Shown here: positions 1 to 64,000 of the stretch, piece after piece | Numbering within the stretch: the stretch's first letter is position 1 | Layout of the letters: every line of letters starts with the position of its first letter | DNA from: Massalongia carnosa | Taxonomy: Eukaryota | NCBI GenBank assembly: GCA_965645245.1 | Contig: OZ287079.1 | Span: 1,178,001-1,242,000 of the forward strand | Reading direction: 5' to 3' | Length of the DNA: 64,000 bases | The notes under the pieces: model-generated | What the model saw: the letters and a program-made list of their open reading frames with translations, nothing else | What the model was told of the DNA's origin: nothing | Database searches by the model: none | Program-made: the position numbers and the translations under genes

Positions 1-1036
1 ACGGCCAATTGCCGCCGGTTTCGCGCCTACAAGCTCGGACGCCATCACCAATTTGGATCCTCCTCTCTCGCCAGCTTCCAATCAATCATACCTGGCTGCA
101 GGCGAGAGAGCACCTTTGCAAAATCCTTATTCAGCCTCAACCTCTCAACCCCCCAATCCAACCTCCACATTGCCTATTACAGTTCCATCAGCAACTCTAC
201 GGAACTCATCCCAAAACCCCGTCAAGACTCAAATCTCCACACAGCGCCATCAAACAATCCTGAGCAGGGTAGCAGTTCCAGCGTCACCGTGCCAAGATCT
301 ATGTCCCTGCCTATGTCGCCGCAAAGCCCGACGTATGGTATGCGGTAGGAGGATCGGTTCCACGGGATAGGCGGAGGAGCTGGATAACGGACTTGTACCT
401 GTTTCTTAGATACCATTTCTCGCAGCTCCATGGGTCTGCTTCATTCAGAAAAACATGATTATGCTCAGCTGGTATGTGCGTACCATTTAGAACGCCGAAT
501 CTGTTGATAACCAAACCAGGTTTTCGAAAGCAGATGTGTCAACAACGCAACTGAGGCTCGCTTCTAGCGTCAAATCATTTGACTCGTATCTTGTGAAGGA
601 GTAAATCGCGACGGATTTGTATCTTGTGAGGGAATAATCCCTGATAATTGGATGAATGGGTTGGTGGGCAGTGAACGGGCAGCGAGTTGAGGCTGCAAGG
701 TCATATGTTGTTGGATCTTCACGATGCGTGTGAAGCTTTATTCTTTACCTTTGTGGATATGTTCAGCTAAGATAGCGAAGTCCTCTTTTCTTTCTCGTTC
801 CCATTCTCATTCTCTTCGCCTTTTCATCCTAACTACCATCATGGCTTTCTATTCTTACTTTTTCCCTCCTTGGATCTTGAAGTTTAACGCTCCCATGTTT
901 ATGGATTGGTTCTCCATCTACTATCTTTTACAGGAAACCTCATATTCGAAGCTGGCAATAAAATAATTTCTTCTTTTCTCTCATCTCTTTCCCTTCTCAA
1001 TCTTATTCATCATTGATTGTTTACTTACTTTCTGCC

Positions 1037-1038
1037 CG

Positions 1039-1069
<31 letters not shown>

Positions 1070-1079
1070 CCCCCCCCCC
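1037..1079. repeat. (CT)n microsatellite followed by a poly-C run
   Basis: Direct reading: ctctctcgctctctctctct...cccccccccc. Confidence 0.8.
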
Positions 1080-4000
1080 ATCATTTTCATCTCAATTTTT
1101 CAAAAATTATTATACTCGATACCTACATCCACATAACGAAATAAACTGCTCAGCCAAATCCTAATATCTGTGGAAAACCGGATACTGGGTCACAGAATCG
1201 GAAATAACATTACTTCAATACCGACACTCACATGTTCAATCAATAACTACTAGCTTTGGCTTACTATATATCTATCGCGATTTCAATTCCATGTCGGATA
1301 GAACATACGCAGAAGCAAGATTGACGTGATTCACTGCGCGTGAGAGGGGTTTTTCTATCGTTCTTTTGTTTTTGTATATATTATCGAATTTTCATCACTC
1401 ATCATGGACCCAATCAACGAATTGCGAAAATTTAGCCTGCAGCTGGTAAAGCCATGAAGTACCTGCACTAAGCTCGAACGAATGTTGAGATATTAAGTCA
1501 ATCTTACTGCTACTTTACCTGTCTGCCAGAATGAGACGTGGGGTGATTTCGGAATAAGATCGAAAGCGCATAGAGACGATTTGATACAGATTCATCCTTT
1601 TACCATTTAGGAGGAGGGAGAAATCAACGAAGGATTTACTGCGGATCCGTTCAACCTGGGAGGGGAAAAACAAAATTTATCGATTGATTGCTTCTTTCTT
1701 ATGTTTTCTGTTTCTCTCCATTTTCTGTTTTAGAAAATGATAAATAGCTCATTTGGAGATTCTGAGTTTTCCAGAAAGGTGTGATGGCGCCAGCGAGTTC
1801 TCTTCTCTATATCAATTTCTACGTCATACTTCGAGGTTCACACAGGATTAGGAGATAGTTCCCTTTTAACCAACCCTTGAAGTGTACTCAACTCGACCAA
1901 AGAGGTTTTTCTGGTTTGGTCGGTCAAATGTCGAATGTGCTGGTTTGGGGCGAAAGAACGGTTGCACATTTGACGGTCGACGAGGGAGGGTTTTTCATCA
2001 GAGAGGAGATGGAGAGAAGCAGTTACTTTCCTTATAAAGGAAGAGGAAATCTTGCTGGAGAGAATTGGAGCAAGGCGCAGGAACGATTGAGCTGTGCGAA
2101 AGTAGGTAAAGAAAAGAACAACATTCAGAAAGCCAGATACTGGAAGGAAAGCTAAAGGATAAGTGTGTGTTGAAGTAAAGTGAGAAGGAGAATTTTAGCT
2201 GCTAGGATAGATAACACGGAGAGTAAGCAAGAGAAGGAAGAGGCCTGACTAACTAGCTGGCTTCTCGTCTTGATACCTCGCTCCCAAAAAGCTCTCGCTT
2301 CCAGCGAACTCCCGCCAACCTACCCAGAAAGCCAAGCAAAAACAGATTCTCGTCTAAGCCGCTAACTGGAGAATAATGATCAAGGAGAAGCCTCGCATAT
2401 ATGTATATCTGCACCTTATTTATATTTTAGGAAGGGGGTTTATACAACGTTTAAGACAATACCGCGAATTATCAGGAGTTTTGTAGAAGAGATATGAAAA
2501 CTCATCGAAAATATCCCGGGGATTCGGGTGTTTTGAGCAATAGGATGGCGCTTCGTTGAACGAGGGACAAGGACTTGCTGAGGCGAGAGAACTTGGAGCG
2601 AATTGGTCCGCACAGATGAAAGAGACATCTAAGGGAAAGACTTTCGCCAAGAGGAAGAGGAAGACAGCTTTGGAATCTTTGTGGCTAGTGGATGTTTTGA
2701 AGGATGTTGTTGATTCGTGAAAAGAGCCTCCAAAAGAAGCATTTTGTCAGAAAAAAGCAATCAAAGTATAAGGAGAATCCATAGTTAGCCTGCAGCCCTG
2801 AATTGGTCATAACGGTACCGTGAAGAGTTTTCATGCCAATGGGCTAAAGAGAAGAGGGAGAAGGCAGTTATGTGTGACCGTTGGCAAATGGGAGTTCCTA
2901 CCGTCTCTAGCCGTATCGGTGGGGCTTTGTTATTATATGGAAAGGGCATGATATAATATATATCTATACGAAAGAAGTGGAAAAAATGTATAGAGAACGA
3001 CAGCAAAGCAAGATCTAGACGTCTATGCCTCCCCACTAAACAAATACCTAGGCAGCTCGCGAGGATTCAGGTCCAGCCAGGCTTATCCCATGATGTATTC
3101 ACCTCCGGGGAGATACGAGACGCGGAAAGGCACTTATAAAGCTATATACCCAAGTTATAATATATGCTCCTGCTGGCGCGACCAATCCCAGGGGCATTCA
3201 ACTTCAAAGACTTCAAGGGTCTTTTGCGAGAAACTCATCAATCTCTTCCTTTTACCGTGACTACGGACGGGGATGGGGCTGAGCTGTGAGGGCCGGCGGC
3301 TTAGAATTACCGTAGGATGAACGTAATTGATAGGGAGAAGTGGAAAAGATAAGATAGAGGGCTTTGTTCCCGCGTTTCCTAGAGTTAGCGTGCCCGCTAT
3401 GGCTTAAGAGGTCTCCACTCGAGCCGCCTCAAGCATCCTTTTTGAAGCTTGCGGAAGAGATTTTAGGGGAGACTAGATAAGGCAATGAGCAGAGGTTGAA
3501 GAAGATAGTTGAGGGTAACGATGGTATGTCCTTATTCTTGCGATATGCGCAAAACTGTGTTGGATGATGGGGAAAGAGTACAACGGTTTCGTGTTGTTTT
3601 CTCGATAATAAGAGAAGACAGCAAGGTCATAAAGGGATGAAGCTTGGGTCCGACGTAAATCTTTCGGGAGCATAACAGCATTGGTCGAATTGGAAATCGC
3701 ATATTTCACGACATGGATCAACAGCTGTCTCATCATCAGAACGCACGAGTCGTTAATCGGTGTTTCGCCATTTTATCTCTACAAGTTTTCAAACTCGATA
3801 TTTCTATATAAAGGCAAGAAACCTCAGCTAGAGATTCGAGAAAAGCGAGCAGCTTGCTCCAAAATCTCTCTCTCTCTCTCAGAGATAATGTCGAAACTAC
3901 AAGCCATAAGGCACCAACTGGATTGAGATAGGATAACTAGGCCTTGCCTAGCAATCAGAAAGAGAAATATCGTCAGCCGTCCGGAGTACAAGCTAAACGT

Positions 4001-7000
4001 TATGAGCATAGACTGAACACGAACTTTGGACGAAGCTTCCAAAAGAATACCAAAGACGTTGTGGAAAACTTACAGGAGTCAATCAAAACCCAGGTACAAT
4101 ATCAAGAAGCAATAAGTCCTTTTAAGGAGAATTAACACCGTAGGCGAGAAACTGGATTTAGCGGATTAAGAGAAAAAAGGAAAGAGCTATTTTCGGCCAA
4201 AAATGGCATCATAAGCATGACGAAGCAGAGTACCGATTTGCGCAAGGGAAGGTAGTCCGCGCCGTAATGCGGAATTCGAGAGGGTTCCTAAACCCTCGTC
4301 CCTTTCCTGAACGCAGGGTTCGCTACAAACCCCTTGCTAGCTACTCCACGAGCTCTCTTACGGGCAAAGACGCTTGTTGGTAGAGGTAATGAGGACAATC
4401 TCTTCGATTTCCAGCACCTTTTTTCAACGACAATTGAACAAAGGTTCAAGCTTCCCCACATTGAGGAGTGGGGGGGGGGCTGAAAACGATGGTGAAGGCG
4501 GTCGGAAGGCTGGAGGATGGGAACATGAAAAAGCATTCTTATGAACCATTTTTATCGTCGTGTGCGCAGGGGAGGACCCCTTGAGGCGTTCCAGCATCCA
4601 ATGCCGAGGGGAAGGAAAATTTTCGGCTTGAATTTGGGTGAGGTACTAACTGAGCAACGGTGGCTTTGGATACTGGCATAACTAGTTATTTGGGGAGTTG
4701 AAAAGTGACTGCGGACTGTCATATAACTGGGTTAAGTATATTATATCTATCCTCCCCTTCTCCCTTACCTCGTCTTCCTATTACTTAGCACTCCTTCTGC
4801 ACCAATGTCTCGACTTCTCTCTCTCAATCAACCTTCTGTGTTTTATTCTCCCATTTGCTTCGTTTTGAGTACACATTCGAAAAAGCCCGCGGTTTCGTTA
4901 AACAGCTTCTCGCTCAACCGGCGGGGGGCGGGAATAGTCCACAAATATGGCCATTGCACGATATCCGAGCTTGGCTCATCGATCTTGGGTTTGACATTGC
5001 GGGGCGGATTATGCGTTGACGTACCGAATTTCAGTGGATCAACCACGACGCAAAGCTTGCTGACATCAGCATTTTACTCTGTTCAGAAGGCATTGCCACA
5101 GCATTGTTTATCTTGGCATGATTCGTGTTTAAATGAACAGTTGACGGCATAATGTTGAAATTACTACGGAGGTGACTGCTTATAGCCGTCATGGCAGCCT
5201 GCAGGGCTGAGCTAGAACTAATGGGGCTAAGCGAGTATTCCAACATCGTGGTCAACTCCGAGCATATGGAGAAAGTCGATTCGTCAGTATAAAAATGCTT
5301 GGAGATTTCACTTATATTCAATTTTATTGTCTTCTTTAGGCTATTGATATACAGATTATGCTGCGTCTATACAATTTTTTTTGAAAAAACGAAACATAAC
5401 TCGTTATGTTCTTGCAGGGTAATATTATTGATCGTCATTCGGCTGCTTAGCCTCAAGACCGAAGAAAAGAAAAAAACGATCGAGCTCCGAATGCGTCCAG
5501 AAAACCCGGATCGCGCATGAGGACGAGAAGGACACTGAAAGAAAGAACTACCACTGCTAGGCATCGTGCCAACGATTTTTCAGGCGTTCATGAAATTGCA
5601 ACATCATTCGTATAAAGTGCGAGACCGCCGTTACATTCAGCATATTGTCAGCCTGGTCATCTGAATGCTACGCATCGTCGGAATCATCATCGAATCATCG
5701 CATTCTTGAGTCGAGCCGCAGAGATACACCGTATTTCTGAACTATTATCGGATCGCGATGACGAGTGAATGTAACGGGAGCGGATGGTATAGATTTTGAC
5801 CATTCCTATTAGTGGGCCAAAAGGCACATTCCACAGTTAGAAACCTATACTACTACCTGTAACTGAAGGTCTAGGGACGCCTAGGCTAGCCCTGTGACAC
5901 CGCCGACCAATGACGCGAGAACTACATTTGCCTCCCGATTCGCTCGCTCAAATCATTACCAATTTTTTTCGAATCAAATACAAGATCAGCTCCTCTTTGA
6001 TGACCCTGAAGATTCGCAATTAATCGCACCGAAATAACACTTAATCACTCTACAAGTGACTGCAACCCGTCCAACGAGGTTTTCGTTCTCAATCTCGCGG
6101 TTAAAATAAATCGACGAAACCGTGATGAGCCCCAATCAGCTGATAATACTTACGTTCTATCGCGCACAATATAAGCTATATCACGAGATAAAGAGGTTTT
6201 TTTTTTTATAATCAACTAAGCTTATTCTAACCGATTCTCGCTTTCCTTATTCGTAATTGTTGTTTGTTTCTTATTATAATGCCTTGAAAACATAATCTTG
6301 TAGTTATTGAAGATCGAAAAAGAAAATCGAGGTCGAAAAAGCAAAACATCGTCGAGCAGCGGGAAAAGTTGAAATCTCGTCTATCATAAGCTCGTTTGAA
6401 ACTAACTTAAATAAAACTAATGATTACCTATGAGGCACGCTGAAGTTGGAGGGCGAAATCAAAAGAGACTAAAGGCGAAGAAGGTCTTACTGGCGAAATT
6501 CTAAAGGCAAGGCTCGGATAATGCTCGATGTCACGGTTGTTATCGGTCGCAGAGAGTAAGATCTTGTTGTAAATGAAGAGATATAATGGCGAGTTTAGGA
6601 GATGCCTAAGGGCGAAAACATTCTTCTCACAGGAGAGTATTCTCTAGTTAACCCTGAAGTGATTGAGGATGGAGAACGGAAAATTGAGGCCGAGCGGGTG
6701 AAACATCACCGAGCGATTGATAAGAACTTTTATTCAATTTATCGCACCGCCTATATTCGTACAGCTCCAAATCGTTTAAGCTTGAGGAAACATCCGCTTC
6801 CACAAATTCAAAATACTGCGCTTTGCGCTGACAATTTCTCGAGTTTGAGATGTACTAACTTGCCCCAAATGCGCAATCAAGTGAGAACATTATATCGATT
6901 TCTTAAACCTTCACGCTACCGATGGATTCTCCCTACCCGGGTTGTTGCTGCGCACGGCAGCTTAGTGATGTTTCTAAAAACCAGGTCTATGGTGCCGCAA

Positions 7001-8740
7001 AGCAGAAGGCCATGGGTACTCAACGCGCTACTTTAGGAGGATCTTCATCTGACTCTTCGGGATTCAATCAACTCCCCGCAATAGCCACAGTGAAATTATA
7101 ACACTACCGGACAACGGGAGTTCAGTGTTGGGGTTCCCGGGTGAAAGACTATTGGATTTTGACGGCAACATCTTTGCTAAAACGTTGTGAGTTCTAGGTA
7201 TTATATCTTCACGCAAGCGGAACATTTACGATCGTGGTTATTATATCAACTCTTTTCAGCAAGCATAAGATGATGTGTTTAGGGAGGATAAGATGCTTTT
7301 TGATAGGAGACGTTATCAAAACATTCATATCATTCGTTTTATTTGTTTTTACTCTACTAATAAAACCCAAACTCTTCCTCTTACATACTCTATTCTTCAT
7401 TGTTTCCTTTACTGTTTTCCGTTCATAATCTCTTTCTCTGGGATTATTTATTGGTATCTTGTCCCTCGATTTTATACGGCCTGATGAATCCTCTATCCTT
7501 TGACATATCGAATCCGAGCGGCACAACGAGACTACCAACGCCCTCAGCAAATACAGTTCAAAGCAAACTAGAAGAGCACGTGATCTTCTCTTTTCCAACT
7601 TATCATCCCCCAATCCGAAGTGGATTTGAAATACCAATAGGGAGTTATATGGCCTAAGAAGCGAACCCTTCTAATCTCGTGGTTGCTTTCATTTGGGGAT
7701 GCCCCAAACTGCTGTTTTGGCAGGCATAGGTACCTATTAGATACCGCATGTCTCTCTTCAGACATATTCGCGAGACCAACTTTCCCTAAAATCCACGCAT
7801 ACAGACTGTTTACTTAGGAGGGAAACGTGAAGGAAGAGCCTCCTTTACCGGCACAAAGAAGTTAAACTTTACCGAATCTACCAATTGGCCTTACAGCTTC
7901 TGAGTGGCCTGGAGAAGACTGAATAGGATAGCTAGCGATTAATAGTCAATGCCGCAGAATGACCGTTGACAAGATAATCAAGCTGATGACGAAGAAGCTG
8001 ACCTGTTCAGGAAAGAAAACCCCGAGCAAAAACATCTAGTATGTATATGTGCCTGCGGTATAATACAGATGTTCTTGCTTTCAGTATTTCGTTGATGTCG
8101 TTCGCTCCAATGCCCATGATCAACAGCCCGTCGACCTATGTGGTCTCTCAATCTTTCTGTGCAAACAGGACTTTTCCGACCACAGCCTTGGCCTGAACTC
8201 AAGCGATTTTGAGTCAATGATGTCTAATATGAAGTCGGGCATGTTGACAGCACTTAACGTGTCAATATTGTCACTTGCTAAACCAGTAACTTTTCGCCAA
8301 TCAGGCCATCGGCGAAGGAGGCCTCCAAATGAGAGTTCATCGAAAATTCTTTGATCACGAGTCATGCATGATACCGCATTTCCTCGAAGCTGCTCGTCTA
8401 AACGAGAGGAAAATTTACCAAGGAGGTTAGGACAACAACGCGAATAGGTATGTGGAGACAGGAAAGATAGGAACTTACACAGCAACTCCAAAATCTTTCT
8501 CTCTGAACTTGGGAAACGCCAGATACTGAAGTACTCCGAGGCTACCTCAATACCAAGGCTCCCAAGGCTATAGGCTTAGGGTGAGTAGGACAAATATGCA
8601 ACCCACATCTGACCTTATCGCCTTACATCCAATCACGAAACTCACGATGGGGAAATAACTGGCCATCGTTGAAGCCTTTAAGAATTGAGCTCCGAGTAGG
8701 CCAGTAGATTCCATATAGAGTTCCCGGCTAGTGTCCACAG

Positions 8741-8840
8741 CATTGCGTTGACCTCGCTGCCCGAATCTATCAAAGCCTATGTCTCACGTACGCAAACTCA
8801 GCCATCGGAAGCAGGCGCGCCCAGTCGTCTTGTTCGTAGT
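8741..8840 (-). mobile_element. Tiny Ty3/gypsy LTR-retrotransposon relic (integrase-core and aspartic-protease motif fragments)
   Basis: The minus strand 8840-8788 reads YEQDDWARLLPMAEFAY, typical of a fungal gypsy integrase core. 8776-8741, in another frame, reads ALIDSGSEVNAM, a D-S-G retropepsin motif. Confidence 0.65.
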
Positions 8841-9579
8841 ATGTCAACCGTCGCACTGAACCCGGTTGAAAGGGCTGGAATATTCAAAAACACTTTGTTT
8901 TAGTTACAACGCAGCTAGGTCTGAGAACCATAATCTTTGACAACTGAAGAGCTTGATAGTAAGCTCCCACTAACTAGTGGATTCGAAAAGTCCTCAAGAA
9001 GCTATGCACCATCTTATGCAACCAATTCCCAAAAATCTCATAATTGAAGCTGTTGAACTGCGTCCATTGAATGGCTGCAGATTCAAAAACTTGAAACGAG
9101 TGTATTGAGATGCGCAGGGAGCATCAGTCTTGGAAAACAAAAAACAAAGAAATACTCTCGACTTCAATCTACCTTGTAAATGAGACGCAAAAGCATACGC
9201 AGCTTTAGATATGCTGATAAGATATAATTAATGCGTTCGGCAAAGGATAATTCCCGACAGCACTCCAAAAATTCTATAGTATATTCGGAGAGACCTCTTT
9301 GGATTCCAAGACGAGACTGACGAGAATGGACACTATGTGTCTGATGTGCGGCCAGAGTTTTAAACCAGCTGTAAATATGCTTACAAGAACGGCTTATTCT
9401 TTACAACCCGATTGAAAAATGAATCAAAAGTTCAAGGAAAGCGCTATTGAAACTTAATCGGAGAAAATCCTGGACCCTTTATAGAAATGCCTTCTAAACA
9501 TAATATCGTCGTAATTGAAGATCGAAAGAGAGGTTTGTCATTGAAAGGGCAACACTTCAAGAAATCTAGATATGTACCT

Positions 9580-12500
9580 CAGTGTTCGCAATGGAGTGAT
9601 TCTTAATGGATATCCACTCCATTTAATCCACTCCAATCCACTCCAAAGGTTTTTTTTTTAAATGGAGTCCATCCAATAAGGTTTTAGGCTTAATGGAGTC
9701 ACTCCAATAAGGATTTATCTAATGGAGTGGACTCCATGGAGTCCAATGGATTAGGGCCTAAAAATAGGTGGTGTTTTAGGTATAGCTCCAGGGGCCTTAA
9801 AGCTATGGTCATTCCCACATTTTAAGTGATATTTCACTTGTTTTACTGCTTTTATTCGTGTCAACCTACAAATATCACTTGCTATGGACTGAATTTGCTT
9901 CTATTTAAACTAGAAACCACCAAAATCCGTCCCGAACCGTACTTGCAGTGATGTCTGATATTAGTGACGATACAACTACAACCCGCCCCGACCCTGGCGA
10001 GACAGAGTCAGTATTTGAGCTTCCTGGAGCATGTGATATCGACGTTACTGAACGTATTACGCGTGGCAGAAAGCGTACGGTTGGTTCAGCAGAGCTTGGG
10101 AATGAAGCTTCAAGAGTATTGATCCATATCCTTTATTTAATCAAGCTTATATATTAATATATGGCAGAGGTCTCCATCCCAGTCAGCCCTGAGCTTTTCT
10201 CGACGTTCCCCTGCACCCTCCACGACTTCCCAAGCTACGGAGCGTCCCCATATCATCCTGAGCGGCACTATATACTCTGAGAACGACAGGAACGCTCCTG
10301 GTAACCATTCCAGCAGCCCTTCTAGGCCGTCACCTATAACCTCTATTGAAGGCAGGGTTATTGGTGGCCGGTTTTCGTCTCCTACAAGTGGAATAGCTTC
10401 AAAGAGAGCTAGAGCGAGCCGTAGTTGGATATGGGATTGGGGCACCAAGGCAGAGAGGGAGGGCAAGGCCTATTGGGTGTGTAACAAATGTAAAGTACCA
10501 GATTTATACTTATTTGCCATGTTTGCTATGAAAATTTGTATAGAACTCAGTGTAATTCCGCCCATTTTATATGTACCGAACCATCGAGTTGTCATTTTGA
10601 CATGTACTATACATTTGTCCAATATCTATTTAATTTATATTAACGATTATTAAAGCTAATTAACTACAGGTGTTGCAGACGGTTCTAATACTGAGTATAT
10701 GATCACAAACGGCACTGCTTCATGTGGAGAGCACTTACGAAAGGACCATAATCTTGTTCCACCTAAGGAAGCAGCTGCTAGGGCATCTATCTCTGTTGTT
10801 GAACATCTTCAACAAGGGGTAGTAGTTGCTCCTTTTAGTCCAGAAGTCTTTCGACAAAAGCTCTTACGATTTCTTTGTATTTGTCATATTCCTTTTGCCA
10901 TTGTAGAGCAGCGTGCTTTTCGAGACCTGCTTTTATATTCAAGTCCGTATTTACGAGGCAATGATACACTCCCCAAGTCGGGCAATTCCATTAAAGCTGC
11001 ACTATTAGAGATATTTCTAGCTTGTCAACTTGTATTGATTCAGTTATTAGTGGAAAGCAACTGCCAAGTCCATATATCCTTTGACTTATGGTCGTCTCCT
11101 AATAATTTCTCTATGCTAGGTCTTTGCTGTCACTTTATTGATCGTTCCTGGCAAGCACGTACAGTGATTCTTGGCATGAAGCGTCTTATTGGACCCCATA
11201 GTGGAGAGAATATGTCAAAATTAATAGTCAAGGCCCTTGAAGTTTATAAACTAGGGGGTAGGCTCGGCTACTGTGTTTTGGATAATGCCGGTGATAATGA
11301 CACTTGCTTGAGAGCAGTCGAGGAACATCTCCTTTTGCAGGGAGTTAGGTGGGACGCTGATACTCACCGACTACGTTGTTTCGGCCATATCGTTAATCTC
11401 GTGGCAACTGCATTCTTAGAGAACAAACCTACGAAGCAAGCGCGTCAACGACTCCCAGGGGAGCCCAAGGCAGTCTGGAAACGTCCAATAGATGCTATTA
11501 CGAAGCTTCATGTGATTATTGTCTTTATAATGGCCACCGCTCAAAGGATCGAGCAGTTTGAAGGGATTAATAAGACGATTCAAGACCCTCTCTTGCATCC
11601 AATTAAAGAGCAAATCACTAGATGGTTTTCAACTCTTAATATGCTTCGACGGGCCATTCAAATCAAAGACTCTCTTGATCTATTCGTCCATCGTAACTCT
11701 GAGCAATCATTTACTGAGAAGACTCTTTTTGATTCGCAAATGACGGTTGACGATTGGAACTACGCCAAGGAAGTGATTGCTTTTATGGAACCACTCGAAG
11801 AGCTTATGATGAGTTTACAAGGAAGAGAGATGTCTGGTATATTATATAAGCTTTAAATAACTCGATAATCACTAAGCTTTTAATAGGAAATAATGGTTAC
11901 GCTCACCAAGTGCTCCCTTCATATGATTTAATAAAAAAGGGGATGGAAGAGCAGCTATTTGGTTTTGAGCTTGATGAAGTCGATCAGTCAAACCCACAGG
12001 AACTAGCTAGTAAACGACTGGAACTGAACATTATTAACGCCATGCAAAAGCTAGAGAAATACCGTCAACTACTCACTTCCCCTATTTATTTAGTGGCCGT
12101 CGTCCTGATGCCCTGGTATAAGTGGACTTATTTTGAGGATAGTATGAGTGCTAGTGACCTTGCTCAAGCTCGTACGAAGGTCCAAAAACTTTGGCAAGAC
12201 TTATATGCAAATATAGAGGTTGCTGAAGATGATATACCGTCACCTGGAAGTTAAAATAATAAGGTATATTAACACTTATTAATATAAAAACACGGCTAAC
12301 TATATTTGTAGCACGCTAAGCCCTCCCTTTTGAAGGAACACCTTAAAAGGAGTACAAACAAAGCTAAATCCACTGTCAGAGATGAATATAGACGGTACTG
12401 TAATACAGAACCAGTTGATGAAGATGGTTGCGGGTTCTCTGGCCACTTAGAATGGTGGAAAGCTCACGAGCCTCACTATCCTAGACTAGCTCAAATGGCC

Positions 12501-13388
12501 AGGGATATATTCTCTGTGCCTGGCATGAGTGCAGTGGTCGAACGCTTGTTCTCTTCGTCCAAATTGATGATTCCAGATCATAGGAATCGTCTAAAACCCG
12601 ACTTTATTGAGGCAGGAGAGTGTATTAGAAGCTGGGCCATGGGTGGGCTAGTTCTAGGAGACTATTTCGAGTACTTACCAGCGTACCAGAAGGCAGGAGA
12701 GAAGTTCGGGGATCAAGGGAACCCATAGGAGGTGGGATGAGTGCATGGTTGCCAAGGGGACTAGAAGTTGATATTTGCTATGTTTGATGGCAAATTTGGC
12801 ATTGCTGGAAAGGTTCTTTTAGGTATCTTTTGAATTTTTCCTAGTTAATTTTAGTTGAAAGGTTCAAAAACTACATTGAGTTCGTGGAGAACAAATGCAA
12901 AAACACTCCTTCCTCATCACTTCAACATCGCAACCTCAATCTACCACCTATATTTCAGACTCTACCCCCTAGCCGAGGTTTACCGGGCCATGGAAGGTGC
13001 GAAAATCCAGCCAAAATCATCAAAACACAAAGGTCGTCGTCCTCGCTTAGCTGGGTCGTCGTCTCGATTAGGCAATTTATATCTACTACAAAGTGGTTTT
13101 ACGCTCGAGGGAGGTTCCGGAAAGGTTTGTACGCACTGCACTTCAGTGGAGTCCATGGAGTCCATGGATTAAATGGATTAAATGGATTTAATCCAGTGGA
13201 GTCCACTGGATTTACTCCACTGGAGATCCATGGACTCCGATCCACTCCATCCATTAAATATATTCCTTAATGGAGTCCAATCCATTAAGGTTTAATCTTA
13301 ATGGACTCCAATCCATATAGGTCTAGACTTAATGGATTGGATTGGAGCGCCACTCCAATCCAATCCAGTCACTCCATTGCGAACACTG
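9580..13388 (+). mobile_element. hAT-superfamily DNA transposon, copy 1 (3809 bp)
   Basis: Perfect 20-bp TIRs CAGTGTTCGCAATGGAGTGA at 9580-9599 and 13369-13388. TGGA/TCCA-rich subterminal repeats at both ends, an internal hAT transposase, and a second copy at 58980-62726. Confidence 0.97.
9951..12728 (+). CDS. hAT transposase (BED zinc finger, DDE core, C-terminal dimerisation domain), 5 predicted exons, apparent premature TAA at 12252-12254
   Basis: Predicted introns 10116-10167, 10490-10669, 11838-11886 and 12264-12311. Motifs: WIWDW..YWVCNKC..GEHLRKDH (BED), ISFDLWSS, VLDNAGDN, RCFGH (CxxH), RWFST, and LEWWK..YPRLAQMARDIFSVPGMSAVVERLFSSS. Confidence 0.88.
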
Positions 13389-14421
13389 GATTCGGCCAAG
13401 GCCCGGCGAAAACCAACGGATTGGGGTCGTTTAGGAGGATTCATTGGTCACTTGCTTATTTCGGTCCTTCATGCGCGTTTTGAACTATCCAAAAGAAGGA
13501 AAAAGAGAGATGTAGGTAGAACCTTGTCGTGGTATCGCCGGACGTCGTATTTAGTATATACCCTCAGAATTAGCTGAAACTACTGGTAAAAAAAAACACG
13601 TCGCAGAAGAGAATGATGACAATCAGATAAAGGCAGCTTGAAAAAGTCAAGGATGAACGGAAACTGTCTTCAATAGATGACTTTTGCCAGAATCGGGTTT
13701 CATGTAACATAGCTCTCAGATGAACTCAAGCTCGTTTTCCGGCTTTCCAAAACGCCCGTATTGTTAGCGGCTTCTATCCCGCATTGGATTTTCATGCCCT
13801 CATCCTCTACTCTTGATTCTGCTCCTCATACCCCTTCTTTTGCTTTCCATCGTTTCTTTCCTCAGTTGAAATTCTAGGCGCCTTGCGCGTTATACATATG
13901 TCATGATTTGACTCAAACAGCTCGGACAGCTCAGCGAGCCCCGGGCAAGCTAGGGGCGCACCGTACTTGCTCCGAGCGCAATTTGAGCCCCGAGCTAGCC
14001 CTCAGCTATCCCTCAGCGCAATTGTTCACCTGCTGGGCCGGTTCCCGATTTGCCGATGCGACGCCTCATTTATATCTTTATTCATTACAGTTGAGATTTG
14101 CATTTTACAATCGTTGGATTGAGATTTAGATTTTTCAAATTTCCAAACGATTCATAAGGCTTATGATCGATCGTAATGCTTGTCAGAATAGGTATCTCAG
14201 ATCTTCTCTTAGCGATATAACAAATAAACTTAAAATTGTTGTTGTATGTTCTTTTCATTAATGACTTAAACAGCTGTTGAGCATTACTCGGTGGAAAAAG
14301 ACGAAATGTATCAAAAGCCTAAAGTCCAACTAGTGAGGAGCCGTCTTGTGATATAGATACCACATCCGAAGATGGATAAAAGTACTCCCCATCGCATGGC
14401 AGCGGCTTGATTCAGCTTGAT

Positions 14422-15271
14422 TCAGCTTCTCTTCGCAGTTGCAGACTCATTCCTAGAAGTAGAATTAGCCTTGGATCTGTCAGCGGGGCATCGCAATACA
14501 TACAATCGCGGGAACGGTTCGTTGGGAACATCGAGGCCTAAAAACGTGCAAATCGGGTCCCATCCCTCTTTGACATTGAAGACGAGAAGTCTCTCGCTGG
14601 AGATCCGTCGCATAACCTCCACATTATGCCGCCGGTGAACGAGAGGCCCTTCACCGTCGTATCGTTCTCTCCAACCTGACACGAAACTTGGTGTCATCCA
14701 CACGGAATCCGCCAAGCTCCAAATTGGCCAAATCAGCGCCCGCAAAAATAACCCTCGCCAGTTGTTGCAGTAGTAAACTCCCAACGTGTCGACCCACGAC
14801 CGCCACCATTGCTCGTCGGAATCACGAGCTGACAGCAGCACAACACTGTCTGGATAAAGGTCGCTCAATTCCGCGTAGAAGTCCATGGTAGGTGAGTCAA
14901 GGGTGGCGTTGTACGGAGTCGTGAGCTCAGCCAGTGAGACTCTCCACTTATTCGATGCAGTTCATCCGCGTTTGCATCGGGCTTTAGCGAGCAGCAATCT
15001 CGCATACTTGGATTGTTCACCGTCTAATATCAACCTTGTCATTAGCTGACAATTATCATGAAAGAAAGAGATTTGCGCCCTCAACCATCGTGATGGCTGA
15101 GGATTCCGAAAAAGGATGAATGGATGTATCATTTGACGCTCACTTCTCACGGCTATGAAGGACTAGTCCACGTCCGAGAATCTCTAGCGCAGCTGCAATC
15201 AAAGTTGTTCCAGTTCGAGGAAGACCCGCCCCAATGATGCGCGTCATCTTGCGGTGGCCCATGGAGGCCAT
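14422..15271 (-). pseudogene. Fungal sulfotransferase-like P-loop protein (Sulfotransfer_4 type), disrupted
   Basis: N-terminal IIGAGLPRTGT motif, then DSPTMDFYAEL..LYPD..V.LS.RD...WW.S and RLLVFNVKEGWDPICTFLGLDVPNEPFPR. In-frame TGA at 14964-14962. A further TGA at 14424-14422 precedes a hydrophobic tail that stays open to 14311. Confidence 0.75.
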
Positions 15272-16027
15272 TGTGAATAGTTGACGTTCTTTGGATTGAA
15301 GGGGAACGTGAAAGGGGGGGACTAGTTGAACCTTTGGAAGAGTATCCATTTTCCATTCTTGCCGCAATCACTCTATAACGGTCCATCTTCCTACATGATG
15401 GAGAGTGGAGCAGCAAATAGTCCATTCGGATGCACAAAGATGCAAATAAAGTGTGCCACGTGTGCTTAATTAGAAAAGGGGGTTGTGGATGAGACATCAT
15501 TCGTTAGAACCTGCATTGCATCTGGTGACACGTACTCTGTATTTTGCCTTTAACCCGGAATCGATGGGACGCCCAGAGATCAAATGCATCATGACGTGAC
15601 GACGGCAGTGATCATGGGAGATTATTGTACCTCCACTTAGTCGTTCTAGGATCAGTGGATCAGTTTTCCAGGATTACACCCTATTGATCACGAATATGGA
15701 TTAATCAAATGCGCTAACATTCTTAATCAAGTCAAATCAAAACATGTCGAGTAGGTCCGGGTTCTGACTTAACACATCGAACACGAAAGAATTATAATAT
15801 CAAGTATTTACACAACATATCCTATTCACATCATGACATACAATTCTTTCTATTCATTTTGGCTACTCAACTCAAAAAAAATTCCAAAGCGAATCGTTGT
15901 TGACTTCAGTAGGAAAGTTGATTGTGCCTTGAAAATTAATTGCGTTTTCTGGCGGGTCACTCTCTTCTGCGTCAGCTGGTCGATAACTGTCATACGATTC
16001 CCCTGTTCCACGGGCACTTCGATGTAG

Positions 16028-19000
16028 TTAGTTATTTGTTTGATTATCGAGACTTGGGCCGAACCTCTCAACATTGTATCCATCTAGTTCATAGACTTGA
16101 TTGTCCTGCAATTCAGCGAGAGGAGACTGATAATCAGCAGATGATATATTGTTGTTCTGTGACATTACGTGTGAGAGACGTCTTCTTGGAGGGTTGACAG
16201 CAAGCTCAACGCGGTTTTCGGATTCGACAATAGAGTTAGAGCCTAGCTTGAAAAGTCTAGCAAACCTTCCCAATGCAGCAGGTGAAGAATCCCCCAAACA
16301 ATAATTGGAGTCTGAATAGCGAGTTATGGTGCTGAGACGCTGGAAATTTTGAGTCAAGTCAGGCGGTACCCAATTCTTACGGCGAATTTGCTGGCTAGGC
16401 GTTCTGCTAGCCCATCGGCGAGAATTCTTGTTAAGATTTTGGCGGGTTTCTAATATAGAAAACAAAACAATCAGCGAAAGATCCAGCGAAACAGAACACG
16501 GTATCGAACTTCTCTTATAATCTTCATCCTGCAGTAGTGATCTCGGGAATCTGCTGATTGTATATGTCTCGGCATTACTCAGACAAAGTGAAATCTCGGT
16601 CTCAGCGAGTTTGCTCGATAACTGCAAAGTGATTTTGCTCATACTGAACTGTCCTTGTCGAATCATCCGTTCAATCACGTCCGAGCTGATTGCCGCTGAT
16701 TCCGCAGAATTCTCTCGATGCACTTCTTGTATCATGAAGTAGGGATTGCATCCATCTTGCGCATTAAGTTTAAAGAATTTTCCTAGTTCGATAATCTCGG
16801 AACTATCCGGTAGCAGCCGGGAATAGATGTTACCTGTGGCTCATTATCAGCACAAGGGTCTTAGAATGCACAACGGCGAGACAAGCCTTTGCACTGAAAG
16901 GAATCGTCCTCTGTTAGTTCTGCCGGGGCAGACTTTTCAAAATAAAAGCTGGATGCAATCAGCTGTAGAGCTACTTTTCGAATCCGGTCATCGTCGCTGA
17001 ACTTATCTCGTGTGAGGCCCTGAAGATGTTTCATTCGATGGACCTCGTCCAATCCTGGGGGATCTTCGACGAGTCGTGGGTTCAGCCGCACGTATCTTGG
17101 CCTATAGATCAAAGGCGGCTGTAGAACATTCATATAGGTTTCCCAAGTCTTTTCTGAGTCCAAGCTCGACGCTATATGGTCTTTTGCAATCTTGTATAAA
17201 GATTTCCCGTGTGAAAACACTCCCAGACGTAGCGGCGAAGTTTTTTCAACAGCTGGGCGAGAGCTCGGGTTGAAGGCAGTCCCGATCGACACTACAATAT
17301 CTGGGTATTCATCTTCCATGTTTGGCCAGATAAGTTTTCTTTCCTTGTCGGCAATCTGTATCGGGTTGTTGTGGTAGATTGCACCATCTGCATATATTTG
17401 TTTCGAAGCATAATGACAAAGTGGTTTGAAAATCATCGGTGCTGCTGAAGTGGCTCTCGCACTGCTGGATTGTGAGATGCTGATTAACAGAGAAAGTGCT
17501 CTTACTTACGCTTCCCAAAGCTTCATCTCCGATTTCAGCTTCTCGGGCCTTTGAAAATGATAAGGGACTTCATAACGTCAGTGATAGAACAAGGAGTTAC
17601 CCTAGAAAAAGTAAGGCCACAAACGTTTTTCGTTGCAGAGCCGGTTATAATTGGCCAGAACGACCGGACTTCCTGCAGCCGAAGTTGTCGTTACCGCAAG
17701 CTTAACTTCGGATCCATACGACTGATGTGGCCGAGAACCTCCGAAAAGATACTCTTCTTCTGAAAAGGCGCTAATCAATGCCTCCTGAAGCGGCTGAGTC
17801 TCATATTTTGAGTGATTATAGCTAAAAGAAGAATCTCAGCGATTACTGTGTAACGGAGATGTGAGAGAATATGGCGAGAGAGGCTGTTACTTATCAATGA
17901 ACCATCCAACGCCAGGAATATTGCCACCAGTGCGACGTGTGAACGCCTTTTGGCACAAATCTTCGAAATGTCGAGTGCATTGCTCAACTGACCACGATTT
18001 TGCCGCAAGACCAAGCGCGATGATACCTCCAGTGCTAAGCCGGTCTAGTTGGTATCATCCATAGTATAGGTTTTGTAACAAGGCTAAAATACCTGGTTCC
18101 TACGATCAAATCAAAGAAACACTGTATAGGCATCCTTCCGCCCATCGCGCGTTCAATGAGTCTCAAAATTTCTAACTCGACTATGCCTCGAATTCCACCT
18201 CTATATTTGTTTTTAGTGAGGACTGAAAAGTCTTGGGTATTTAAAGGTCTTGCCTACCCATCAAGCGTTAAGATGCGTATGCCAGCCGCGGCTGGTTTAA
18301 TTAAGACCCTCCACATTTGATGTCGTGGCCTGATTAGTGTTTCCATCGGACAGCCAGTCATCTCTACCACCGTCTTGCCTCGAGACTTTCCATACGCCAT
18401 GAGACATGGTGTACAGAGAACATGGCCGCATGGCAATGCGTGCTCTGGGGGCTCGAATAGGCAAGAGAAGCAAGTAGAATGACTTATGAAATTACTTGGC
18501 CGGCCTCGTGCAGTGTGGTCAAAAAAATGATCAAGTACAGTGTCTTTGTGAATCTGGGCGGCCGCCTGAACTTCAGATCCGTCCTCATCCTCGGTTCTTG
18601 AGCGAAGAATTGTTAGTAGTTCACACAGTCGCGCGTATATTTCTTTTTGAAATTTCTCTTGGTAATTTGGAAACGAGAAAAGTGAGATATATCCTCCCAC
18701 GGCCAAGACTTTTCCATTTTTAAGCTGATGTCCTTTAGATCCATGGCCACCTAAGGGAGCTATGTTATATGAAAATCTTTGAATAGGCATGAAAATGAGG
18801 GACTCACTACGAACATTGACGCATCTAGCGCCACCCCCAGGTTTTATATACTCGCAAGGCCAATGTCGATCACAGAAGTTTTCTAATGCGGCATCTATAT
18901 GTTCCAGGTACTGTGGGAATATTTGATCGGCAGTTCCTAGGAAAAGTAAATAAGACTACTATTCATGTCCATACCAATCACTCCCCTTTACCTCTGATTT

Positions 19001-21111
19001 TATGCCTCGCAGAGTCTAGCATAATACATGAAGCAACCATGTAACTCAGTTCTGTGAAGAGGATTTGACCGTCGGCTTCGTTCTCCCAAACTTCCATTAG
19101 GTTGATCGCTAGCTTAAGGATATTTCCGCCAAAATCTAGTGGGATTGGGCTGTTTGTAAAAGACGCCTGGACAAAATCAAATGGAGTGTCGAGATTGCAG
19201 GCAAAATGGTCAAAAGCAAACTGTAGATAAGGCTGTAACTCCTCAGCATCAAGCAGCATACGGAGGGCACCTTTACGCCGCCGTGCTTTCGCACAAGCTA
19301 GCTGGATGTTAACGTAGAGTTTTTGTATTTGATCGTTTATTAAATTTGGCCGACCATTCGTGGGAACATGCACGACTTTGAGGGAGCTGTAATAAGACAG
19401 AAGAAGCTGTTCGACGGTCTCAATATGACGATTGCGTTCGCGCCAAAAGTGTGCATACTTCTTAAAAGTAGCGTTCTGAAAGACCGTCTTTGACAAAGAT
19501 TCTAATAGTACAGAAGTGGCTGATGAGACTTCCCATAATGTGGGATCTATGTCATTTTCCGAGGCATTGAGAATGATGATTGCGTGTGGGAGTACCGGCT
19601 GATTCGATGATTTCTCGAGAGCGGCTGCAGCCCAGTTTATGAGTTTTTCGAAGACGCTCTCGATGACTCTAGTTAGAGATTTTGTTGTCATCAAAAACTG
19701 GTTTTCTAGCCTCTAGTGAGGTTTTCTTACCTAGGGTTCCTAAGCACAAAAACAACAACATCTGAAAATGTATAAAGGAGGCGGGGGTATAGATGCGTTA
19801 CCGCAAATTCTCGACTTCTTTTAACACTTGTGTCTGCCCAAGTGATTTCTCGCTCTGAAGTATGGTTAATTCTTCGTATATTCCGTTCAAAGGGACCCAT
19901 TCGCCCAAGCTTGGAGCCTTTGTCCTTGGTTTTCCGCCATGCACCGAGTGGCTCTCGTTCACCCCCTTCAAGCCCTTCGCAATCGGCATAAAGTATCGGT
20001 TTGTCGGAGTCCACAGTTTGGGGGTCTACATACAGATGAACATCTCCCGAAGTAGGTACATCCTTGCCCACCGAGCCTACGACCGGAGTAGCATAGGCTT
20101 CTTCATCTCGATGGCAGAGATCAATCACCAACTTGATGATTGTGCTCTTTCCGGCACCTATGATGCTGAGTTAGGTATTTTTTCCCTCTTCATTCAGAGA
20201 AGAGTTACCTGTTTGTCCCACAAACGACACTAGGCTCGGATACCGATTATCATGGCCCACTTTAGCCATTGAAGTGTTTGCAGCTCTTCCAGAACGTAAA
20301 GTGCTAGTCATCAGATCTCCATACCTTCCATAATCGCGAAAGAGAGGTAGCTCGCCATCCTCCCGGATAATCCCAAACCAAGTGGTGTTTTGATCATTTC
20401 GATGTAGAATATCCTGTTCCGCATCGGTCGTGCTTGGCCTTAAAATGGTTTGTACTGTCTTTGCAATGTTATGGTCGGTTTTCTCATGAGGTACAGCGCC
20501 AAGTACAAGACTCTTCTTCTTGTGTGGCAGCTGTAACTGCCAGCATTTATCACAGAAGACGTTGCCGCACACATTACAATAAGATCGACTAAGACCAAAA
20601 GTTTCACATTGCTCACAAAGCTGATGGCCGGCCTCAGTTGAAACAGAGGAGCGATTCTTTGAAGAGGTATGAGAGATGGATCTGAACCGAGGTAAGCCCG
20701 ACTGTCTTGCCCCCAACGATTATTCTGAAGTGTCACCTGTCTTTGAGGGAGACATGATCCGTCCCATTCCACTCTGCGTGAAGTCTTCGGGCCATTTGCT
20801 CGTCGGACTCCTCTTCGGCTCCGCCAGGAATCCCATCATCCAGATCAATTAGACTGTATTGTGAATGCAGGCTGGAATACTTATCAGTCAATTCAATTTT
20901 GCAAATTTTGTACTTTAAACTTATAAACCCACTGTCTACGGGGATCACCGCTTGGCTCACCGTCATCGCCGTGTATGTACCGTCGCGGGGATTTTGTAAT
21001 ATCAATTGGCCGTAAATTTGGAGATATATCCAGCTGAATAAGATTCTCTTCAGACTCCCAATGAGGTAAATCTTGATAGGAACTTGGAGCTTTTGAAGCC
21101 ATGCTTGGCAT
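16028..21111 (-). CDS. Large multi-exon protein: MIU-like motif, Cys/His zinc finger, P-loop GTPase-like domain, RING finger and patatin-like phospholipase
   Basis: Exons can be joined in frame. Motifs: DEQMARRLHAEW; CEQC..CNVC..FCDKCW..H; GQTGAGKS (Walker A across an intron); ILYADCEG; CFSCLFEPPEHALPCGHVLCTPC (RING); LTLDGGGIRG, FDLIVGTSTGG (Ser nucleophile), ARATSAAP and DGAIYHNNP (patatin). Confidence 0.88.
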
Positions 21112-21638
21112 CCTTGTAGCATCTGATCCCCGAGCAGCATGTGAAATTCTCTTTAAATGTGCTCACCTGGAGAGTCTTGCAAGTTGGTGCATCCAAAAGC
21201 CTAATATCAAAGTATCGCAGCTGAGGCATGGCTTCAGCCTTGCCCGCGCTTCCACAATGATGTTCTCTAACAAGGCTGAATAATCGACAGATGATTCGTC
21301 AGTGACTGCCGTACAGAGAAGTCGGAATCTGTGCAGCTACTTTGTAATGGAGCACTTATTTATGCAGGAAGCAGGTGTTTTCATCTGAAGTGAGCTGCAA
21401 AAGTGGCAGTCGATAGAGTTGAGCGATACGTCAAAGGAAATGGGTAGAATGAAGAAACGAGCCTTTGTAGTCCTGAAATCTTTTATATCATACACATAGG
21501 AGCTTTGGCATGACGTTGCTAAAGCTTACTTCCTATACTCCTATACTAGGTTTCTAGGGACGGTTGCCTGAGTAACAATTGGCTTTAGTGCCGTTGTATA
21601 GAGTATGTATCCATCTACTTTTCCTCAACGAAACTACT

Positions 21639-21893
21639 TCATCTGCCCAGCATTTTCGACTCCCTCTTCAAACCATCCTCTATCCCTGTTCCCACACTGG
21701 ACACCGAATCTCCAACGGGCTGTCCCGCACTGCCTGTAGCGTTGCTGATTGTATAGCCAAGTCCCCTGCCCCCGGCACCCACAATGCCCCCAACGGTTCT
21801 TCCAAGCCCACCAACTATGTTGCCGACAGTGCTAGTGACAAAGCGAGCGCCTTCTGTCAAGCCAGACGGCTTGTCGCAGGGGAGGGTGGGCAT
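21639..21893 (-). CDS. Small glycine-rich hypothetical protein (about 84 aa)
   Basis: ATG at 21893. The STVGNIVGGLGRTVGGIVGAGGRGLG..TG.AGQPVGD...VGTGIEDG pattern resembles small Gly-rich fungal proteins; function unknown. Confidence 0.55.
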   Translation of the reverse strand: MPTLPCDKPSGLTEGARFVTSTVGNIVGGLGRTVGGIVGAGGRGLGYTISNATGSAGQPVGDSVSSVGTGIEDGLKRESKMLGR

Positions 21894-22557
21894 GATCGTG
21901 GAGACGGATGAATGACCGTTGTATTGCAGGCGAAGGCTACTTTTCCTGATAATTGAGGATTCTAGGGGAGGATAGTGAAGGATGATAATTATTGAAAAAC
22001 TCCAGTGCATGAATGAGAAGTAATCTAACCGGGATGAGAATAGAACTTGGACATTGCCGTGTCACATGAAGGATTAGACAAAATGATATTACTATTCATC
22101 AACTAAAAAGAAGCTGCATGGTTCCAGGCAGTCGGACGAGAAACTGCTACTGTAAGGGAGCACAGACGGACGGACAGTCATACAGCAAACTTTGCGCCAG
22201 CGGTGCTTGGGAACGAGAGGTGACTTCCTTTGCGACGACGCAGCTTCCGGATCCTCCAGAGATGATCATGGACTAGCTGGCTAGAACGACTTCATTGACA
22301 GCCAGGAAAACCCCACTGGAATCTCGGTTTAACTTGCTCAAGGAGCTGCATCGGACCTTTTAAATGACCTTCTGCCTGTAGAAGTCGCGAAGAACCCTCT
22401 CGGCGAGCCGGCAGCGAATATCCCATCCAGCAACAAGATATTGGATAGGTCTAGGACCATTGGGAGCGGAAATTTCGCCTCAGACAGTACGGGCTCGGAG
22501 CAAGTTAGGTGTTGATGCTGTGGGGATAGTCCCCTTTCAAAGTCCCGGGATGGATAG

Positions 22558-22682
22558 TGTTTAAAATAGGAGGGATGGATGGAGAATGATGGACCCAATG
22601 CACAGAAAATAGGTGGCAGAGTGCCAGAAGTCTCTGGATAGTACAGAACTTCTATGGATGAAATAATTCAGATTATTGCGAC
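22558..22682 (+). repeat. Dispersed ~120-bp repeat, copy A (copy B at 58269-58384)
   Basis: Near-identical direct copy starting tgtttaaaataggagggatggatggagaatgatggaccc and ending gattattgcgac. Confidence 0.9.
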
Positions 22683-23328
22683 TGATCTCTAGGCTATGCG
22701 TAGGAGTGATGCTATATACATGTTGATCACAGAACAGTCGAGATTCTCCTCGAACGTCTATAGGCCTGAATTTCTAAGCATCGAAGTACCAGAAATTCTT
22801 AGATGTAACTATTCCCATATCAGTAAAATACGCGAAGGCATTCGCATATTACGTCAGATATGATCCAGCTGGCTTGGCATTCGCAACAGATAGGTTTTCG
22901 GTGCCACACTTACGTCAAATACGAAGGCACTGGCTGATGGCGCAGGCGCCCGAATATGGACTATTATTCGGCGATTGATAATCAAAATGAAGTCTATATC
23001 GTCCACGAATTGAACTTTATAGAGGGAACGTAGCCCTGGCGAGATCCTCATGCATTCCTGTTACTGATTTGATCCTACACCGTGACATAAAGATATGGTA
23101 TTGCGTCAACCGGCTTGCAAAATAGCTTGTCTAGGGAAATTTTGACCACTATTAATTATACGCCAAGGTAAAGTTATCCGATCAAGCGGATCTAATAGCA
23201 TATATATAAGAAGCTATACCTTCATAGGCAAAGCAAGCTTACTACAGTAAACATTGAACAAAACGTAGCAACCTCATTTCCACCCTGGAAATCCAGCATT
23301 TGACAGGCTATACAACGTTGCTTCAGAA

Positions 23329-24542
23329 TCATCCGATATCTTTTCCCTTGGTCCGTCTGCTTCGTGGGAGCTGTAACAGCATACTCGAAGAGTCTACAAA
23401 GGCCACGAACGATAGAGCCGGGTCCTGAGGAAGGCATCCCCAGACTGATATTGGCAGCGTTAATAGCACCGTGGTAGAACCCGATCGGAAAAGGCCTTCC
23501 ACTGTAACCATTTCCCGCTCGACGAACGAGGGTAAACCGTGACTTAAGTAATTTATCCACTCTTGAATATCCGGGAGCCCAGCCTCAGCACTGAGCGAAA
23601 ACTTTATCAGTACTTTGGGCTCACTGGTGTGGCGAAGCTTCGGTGGTATTGGCTGCACGAGCGCTATTGGGGGCGGGCCGTCGAAGATTGGAGCCAGGAA
23701 GATTGACGGCTTCGCCGTATCGGATCGTTGAATATGAATTGGTGTTTGACCACCGATTATGCGGAATTCTCTCGAACAGAGGCGTCCATAAAGCATAGAA
23801 ATATTGAATGGACCCGTAAAATCTTTCATCGCAGCGATGAGACGCGTGATAAATGACCGTATGCCAGGACCAGTTGAAACTTCAGCCACGCCACTTGACG
23901 CCAACACCTCAACTTTACTAGCAGTTCCGGCTGTAGCCTCGAAACAAGTGTTAAGAATCACAAGGAAATCCGAGTTATTGTCATCTAATTCGAGAGACGT
24001 TTTAAGAGCGGACTAGTTCACCTTTGTCCTAATTTCCCCAGACGCCCTACAGAATCTAGTTAGTCAAAATCTATATTCGTTGTTGCTGTATAAATGAGGT
24101 TAGCACTCACCGCCAGATAATTTTCTCTTCGGAGTTTGCTACCCCATGACCGCTGTAAACCAAGATTCCCGTTATTGAATCGTTTTTATCTATGAAGTTT
24201 ACTACTTTCTTGATTATGCTTGTTGCTTCCTATAAGCTTTATTTATACAAGGTCATTTGACTAACCAATTTTTCTTGCTCCGGTAGGAATCTTCCAGATC
24301 TCGCAATTAAACCTGAAAGAGTCTGTCAAAAACTGCACCAGTTTCTCCAACTCAACAATGCAGCCCAAGTCATCTTCTTCGAAGCATATCAACAGTACAT
24401 TAACTTCATTATAAGGCTGAGTTTGGGACGGTAGCTGGGCGTTAATCGCAGTTTCCAGCTTCTTTGAGAACTCCGTCCAGTCCTGTAGGCTTCGGGGGTA
24501 GAGAGCTGCTGCTAGCGGGTTGATATTGGTTTCTCTAGACAT
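23329..24542 (-). pseudogene. Caspase/metacaspase-like (peptidase C14-related) fungal protein, disrupted
   Basis: YNEVNVLLICFEEDDL..E...L..F....WKIP, then LVYSGHG (catalytic His region), ILNTCF (where DxC is usual), and a C-terminal VEGLFRSGSTT..LP..VW..LP.DPA..FVAFV.S block. In-frame TAG at 24015-24013; the first intron has a poor phase fit. Confidence 0.7.
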
Positions 24543-25267
24543 CACTATCTGGAGATCTTTTAGACCGGGATTTTTGTATATAGATTGTGCGCTCTTTAAG
24601 CACTTTTCTAACTCCGGCAACCGAATTGTAATAAACCAGAAAGAGGCATATTTTTATAAGACAACAAAGCTGCTTGTATGAAAAAGATAAATTTTCAAAT
24701 TTGAAGACGAATAGTAGTACTAGTTGTGTTCCTCAATTCTTCTTAAATTTTTCGAATATCAAGAAATAACATGGCTAGTGCCAGGCCAGGGGGGTTGTCA
24801 AACCACCAGCGAGAGGATAGTTGGCATGATATATTTACGTTTAACACGAAATGAAAAATCTATCGAACAATTACGTTTTAGATTTGCACATTCTTGTATT
24901 AAATGTATATTATTCTTATAATTATGAACGTCTTGTTTCCTAAGACTTACCTACTCGTGCTACAAGGATACTATAGATTAGCTTCCTCTCGCTGAAAAAA
25001 CTGCGCCACAAGCTTGAGCCACTCTCTCTAAACATGAGTAGTCAATCCCGTTCTGAATATGAACTAATTACCCTGCTCATATGCTTACGGAGTGCTCTCG
25101 AGTATTCCATTCGAAGTGAAAGACAACTTAAAACGCCGACGAATCGCCGTGGACAGTTGATTCAACTTTGCTCACAGGCTTTCCAGAACAATACGCTGCC
25201 AATTCTACCGAACGCCTCCCGTTACTACTCAGATTCATGACTCAATAGGCCTGCCACTCGCTCACAT

Positions 25268-25943
<676 letters not shown>

Positions 25944-26201
25944 CTTGAGATTTTGGTGGGCTCGATGGAGAAGTGAACGGGATTGTACAAAAGAAGTGCA
26001 TGAGCCACGAGAGAAACCCTTCAAGTGGGAATGGGGCGTAGCTACGTAATTATGGCGGTGCACGCTTGCTAAGCGGGAGACGGGCTGCGGATCCTTGTCT
26101 ATCGTAATGTTTACGCGCCACAACCATGTGTTTACTTTTAACTCAAGTTTAATCAGAAGCGCAATTATTCTTGTTCTTTCTCAACCCTTCACGCCTCCAA
26201 C

Positions 26202-26969
26202 ATGTTGCTTGACGAGGACCCAGCTACGGTAAGTATAGCGTACTTCCATCCAAGGCAATAGTCTGACCTTGTGCGATAGCTCATTCACCACACTATTGGG
26301 AATTTCAATACTGCTCCTGACAAAATCGCTATCGGTCGCATCAACGAGTCACTTTCTACCCTTCAACAGGCTCGCGATTTGCGCATTGGAGAAGCAGAGA
26401 GTGCATTAAAGAGTACATATAATCTATCCCGACAACATAATTAGACACTTACGATAATTTAAGAGCTCTCTCGGAGCCTAGCTACCCTGTCAACCCAGCA
26501 TAACGAGACTCTATCCTCGCACAACAGCATTGATCATGCGTCGCAGATTGTCGAGCTTGACACACAGAAATTCCGCATAGCCAAAGTAGCCTCAGATCTC
26601 GAGATTGAAGGAGAGAGATTGGAGCAAGAACTCGAGGGTCTAAAGGATCGCTTGCAAGAGCTTGACATGCAAGGAGTCGAAGGAGACGAGGCCATGAAGG
26701 CGAAGAGAGAGACTGATGATCCTACAGTGTGAGTATGCTCCATCAGGGAGTTTTCCACAAGATCAAGGCAATGAAAATATATAACGAGTTTATCTAGACT
26801 CAAACTCAAAATATATCGATCCCTAGGTATCGATGTTGAGGTGGACAACGCAGGCAACTATAATAAAGCAATCATCAGAAATGCTCAGAAGGGCGATGTT
26901 CATGTTATCAACATCGATCCGAAATTCTCAAGGTTTTTCTACGCGCAATACTTTTGGCAGACCATGTAA
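26202..26969 (+). CDS. SPC24: Kinetochore Ndc80-complex subunit Spc24 (multi-exon; absent from the ORF track)
   Basis: Spliced product [37 protein letters not shown]...[25 protein letters not shown]...[14 protein letters not shown]...[32 protein letters not shown]; 3 GT-AG introns. Confidence 0.9.
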
Positions 26970-27616
26970 AATAAACGTGTTGACAAATTGGCGCTGGCGT
27001 ATTTAGGGGGGGGAGTTTCAGAAGCGGTGTGATTGGAACGATTCTTAGCTTCTTATAAGCTTGCCGCGTTGTAACCACAGCACGAACCAGTGGACCTAAG
27101 GATGGAGTTTATCGATCGGTTTTCCCATCGTATATTGATATTGGGAACGGCTCGGGACAAAACCAACAGAAAAATCGGATTTTAAGTTATTTTTCAGAAC
27201 ACATTGAGAGGTAATACCAGCCACTAGGTATAGAGCACAAATAGTCGAGAAAACTAGTCACTAAAGAAGATAGATTGATGCGGAGATGGAGATATGGAGG
27301 CAAGGAAGCTGGAGTTTCAAAGGTACATGTGTGAAAAGTAGAAATATCTATCAACAAAATATTGGAAAATTGCTTAATAAAGATTACTTTTAGAAAAGTT
27401 ACACAGCTTCATCGAAAGGTGGGTTTAAAAGTAATTCACATGAAAAGTCTACAAAAGCGAGCGAGTTCTACAAAGTGGAAAAAGGTTATTGCGAAGGTAA
27501 TCTTAAAGCACTTTTAATTGGAGTGGCGGTCCAGTGGCGTGAGTGGAAAATCAGGGAGCAGGTTGCCGGATGTAGTCCAGTGAAGATTCCCATGTTTCTT
27601 CTTCTCTAAACACAGT

Positions 27617-30042
27617 ATGCCTCGACATAGGCCGCCGACTTCAGGATATGCGAAAATTGCTCAAGCTGACGAGGAGAATGGATACCTTGATGACTCCGAC
27701 GAAGATAATGTTCACCGCACTCCTCGCACCATTTCCGCTTCGGCACCACGCTATGCTCCTATTCAACCCCAACCTCAGGGCTCAATGTATGCCGTTCCTG
27801 GTGATACCTCCCCAGGACACTATCATAGATCCGGTACTGGAAAGCGACGCCTGCGGAGAAACTCTTCAGGGGTGGATATTAAGGCAATCAACGCGAGATT
27901 GGAGCGATGGGCGGAAGAAATAGCTTCTAAATTTAAGATTCACAGGGTAAAAGGGAAAACGCAAGAGGAGGAAAGATTGGAGATACAGCATTCTGTTTTT
28001 ATCGCACCTGAAGGTATGAGACCGGCTAGCGCGGAAACTCTGGCCTCGGACACATCCGATAATCAAGGGGAAAGGATGACCAAGATGGAGTTCGACGAAG
28101 TGATTGAAAGCGTAAAAGTCGCAATAGAGCTTGGGGTACATCCAAAGATGATTTCGCAAGGGAGTTCAGGGAGTTACTTTGCTCGGAATAGCGAAGGGAA
28201 AGTTGTTGGAGTCTTCAAGCCCAAGGACGAAGAACCATATGCCTCGAGGAACCCAAAATGGACCAAGTGGATACACAGAAATCTTTTCCCTTGTTTTTTT
28301 GGCAGGGCATGTCTTATACCAAACCTTTCTTATGTTTCGGAAGCGGCCGCATACGTATTAGATACACGATTACGAACTAATCTGGTGCCATACACGGACA
28401 TTGTCTACCTCTCTTCAAAATCCTTCTTCTACGATTTCTGGGATAGATCGAGTTATTACCGAAAAAGGAAGCCCTTCCCGGCGAAGGTTGGGAGCTTCCA
28501 GGTGTTTCTAAAGGGCTTCAAGGACGCGAACATATTTTTACGAGAGCACCCCTGGCCAGATCAGATCAACTCGGGTTTTCGACCTGAAGATGCACCCAAA
28601 AGGAAGAAAAGACCTTGGGCGGAAACGTGCAGACCTAGCGGCGCGGCCTCGGATGATGAAGCAGATATGCGCAGCGAAGCTAGATCAGCAGCCATCGAAG
28701 ATGATACCCAGGAACCTAGATTTACGTGGACAGATATGATAAAACAGGCGTTTCGGGAGGAACTCGAAAAGCTTGTTGTTTTGGACTACATCATGAGAAA
28801 TACTGACCGAGGATTAGATAATTGGATGATAAAGGTTGATTGGAAAACCCAAGAAGTGTCGATTGTCTCTGAGCCCCCAAAATTGAACAGCCAACTCGCA
28901 AATCTCCCAGTTCCTTCAAAACCCAGAAGGCACGATGGTTATGCGACCTCTGGTCCTTATAAACGCCAGGAATCTATGATAGCTACAAGTCGATCTGCCA
29001 CTCCCTCAAATTTGTCAGACGCAGGAAAGAGCCCTTCAATTTCGATTGGAGCCATTGATAATAGTCTTTCATGGCCTTGGAAACACCCTGATGCTGTAAG
29101 TTTTTGCCAATACCTTCAATCATTCGCCTATCCGAACTAATCTGCCTATAGTGGCGAAGCTTTCCGTTTGGATGGTTGTTTCTACCTGTGTCTCTTATTG
29201 GACAACCATTCTCTTCTAAGACTCGGGAGCATTTTCTTCCCTTACTTACTTCCAAACAGTGGTGGGGTGAAACTCAGCTGGCTCTCCGCCGGGTTTTTAG
29301 CCAAGACTCGGATTTCCAGGAAAAGATGTTTGCCAAGCAAATAGCCGTCATGAAGGGCCAAGCGTGGAACGTTGTTGAAACGTTGAAAACCGTAGACCAC
29401 GGTCCTTTGGAGCTCACGAGAAGAACGCGCGTTTGTGTATGGGATGACTTGGTGGATATTCCTGTCGCTATACCAATGCGGGTGCCGTCTGCGGAGATGA
29501 GGCGGCGGAGAGATCCCGACTATAGGAGGAGCGTTGATGAAGAGGAGATGGATATTAGCGCCGCCAATGCCTCAACGCCGACGCCTCCGCACGACCTGCT
29601 TGACCTGTCTTCTCCAATGACAGATTTACCTAACCCTAACCGCTTCGATCTCTCGCGTAACAATAGTTCTTCTGACGCCGGAAATTTTCTAGACGGGCCC
29701 GAAACGCCAGCCACCGTTGAGGGTGTTTCGCTTGACCATGAAGCCACCACTCGGGAGGTGAAACGCCTTCACGCCGAGGGCTTGTCTCGCTCCGGATTGA
29801 CACCAGCTAAAACGCGCTTAAGTTTTGAAGGGCACAGGCCAACCGTGAGCTACTCTAACCCACGTCGAAGATACTCGCTCTCCACGCGTCACGGCAGTTC
29901 TGCGTTCTTTGGCGACGGTGATGATCTCGAAGGGGACTTGGGGTACGCAGCAGCTGAAGGTATGGAAGGGAATCAGCGAAAAGTGATTGTGGAGAGGTTG
30001 GAAACTGTCAAAAGTAAGAATCCGGTGTTCACGTGGTGTTAG
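27617..30042 (+). CDS. LSB6: Type II phosphatidylinositol 4-kinase (Lsb6 homologue)
   Basis: ISQGSSGSYF, VFKPKDEEPY, LDYIMRNTDRGLDNW and AIDNSLSWPWKHPD|AWRSFPFGW motifs; C-terminal PVFTWC; intron 29096-29151 keeps the frame. Confidence 0.95.
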
Positions 30043-30480
30043 TGGCATGGGGCGTTGAAAAAGCAGGCTGGTGGAACCAATCCGGGCATTGAATGAGCGG
30101 TTTTTGGTATGTAGCAGTTGGGTGGTGCATCCTTGGGGCATCGTACAAGTATTGCATTTTCCTCGCGTTTCTTTCTGAATGTCCTCCATGTACATTTATG
30201 AGTTAAGTTTTGCTCAGCCGTCGTTGACGGCACATGAAACATACGATTGTTGCTGGACATCAGATCTCTCGTGTTACAAGCCAGGGTTTGCATGTTTCAA
30301 TCTCGTCGCGTTGAAGCCTCGGAGCCATATATTAAGATAGATTGATACATAGGAGGTTGGGTACCTTGCTGTCCTATACAGGTATTGCGAGTAATATTAT
30401 ATTAGGGAAGAAATATGCTAGAAAAATTACAAGACGTCGATATCATGGTGCTTTGGTCTCCGAGGTGTTCGACAAATTTG

Positions 30481-30532
30481 TACTTGATACAAAGTACTCG
30501 ATACAAAGTACTCGATACAAAGTACTCGATAC
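30481..30532. repeat. 14-bp tandem repeat (GATACAAAGTACTC) x about 3.5
   Basis: Direct reading. Confidence 0.85.
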
Positions 30533-30591
30533 GGAGTACCCCGTATCTAATGCTTATTTGGGTACAGAGTACAGAGTACGTACTTCACTCG

Positions 30592-30787
30592 TGTTCACCA
30601 CCTTTTACATCAGCGCTAAAACTAAAAAGATTATTATAAAACGTAAATCTTTGTATAACTAGCTTGAAAATGAAAACCTTTCTTCGTTATCATAATCATT
30701 GTTGCAGCTGATTTTTGATTTGCTAATTATTAAATCATGAAGCTAATTTAGCGGCCTCGTTTAGCGCTGATGCAAAGAGAGTGAACA
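30592..30787. mobile_element. Degenerate MITE-like element with imperfect ~28-bp terminal inverted repeats
   Basis: The left end tgttcaccaccttttacatcagcgctaaa matches the reverse complement of the right end, tgttcactctctttgcatcagcgctaaa. AT-rich interior; a related end lies at 44859-44925. Confidence 0.55.
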
Positions 30788-31153
30788 AGTTAGAGTACAT
30801 CCATCTAGCGTTGAGGTGGATCGTGAGGCTGAAAAGCTTGTTATTTCCCTTCTGACCAGTTTCCCGGTCGTGATGCACGAAACTAGCGCATATTAAATGC
30901 ATGACATCGTCACCTTATCTTGAACTCACTTTCAATAAGCCAAGACAGCATCTCCTTCCTCAACATGGTTCATCATTTAAGTATCGATTGATACCTTACA
31001 CATAGCCACAAAGCTTTTTTACTGGGGACTGTGCCTGGTATAGGTTCACGTTGCTACAGGACCTGATTCACTATGAGACCCCGCCTTTCTTCTTTTCTAT
31101 ATAATCACCTCAGTTGATATGCTTCACCCTCAACCTCAGACTTCCACCTTACC

Positions 31154-34100
31154 ATGCATAGTCACACAAGTCCTCTAGATGGCGATGCAGCGTTACCTTC
31201 GCTACAGCATGACCGCACACTGCCTTCCTCAACAGTCCCCAATGGCATGCCGATATCAGCTGCCATGCTGACAGATCCGAAGAGCTTGAAGAAACATCTA
31301 TCAAATGGTATTCCACAACCTTTAGACTTTCCTATTACTTCATCTACTATTCTAGCTCGCGCAAGTAGCGAGTCACGTATTTCCTTCGTTGAACCAACCG
31401 CTCCTGATCTCACTTCTATTTCATCAAAGGATGATGCTCACTTTAAGTTTGACCATAAAGGCTTTAGCAAAGATACAGCGAAAATAGCCGGTGTGCTTCA
31501 GTCGCCAGTCTCACACTTTGACCCTCGTCAACTTCTCGATCCCAAAGGGTTTAATCCCGCTCAAGTCAAGAAGGACTCCGTCCACCAATCAGACCAAATC
31601 TCAAGCAATAGGCTACATAAACGTAATTTGGAAAATGACCAGGGACAGGGCATGGGGAACCTGATTGAGCGAATGCACAACGTTACACAGCGCGAAGACC
31701 TGCCTCGGAAAAAGCAAAAGTCTGATCACGTTCAAGATGAGGACCAAGGACAAAAGAAGGCGGCCTTTGGAGGCGGAGGGAAAGGAGGCGAAATTGGGGA
31801 ATACATGAAGGGAAAGCGCAAGGAAGGTCAAAAGGCGGCAGGCCCCAATGCTGTTGTAGATTTGACTGGTGGTGAGTAACCTTGGGAAATGGGGTTATGA
31901 GGCTGTCTCCCGTTGATAAATCGCTTAGGGGATGATGACGACCCAGTCTTCGTGAGTGAAAGCAATGATAAGGAAGTATGTTATGGACGTATAGAAAGCA
32001 CGAAAGTTTCGGCGCATCTTATTCCCAACCCCGGGATGAAAGCCACTTACCTTACAAAATCTGATTGGCCAGCTATGAAATTGCAGCTTCGGCGATTTCC
32101 TGGCAAGGACAATATCATTCGTGTGCTTGATCCCACCGGAAAAGACTTCGGTAATGTTGATGTAAGAACCGCTCAGGGACTCACGCGCATTATGGACTCA
32201 AAAAATCCGAAGTTCAGAACGCAGGCACGCCTGACTATTCGTAAAAAGAAACCTGCTGAGATACCTGGCAGTCCATGTTCTGAGTACTTGGAGATGAGTG
32301 TTAATCTCTACGGTCCAAGGAGCAAGGCAGAGCTTATTGGTAGATTCCTCAGCCAGAGACAGCTGTACCTCCGGACCCCTTATTCAGTAGATGCAGGTAT
32401 TGAAACATTCAATCCGCATGCTCCAAAGACTGGTATAGCACCAAGGATGAGTCTTCCTGGTATGTCGGCTGGTCCTGGAACAGGCTCTGGCTACATATCA
32501 CGCACTGTTGAGGAAATACGCCATGATGTGCTCAGCATGTTTGATTCTCTCGAGAAATCAGAAACACTGTTGCAGATGGAACCCAGTCCCTTGATTACTA
32601 CTAAACTATTAGTCCATCAAAAGCAGGGTCTTAATTTCATGACCAACAAAGAGAAAGAGCGAGTTTTCAGCGATAAGGAGGAAGATAACAACTCTCTTTG
32701 GCGGCTTAAACATGCGTCAAATGGGCAACGCATGTACTACAATGTGATAACAGGGAAAGAAGAACGTAATAAGCCACCTGAAGTGCTGGGAGGAATTTTA
32801 GCAGATATGATGGGACTAGGCAAAACCTTGAGTATACTATCTCTCATAGTTGGAAGTCTTAGTGACTCGGTTGCATGGGGGAACCAGATGCCAGCAGAAT
32901 CCGAGGAGAATCTTTTAGTTCGAAACTCGAGAACAACCCTGCTCGTTTCACCACTGAGTACCGTTGCCAACTGGGAGGAGCAGATTGCAACGCACATAAA
33001 ACCGAGCAGTCTCAAGTATTACATTTTCCATGGGGGAAACCGAATTCAGGACATTGATGAACTTGCGGAGTATGATATCATCATTACAACCTATAGCATA
33101 GTCTCCAGCGAGGTTTATGGACGAGGAAAGAAGAAAGATGCCAGTCCTTTGCTTCAAACAAATTTCTTCCGAATCGTTCTTGATGAAGCACATATGATTC
33201 GTGAGCAGTCCACCAGACAATCTCAGGCCATCTGTGCTCTGTCTGCTCAGCGTCGTTGGGCAGTCACTGGTACCCCCGTTCAGAATCGACTCGATGATTT
33301 AGGTGCCTTGATCAAATTCCTTCGCCTCAAGCCATTCAGCGACAAAGGTGGATTTTCTCAATTTATACTTAGTCCGTTTAAGATGGCGGATCCGGAAATT
33401 TTACCAAAACTGCGACTTCTTGTGGATACCATTACTCTCAGGCGACTAAAAGACAGGATCGATCTTCCTCCTCGTCATGATGAAATTGTGAGGCTTCCGT
33501 TCAGTGAAGACGAAGGCATCCTTTATGAATGGTTTGCGCGAGACTCGGATCAAAAAATGAAGATCATTGCGGGTGAATCAAAGAAAGGTCTAGGCGGCAG
33601 GACCTATGTGCATATTCTCCGAGCTATCATGCGCCTGCGACTCATCTGTGCTCATGGCCGAGAGTTACTAAGCGAAGAGGACCTGAAGATGACTGAGGGG
33701 TTTAGCTTGCATAACGCGATCGATCTGGAAGACGAGGACGTAAACGAAAAGCCGTCTTTAAGCGCTCGCCAAGCCTACGAAATGCTGATGCTTTTCAAAG
33801 AGACAGACGCCGATAACTGCGCTCAGTGTGCGCGAAGCGTTGAGCCCAGCGATTCAGAGAATGCGGCGAATGGTGGAGATGAAGTTATTGGGTATATATT
33901 GCCATGCTTTCAGATTGTCTGTAAAGACTGCATGCATGATATCAAGTCATCTCCGGAACAGAGATTTTCGGAAGACTACTTTACATGCCCATTTTGTGAA
34001 CAATATTTACGAACCTCGTTTTTTGAGCTGACTTCGAAGGGCATCGAGGCCGCCGAGGAGGCTAAGAATATGGCACGTGAGAACCCAAGGCAAGCCAAGA

Positions 34101-34669
34101 TTATGGGTAGATATGGTGGGCCACACACCAAGACCAAAGCACTTGTTGAAGCTCTGAAACAATCGAGCATTGAGAGCCAGGATCTGCCTGAGGACAAGCC
34201 AATCAAGAGTGTTGTCTTCTCCGGCTGGACCGCCCACCTTGACTTGATACAGATTGCTCTAGAGGACAACCGTATCCGATATGTTCGTCTTGATGGGAAA
34301 ATGACTCGCCCGAAAAGGACTGCGGCTCTAGACGCTTTCCGTGACGATCCAGAGGTCACCGTATTTCTTATCTCTATATCGGCCGGTGGGCTAGGCTTGA
34401 ACTTGACGACTGCGTCCAAAGTTTACGTCATGGAGCCGCAGTTCAACCCTGCTGCAGAAGCTCAGGCTGTAGACCGTGTGCATCGGTTGGGGCAAACTCG
34501 GGAGGTCTTCACCACGCGCTTTATCATGGACGGTAGCTTTGAGGAGAAGATGCTAGCGCTACAGCGCAAGAAGGAGAATTTGGCGGATCTTAGCATGAAT
34601 CGTGGCAAGCTCGACAAAGCCGAGGCGGCAAAGCAGAGACTCGAGGAGCTCAGGAGTCTTTTCAAGTAA
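31154..34669 (+). CDS. SNF2-family helicase/ATPase with HIRAN-like and RING-like domains (Rad5/HLTF-like subgroup)
   Basis: Intron 31872-31928. GGILADMMGLGKT, IVLDEAH, RWAVTGTPVQN, CAQC..LPCFQIVCKDC..CPFC, GGLGLNLT and QAVDRVHRLGQ motifs. Confidence 0.93.
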
Positions 34670-35748
34670 CGAATGCACGATTGCGTTGGTTCCACGGCTA
34701 GGGTTGCGTCTGGGCTATTTCGTGGAAGGGCTCCTTGGTTGTCTTTCTTGCGAAATGCCTTGCCGTTCGCTGGGCAATCCCTCATGATACATTACTTAAA
34801 CTTTTTGGTATTTTGCTGCTTTTGAGGGGGGTCGCGTTTGCCGGAGATGGTATCTTGCATGCACAGCGGAAGGATAGATTGACACGAAGTGCTCGGGTCA
34901 TGACACACCTTTCAGACGGTTGCGAGGAATGCATTTAGATCTTGCTTGAAATGAATGGATAGGTTTTGAACGATCTTTACATTTATTGTTATCAATTTGA
35001 TTCACCTTGCATGGATGTGACAAAGCACCTCCACCCCCCCACTAAACCCTTTTCTTCCGCCAAAACAGAATCCAAAACGCTCTTTTTCCCCACTTACTTA
35101 GCTAAGTAAGCCACGAACTCTTCTCCTTCTTTCTTCTTTCTTCTTTCTCCTTCAGCCACCTATTTCATTCTCATAAAGGCTTCCCCCTCCCCCGAGGAAA
35201 AGAAGAAACGGAGAATGAGGAGGAGATGGAAGGGAGACGCATCTTTCGCTCGATCGTTTCTTTTGTTTGTTTGTTTGTTCGCTGGAGAATGTAGGAGAAA
35301 AGAAAGGGGAACTTAATGATTGGATGATGTGTGTACATACAGTGTACATTGCCGCATGATTAGATGCGATTAGAGTAAACTTCCTAAATACCCGGCGACT
35401 GCGATCTCGCTACGAAGCTGCATGCACAGCTAGCGTCAACTTACCGATCAAAACCACGGAGTTTGCTCCGTAAGTTATCTCGCTTTTTCTAGAATACATA
35501 CTCCGTACGGAGTACATACATAGTCATGACCTGAAACCGTTATTAAACACGCTTTTATTGCTAGTTAGTTACACGAATACCATCCATGCTGTTTACATAC
35601 ATATCCTCCAGCCCACTTTTGAGAGAGGTAACTACTCCGTACAGAAGTACAGAGTATTGGTTAGAGAGGTTCCCAACCGTCAAAGAAAAAGAAAAGGAAA
35701 ACCCACTCATTCTTTAACCTCTCCCCACAAACGCCAGCCGCACACTCC

Positions 35749-36433
35749 ATGGCCGACCGGCTGACCCAGCTCCAAGACTGTCTCGACCAGGTGCGTGCGG
35801 CTCCTAACCCCCCTTTCCAACCCCTCCCACTTCCATATCCATCCTAAAAAAGCGACTAAACCCCCCCCCAAACCGCAGCTCGCCACTCAATTCTACGCCT
35901 CGATTCGCTACATATCCAGCCACCACCCACCCTCGGCCCTGCCCTCCCATCCACCTCTTCGCGCCCCTACCCCTCCTCCTCCTCCTCCTCCTCGTTCCCC
36001 CCCAACTGCATCTCAATCCAACTCCCACCTCACCACCTCCACTACTACCTCGAACCCTAATAACCCCACTACCACCACCAACCCCCCTCCCCCAATCACC
36101 ACCACAACTACAACAACGACCACAACAATCAACCCCCTTCCCCCCCCCATCCCAACCACCCCCCCAATTCCAACCACCCATTCTCCCCCACTCCTCCCCC
36201 TCGCTTCCGCCCAACAAGAGCTCGCCCACGATCTGCTGCTCAAAACGCGGCAGATCGCGTTCCTGATCTCCATCCTGCCCGGGGTGGAGACGAGCGAAGG
36301 GGAGCAGGAGGCGCGCATCCGCGCGCTGGAGGCGGAGCTGCGGGACGTGGAGGTGGAGAGGGAGAGGGCGGCGCGGGAGATGGAGAGGTGGAGGGAGGGG
36401 GTAGAGGGTGTTTTGGGGGGGGTGAGGAGGTAG
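35749..36433 (+). CDS. MED21: Mediator subunit 21 (Srb7) with a long Pro/Thr low-complexity insertion
   Basis: Exon 1 35749-35790 [14 protein letters not shown]; intron 35791-35878; exon 2 [12 protein letters not shown]...[38 protein letters not shown]. Confidence 0.93.
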
Positions 36434-36548
36434 GGTTGGAAGGGAAGGAGGGGAGGGGAGGGGTGTTTGTTTAGCACATGGCTGGAGGGTTGGGGGGTTG
36501 GATCCGAGGCGGAAGACTGGTCTACCTATCTACATACTTACTAGATCA

Positions 36549-36588
36549 CATGTATGTATGTATGTATGTATGTATGTATGTATGTATG
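36549..36588. repeat. (ATGT)n microsatellite; a (GGTAT)n tract follows at about 36786-36809
   Basis: Direct reading. Confidence 0.85.
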
Positions 36589-37977
36589 TGGAAGCCCAAA
36601 CAGGATTGGAGACACTCTGGTTTTCTGATTTACTGGACTGAACCGCTGCTGGATTGCTTTACTTGCTTACCTTTCTCTCTTCCCTTCTCTTCTTTCTCTC
36701 GCGGCACGGAATGGATCGTGGGGTTTTAGGAAATGAGAAGTTTAGCTTAACTTTGGGGAATTGGAGTTTTGGTAAGGTATGATAGTATGGTATGGTATGG
36801 TATGGTATGAATTGGATGGAATTGGATAGGATATGGACGGACTGAATAGGATTGGAAAAGGACATATATGGCCATGTGTGTATTGTAGTGTGTTTCCTTA
36901 ACTAGCAAGCAAATCAGCGGCGGCCTTTCCCTTTCCCTTTCCATTTCCAAATGCCCGCTTGTCCAGAGAAGGAGGTGCTCTCTCGCGCTCTGGCGCTGGT
37001 ACATGACTATGCCTAGGTTATGCTAGGGCTAGGTACGTACATGTTCGATTCTGCCTACCCTTGGTATCCAAAACCCCCATCTCTTTCGCGCTCGTTTGCA
37101 TGGTTGTTTGTTTGTTTGAGGTTATCTCTTTTTTGGGGGTGTGTGGGTGGACATGGTGAGTATATGGGATATGCCTGATTCACTCATCATCTCATAGCGT
37201 GCTATTACCGCTGCTGCCGCTGCTGCTGTTGCTGCCGTTCCCCCGCTCATCATAGTGCTCTTCAGTTTCGAGAATTATCACCGCACGCCGCCATCGCGTC
37301 TGTATCCTTTACCACTCCTCCCTTTTACAAGGGTTTTGCCCCTGACGGTTTCGCCCCCCTAAATAGCTCTCTACATGGTTTGAGGCTTGAGTGGTCCCGC
37401 TGAAGAGCACCCTAGCCTCCTGTTATTTTGAAGAGCTTTCTCCCAAGATCTCCTCATTTCGCTCTAGCGAATGGATTTTTTTTGGCTGAAGCCTTCGAGT
37501 TGTTTGTTTTTGAAACGAAAAAAAGGGTACAGTTTCTGCCAGTTCTATCCACTCAAGAGGAAGGGAACCAGAAGGATAGCTGCGTTTGAGTGGAGCGTAG
37601 AAGTCTCGACGAAGATTGTGCAGTGGCAGGTGAGAAGGAAACCCCGGGTATGGGGTATGAACAGCTTGCTTCAGCAATTTGGGCTCTGTCTATCGAAAGT
37701 CGAGATGTTTGCGATGAGACGATACCATATTGATTCCGAGCGCCTACGCAGCCAGAAATTTGACCCCCACCGAAATATGCATCTTCGATGGACTAACCAT
37801 TTTTCCGTAGCGTTGAAGTCATGACTCCGGAACTGAGGATGTACGTGTAAGATCGGAAGGGGTGGTTGGACTTTAAGTGCCCATCGAAATTGCTGGTCTC
37901 CAGGCTAGGTACAAGGCCGCAGCGTAGTAGCGACACCCTGTAATGGTGGTCTGTAGAATATCCAAATCTGTACAGTC

Positions 37978-40043
37978 CTATCCTAGAGTGGCTAGCTGGG
38001 CTGATAAACTCCCTTTGTCGTACTTTACATACTTTCCCTTTCCCTTGTCAATCTCATGATAGCGATCCCAAAACCTAGAATACAAAGGCTCGATCATCGC
38101 CTGCACTTCTCTCGCCAGCTGACTCCTAACTTCCCTTTCCATGGCCATACTCTTATGCTTCGAGCTCAAGTCTTCGAAACTAGCGTTGAAGCTCTTAAAT
38201 TTCTCTTTGATTGTATCTTTGTCCTTACTCCCTAAGCTTTTGATGACAGCTGTAGAATCAATCAATCCGTTGCTGCCAGAAGGAGGTCGACCTCCTCGAT
38301 TGGTATACTGCACATCCAGAAGCGCGGAGCAAGGTTCTCTCCAAGAGTCTAGATAGGCAGACGTACCTCTCTTCCGCCACGAGTCGATTTTCGCGGGAGC
38401 ACCGGCGGAGGATAGAACGGTGGAGAGATCTGATGAGCGAATAACACGGTCTATCACAGCAACGTTGTTAGCCATAAAGACGCCCACAAGCGATTTGCCC
38501 TTGAGTAAAATGCGAGCCTTGGCCTCAAGACTTGTGAGCAGGGTCTCCATCGTATCAATAATGTAATGTGCAATTAGTTGGTTACCGTCTGCACCAACAT
38601 CAAAAGACTTTAGCGAAGGGAGAGAGGTAGTAGAACCCGCAGCTCCAGACGATACGGAGGTCCAGTTTCCGTCGCCAAGAGATGTCAAGATTGAAGCGAG
38701 AGACTGGGGATACAATGTCATCGTTTGCAATCGATTCATAATCTCCATCGTATATGGTATCGAGGCACCGTCAATGGGGAGCGTAATTAGGCTTTGAACT
38801 CGTTTTCGGATGTCATCAATCAACTCAGGTATAGAAGACTTCGCAGTCACCCGAATCGGCTTGAGCGCGTCCGCAAACGCAGACTTGAGCTCGCCAGTTT
38901 TCGAATCCAAGCGAAACGAAACCTGCGAGATAATCTCGATCATCTCGTAAGCCAAAAAGCAATCAGTTGTCAAATTTGACTGGATGTGGCTGTTAAGCTC
39001 GCGAATGGTTTTGGTGAAGTCCCCAAGAGCCTTGCGGCAGGTAACTTCAAACGTAGAACCCCAATCCTCTCGGGGGAAGATGGCGGAAATATTCTGATAT
39101 TCCGCAACAAAAATGCCTTCCATACCGCTAGCGTAGGTGCCAATGCCACTTGTGCCCTGACGATAGATTTCATCAGGAGTTTTCTTCTTTGAAGTCTGGA
39201 TCGACGCTGTAGAGAGATTCTGGAGGCTGCCGCTCAGGTAAGGACCGCGGATTTCAGCGTAGACTCGTAAGGTTGCAGATTCTCGCTGATTATACGAAAC
39301 ATCGCGGGCTGCAGGGGAGAACATGAACTTGTCTATAGCATCTAGCTGTGATATGACCTCTTGAGAGATGGTGGGAAATGGCAGCTCTACACTTTGGTCA
39401 GCCATGCTCTTCAGACCCTCTGTCCAAAACCTACCCTTGGTAATATAATGTAGCGGCTCTACTAGCTGGGCTGTTGATAATAGAGAATCGCGAAAGATAT
39501 TTTGAAGTTGGGTGCTCCCTTCGCTTAGAAGCTCATTGAAGTCGCCAATGGCCTGTTGGTTGACACGGAGGTTGGTCGATACCATTTGCGATAAAGATCG
39601 GTCTATACGCTTGAGAGAGGCAAGGTATTCGGAGAGGCCGACTTTAGCTGGTCTACGCAAAAAGGTTAGAATTCAATCAGCCACAACTTTGACGGTTTTC
39701 AACGAACCCCCCTCGGATGATTGCCTCTTCGCGCTTTTTGTCTCCGCTTGGTGCCAGCATCTTATCGATAGCAGCCAATATTCCATCAACATCTGAGTAG
39801 AAACTGTCAGACTTTCCTGAGCAGTATTGTTACTCCAGACTCACTGTCATTCACTGTCTGCAAACTTTGCGTGCTGCTATGGACCGGCCCAATCGACTGT
39901 TGTACAACTTGCGCCCCATCCTCGAGTCTTGCCAGTGACGTTTTGATTCTCTTAGAGATGTTTTCGAACTTGGCAGCCTCAGCGAACAGCACCTCCACCT
40001 CGGCGCGTTCCTCTACGAAAGACACATGACATGACTTGTTCAT
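37978..40043 (-). CDS. EXO70: Exocyst complex subunit Exo70
   Basis: N-terminal F.EE.AEVEVLFA, VEPLHYITK, and C-terminal DKDTIKEKFKSFNASFEDL...REVRSQLAREVQAMIEPLYSRFWDRYHEIDKGKGKYVKYDK; about 3 short introns. Confidence 0.95.
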
Positions 40044-43000
40044 ATCGAATATCGGACAAGCAACCGAGTCTGGCTGTATGCTCCTTGCCTTGGCGCATCA
40101 ATGACGTAAGCCTTACGCTGAAGGCTAGGCTTCGCTGATGCTGCTTAAGAGTTGTTGTTTAAATCGAAAGCTAGATCTGCACTGTATAGGGTCAGAAAAC
40201 GCTTTAATAGTATAAACTTGATTGAATAATACACAGATGAAGAGCACTCAAGCGATTTTCAAAGCAGAACAGGAATATCGAAGCCTGATACACGAGGGAC
40301 TCGTCGTAAGGTTCTCCTCCACAATCATCCAAGAAGAAGCTTTACCTAGTAGATTTCATACTTTCACATGATGGAACTGTTGATGTTTCATTGCCTGTAA
40401 CTTTGAGTAGCGGTATGTATGAAGGGTAATTTTCGATGATGCTAGACTCAAGGTTTTGGCGTTCCCGCCCCTTGCATTAGTAAACTAAGCCGCATCACCC
40501 TACCGAAGTACAAGGATCCTTTCGTTCGTCTCCATAGTGCTTAAATATTACAGTATATCTTCTAGAGTAGATGTACAGCCAAAGGAATAGTATCGGTGAA
40601 CAAGCAGCTCGATAGACCGATACTCATGCGTATACATATCCGTTTAAGAAAGACAGAAAATTCATGGTTCTTTATCAGTTTCCACCCTCCAGTATTGAAC
40701 ACGTTTTATTGAGTCTAGCAGAAGTCATTATACCGAAAAACGAATCGTTTAGGGTTATTACTGAGCCGGATAGATGAGTACGGAGTATGCGTCCCGAGAT
40801 TGATTACCTGTCTTCGCTGTAACAAATCGACTTCCTTACACAAGTTCAAAGAACTCTCCCTATAAAAGAGGTAGAACAGGGGTCTACATCCTGGGCAGAG
40901 CAACCAAACCAAGTCAAACAGCAATAGACACGCCTTTCAACACAACTGACAGTCTACCGTACTAGAAAACCAAGGCACAACAAGCTGTGTTGTGCACATG
41001 TTGTGAACCTCATGGTGTTGAAGGGAGTAAGGATTCTTAAGTTGAAAAGCTACCTCCACTCTGTCCATCACAATTACTTTTTATGGTTCCATGATCCTGC
41101 CCCATCAATCTGGCTCGGCCGGATTCGTTACGAAGCCACAAATTTCTCTACTTACCGCCAGTGCCTTCGAACAAGCCAAGATAATCCAAAGCATCGGAGA
41201 CAGTTCCTCAGCATGGCAGTTAAGAACTCTCCTAACCAGATCTATTTTTGGATGCCAGAGCGTCGCACTCAATCTAAACTCTAGCACGACCTTACATTTT
41301 GATAAGTTATCTAAGGGCTCCGTCTCCTGTCACTTATTTAACGAATGCCTTATTTTAAACCACAACTAGGTGATGGATTCTAAAAAATCCACGAGTTTTC
41401 GGGGGTGCTTTTTCCCGGGCTTCGACATTAATCACTTCATATTTCACCCAGCTATGTCCGAACGAGACGGAAATTATCTTTAAGATGCAGACATACTGTT
41501 TAGCACCTTTTATATCGACTAGAACAGTTCGTCCGAATACCTTCAGAGGGGCTGCTCGATAAATTAAATAGGATCATCAGTCAAACTATAACCGGTACCG
41601 ACATTTGAGAAACCGTAAGCCCGCCGGCAATTTCAAGTTATGATTTTTCGCTATCTTTGTGCTTCTGCACCGCTCAATACTACCAGTATCAAAGCCAGGG
41701 CGTAAAACCGTTTCTGAATAGCATACCGCAAGTCTAAACAACGGCCCAAGAACTCTACCGATCCCACACATGGCGACAAAAACATGAAGACAAAATAATC
41801 GAGAAATACCTAGTTTAGGTAGTTGGTTCTCGTCAAAAAGATAACAACAGACCAGAGCTATAAATCAAAAGTAATACATAACCATGCCTAATTACCTCTC
41901 CATCTCACCCCTCCCCCCTCCCCGAAGCCTGAAAAGCCCATACCATTCCCCTGCCCCGTGGGCCATTTAGGATGGGTGGGTGGCGGAGGTTCATCGCGTA
42001 CGCTGGAGTTAGGGAAGGAAAATCCGATGCTTGCTTCGTCCGCCATGGGCAATGAATAGATAATTGACGTACTTGACGTACTTACTTACCTACTTAGTTA
42101 TTTACGAGCGTGGGTCAGGCAGGACTATAACTACATGACTAACTAGATGAAATCCTTCAGGTTTTTCTCTTTCTCCGCCGCTTAGTATTTAATACCTATT
42201 TATCAGGCCTCTTTCCCAGTTTTGGGAATCCATGGAGAATTTTTCGGAAAGGGAAAGAAAAGAAAGGGAAACGGACTTTAAACACCCCCACTCTTTCTCC
42301 CTTTTATTTCTCTTTTTGGGGGGGGGTTCCGTTAACTAACAATATCTTTCTCTTCCCCCATATTTTCGGCTGGACGTGTGTAGAGAAGACATGTAAAAAG
42401 TAATTTGGATTTCGACTGCTTTTCTTTAAGTTAATATGTATTTTTTGGAAAGAAGAGCAGGTGGGAGCTACGAGCGGGAGTAAGTAGATGGAGTGTTAAA
42501 AGGGGTAAAGTAAACAGATGAAACAACAGAGGAAGTAACAACAGACCGGACTTCGTTTTGTTATTCTGCTAGGTATCTAAATACTAAATATTTCAGCTGC
42601 TAATTTATCTGCAACTCCGCATATGTGGTGCGATTTCCACTCGCCAGCTCGAAACGAAAGTTCGAAAATCCGATGATGACGTGACTGGTTTTCGCACTTC
42701 TATCCAGATGAAAAACAAGGGGAAGGGCCGTTGTTAGCAAAAGGAGACTGTCAAATAACTCGATAACGGAAAGCCCACCCCTTGAAGTGGGGTGTTATAT
42801 GCGGACCACGGTGGAGAGAAATCCCCCGTCGGCCTTCAATAGCCTACGTCGGGAAGTGGGCTAGAACGAGGGAATTCCGGGATAAATGGATCAAGGCCGG
42901 CTCGATGGTGTGCCCTGGTAAGGGATGTTGGCAGGTGCTGTTGAAGAAGGCGAAGAAGGCGAGGAAGAGCGTTTCAAGAGAGCGGGATTTGTGTTTTTCA

Positions 43001-43455
43001 AGGGCGAGACAATGTAAGGAACGGATTAAGGTAAAGTGATCCAGGGACCCACGAGGACATCAGGGGAGGACGCATGATTCAACCGAGAGGGCAATTTTAT
43101 TCCGAAATGGAATCAGTATACTAATCGCGAGGAAAAGGGAATGCGCGGACCACGTTGTTTGGTGGTTTGCTATGTGGTATAGATGAAACACGATAGGATG
43201 AGATGGCCCGTGACAGAATTATCTCGTGTTCGACTGAAGGTGTTTCTTGCTCGAAAATCGGGGAAGAAATCTAGGGGATCATTCTATTATTACACAATGT
43301 ATGTAAAACTAGATAAACAGTTCACCGAGCAAAATCAGGAAACCAATTGAGAAAGAAGAAACAGAGGAATGGAGAGAGACAGCTCAACGCCAGCTAGACT
43401 CTGGCAATAAGCTTATGATGTTATCGACAACGCGGCGTCAGCTACATGGGTTCTT

Positions 43456-44372
43456 TCAAGGCAGCTCATTTCCATAACGCCGCTGCCGCGTGGGAAGTTC
43501 GTGGTATTCTTCTCGCTGCTCAAGCTCTTGCAAATCTTCCTGCGGCAGGACGGACCCCCCGGAATGCTCCTTCGGATGATTATTCTTTTGCGCCACCAGA
43601 CTGTGAGAAGACCCGCGCAGCTGCTTGTTACGGTAAAGAAGATACATCACCAGCGCAATGAGGGAGATAAATATAGGTACGCCTGCTCCAAGACCGGCTT
43701 TCGCGGAGACAGCAAGTCCCGAAGATGCTGCGGCGTTGGAGGTGGATGTTGATGATTGGCTTGGTGGGCTTGAGCTTATAGCGCTGGAACCTCCTCGAGA
43801 AGATGAGCTTTCAGAAGCGATTGGAAAGCTCGTAGATGTAAACGCGCTTAAGCTTCTACTAGCGGTTATAGAGCTCGTAGAGGTAGATGGGCTGGAACTT
43901 GAATTTTGCCGCGGTAAAGCCGTTGGTGATCCTAGAAAGAACCGGAGGGAGGATGTTTGGCAACAATCCTGTCCATCACAGCACCAGATTCCGGACTCAA
44001 GCGGGGGGCAGGGAATCATACGGCCGCCACCATCTGGGTTTGCTAAAGGCAGGAATATTCAGTAGGCAATTAGCGTTTACATGAAGATATTTCGCGACAG
44101 GAGATCTTACTGGATTGACAGAACTGTGGACAAGCTAAGGAATCCCACTGTTTGTCGGTACACGAGCCTCGGTCATAAGTGCCATCCTGAAGGCAGACTT
44201 TGTTTCCCAGGCATGTTCCTGTCAGTCCACAGCAGTAGGTGAAGGGTAAATCCGTTGTACACGGAACGTCGTCGGCAATCCCGCCGTTAGGATAGTAGCA
44301 AAGAGATTTCACGAATGTAGTCTGAACAAAAATGGTCACAATAGCAAGCAAGCATGAAGACTGAGAACACAT
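43456..44372 (-). CDS. Cys-rich, Ser/Thr-rich single-pass membrane protein (cell-surface sensor-like)
   Basis: Signal-like N-terminus, CYYPNG..C..CC..C...VC..RGSCTD..W...CP.FC ectodomain, one intron (about 44110-44045), Ser/Thr stalk, AGLGAGVPIFISLIALVMYLL TM segment, cytoplasmic tail with ELP motifs. Confidence 0.8.
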
Positions 44373-44975
44373 CGTGCTCGCAAGCAGAGTCGAGGTTCCA
44401 ATATGTAGCAACTGTCCTAAGCGCTATAGAAAAAGTATACGAAGCCATTATCACAAGGATGTGGGGCTGAGAAGACAGCAAATATAGATACTCGGTTCGC
44501 TAGACTGTTCTGTTCGCTCCCTCATGCAACGAGTAGTTGCAGATATCCGTGCCGCACACATGAGTTGGTTGGGCGCCTTGCATGGAGATAAATCCTTGCC
44601 CTGTATCAGACATCCTTGATGAGCTGAAGAGGTTGTTGTTTCTCTTTACTTTGCACGGAGGGAGGTACTTCGCACCGTTGACACATCATCGAGACCCACA
44701 GGCCAACAGCTGTACTATTTGAAGCTAGGAAAGAACATTGCAGACCTATTGATCGATGAAAGCGACAGCGTACAGAATACAGACATGTTCATCGACAAGA
44801 TAAGTGTTTGAGTATTCTTGAAATATTCTTAAAGTTTTTATTACCTAGCTTGATCGAATTCACCCCTTTTGCACCGCGCTAAACGCGGCCGCTAAGTCAT
44901 TAATAATCACAAAATCAGAAAACAGTTATATGTAGTTAAATTTATAATTATACGAATCTATATAGTACTGAAAGA

Positions 44976-46598
44976 GTTAGATCCAACCTCATGCGGTTAG
45001 GTTTAACCCGAAAAAGGGAACGCGGCTTGCGGAACAGTACTGAGTTATCAAATAATGCGGAGAGGACGCCGTACGGAAAGGACCAAAAAGAGGCACCTCA
45101 TTGCGAGCATGCATTTCATCGTATGATATCGTAAAACTTTGCAGACCTACTAATCACATCAACCATAGTCGATATCTCGAAACTTGCGTGCTTTTTCGCC
45201 CGTTTGCGGTGGGGGGAGGAGGTCTCTTTGCGAAGCATCAGATTTTCTTTGAAATCGTCCATAAGAGATTTAGCGCGGACTCGATTGGGTTTACGGTGCT
45301 TTTCGTGTTATTTACCTATCATCGCAGCTCTTTTCATCCTAGCCTTTTCATCGCAGCTCCTTTCACCGCTGTATATCAACGTGAACTCGATACAGGAATA
45401 TTAACGGAAGATACTTTGACGAAAAAAATTGACGATGATATAGATAAGACTCGAGACGGACGAGCTTATAATCACGTCAAACGACATATAATAGAAAATC
45501 GGCTTGGAAGGGAGAAAACGGAGTCGATTAATTTTACGCTTCTAGAGTGTCTCATTATCGACAGCTTCGAGAAAATAGACGAATTCAAGATGCACGAGAC
45601 CAAAAAGCTAAAGAAACTATGCGAAAAGCGGCGGAAAAAGAAAATTGATAACGAGGGAGATAGATATTGAGGCTATTCAAGAGGCTATCTGATAGCTATT
45701 TGGGAAACTATTTGGGAGACTATTTGAAAGGCTATTTGAAAAGCAGCGGAGATTATCTGGGAGACTATTTGGGAGGCTAATTGGAAAGCTATTTGGGAGG
45801 CTATTTGGGATATTATTTGATAGCTAAGCAGAATATCTGGAAGGCTATTTGGGAGGCTATTTGGAAGACTATTTGAAAGCGGTGAAGATTATCTGGGAGG
45901 CTATTTGGGAGGCTTTATGCGAGGCTTTATGCAAGGCTATTTGAGATACTATCTGAAAAGCAGCGGAGACTATTTGGGAGGCTATTTGATAGCTATTTGG
46001 GGGAATATTTGGGAGACTATTTGGGAGATATTTGAGAGATACTTGGAAGGTAATTGAAAGGCTATTTGGGAGGCTATTTGAAAGGCTTTTTGGGAGGCTT
46101 TTGGGAGGCTTTTGGGAGGCTATCTGGGAGACTATTTGAAAAGCAGCGGAGACTATTTGAAAAGCTATTTAGGGGCTAGATGTGGGGCCTTATAAAAATC
46201 AGCGGAGGCTATCTGGGAGACTATTTGGAAGATGCTTTGACAGATGCTTTGGCGGGTGCCAAGGAGGAGATAGCGTAGGGCCGTTGCGGAGCGAAGCGAA
46301 GCATGTCCGGAGCAGAAATCAGAGATATTTTGAGATTCGCATGAAAAAATAGCAAGCCAAATAGTAAGTAAATGAAAAGTAGTAGTAAATTAGATTTTTT
46401 CATTCGAAACATCTCAGGTCTGAGATGGCACTGTCTCGTCTATATTGAACTGGACGAATTCCCCTGCTACTTTGGGCAACACTACCTTATTCGGTTAGAT
46501 CCAACCTCATGCGGTTAGATTTAACCCGAAAAAGGGAAGGCTGGTTGCGGAACAGTACTGAATCTATAGTACTGAAATATGAAATAATGCGGAGAGGA
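44976..46598. mobile_element. Unclassified repeat element bounded by ~90-100-bp direct repeats, with an internal satellite
   Basis: gttagatccaacctcatgcggttag.tttaacccgaaaaagggaa...ttgcggaacagtactga...aaataatgcggagagga occurs at 44976-45066 and 46494-46598. Confidence 0.6.
45670..46230. repeat. Degenerate ~12-bp minisatellite (consensus approx. GGCTATTTGGGA) punctuated by AAAGCAGCGGAGA blocks
   Basis: Dozens of ctatttggga/ctatttgaaa/ctatctggga units; cagcgga-type blocks near 45744, 45879, 45960, 46143 and 46200. Confidence 0.9.
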
Positions 46599-47157
46599 AC
46601 CTCGTATGAAAATACTCGATTATGCCTTGACGTGCACCACGAGATAATGCGCTGTAACATCCCCATCCAGTTTATCGCCCTTCGCCCTTCTACATTTTAT
46701 ATAATCCATTGATGCTGGGCACCTCAGATCTATTTGTTTGGCCATCAAACGAAGGGGTCATTTACTCATGTTGTGGGAAGGCATCTCGCCAGTGGACCCT
46801 GCGCCTGCCCAATGCATCTAAATCCTCCGATTATATTGCACGTCGTTTGGCAGTTTCTTGTTGGTCGATATCTTGCCACGGTTGATCCCTGATCCTTTAG
46901 ATGTGCTCCATACGCATTTATGTGGCTCAGCGAGCGTCAAAGCGGGCGGAAGAACAGCTGAAAAACGTCTGAGCGGGCCTATTTACATCCCCTCAAGTAG
47001 AGTAGCCTTCTACTTTCGTATTACCAATGAAGTTTTGATTTCAGCTTTCCTACCTTTCCCCCGGCAGATTCTGTTATTCATTTATTTTCCAGTCCATCCT
47101 TTTAAATTTGTCTTGTTCATCCTCGGTACACGCCGGAGGATTTCAGTCTTGTTGATC

Positions 47158-49055
47158 ATGGCAACTGAATATGACTTCATCGTAGTTGGAGGCGGCACTG
47201 CTGGCTTAGTAGTAGCTTGCCGACTCTCAGAAGACCCTAACATCAACGTGCTAGTGCTTGAAGCTGGTGCTAATCGTCTTGACGACCTACGGCTCAAGAT
47301 TCCAGCCGCATGGCGTAACCTATTTGGAGATCCGGACTTTGATTGGGCTTTTGACTCTACGCCCCAGGTATCTTACTTCTTACATCAATCGTAATGCCCG
47401 AATATTAACTTCCCGCGCAATACTGATCGTGTGCATAGCCAGAGCTCAATGGAAGGTGTATCGGCCATCCACGAGGCAAGGTCTTAGGGGGAAGCAGCGC
47501 GATCAATGCCCAAGCAATGATTGCTCCATCTCAGGCAAGTGTCGATGCATGGGCAAAGTTGGGAAATCCTGGATGGGAGTGGGAAACAATGAAAAAATAT
47601 TATCAGAAATTCCACACCCTGGCCCTTCCTTCCGAGGTCACCAAAGAGTATTTGGGAATTGACTACGTTGACGAGGCGGTCCGGGGGAAATCAGGACCCA
47701 TCCAAGCGTCTTTTCCCGAACTGCATGATCCTCTAGCCAAAGCTTGGGTTGATACGTTTAAGAAGCTGGAGTTTGAGATCACAGGTGATCCTTTTTCAGG
47801 AAAGGTTACCGGGGGGTTCTGCAACGCTGCTACAATTGACCCCAAGACCAAGGAGCGAAGTTATGTTACTTCGGCTTACTACGCACCAATCAAGGACCGC
47901 CCAAACCTACATGTGGTCACTGAGGCGTATGTTGAGAAGATTTTACTCGAAAGCAGCCCAGATGGCATCTTGGCAAGTGGTGTCCAATATACCCACCAGG
48001 GCAAGACTCAAACAGCCATCGCCAAGAAAGAAGTTATACTGGCCGCTGGGGCAATCCAATCGCCGCAGCTACTCGAGCTGTCCGGTATCGGCCCCGCAAC
48101 TCTTCTGGAGTCCCACGGCTTAAAAATATACATCGATAACCCGAACGTAGGAGAAAATCTTCAAGATCACTTGTTCACGGGAATTAGTCTAGAAGTCGTC
48201 GATGGAGTCAAGACTATGGATGTCATGCACCGGGACCCTCATGTTGCCCAAGAAGCCATGGAAGCGTACATGAGCAACCGAACAGGTCCTCTTGTAAGCG
48301 GCAGCATGGGCGCTTTCGCATTCATGCCTATTGTCGATGACTTCCTGACCGAAAACGGATTCAATGTCCTGCAGCAGCTTCTAGACACCCATCTCCAGCC
48401 CTCAAATCCAGAAACCTACCCCGCCGAAAATCTTCACAACACCTTCATCCGATCCGTTGTCGAGAGCAAAGACGAAGCGTCCGCAAGTCTGTTCATGACC
48501 CCCCTATACGCCCGTTTAGATACTGTTCCCGGCGCCCAAGTAAGACAAATCCGTGCCGTAAGCGGCAACTTTATCAGTCTCATGGCCTCACTCCTGCATC
48601 CCTTCTCCAGAGGAAGCGTGCACATCAACTCCTCCACCCCCACCCAAAAACCAACCATCGACCCCCGCTACCTAACCCATCCCCTCGACATCGAGCTCTT
48701 CGCCAGACACCTCCAATTCCTTGAAACCATTGCCGAAACCGAGCCCCTCGCCTCCATCATCAAACCCCAAGGCATTCGCAGCACCCCCAGCATCAAATCC
48801 CTTTCCGCCGCCAAGGAGTTCCTTCGCGCAAGCTCCATCTCCAACTGGCACCCCACCGGCACCTGCGCCATGATGCCCAGAGAGCTTGGAGGGGTGGTCG
48901 ATGCGCGGTTGAGGGTGCATGGGGCGCGGAACTTGCGCGTGGTGGATGCGAGCATCATGCCCATCATCCCACGCGGAAACCCGCAGAGTACCGTGTACGC
49001 GGTTGCGGAACGGGTGGTGGATCTTATCCGGGAGGATTGGAAGCTTGGGGGTTGA
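47158..49055 (+). CDS. GMC oxidoreductase (AA3 family; aryl-alcohol/glucose/choline dehydrogenase-like)
   Basis: YDFIVVGGGTAG FAD motif, intron 47368-47438, RGKVLGGSSAIN, VGENLQDH, WHPTGTCAM, and LRVVDASIMP...GNPQ. Confidence 0.95.
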
Positions 49056-50538
49056 GCAGGATGTGGGGGGGGGTGGGGGAGATGGGTTTCCTTTGACGAA
49101 AATACAGCAAGGAAGCGTAAGTGTAAGAAAGACTAAGGATTGGGGGATAGCTAGTCTACATAACTTGTCCGACTTTCTTCCAACTTCATCCGCGTGCCTT
49201 TCGAGCACAAAAAACCCCTAGTCTTTCGAACCACAACCATTCAATCCCGTCCCATCTCTTTTCCCTTTCCAATCCCAAAACCCCCGATCCCCAAATCCTA
49301 ACACCTATCCTGAATATATCGCTGTCCAAGAAGGGGAGCCGACTCTGTTTGTCTGTTCTTGTCCTTGTTAACTTTTTTTGTTTTCTTTCGGGTTGAGTAG
49401 AAAGTAATTGATGATTAATTGATATCATCATCCCCTTTCCTTCCTCCCCCTCTCCCTCCCCCCCCCCCCAGCATCCTAGGATATATGTATTGTGTTCCCC
49501 ACTCGTCCATTCATTCCTGTGCACTCGCTCCGCTACCCGCGGTTCGCGCTTCAATGTCATCGCTGCTGCTGCATATAATGTAGTACGTAACTTGTAATGT
49601 ATCTTATATTTTTATGTCTATCTCTATACATGTATGTATATACCCCTACAGTATACCACTCACTCAATCAACCACCTAGCTTACCCAACCACCTTATTGG
49701 CTAGATACTCATCTACAGAAAACCGCTGACTAGAGGAACTTCTTCTCTCTCTCTAGGTATCTGTTCTCTTGCGTCTTTTGTAGCCTTGACTTGGCTTACT
49801 TATTTAGCTAGGTATGTCGTTTTTCCCCTTTTGTCTCTCTTTCTCTCTCTCCTTACGATCTAGTCGTCTTTTGGTTTTCATTCTGCTTTTTTTACCCTGA
49901 AGAAATAGAGAAGGGGGGGGAGGGGGGGGAGAACAAAATGGAAGGTGTAGAGAGAGAGAGAGAGAAATAGTGGATCAGAATAGAAAGGAAGGATCCTATC
50001 ACGGGCGTTGGAAATAACTCCTGGACTCGGATGAAAGAATGTAGCGTTCATCTATTCATCTATCTATCCATCTATCTATTATACGACCCAATCTGAGAAT
50101 TCAAGTTTCCCATTTAGCCTTAATGACCGACGCTACAAATAGGGGATAGGGATATATGGAGAATATAACTGTTGAGATACGGAACGATGTCTATCGAGGT
50201 TTGCTGTTCGGTGATCTCATGTTATGATTATTCGCTCGCGATGGGTACGGTTGGAAGAAATCCGAAGTTGTCAGTGATGCTGAATGAATGTACGAGTCCA
50301 AGTTCGCCTAGTTAAATAGTGACGTGGGTAATCCCCCCCGAAAAATCCAGATAATGTGCTTGCAGGCAGGAATTCGAATGGATCTAGCATAACTCGTTAA
50401 AAATTAGCTTTTGTGTCTATAAGGGAGTAAACCTTTACCAATCGAGTTTATTATGCCTCTTGAAGTTCAAAGTTCGGCACACCCAAAGAGGTGTATTTCC
50501 CGCGTGTTTCCATAACTGTGTTAATCTTATTACTTTAT

Positions 50539-52765
50539 TCATAACCTGGCATACTCCCTCCCAGGTATTGGTGGGGCGACCACTTGACTGCTGAAGGCGC
50601 AGTGGCCGACTCCATCCCTCACGCTGACAACTCCCCATTGAAGCGGCAACAAAGAAGCATTAGGGTCGTCTGATCTCGCATGACACGCGGCGCTGATGGC
50701 CGCGGAAGAAGAGCCGGTAAGCGGTATTTCTTCGGGAAATCTTCAGAGAGCAGCTGCAGTGCGCAGCCCAACAATGACGGTACCCACAATAATCGTCAAA
50801 AGAATGGCGTTAGAAGAGTACCCAATGATCGAAATCGAATGAATAGGGTCTATCTCACGATTATCACCGAGCACAACCATTTGAACCATGAATATGGCCC
50901 GAGAAGCCGTCCAATGGAGGAGCGATGAGAGCGCGGCCAAAGGAATGGCGTATTTAAACGGTATCTCGAGCCAATACGTGCTAGCCTGCTCACCAGCCGG
51001 CGATGTGACGTGGAGCGGTTTTCGATGCTTGGCATACTGCATATATTCATTCGAGGCTATCATAACGGTGAAAAGCGAGTTGATCATCACACAGAGATAG
51101 GAGGGAATCAGTTGATGCGTGTTAGCAAGGAGCGCTCCTTGAAAATTCGACATCCTGTGGGATAAATTACTGCTCGTGAAAGATCCTAAACCATTCTGTC
51201 GGAGGCTTTGAAAACTTATAGAGTCTTGAGCAATGGTCATGCTCAGAAACGATATGGCCAAAGCTATAGTAGCGTAATAGCTTTGCGGTATGATATCAGG
51301 ATTGGGTTTTGACGACAGAATTGATGGACGTACCAACAAATGCTTCCGACCCAACCACCACTTACAGAAGCGCCCCATTTTCGAGTTTTGGGTTTCCAGA
51401 TCCTACCAGCTCCAACTCTCGGAAATGAATACACGCAATGAGAGTCTTTGGCCCTCCAAAGCTCATCTATCATCTTTTTCGAAAACCCATCTGTATATGG
51501 AATTGGTTCGTCAAGGAACGAGCGCATAGCATCCCCGAACGTAACAAAAACGGGCTGTCGATATCTCCCGAGGAAGACGCTGATAGCGCAGACCTTACCA
51601 ATATTACATGTTAACACTGCTATAGCCAGGGCTAAACTAAACTGAAATTTGCAGAGTTGCGGAGCTTGTTCAATGTAGCAATACGTCATCAGAGCGCCAA
51701 ACGGTTGCCAGCTATTTCCGTTCACAATGATACCCTGCGTGGTTGACTGTTCGTGAGTGGGGCTGGCGAGTAACGCCATGTGCTTGGAACGGCGCCTACT
51801 ATAAAAGATGGATAGATGGTGACAGGAAGCTCGCTCTGCAATCCGAAGAGGTTGCTGGGCATGGAATGGAGCCAAGGATCATTGGAAATTTTGACTGCGC
51901 TCCAAGTGGTGACGCTCGTCCAATTTTCATACTAGCCGTAACCTATATTATAGAGGACTGTCTGATCCTGAACTATGAGAACGTTGCCGACTGTAGATAT
52001 GTCCCGACCAAATCTACCCAGAATTAGGTTCCGAACGTCAATCCGGATATTAAGCGCCATATGATAACTTACATAAAATGTAAGAGTAGCGAGCTAATAG
52101 CGAGCATAACCTAGAGGGCAGCTCGATCATATTGAAGATTCCGAATATTCGGGACCAACATGGACCCATTCCCTCTTCGCGTGCGCCGTATCAACTTCCT
52201 TACGCGTCGGGGAGCTCAGGCATTGCATTACATAAGTCCTGGCACTAAGTACTACTGTGCTGAGGATATTGATCACGAGGTGGAGCATTGTATCAAGCTC
52301 TTTGGTTTTACCGCAATTGCCTTGAAAGAGCACTGCAATTCCGCCTACCAAGGGGAAGCTTGAAACTGCCCAGACAGTTGCCGCCGTATCCAGAATCACA
52401 ACTAGCACAGCAGTCACAGCAGCTACCACTCCTCTTACGCGCCAGCCGCTGAAGAAGAGTTCCTTTTCTTTTTTCCACTAGTGCTTGTTTATAAAAAGAG
52501 CCTGGGTGCTTTCCAGTATTGACTCAAAGGATAGGGAACTTACCGCTTTCGCAAGATGATGCGAATTGAAAGCTGCCCGAATGCTAGAGGTAAGATTTAA
52601 AATCACGGAAGACAAATTTTTGGTAGGATTGCCGAAAACAACACCTCTCCTCGAAAACCCAGCCGCTTCCACGTCTAGACAAGGTATTGGATGAGATATG
52701 AACCTAGAACAAGTTGACGGACATGGTAGAAGTTGGGTCTGAGAGGGATTGAGAGGGTCTGCCAT
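50539..52765 (-). pseudogene. DUF6536-like multi-pass membrane protein, disrupted
   Basis: GWR.G...FQGNC...LHLVINILST...MQCLSSPTRKEVD.AH; later RKPLHVTSPAGEQ.STYWL.IP.KY..P....S.LLHW..S..IF and SSAAISAACH...LQWGVV. In-frame TAG at 52480-52478, TGA at 50745-50743, and several frameshifts. Confidence 0.8.
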
Positions 52766-54287
52766 TTTGCAAGCAATAGTAGGTAAGTTGGCTTGAGCGA
52801 CGTTCTTTCAAATGCTTCGGTGATTTAGACTGTACACAAAATAGGTTTCCTTGAACTAAAGAAGCAATGAAATATAGTCAGAAAGGAGAAGCAGAAATCC
52901 AGCGGGAAAGGCAATAGTGTCCTGCAGTACCTTTGGGTCCTGCAGAAGTTTTTCACCGCCATGGTGATAGAAACTCGCTGTAAGACGGATATATGCAAAC
53001 CTCTAGAAAGGTTGACCAGTACTCCATCGAGTAATGGTTTGCGGCTCTCTTCACCTGTAGGCGCAGGCTGACTCGAGAATTCAGAAGGAAAGGGCGCAGC
53101 GGGGGTTTTAACCGCGTTTGCCTTGAATATTCCAAGTATTCTGGCAGATGGTTGGCTCTGCAATATACCTTATGAAAGTAGAACGTCGTTGTACTCTGTA
53201 GTCCTTCGTGAACCTGCACTAACGTAATTCGTGTTGGGGAAACCTTTGGATAGCCTATTTTCACAGCTAACCATGTGGAAGAAGAAATCCTATTGCGCTA
53301 TGCGATGGTCAGAGATTATTGGTGACAGTCAGCAGATCAGGTGACTGATCTTAACTAGCTAACTACGGTAGTTAAGCCATCTTGAAGTCGATGACTTCAA
53401 TATCCGCTGTCCTCGAATGAGTGTTCCTGCATCGCTAGAGTCCAAAAGAATTCTAAGGAGCATCCCATCGCCACGGTGCAATGCACATCTATTTCGCAGA
53501 TTGGCGTTTCAGAAGTCCACAGTACTCGCTTCCTTACGACCATCAACTTCACTTCTCGTTAGCCATTAGTTAGTGGCGATTTACGGGTGGGGATATGGGG
53601 ATATCTGCCCCTTAATCAATCAACCACATTTCTCACACCCTATCTTTTATCCGTTTATTCGCTCACTCTCTAACCAGCTTCAACCCATCAACCACCATCT
53701 CCTTCCTCCCTATCTTACCGTTTAGTAATTCCTCAACCTTCTGCACCGACTCTGTCCCCTCCCATTTTCGTTCCTTAACCTCTCCCAGCAAACACCTCCA
53801 GCCTAGTTAGATACCAGTCCCTCTCTCACCCGAGAAAGGGGTTTCTCGAGCTATCAAATCGTATTGAGTTTTCTTCTCCTTTTTTTTTCCTTTTCCTTCG
53901 GCCATTTTCCTCCGGATCTTGTTATACATACACAGAAGAGATGCGCTTCAGGAGAGGAGAGGGGGAAGTCCGGATAACGTATGCAAGCTAGGTAGGGTAA
54001 TTAATGAAGTTGGAAGGGAGAAAGAAGAAGAAGATGGTGAGGAATAGTATATGAGGAGATGAAAAGATGAAAATGGGGAAAAAGAAAGGAAAAACATGAC
54101 AAAAAGGTGTGGGGGGTAAGCCCCTTTTCTCAACCTCTCAATCCCGCCAATCCCTATTTCCGTCTTCGATATTTAAATAAAGAATAATTAAAATTAAAAT
54201 CCTACGGTTTATTGTTTTAAGCAATTCTCTGAAAATCAATATTTCTCCTCAACCGGTCATCTCAACGCTCTTTTTTAATTAAATAAA

Positions 54288-56881
54288 GGGTTCGGATACG
54301 GGGACACCGGGTAGGATGCATGTACACCGGGCACTTGATGCATGTACACCGGGCACTTGATACATATACACCCTCTTCCCAAAAAGGTAAAGGGCCGGCA
54401 CATTTCGCACCACTTTACCTTTCTTGGTTAGTAGATGAAAAATCAGATGGTGATTTGAAAACTATGCGGCAATGAAGTTTTTAGCATTGATCTGTTGCAT
54501 CTCATCAAGATTGATAAGATGATATCTTCTAGCTACTCGGTCGTAATTGCCTCGTCAGTCCTACCCCTTCTTCCCCTGCCCCCCCTGCCCCCCCTGCCCG
54601 CCTCGCCGACCTTTTTCGCCTTGTCCGCCCTGTCCGCCCTGCCCGCCCTGCGCGCCCTGCCCGCCCTGCCCGCCCTAGTTGCTGCTTGAGTCGCAGGCCT
54701 GGATGAGGCACGAGTGCCTGCCACCTCACCTTCATCTCGTCGTCGCTCGCGCCCGCGCCCGCGCCCGCGTCCCGCTGGTGTAGCCTCGGCTCTTGCCAGA
54801 ACTCGTTCGATATCCGCTGGCAGTTCATTCCCATGTTGCTCTGCTATTTCACCTTCAACGATTTCGAATTGAGATGGATTCCGATAGGTGGAGTTGTCCA
54901 ATGCTTGTCTACGATTCTCCGCCCCTGCAGGACGTCCTCGAGGTTGGACAACTGCTGGTTCTTCCACCTGAAGTAGCGGATCGAGAGTTGGATCATTGAT
55001 TGGATCAGGTAAGGAAGATCTTTCAAACCTCCAATGAGGATGGACATCTTCCAAAATCAGACATCCCTCAGGTCCGAATGAACGTTCCTGCATTTTGTGA
55101 CTGCATGGTAATCCGGTAGTAGTTGTAAAGCTTCCAGTGCAACGATTGACTGCCGTTGCTTGGTCCGTCAACAGTCTGTATTGATCATCCATTCTTCTCA
55201 ATGCGTATGGGGTTACGAACGCCGCGATGCGATTGAAAACTGGTTTTCGAAGATCCATAGGGTATCGCATCTTCGCTTCGTCAAAGGCTATCATGTAATT
55301 TTGTCGCTCGTTGATTAGAAGTAGGTTGATGCCATCTACAACTGTTTTCAAATCTCCTACAGCTCAGTCAGTATTGAATGTTTCTTAGGGTTGTACTCAT
55401 TACCTGTTGATACTCCGAGATGACGTTTAAGAGCTGCGTGCCCCCCCTCACCTCTAGAAGTAGTTGTGGTTCCGAAATGTAACACCTGATCGGTTTGAAA
55501 TTTCACGAAGCGACGATGAAAGGACATGATGTACGTTTCTCGCAGATAATCCAAACATTCTCCATGCGTTAGATAGTAGGTGTCATTCATTCCCTGCCAC
55601 GCCGACTCGTAATCAACTCTGGAAGCGGCGTATACAACAGAAGTCCAGGCGGATATGAAGTCATCCCATTCTTCTTTGGTATTGAAGTCCTTCTTGCAAT
55701 TTGCCGTCACATTCTTGTTGATATGCCAAAGACAGAGCAGATGATTCGTATTGGGAAAGATCAATCGCACGGCATTCATCAACCCACGCTCCATATCGGT
55801 CACAACAACCACCGGATCTGGAATTTGCAACTGCGCATACAACGACTTCAATTGTCCCAATGTCCACTCATAATCCACCTGCTTCTCCTTTGCCATGAAG
55901 CAAAACGCGACATAGAAATTAGTATGTAGGGCCGTTTGCCCGCTGATGATCAGCAACGGAAGTTTATATCTGTTGGTTTTGTAGGTGCAATCCATGACCA
56001 GAACTTCATGATTGACCTTCAGTAGAGTTTGGGATGTTCCTCTCACGAAGAATAAGTGGGTGATCTGATTGCGAATGTCTTTCTGATAGTTGTACGTCCA
56101 GTCGTTTTGATCAAGTTCCTGCATCAATGCCTGAACCGGGGTTAAAGGACCTAGAGTATCTCGTCTCAGCTGTGCCTTGATGTTGTAGATATCTCGAGGC
56201 TTGAATAACGGATTGTTGTTATCGGTGTCAATACGAAGGGTGGAGAGAATCTTAGAAGGAGCTGTTTGCACGGTCAATTGTCTAGAGATGTCGTTCTTAA
56301 TCTCTTCAGTCATAGCCATTTTGCGTAACGTTGGATGCGATCCAGCAATTGTAGCTTCATGATTATGGAATGGGTTGATTACTTCCAATAACCAGGTTCC
56401 ATCCACTCTGTTTCGCACCGCCGTGACCTTGAACTGACAATCGATGATTCGAGTATTAGTATGACGTCTATCTCTGCCTCGAGGTATTCGATTGCTACCT
56501 CCCCTGTCGCAGCGCAACCAGACTTTTCTCTTGATGCCAAGATCTGATTTCTTTGATCTAGCTGTGACCACCGCGTATCCTTCTGAGCCGGCGTGAGTAT
56601 TGACGCTGAGAATGAGTTCTTCCAAGGTGGAAAAAACCTGGTCATCGTGAGGAGGAGCCAGAGGCATAATTTGAGAATGATTGAGAAAGATGATGCATCA
56701 ATTGAAAATTTCAAGATCTCATCTGATTTTTCATCTGCTAACCAAGAAAGGTAAAGTGGTGCGAAATGTGCCGGCCCTTTACCTTTTTGGGAAGAGGGTG
56801 TATATGTATCAAGTGCCCGGTGTACATGCATCAAGTGCCCGGTGTACATGCATCCTACCCGGTGTCCCCGTATCCGAACCC
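54288..56881 (-). mobile_element. Mutator-like element (MULE), 2594 bp, apparently intact
   Basis: 162-bp TIRs (54288-54449 and 56720-56881) with one mismatch, GGGTTCGG termini, flanked by the direct repeat TAAATAAA (54280-54287 and 56882-56889). Confidence 0.96.
54533..56667 (-). CDS. MULE transposase (FAR1/WRKY-like zinc finger, MULE DDE domain, SWIM-like finger, RG-rich tail), 695 aa
   Basis: The 47-bp intron 55403-55357 joins the two ORFs in frame. LRCDRG..DCQF..HNH; VMDCTYKTNRY.LPL; VVTDMERGLMNA; HLLCLWH; TTSRGEG.H; CTGSF..TTGLPCSH; PRGRP. Confidence 0.93.
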
Positions 56882-58268
56882 TAAATAAATAGCTATCATC
56901 TCCGCGACTGACACTTACCTCCAATTCTCGCTCTATGGTCAGGTTGGAAAGAGAGTATGTCGTGTAGCAAAATAAAGAGGAACCGGTAGGTGCGGGTTCA
57001 TTCACTGCGTGTTAATTAGTTCCTTTAAAGGAGGGAGGAGGTTTAAAAATGGGGAAACCGGGGGGGCGGGGAGGGGGGTTTGATCGTTGATGGTTCAGGG
57101 TTAAGGGTTTGGCTGAAAGTAGGTTTTTTGAAGAGAGAGAAGGGGGGGGGGGGGGTTGGTAATCTACTTATGATTTGGTAGGTATGTACATTCATAGGCC
57201 CTGACAAGGAGAGGGGGCTTTTGGGGAACTGACGCATGTTGAATTAACCCAGCGGCAAACAGGGCAGATAATAACAAGGTTCCCAATTTTTTTATTAAAA
57301 TGGATAAGCCACTACTACTTCATCAGCAAAAACTCATCCATCCAGCAGAAGGAGAAGACCCCAGTTGGCTGTCTTCGCTTCATAGGCTCGAAAAGCCACA
57401 CAAAAATCCCAGTTTTGTATCTCCTTTTTTATCATCACATCGTCCTTCTTTCGGTGGCACGTCTCGTCTCTGGCGATACGCGGCTTTTTATATACTCCAC
57501 GCATGAGTATGATTGACTGATTGTTTCTAGTGAAGGGGAGAAACGATATAGGTAGGTTATTGTGTAGACGATATCTTCTCTGAGATGAAACGTAACTGAA
57601 CGCTTTTGGGAATTTCGTCGACGTTTAGGATAGATATTTTTTTAAAAAAAAAGTACATGTGAGAAGAAGAAAAATGATCGGGGTTTGAAGGCACTTGTTG
57701 TAAGGGGAATTTATGTACTATGATGGATGAAGAACTAAAATCCAGAGGTCTCGGAGTAAGACCTTCGTTTCGCTCCTCCTAAACGACCTGTGTTGAAACG
57801 GGAAGGAATTCCCATAACACTCGTATGTCCTTCATTGATTGATTGATGAGAGGGAATGATTCTTTTTTTACGAGATCTTAGGGGATTGTCCTTTTGATCG
57901 ACAGGCGATTTTTGTCGCATTTTTAGAATCTCTAAACTATTTCCAAGAGGAGATAGTCTGATTTATGGGTACAGTATTCTTGATATTTTCTTTGTTTTAT
58001 CAATCGAGTCCTTTGAGTCATTAGAATCAGTCATTGAATCCTCCTCCTCTTTAGGACTATTGGCTTCTTTTTCGTAGTCATTAGAATCTTTGCGGTGTTG
58101 CCTAAGTGGATCAATACGAAGAAAACTCAAGTTCTCGGTATCATCCTAACATCAACATGAATTTTATGTTTATTCATATATTCAGCGTATTCATAAGGCC
58201 TTCTCGGCCAGCTTCTAATGCTTCTGTAATTAAACATTAGCTGATACATCGACCACGATTAAAATACT

Positions 58269-58384
58269 TGTTTAAAATAGGAGGGATGGATGGAGAATGA
58301 TGGACCCAATGCACAGAAAATAGGTGGCAGAATGCCAGAAGTCTCTAGATAGTATATGAATGAAATAATTCAGATTATTGCGAC
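58269..58384 (+). repeat. Dispersed ~120-bp repeat, copy B (copy A at 22558-22682)
   Basis: Matches copy A apart from three G>A changes and a 9-bp deletion. Confidence 0.9.
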
Positions 58385-58433
58385 GGGTAGCGGTGTTGAC
58401 TACAGTAAACACATTGATATGAGCATCCAGTTA

Positions 58434-58581
58434 CGCCGCGCAACGGGTTGGGTTTTCGCCACAAAATTGCTTTTTCGCCACCGGGTTTTTCTTTCAAAAC
58501 CCAACCCGGACACCAAAAGTCATAGGGTTCGCCACAAACGGGTTGGATTTTCATCAGAGAAATCCGACCCGTTGCGCGGCG
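58434..58581. mobile_element. MITE (about 148 bp), Tc1/mariner-pogo-like, TA-flanked
   Basis: TA-CGCCGCGCAACGGGT...ACCCGTTGCGCGGCG-TA, with internal repeats of cgggtt and ttcgccac. Confidence 0.75.
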
Positions 58582-58979
58582 TAAGCATCTACTTCATCTC
58601 CATGACAGCATTTTTCTGTTTCGTTTCTTGAGGAATTGAAACAAAGTAGCGGGAGATTTGAGAAATGAATTAAGATGCAAAACTCGGAATTAGAGCTGAA
58701 GATTTAGAGTAAACCCGCAGTTGATCTCGAAGAAATGGTGCTGATGTTGTGGGTGATGGGAACGGAAATAGAAAACGGAGGCGAATAGAAAGAGTATCGT
58801 CCAACAGATGCTCGTTCTTGGCTCGGCGAAGGGCAAATTCGCTTTCTAAGTTCTTGTTGTCTTCGGTTTTCTCGTATTTGGTCTTTGGGGTTGTTTTCTG
58901 GTCCTTTAATGAATCTCGTGGTATTTATATACTGTACGTCTTCGTTGATCGCTTATAACCGTTGAGTTGCAAGGTACAT

Positions 58980-61900
58980 CAGTGTTCGCAATGGAGTGAC
59001 TGGATTGGATTGGAGTCCATTAAGATTAAACCTTAATGGATTGGACTCCATTAAGGAATATATTTAATGGATGGAGTGGATCGGAGTCCATGGATCTCCA
59101 GTGGAGTAAATCCATTTAATCCATTTAATCCATGGACTCCATGGACTCCATGGACTCCACTGAAGTGCAGTGCGTACAAACCTTTCCGGAACCTCCCTCG
59201 AGCGTAAAACCACTTTGTAGTAGATATAAATTGCCTAATCGAGACGACGACCCAGCTAAGCGAGGACGACGACCTTTGTGTTTTGATGATTTTGGCTGGA
59301 TTTTCGCACCTTCCATGGCCCGGTAAACCTCGGCTAGGGGGTAGAGTCTGAAATATAGGTGGTAGATTGAGGTTGCGATGTTGAAGTGATGAGGAAGGAG
59401 TGTTTTTGCATTTGTTCTCCACGAACTCAAAGTAGTTTTTGAACCTTTCAACTAAAATTAACTAGGAAAAATTCAAAAGATACCTAAAAGAACCTTTCCA
59501 GCAATGCCAAATTTGCCATCAAACATAGCAAATATCAACTTCTAGTCCCCTTGGCAACCATGCACTCATCCCACCTCCTATGGGTTCCCTTGATCCCCGA
59601 ACTTCTCTCCTGCCTTCTGGTACGCTGGTAAGTACTCGAAATAGTCTCCTAGAACTAGCCCACCCATGGCCCAGCTTCTAATACACTCTCCTGCCTCAAT
59701 AAAGTCGGGTTTTAGACGATTCCTATGATCTGGAATCATCAATTTGGACGAAGAGAACAAGCGTTCGACCACTGCACTCATGCCAGGCACAGAGAATATA
59801 TCCCTGGCCATTTGAGCTAGTCTAGGATAGTGAGGCTCGTGAGCTTTCCACCATTCTAAGTGGCCAGAGAACCCGCAACCATCTTCATCAACTGGTTCTG
59901 TATTACAGTACCGTCTATATTCATCTCTGACAGTGGATTTAGCTTTGTTTGTACTCCTTTTAAGGTGTTCCTTCAAAAGGGAGGGCTTAGCGTGCTACAA
60001 ATATAGTTAGCCGTGTTTTTATATTAATAAGTGTTAATATACCTTATTATTTTAACTTCCAGGTGACGGTATATCATCTTCAGCAACCTCTATATTTGCA
60101 TATAAGTCTTGCCAAAGTTTTTGGACCTTCGTACGAGCTTGAGCAAGGTCACTAGCACTCATACTATCCTCAAAATAAGTCCACTTATACCAGGGCATCA
60201 GGACGACGGCCACTAAATAAATAGGGGAAGTGAGTAGTTGACGGTATTTCTCTAGCTTTTGCATGGCGTTAATAATGTTCAGTTCCAGTCGTTTACTAGC
60301 TAGTTCCTGTGGGTTTGACTGATCGACTTCATCAAGCTCAAAACCAAATAGCTGCTCTTCCATCCCCTTTTTTATTAAATCATATGAAGGGAGCACTTGG
60401 TGAGCGTAACCATTATTTCCTATTAAAAGCTTAGTGATTATCGAGTTATTTAAAGCTTATATAATATACCAGACATCTCTCTTCCTTGTAAACTCATCAT
60501 AAGCTCTTCGAGTGGTTCCATAAAAGCAATCACTTCCTTGGCGTAGTTCCAATCGTCAACCGTCATTTGCGAATCAAAAAGAGTCTTCTCAGTAAATGAT
60601 TGCTCAGAGTTACGATGGACGAATAGATCAAGAGAGTCTTTGATTTGAATGGCCCGTCGAAGCATATTAAGAGTTGAAAACCATCTAGTGATTTGCTCTT
60701 TAATTGGATGCAAGAGAGGGTCTTGAATCGTCTTATTAATCCCTTCAAACTGCTCGATCCTTTGAGCGGTGGCCATTATAAAGACAATAATCACATGAAG
60801 CTTCGTAATAGCATCTATTGGACGTTTCCAGACTGCCTTGGGCTCCCCTGGGAGTCGTTGACGCGCTTGCTTCGTAGGTTTGTTCTCTAAGAATGCAGTT
60901 GCCACGAGATTAACGATATGGCCGAAACAACGTAGTCGGTGAGTATCAGCGTCCCACCTAACTCCCTGCAAAAGGAGATGTTCCTCGACTGCTCTCAAGC
61001 AAGTGTCATTATCACCGGCATTATCCAAAACACAGTAGCCGAGCCTACCCCCTAGTTTATAAACTTCAAGGGCCTTGACTATTAATTTTGACATATTCTC
61101 TCCACTATGGGGTCCAATAAGACGCTTCATGCCAAGAATCACTGTACGTGCTTGCCAGGAACGATCAATAAAGTGACAGCAAAGACCTAGCATAGAGAAA
61201 TTATTAGGAGACGACCATAAGTCAAAGGATATATGGACTTGGCAGTTGCTTTCCACTAATAACTGAATCAATACAAGTTGACAAGCTAGAAATATCTCTA
61301 ATAGTGCAGCTTTAATGGAATTGCCCGACTTGGGGAGTGTATCATTGCCTCGTAAATACGGACTTGAATATAAAAGCAGGTCTCGAAAAGCACGCTGCTC
61401 TACAATGGCAAAAGGAATATGACAAATACAAAGAAATCGTAAGAGCTTTTGTCGAAAGACTTCTGGACTAAAAGGAGCAACTACTACCCCTTGTTGAAGA
61501 TGTTCAACAACAGAGATAGATGCCCTAGCAGCTGCTTCCTTAGGTGGAACAAGATTATGGTCCTTTCGTAAGTGCTCTCCACATGAAGCAGTGCCGTTTG
61601 TGATCATATACTCAGTATTAGAACCGTCTGCAACACCTGTAGTTAATTAGCTTTAATAATCGTTAATATAAATTAAATAGATATTGGACAAATGTATAGT
61701 ACATGTCAAAATGACAACTCGATGGTTCGGTACATATAAAATGGGCGGAATTACACTGAGTTCTATACAAATTTTCATAGCAAACATGGCAAATAAGTAT
61801 AAATCTGGTACTTTACATTTGTTACACACCCAATAGGCCTTGCCCTCCCTCTCTGCCTTGGTGCCCCAATCCCATATCCAACTACGGCTCGCTCTAGCTC

Positions 61901-62726
61901 TCTTTGAAGCTATTCCACTTGTAGGAGACGAAAACCGGCCACCAATAACCCTGCCTTCAATAGAGGTTATAGGTGACGGCCTAGAAGGGCTGCTGGAATG
62001 GTTACCAGGAGCGTTCCTGTCGTTCTCAGAGTATATAGTGCCGCTCAGGATGATATGGGGACGCTCCGTAGCTTGGGAAGTCGTGGAGGGTGCAGGGGAA
62101 CGTCGAGAAAAGCTCAGGGCTGACTGGGATGGAGACCTCTGCCATATATTAATATATAAGCTTGATTAAATAAAGGATATGGATCAATACTCTTGAAGCT
62201 TCATTCCCAAGCTCTGCTGAACCAACCGTACGCTTTCTGCCACGCGTAATACGTTCAGTAACGTCGATATCACATGCTCCAGGAAGCTCAAATACTGACT
62301 CTGTCTCGCCAGGGTCGGGGCGGGTTGTAGTTGTATCGTCACTAATATCAGACATCACTGCAAGTACGGTTCGGGACGGATTTTGGTGGTTTCTAGTTTA
62401 AATAGAAGCAAATTCAGTCCATAGCAAGTGATATTTGTAGGTTGACACGAATAAAAGCAGTAAAACAAGTGAAATATCACTTAAAATGTGGGAATGACCA
62501 TAGCTTTAAGGCCCCTGGAGCTATACCTAAAACACCACCTATTTTTAGGCCCTAATCCATTGGACTCCATGGAGTCCACTCCATTAGATAAATCCTTATT
62601 GGAGTGACTCCATTAAGCCTAAAACCTTATTGGATGGACTCCATTTAAAAAAAAAACCTTTGGAGTGGATTGGAGTGGATTAAATGGAGTGGATATCCAT
62701 TAAGAATCACTCCATTGCGAACACTG
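58980..62726 (-). mobile_element. hAT-superfamily DNA transposon, copy 2 (3747 bp), inverted relative to copy 1
   Basis: Same 20-bp TIRs at 58980-58999 and 62707-62726. The transposase ORF translations are identical to those of copy 1. Confidence 0.97.
59578..62355 (-). CDS. hAT transposase, copy 2 (same apparent premature TAA at 60054-60052)
   Basis: ORFs 62149-62358, 60450-61607, 60052-60396 and 59578-59976 translate identically to those in copy 1. Confidence 0.88.
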
Positions 62727-63372
62727 GCCGAATCCTTACTGAACTCGACATCATTCTATCGAATCTGGAAATCCGATTTAAGAGTAACTAGTAGGCATGC
62801 CTTTCAGGGTGAAATGTCCTTGCTCAGAGATGAATCTTGCCGTGGCTTCAAGCATCTTTCTAACTTGAACGCTTCCTTTATATTTGTGCATATCTCCTGT
62901 ACGAGTACATGGATGTCTGTTTTGATTTAAGGGCTTGCAGTTGCTTCGGGACAAATTCCATTACTCGATCAATCCACACAGAATATAGAGAAAATCAAAA
63001 TAAACAGCCTCTGATCAATCTACTCGCTCCTCACGGAGGAAACAACTCGACACTGTTATCAGAATGTTATACTTGAGAATTCTTTTGAACCTAGTTACCG
63101 TCATCTATCTATTTCGATTAAGTGTTGTGCTTGGTCACTACGATGGAACTATCTGTTGCAATCTTGCGCTGAAAGACTGTTTCCGCTATTTTTTATTTAA
63201 TTCCTTTCTCTTCTTCAACTTACAGACAGATAGAACGTCGAGTTTCGGAATCACAAACCCTAGGCTTGTTTCTATAGAGCCAATCACTTGTCTTTTTTCT
63301 TTCTTTCTTTTCTCTTGCTATATATATATACATACATATAGGAACAGACAGGGGGATTGGGACTTGATATAA

Positions 63373-63398
63373 TACCTACCTACCTACCTACCTACCTA
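63373..63398. repeat. (TACC)n microsatellite; (CA)n at about 63558-63576
   Basis: Direct reading. Confidence 0.85.
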
Positions 63399-64000
63399 TA
63401 GGAATAGTCCCATTATTGACAACAAATAAGTTTTACCGCAATCAATCTACCCATCCATTCAGCCAACCCTTTCCAGAAAATCCCTACCAGGACGTTGCTG
63501 CTGATGAATTTGTCGATTGGATGGATAAATAAATGTAGATATATATAACAACTCACCCACACACACACACACACACGTTGTGTGAAACCGCCCGTGCGTG
63601 ATTTAATTTCGCGACTCTGAAAAACTCATTTATTGAGGCCGCATGGAATCTTGCTTACAATTAGGGAGTAATAAATAATTACACATACACACATCGCGCC
63701 CATTCATCTTTTCCCTCCAAAAACTCCCGCGCAGATGCAAAGTATGTAGGATAAGTGATAAGCTGGATAGGAAAAAAGCACTATGTCCTACGTACGCCCT
63801 CCCTGACCAGGTCATAAATCCATGAAACACACAAAAGATCGCGGGCTCGAACGGTATTAGTTTAGTTCTTCTGTTTCACTCTTTATTCATGTCACGAGCA
63901 AGCATATCGACAGCCCCGTCTCAACGGCGGAGAAGGAAAAAACAAGGGGAATAAGGGTTCACATATTCGCCAACTCAGCATCAATCTGGCGGTCCAAGAA

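Follow-up and report, generated by a model that had tools for sequence, protein, structure and literature searches.

Inversions flanked by transposons are produced by a well-known, textbook mechanism, and the hAT case described here appears to be a further example. In bacteria, inverted repeats of IS elements act as portable homology, and the inversions that they mediate are recognised by their hybrid duplications. The same principle holds in Drosophila melanogaster, where inversions are associated with hobo, itself a hAT element. The present locus follows this principle with a different host and a different element from both the bacterial IS and the hobo cases. The Galileo inversions 2j, 2q7, and 2z3 of Drosophila buzzatii, as described by Delprat et al. 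(2009, PMC2775673), likewise have cut-and-paste copies in opposite orientation at both breakpoints. As here, the target-site duplications (TSDs) are exchanged and reverse-complemented, and nothing was lost or gained at the breakpoints; in that account, exchanged TSDs are the accepted signature of a transposon-mediated inversion. The Ac/Ds elements of maize, which are also hAT, undergo alternative transposition of the reversed-ends and sister-chromatid types (Sharma et al. 2021, PMC8225341). Like the present case, they show inversions of tens of kilobases, junctions located precisely at the element ends, and 8-bp duplications. Among fungi, the paper on Dici, a transposon of the yeast Diutina catenulata (PMC13469147), reports a genome with tens of near-identical DNA-transposon copies and illustrates an intrachromosomal inversion by recombination between inverted copies.

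The locus studied here lies in a window of 64,000 nucleotides (the whole stretch of DNA that was analysed), which carries two copies of one element in opposite orientation:

9580 to 13388, + strand: hAT copy 1, 3809 bp, with the transposase on the + strand and perfect 20-bp terminal inverted repeats (TIRs) at 9580-9599 and 13369-13388
58980 to 62726, - strand: hAT copy 2, 3747 bp, inverted relative to copy 1, with perfect 20-bp TIRs at 58980-58999 and 62707-62726
10699 to 12728, + strand: hAT transposase gene of copy 1, with exon 1 at 10699-11836 and intron 1 at 11837-11886 (GT..AG, 50 nt)

The hAT dimerisation domain (PF05699) was found at the C-terminal end of the transposase, within 12330-12728 of copy 1 and likewise in copy 2's mirror ORF, with an E-value of 1.8e-20 and 73 bits against a cut-off of 21.4. 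A second intron is predicted near 12219-12311, and the spliced model is open over 628 aa; modelled in this way, the transposase is apparently intact. It has 41 homologues at E<=1e-5, and the precomputed architecture PF27041+PF27039+PF05699 occurs in three homologues of 631-685 aa and in one protein of 510 aa. The search for a BED zinc finger gave no Pfam match in the transposase at E<=5, the sole extra domain being a hAT-like RNase-H (PF14372) at E 0.007, which is under the family cut-off. No PDB sequence matched the transposase. The 20-nt terminal repeat CAGTGTTCGCAATGGAGTGA occurs four times in the window with 0 mismatches, solely at the four element ends, and none of 100 shuffles of the sequence gave four matches to it. 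Members of the hAT superfamily have short TIRs, of about 10-25 bp, and a transposase that combines an RNase-H-like DDE catalytic core and an N-terminal BED zinc finger with the C-terminal dimerisation domain. Judged by PF05699, the 20-bp TIRs, the 8-bp duplications, and the architecture of the homologues, both elements are hAT elements, and these features uphold the hAT label that a preliminary description of this DNA had given them.

The evidence for a rearrangement lies in the octamers that adjoin the two elements:

9572 to 9579, + strand: octamer ATGTACCT, outer 5'-side flank of copy 1; half of duplication 'X', partner 58972-58979
13389 to 13396, + strand: octamer GATTCGGC, inner 3'-side flank of copy 1; half of duplication 'T', partner 62727-62734
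58972 to 58979, + strand: octamer AGGTACAT, inner 3'-side flank of copy 2
62727 to 62734, + strand: octamer GCCGAATC, outer 5'-side flank of copy 2

At the left junction of copy 1, ATGTACCT adjoins the terminal repeat starting at 9580; at its right junction, the element ends in TCACTCCATTGCGAACACTG at 13388 and is followed by GATTCGGC. Copy 2 starts with CAGTG at 58980, directly after AGGTACAT, and ends with CACTG at 62726, directly before GCCGAATC. The two flanks of each copy are alike at 2/8 positions. Across the copies, ATGTACCT read on the opposite strand gives AGGTACAT, and GATTCGGC gives GCCGAATC, so that the four 8-bp flanks form two reverse-complement pairs, both across copies and none within a copy. 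With the element ends fixed, the chance of two independent 8-mer reverse-complement matches is, by simple arithmetic, 4^-16, or about 2e-10. Undoing the flip gives an 8/8 direct duplication around both copies. The letters at the four junctions thus bear out every junction coordinate and octamer of the preliminary description, and the octamer pairs agree with its claim that flipping 13389-58979 restores a perfect 8-bp TSD at each copy. Its reading of exchanged TSDs as the mark of a transposon-mediated inversion is also that of Delprat et al. (2009, PMC2775673).

Between the elements lies a stretch of 45,591 bp, from 13389 to 58979 with the two inner octamers. Two further features belong here:

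13397 to 58971, no strand: unique segment of 45,575 bp, the octamers not counted, that we infer to be inverted
54288 to 56881, - strand: Mutator-like element, with a MULE transposase domain (E 8.5e-26) and 174-nt TIRs (97%)

The block encodes a sulfotransferase, a patatin-like protein, FIS1, SPC24, a type II PI4-kinase (LSB6-like), an SNF2 helicase, MED21, EXO70, a GMC oxidoreductase, and a DUF6536 protein. All five genes that had been named in the block beforehand (Fis1, Spc24, the LSB6-like PI4-kinase, Med21, and Exo70) are among them. It also holds the MULE transposon listed above and a MITE (58431-58584). The Mutator-like element has the octamer TAAATAAA at both sides (54280-54287 and 56882-56889), and because its own two flanks match, it serves as an internal control for an undisturbed insertion.

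The two hAT copies are nearly, and not fully, identical. Their coding regions agree letter for letter, their first 3295 bp are identical, and arms of 3613 nt in opposite orientation join them as an inverted repeat. All differences (five substitutions, a 15-bp indel, and a 47-bp indel) fall in the last 520 bp, at the 3' end of the element:

12875 to 13351, + strand: sole stretch of difference between copy 1 and copy 2

This stretch comprises a substitution at 12875, a rearrangement of the 9-nt subterminal units TGGAGTCCA and TGGATTAAA at 13169-13206 (net 15 bp), and an extra 47-bp subterminal unit at 13305-13351 that is found in copy 1 only. Because the copies are opposite in orientation and near-identical, they offer a perfect recombination substrate of 3.3 kb.

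The explanation that we consider probable is that two independent hAT insertions were followed by ectopic recombination, which inverted the block. An active, multi-copy hAT would have inserted twice, separately and in opposite orientation, about 45.6 kb apart, one insertion duplicating ATGTACCT and the other GCCGAATC as its own 8-bp target. The two copies are identical over roughly 3.3-3.6 kb, and homologous recombination within this stretch would then have turned around all the sequence that lay between the crossover points. Each copy would end up with octamers from both original sites, one of each, and the inner octamers would be reverse-complemented. Under this scenario the copies would represent two separate insertions, the ancestral partner of the left flank would be the present right end of the block, and the orientation in the assembly, its one source, would be the physical orientation.

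We aligned sequencing runs to the left part of the locus. The search found five runs, of which four were aligned to window positions 1-20000, X3 (same sample as X2) being left out; the closest matches of the host fungus carry labels of lichen material. In run X1, labelled lichen metagenome, the flanks are 99% alike to the window (8 other letters in 769), and the summed depth is 0 over 10006-13340, i.e., the hAT family is absent. A contig of 1182 nt from this run aligns over its first 769 nt to 8811-9579 and continues with 413 nt for which window positions 1-20000 offer no match. X1 is therefore a relative of about 1% divergence, in which an empty site shows up precisely where ATGTACCT ends, next to sequence other than the present left end of the block. 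None of the four aligned runs joins about 9579 to about 13397, a junction that would contradict the inversion model. Both this absence and the departure of the X1 contig at 9579 are as the inversion model predicts. The last 413 nt of the contig are predicted to match the reverse complement of 58559-58971. Between 58971 and the MITE lie 387 nt, which together with k-1 = 30 nt come near to this length, a post hoc reckoning that agrees weakly with this prediction.

A scan of metagenome contigs for the exact 30 nt left of the junction gave 0 matches. A protein-based metagenome scan with the sulfotransferase exon located 1 kb from the inner junction gave two loci, each 36% identical; we rejected them as the orthologous locus because, at this identity, they are paralogues in unrelated organisms and of no use for synteny. 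At the rebuilt pre-inversion junctions, no repeat or known feature became continuous, and only random-looking ORFs of 64 and 84 aa appeared, compared with 71 aa (C1) and none (C2) in the present-order controls. The 93-aa window ORF that extends into the right junction gave no candidate in a protein search.

The runs also bear on the element itself. The summed contig depth of the hAT is high in three of the four aligned runs, which hints at multi-copy status and is not a measure of copy number. Run X4 contains internally deleted forms of the element, and runs X2 and X4 both show variants at about half depth. The family is undetectable in the relative X1 at about 1% divergence, yet here it has many times the summed depth of the flank. 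As read from these sequences, the hAT family is young and probably still mobile.

Recombination is one of two mechanisms that fit exchanged TSDs, the other being alternative or intramolecular transposition; these are the two that the preliminary description had put forward. In the second, a hybrid-element insertion (equivalent to sister-chromatid transposition) would have produced the inversion and the second copy in one step. A single hAT would have resided at ATGTACCT; after replication, a 5' end from one sister chromatid would have combined with a 3' end from the other, and the pair would have inserted at GCCGAATC, at a distance of 45.6 kb, with ATGTACCT as the old duplication and GCCGAATC as the new one. 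According to Delprat et al. (2009, PMC2775673), this outcome closely resembles what ectopic recombination yields, with the same exchanged duplications, and our own derivation agrees. The element appears autonomous and recently active, given its intact transposase model, the high summed depth in three of four runs, and the deleted forms in X4, and the identity of the first 3295 bp is also what a one-step event would leave. What separates the two mechanisms is the 3' end: identical copies are a prediction of hybrid-element insertion, not of recombination between separate insertions (Delprat et al. 2009, PMC2775673). The copies differ in their 3' subterminal repeats, by a substitution, the rearranged 9-nt units, and the 47-bp unit within about 480 bp, and the one-step event is disfavoured for this reason. 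These differences sit in a repeat-rich stretch and may postdate such an event, through slippage or gene conversion from other copies; the other 3.3 kb are unchanged, a pattern more readily explained by two source variants than by decay following the event. We thus regard as unlikely the reading in which a single aberrant transposition gave both the inversion and the second copy, the family entered or burst very recently, and both orientations may still segregate in populations of the lichen fungus. If it were true, the locus would be a natural example of a fungal hAT that reshapes chromosome order by the action of its transposase and not by passive homology. The reversed-ends variant known from Ac/Ds in maize gives one matching 8-bp pair, at the transposed ends, and leaves the other flanks unrelated (PMC8225341); here both octamer pairs match, and we rejected this variant.

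A different doubt concerns the assembly. Each copy might truly carry its own matching duplication, the unique 45.6-kb block having been mis-oriented between the 3.8-kb inverted repeats. All four flank/element junctions are the same in either orientation, so short contigs are blind to it; deciding reads would have to exceed about 3.7 kb plus anchors, and the run data are k-mer contigs without the power to bridge a 3.8-kb repeat. The X1 contig fits a mis-assembly as well as it fits a real inversion, and the half-depth variants in X2 and X4 suggest that samples may be mixed. Against this, long-read assemblies routinely span repeats of 3.8 kb. The window contains no N and passes several high-copy repeats, and the assembler kept the differing 3' ends of the two copies distinct. 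In the cluster of proteins identical to the transposase, the longest contig listed has 2.26 Mb, a size typical of long-read assemblies, which indirectly points the same way. A mis-oriented block seems improbable to us. The last alternative, chance resemblance of the flanks or unrelated insertions with degenerate duplications and no rearrangement, can appeal solely to the decay of hAT duplications and has next to no probability, being effectively refuted by the letters at the four junctions (two perfect 8/8 reverse-complement matches in a crossed arrangement, p ~2e-10, against 2/8 within copies) and opposed by the left flank of X1, which does not enter the left end of the block.

If the orientation is physical, recombination between the two hAT copies, or the transposition considered above, would amount to a base-pair-resolved flip by a DNA transposon of 45.6 kb that include the housekeeping genes FIS1, SPC24, PI4-kinase, MED21, and EXO70. 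A 45.6-kb inversion would be expected to suppress recombination locally in crosses between the two orientations, and the block may be flippable even now. The locus presents the hAT family as a source of structural variation, and it marks a likely structural polymorphism and an active transposon for population work. It also calls for caution in judging assemblies around inverted repeats of 3.8 kb. A keyword search of open-access text found no paper on a hAT-flanked inversion in a lichen-associated fungus, a result that does not prove absence from the literature.

Compared with the described systems, the locus differs from Galileo in the element and in the kind of evidence. Galileo belongs to the P superfamily and has 7-bp duplications and long TIRs (Delprat et al. 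2009, PMC2775673), whereas the present element is a hAT with 8-bp duplications and 20-bp TIRs in a fungus. That study showed that uninverted chromosomes have the target in single copy and that both Galileo copies are chimeric, the latter proving recombination; here the uninverted order is supported indirectly, through X1, and the copies compared are the two in the window. Reversed-ends transposition of Ac/Ds starts from two neighbouring ends in direct orientation and yields one new 8-bp pair (PMC8225341). Because the present locus has two complete exchanged pairs and non-identical copies, recombination is favoured over events of the Ac/Ds type. Dici belongs to a different transposon family (search domain PF13358) in a yeast host, and its rearrangements rest on several compared strain assemblies (PMC13469147), whereas the inversion described here is read from one assembly.

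The preliminary description had read the octamers around two hAT copies as target-site duplications exchanged by inversion of the ~45.6-kb segment between the copies (the block). When the window is read at these positions, each of the four junctions that it claimed is matched letter for letter.

hAT copies and flanking octamers
9580-13388, hAT copy 1, 3809 bp, ATGTACCT before and GATTCGGC after
58980-62726, hAT copy 2, 3747 bp, AGGTACAT before and GCCGAATC after

The copies lie in opposite orientation. Left and right octamers are unrelated within either copy, but ATGTACCT is the reverse complement of AGGTACAT, on the left of each copy, and GATTCGGC that of GCCGAATC, on the right. With the ends fixed, two such crossed 8/8 matches have a probability of 4^-16 (~2e-10). 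The window contains four instances of the 20-nt end CAGTGTTCGCAATGGAGTGA, free of mismatches and confined to the four element ends, and none of 100 shuffles yielded four matches. The exchanged-octamer pattern is real and is not caused by chance. As a control for undisturbed insertion, a Mutator-like element within the block is flanked by the octamer TAAATAAA on either side. With its MULE, FAR1 and SWIM-RNaseH-like ORFs, it looks like a recent and possibly autonomous insertion.

Other elements inside the block
54288-56881, Mutator-like element, MULE domain E 8.5e-26, 174-nt TIRs (97%)
58431-58584, MITE-like element, 154 bp, 25-nt TIRs TTACGCCGCGCAACGGGTTGGGTTT (92%), single copy in the window

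We assign the element to hAT on sequence features, because three of the four defining ones are present. PF05699, the hAT dimerisation domain, is found in the C-terminal ORF (E 1.8e-20). When the 398-aa central ORF served as query, 41 of 1787 candidate proteins matched at E<=1e-5. One of them is the window's own 385-aa product, whose cluster comprises 30 member sequences from 5 contigs (the longest of 2.26 Mb); outside relatives have 78% identity at most. The PF27041+PF27039+PF05699 architecture is found in five relatives (P0037, P0038, P0039, P0006 with 685 aa and P0034 with 510 aa), four of them shown aligned; three have 631-685 aa and one 510 aa. In the copy 1 transposase, the alignment with P0006 and inspection of the frame change place a 50-nt intron with canonical GT..AG ends at 11837-11886. 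A second intron may lie near 12219-12311, with which the frame would be open for 628 aa. For the same transposase, no Pfam match to a BED finger or catalytic core passed the cut-off, and the PDB held no sequence match. To judge from its sequence, the element looks autonomous.

The first 3295 bp are the same in both copies. Every difference falls at the 3' end, the inner one in both, within its final 520 bp: a single base is substituted at 12875, 9-nt TGGAGTCCA / TGGATTAAA units are rearranged in one run (net 15 bp), and copy 1 has an additional 47-bp subterminal unit. Between 12875-13351 and 58980-59450 all five substitutions are transversions, and the first 3.3 kb are free of substitutions. 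No C-to-T type transition separates the copies, so they show no sign of repeat-induced point mutation, though they are linked and near-identical. The differences resemble those between two alleles of the 3' subterminal region.

All four flank/element junctions are common to both orientations of the block, and its orientation can therefore be decided only by molecules that run through an entire 3.8-kb copy. These junctions agree with a mis-join that turned the block during assembly, which we nevertheless consider improbable. Against it stand, indirectly, the lack of N in a window that crosses several high-copy repeats, a contig of at least 2.26 Mb in the assembly, and the differing 3' ends of the copies, which were kept apart.

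Five public runs contain the region, of which four (X1, X2, X4 and X5) were aligned to window 1-20000 as k-mer contigs. In X1, labelled as a lichen metagenome, the flanks have a depth of ~25 and are 99% alike to the window, and summed depth across 10006-13340 is 0. The first 769 nt of a 1182-nt X1 contig align to 8811-9579, starting 30 nt inside a high-copy repeat that ends near 8840, and its next 413 nt fit nowhere in window 1-20000. In this close relative without the hAT family, the left flank follows the window order as far as the last base of ATGTACCT and leaves it exactly there, and the contig does not enter the present left end of the block. A joint from ~9579 to ~13397, the empty site in the present order and contrary to an inversion, was found in none of the four runs. 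Walking leftwards from 58971, the first repeat met is the MITE at 58431-58584; the 387 nt to it plus k-1 = 30 give 417, close to the 413 nt of the contig, an agreement that counts weakly and post hoc for the ancestral order. The X1 evidence supports the inferred ancestral order only, and is as compatible with mis-orientation as with a real inversion.

In X2, X4 and X5, the element's summed depth exceeds that of the flanks many times over (in X2, ~15-20 thousand versus ~455), which hints at a multi-copy family, summed contig depth not being copy number. Set against zero depth in X1, whose flanks are ~99% identical to the window, this abundance suggests that the family was acquired, or underwent a burst, very recently in this lineage. 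Joints inside the element in X4 contigs (9835->12673, 10124->10701, 10702->11980, 10704->11140) mark internally deleted, presumably non-autonomous derivatives, the kind of product expected when gap repair aborts following excision. Separately, 13460-20000 shows in X2 and X4 several small indels at about half of the summed depth, and a total depth that reaches as much as double the left flank's; these runs contain a second, slightly diverged version of it (paralogue, second genotype or haplotype). At ~5129-5217 and ~8553-8840 in the left flank, all four runs, X1 among them, have a summed depth tens to hundreds of times that of the flank, with many loose contig ends and an opposite-strand joint at 8553/8597; small repeats or MITEs of very high abundance are the probable explanation.

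According to the part of Delprat et al. 2009 (PMC2775673) used here, two inverted insertions that recombine ectopically end up as chimeric copies with exchanged duplications. Hybrid-element insertion involving sister chromatids leaves the same pattern except that the copies are identical, and aberrant transposition from separate sites gives additional deletions or duplications. Because our copies are non-identical and differ in what resemble two allelic 3' subterminal forms, we favour, as the probable course, that two hAT copies would have inserted independently and then recombined within their identical 3.3-3.6 kb. A one-step hybrid insertion is unlikely to have made the inversion, since it predicts identical copies, even if their differences could stem from later slippage or gene conversion. 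Maize reversed-ends transposition, which yields one new 8-bp pair in the portion of PMC8225341 consulted, does not fit the two complete pairs found here.

The five genes named in the preliminary description (FIS1, SPC24, LSB6, MED21, EXO70) were all confirmed by Pfam.

Genes of the block (Pfam)
25271-25597, - strand, Fis1
26463-26966, + strand, Spc24
27584-30039, + strand, PI3/PI4-kinase domain protein
35765-36430, + strand, Med21
37981-39672, - strand, Exo70

Also found in the block are a sulfotransferase, a patatin-like gene, an SNF2 helicase, a GMC oxidoreductase and DUF6536; among 16 scanned ORFs of at least 90 aa in the left flank (1-9579), none had a Pfam match. Neither breakpoint obviously interrupts a gene, and ORFs regained across the rebuilt, putative pre-inversion junctions are short and random-looking. 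Two further repeats were seen: a degenerate minisatellite (45670-46240; 11-12-nt, GGGAGGCTATTT-like units) flanked by 68-nt direct repeats (44976-45043 / 46494-46561, 94% alike, 1518 bp apart), and a 125-nt direct repeat inside the block (22558-22682 / 58269-58393, 35.7 kb apart; 90% over its full length, 98% in the first 86 nt).

In a limited keyword search of the literature, no paper turned up that describes an event of this sort in a fungus associated with lichens. As far as the parts of the sources used here go, the probable inversion works in the same way as those of Galileo in Drosophila buzzatii (PMC2775673), with two of the four Galileo criteria observed here and a third indirectly supported, and it is like the recombination that takes place in Diutina catenulata between inverted copies of a DNA transposon (PMC13469147). 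Maize Ac/Ds (PMC8225341) shares its superfamily with our element, and its alternative transposition likewise makes inversions. The kind of rearrangement is already well known; this instance is real and neatly resolved.
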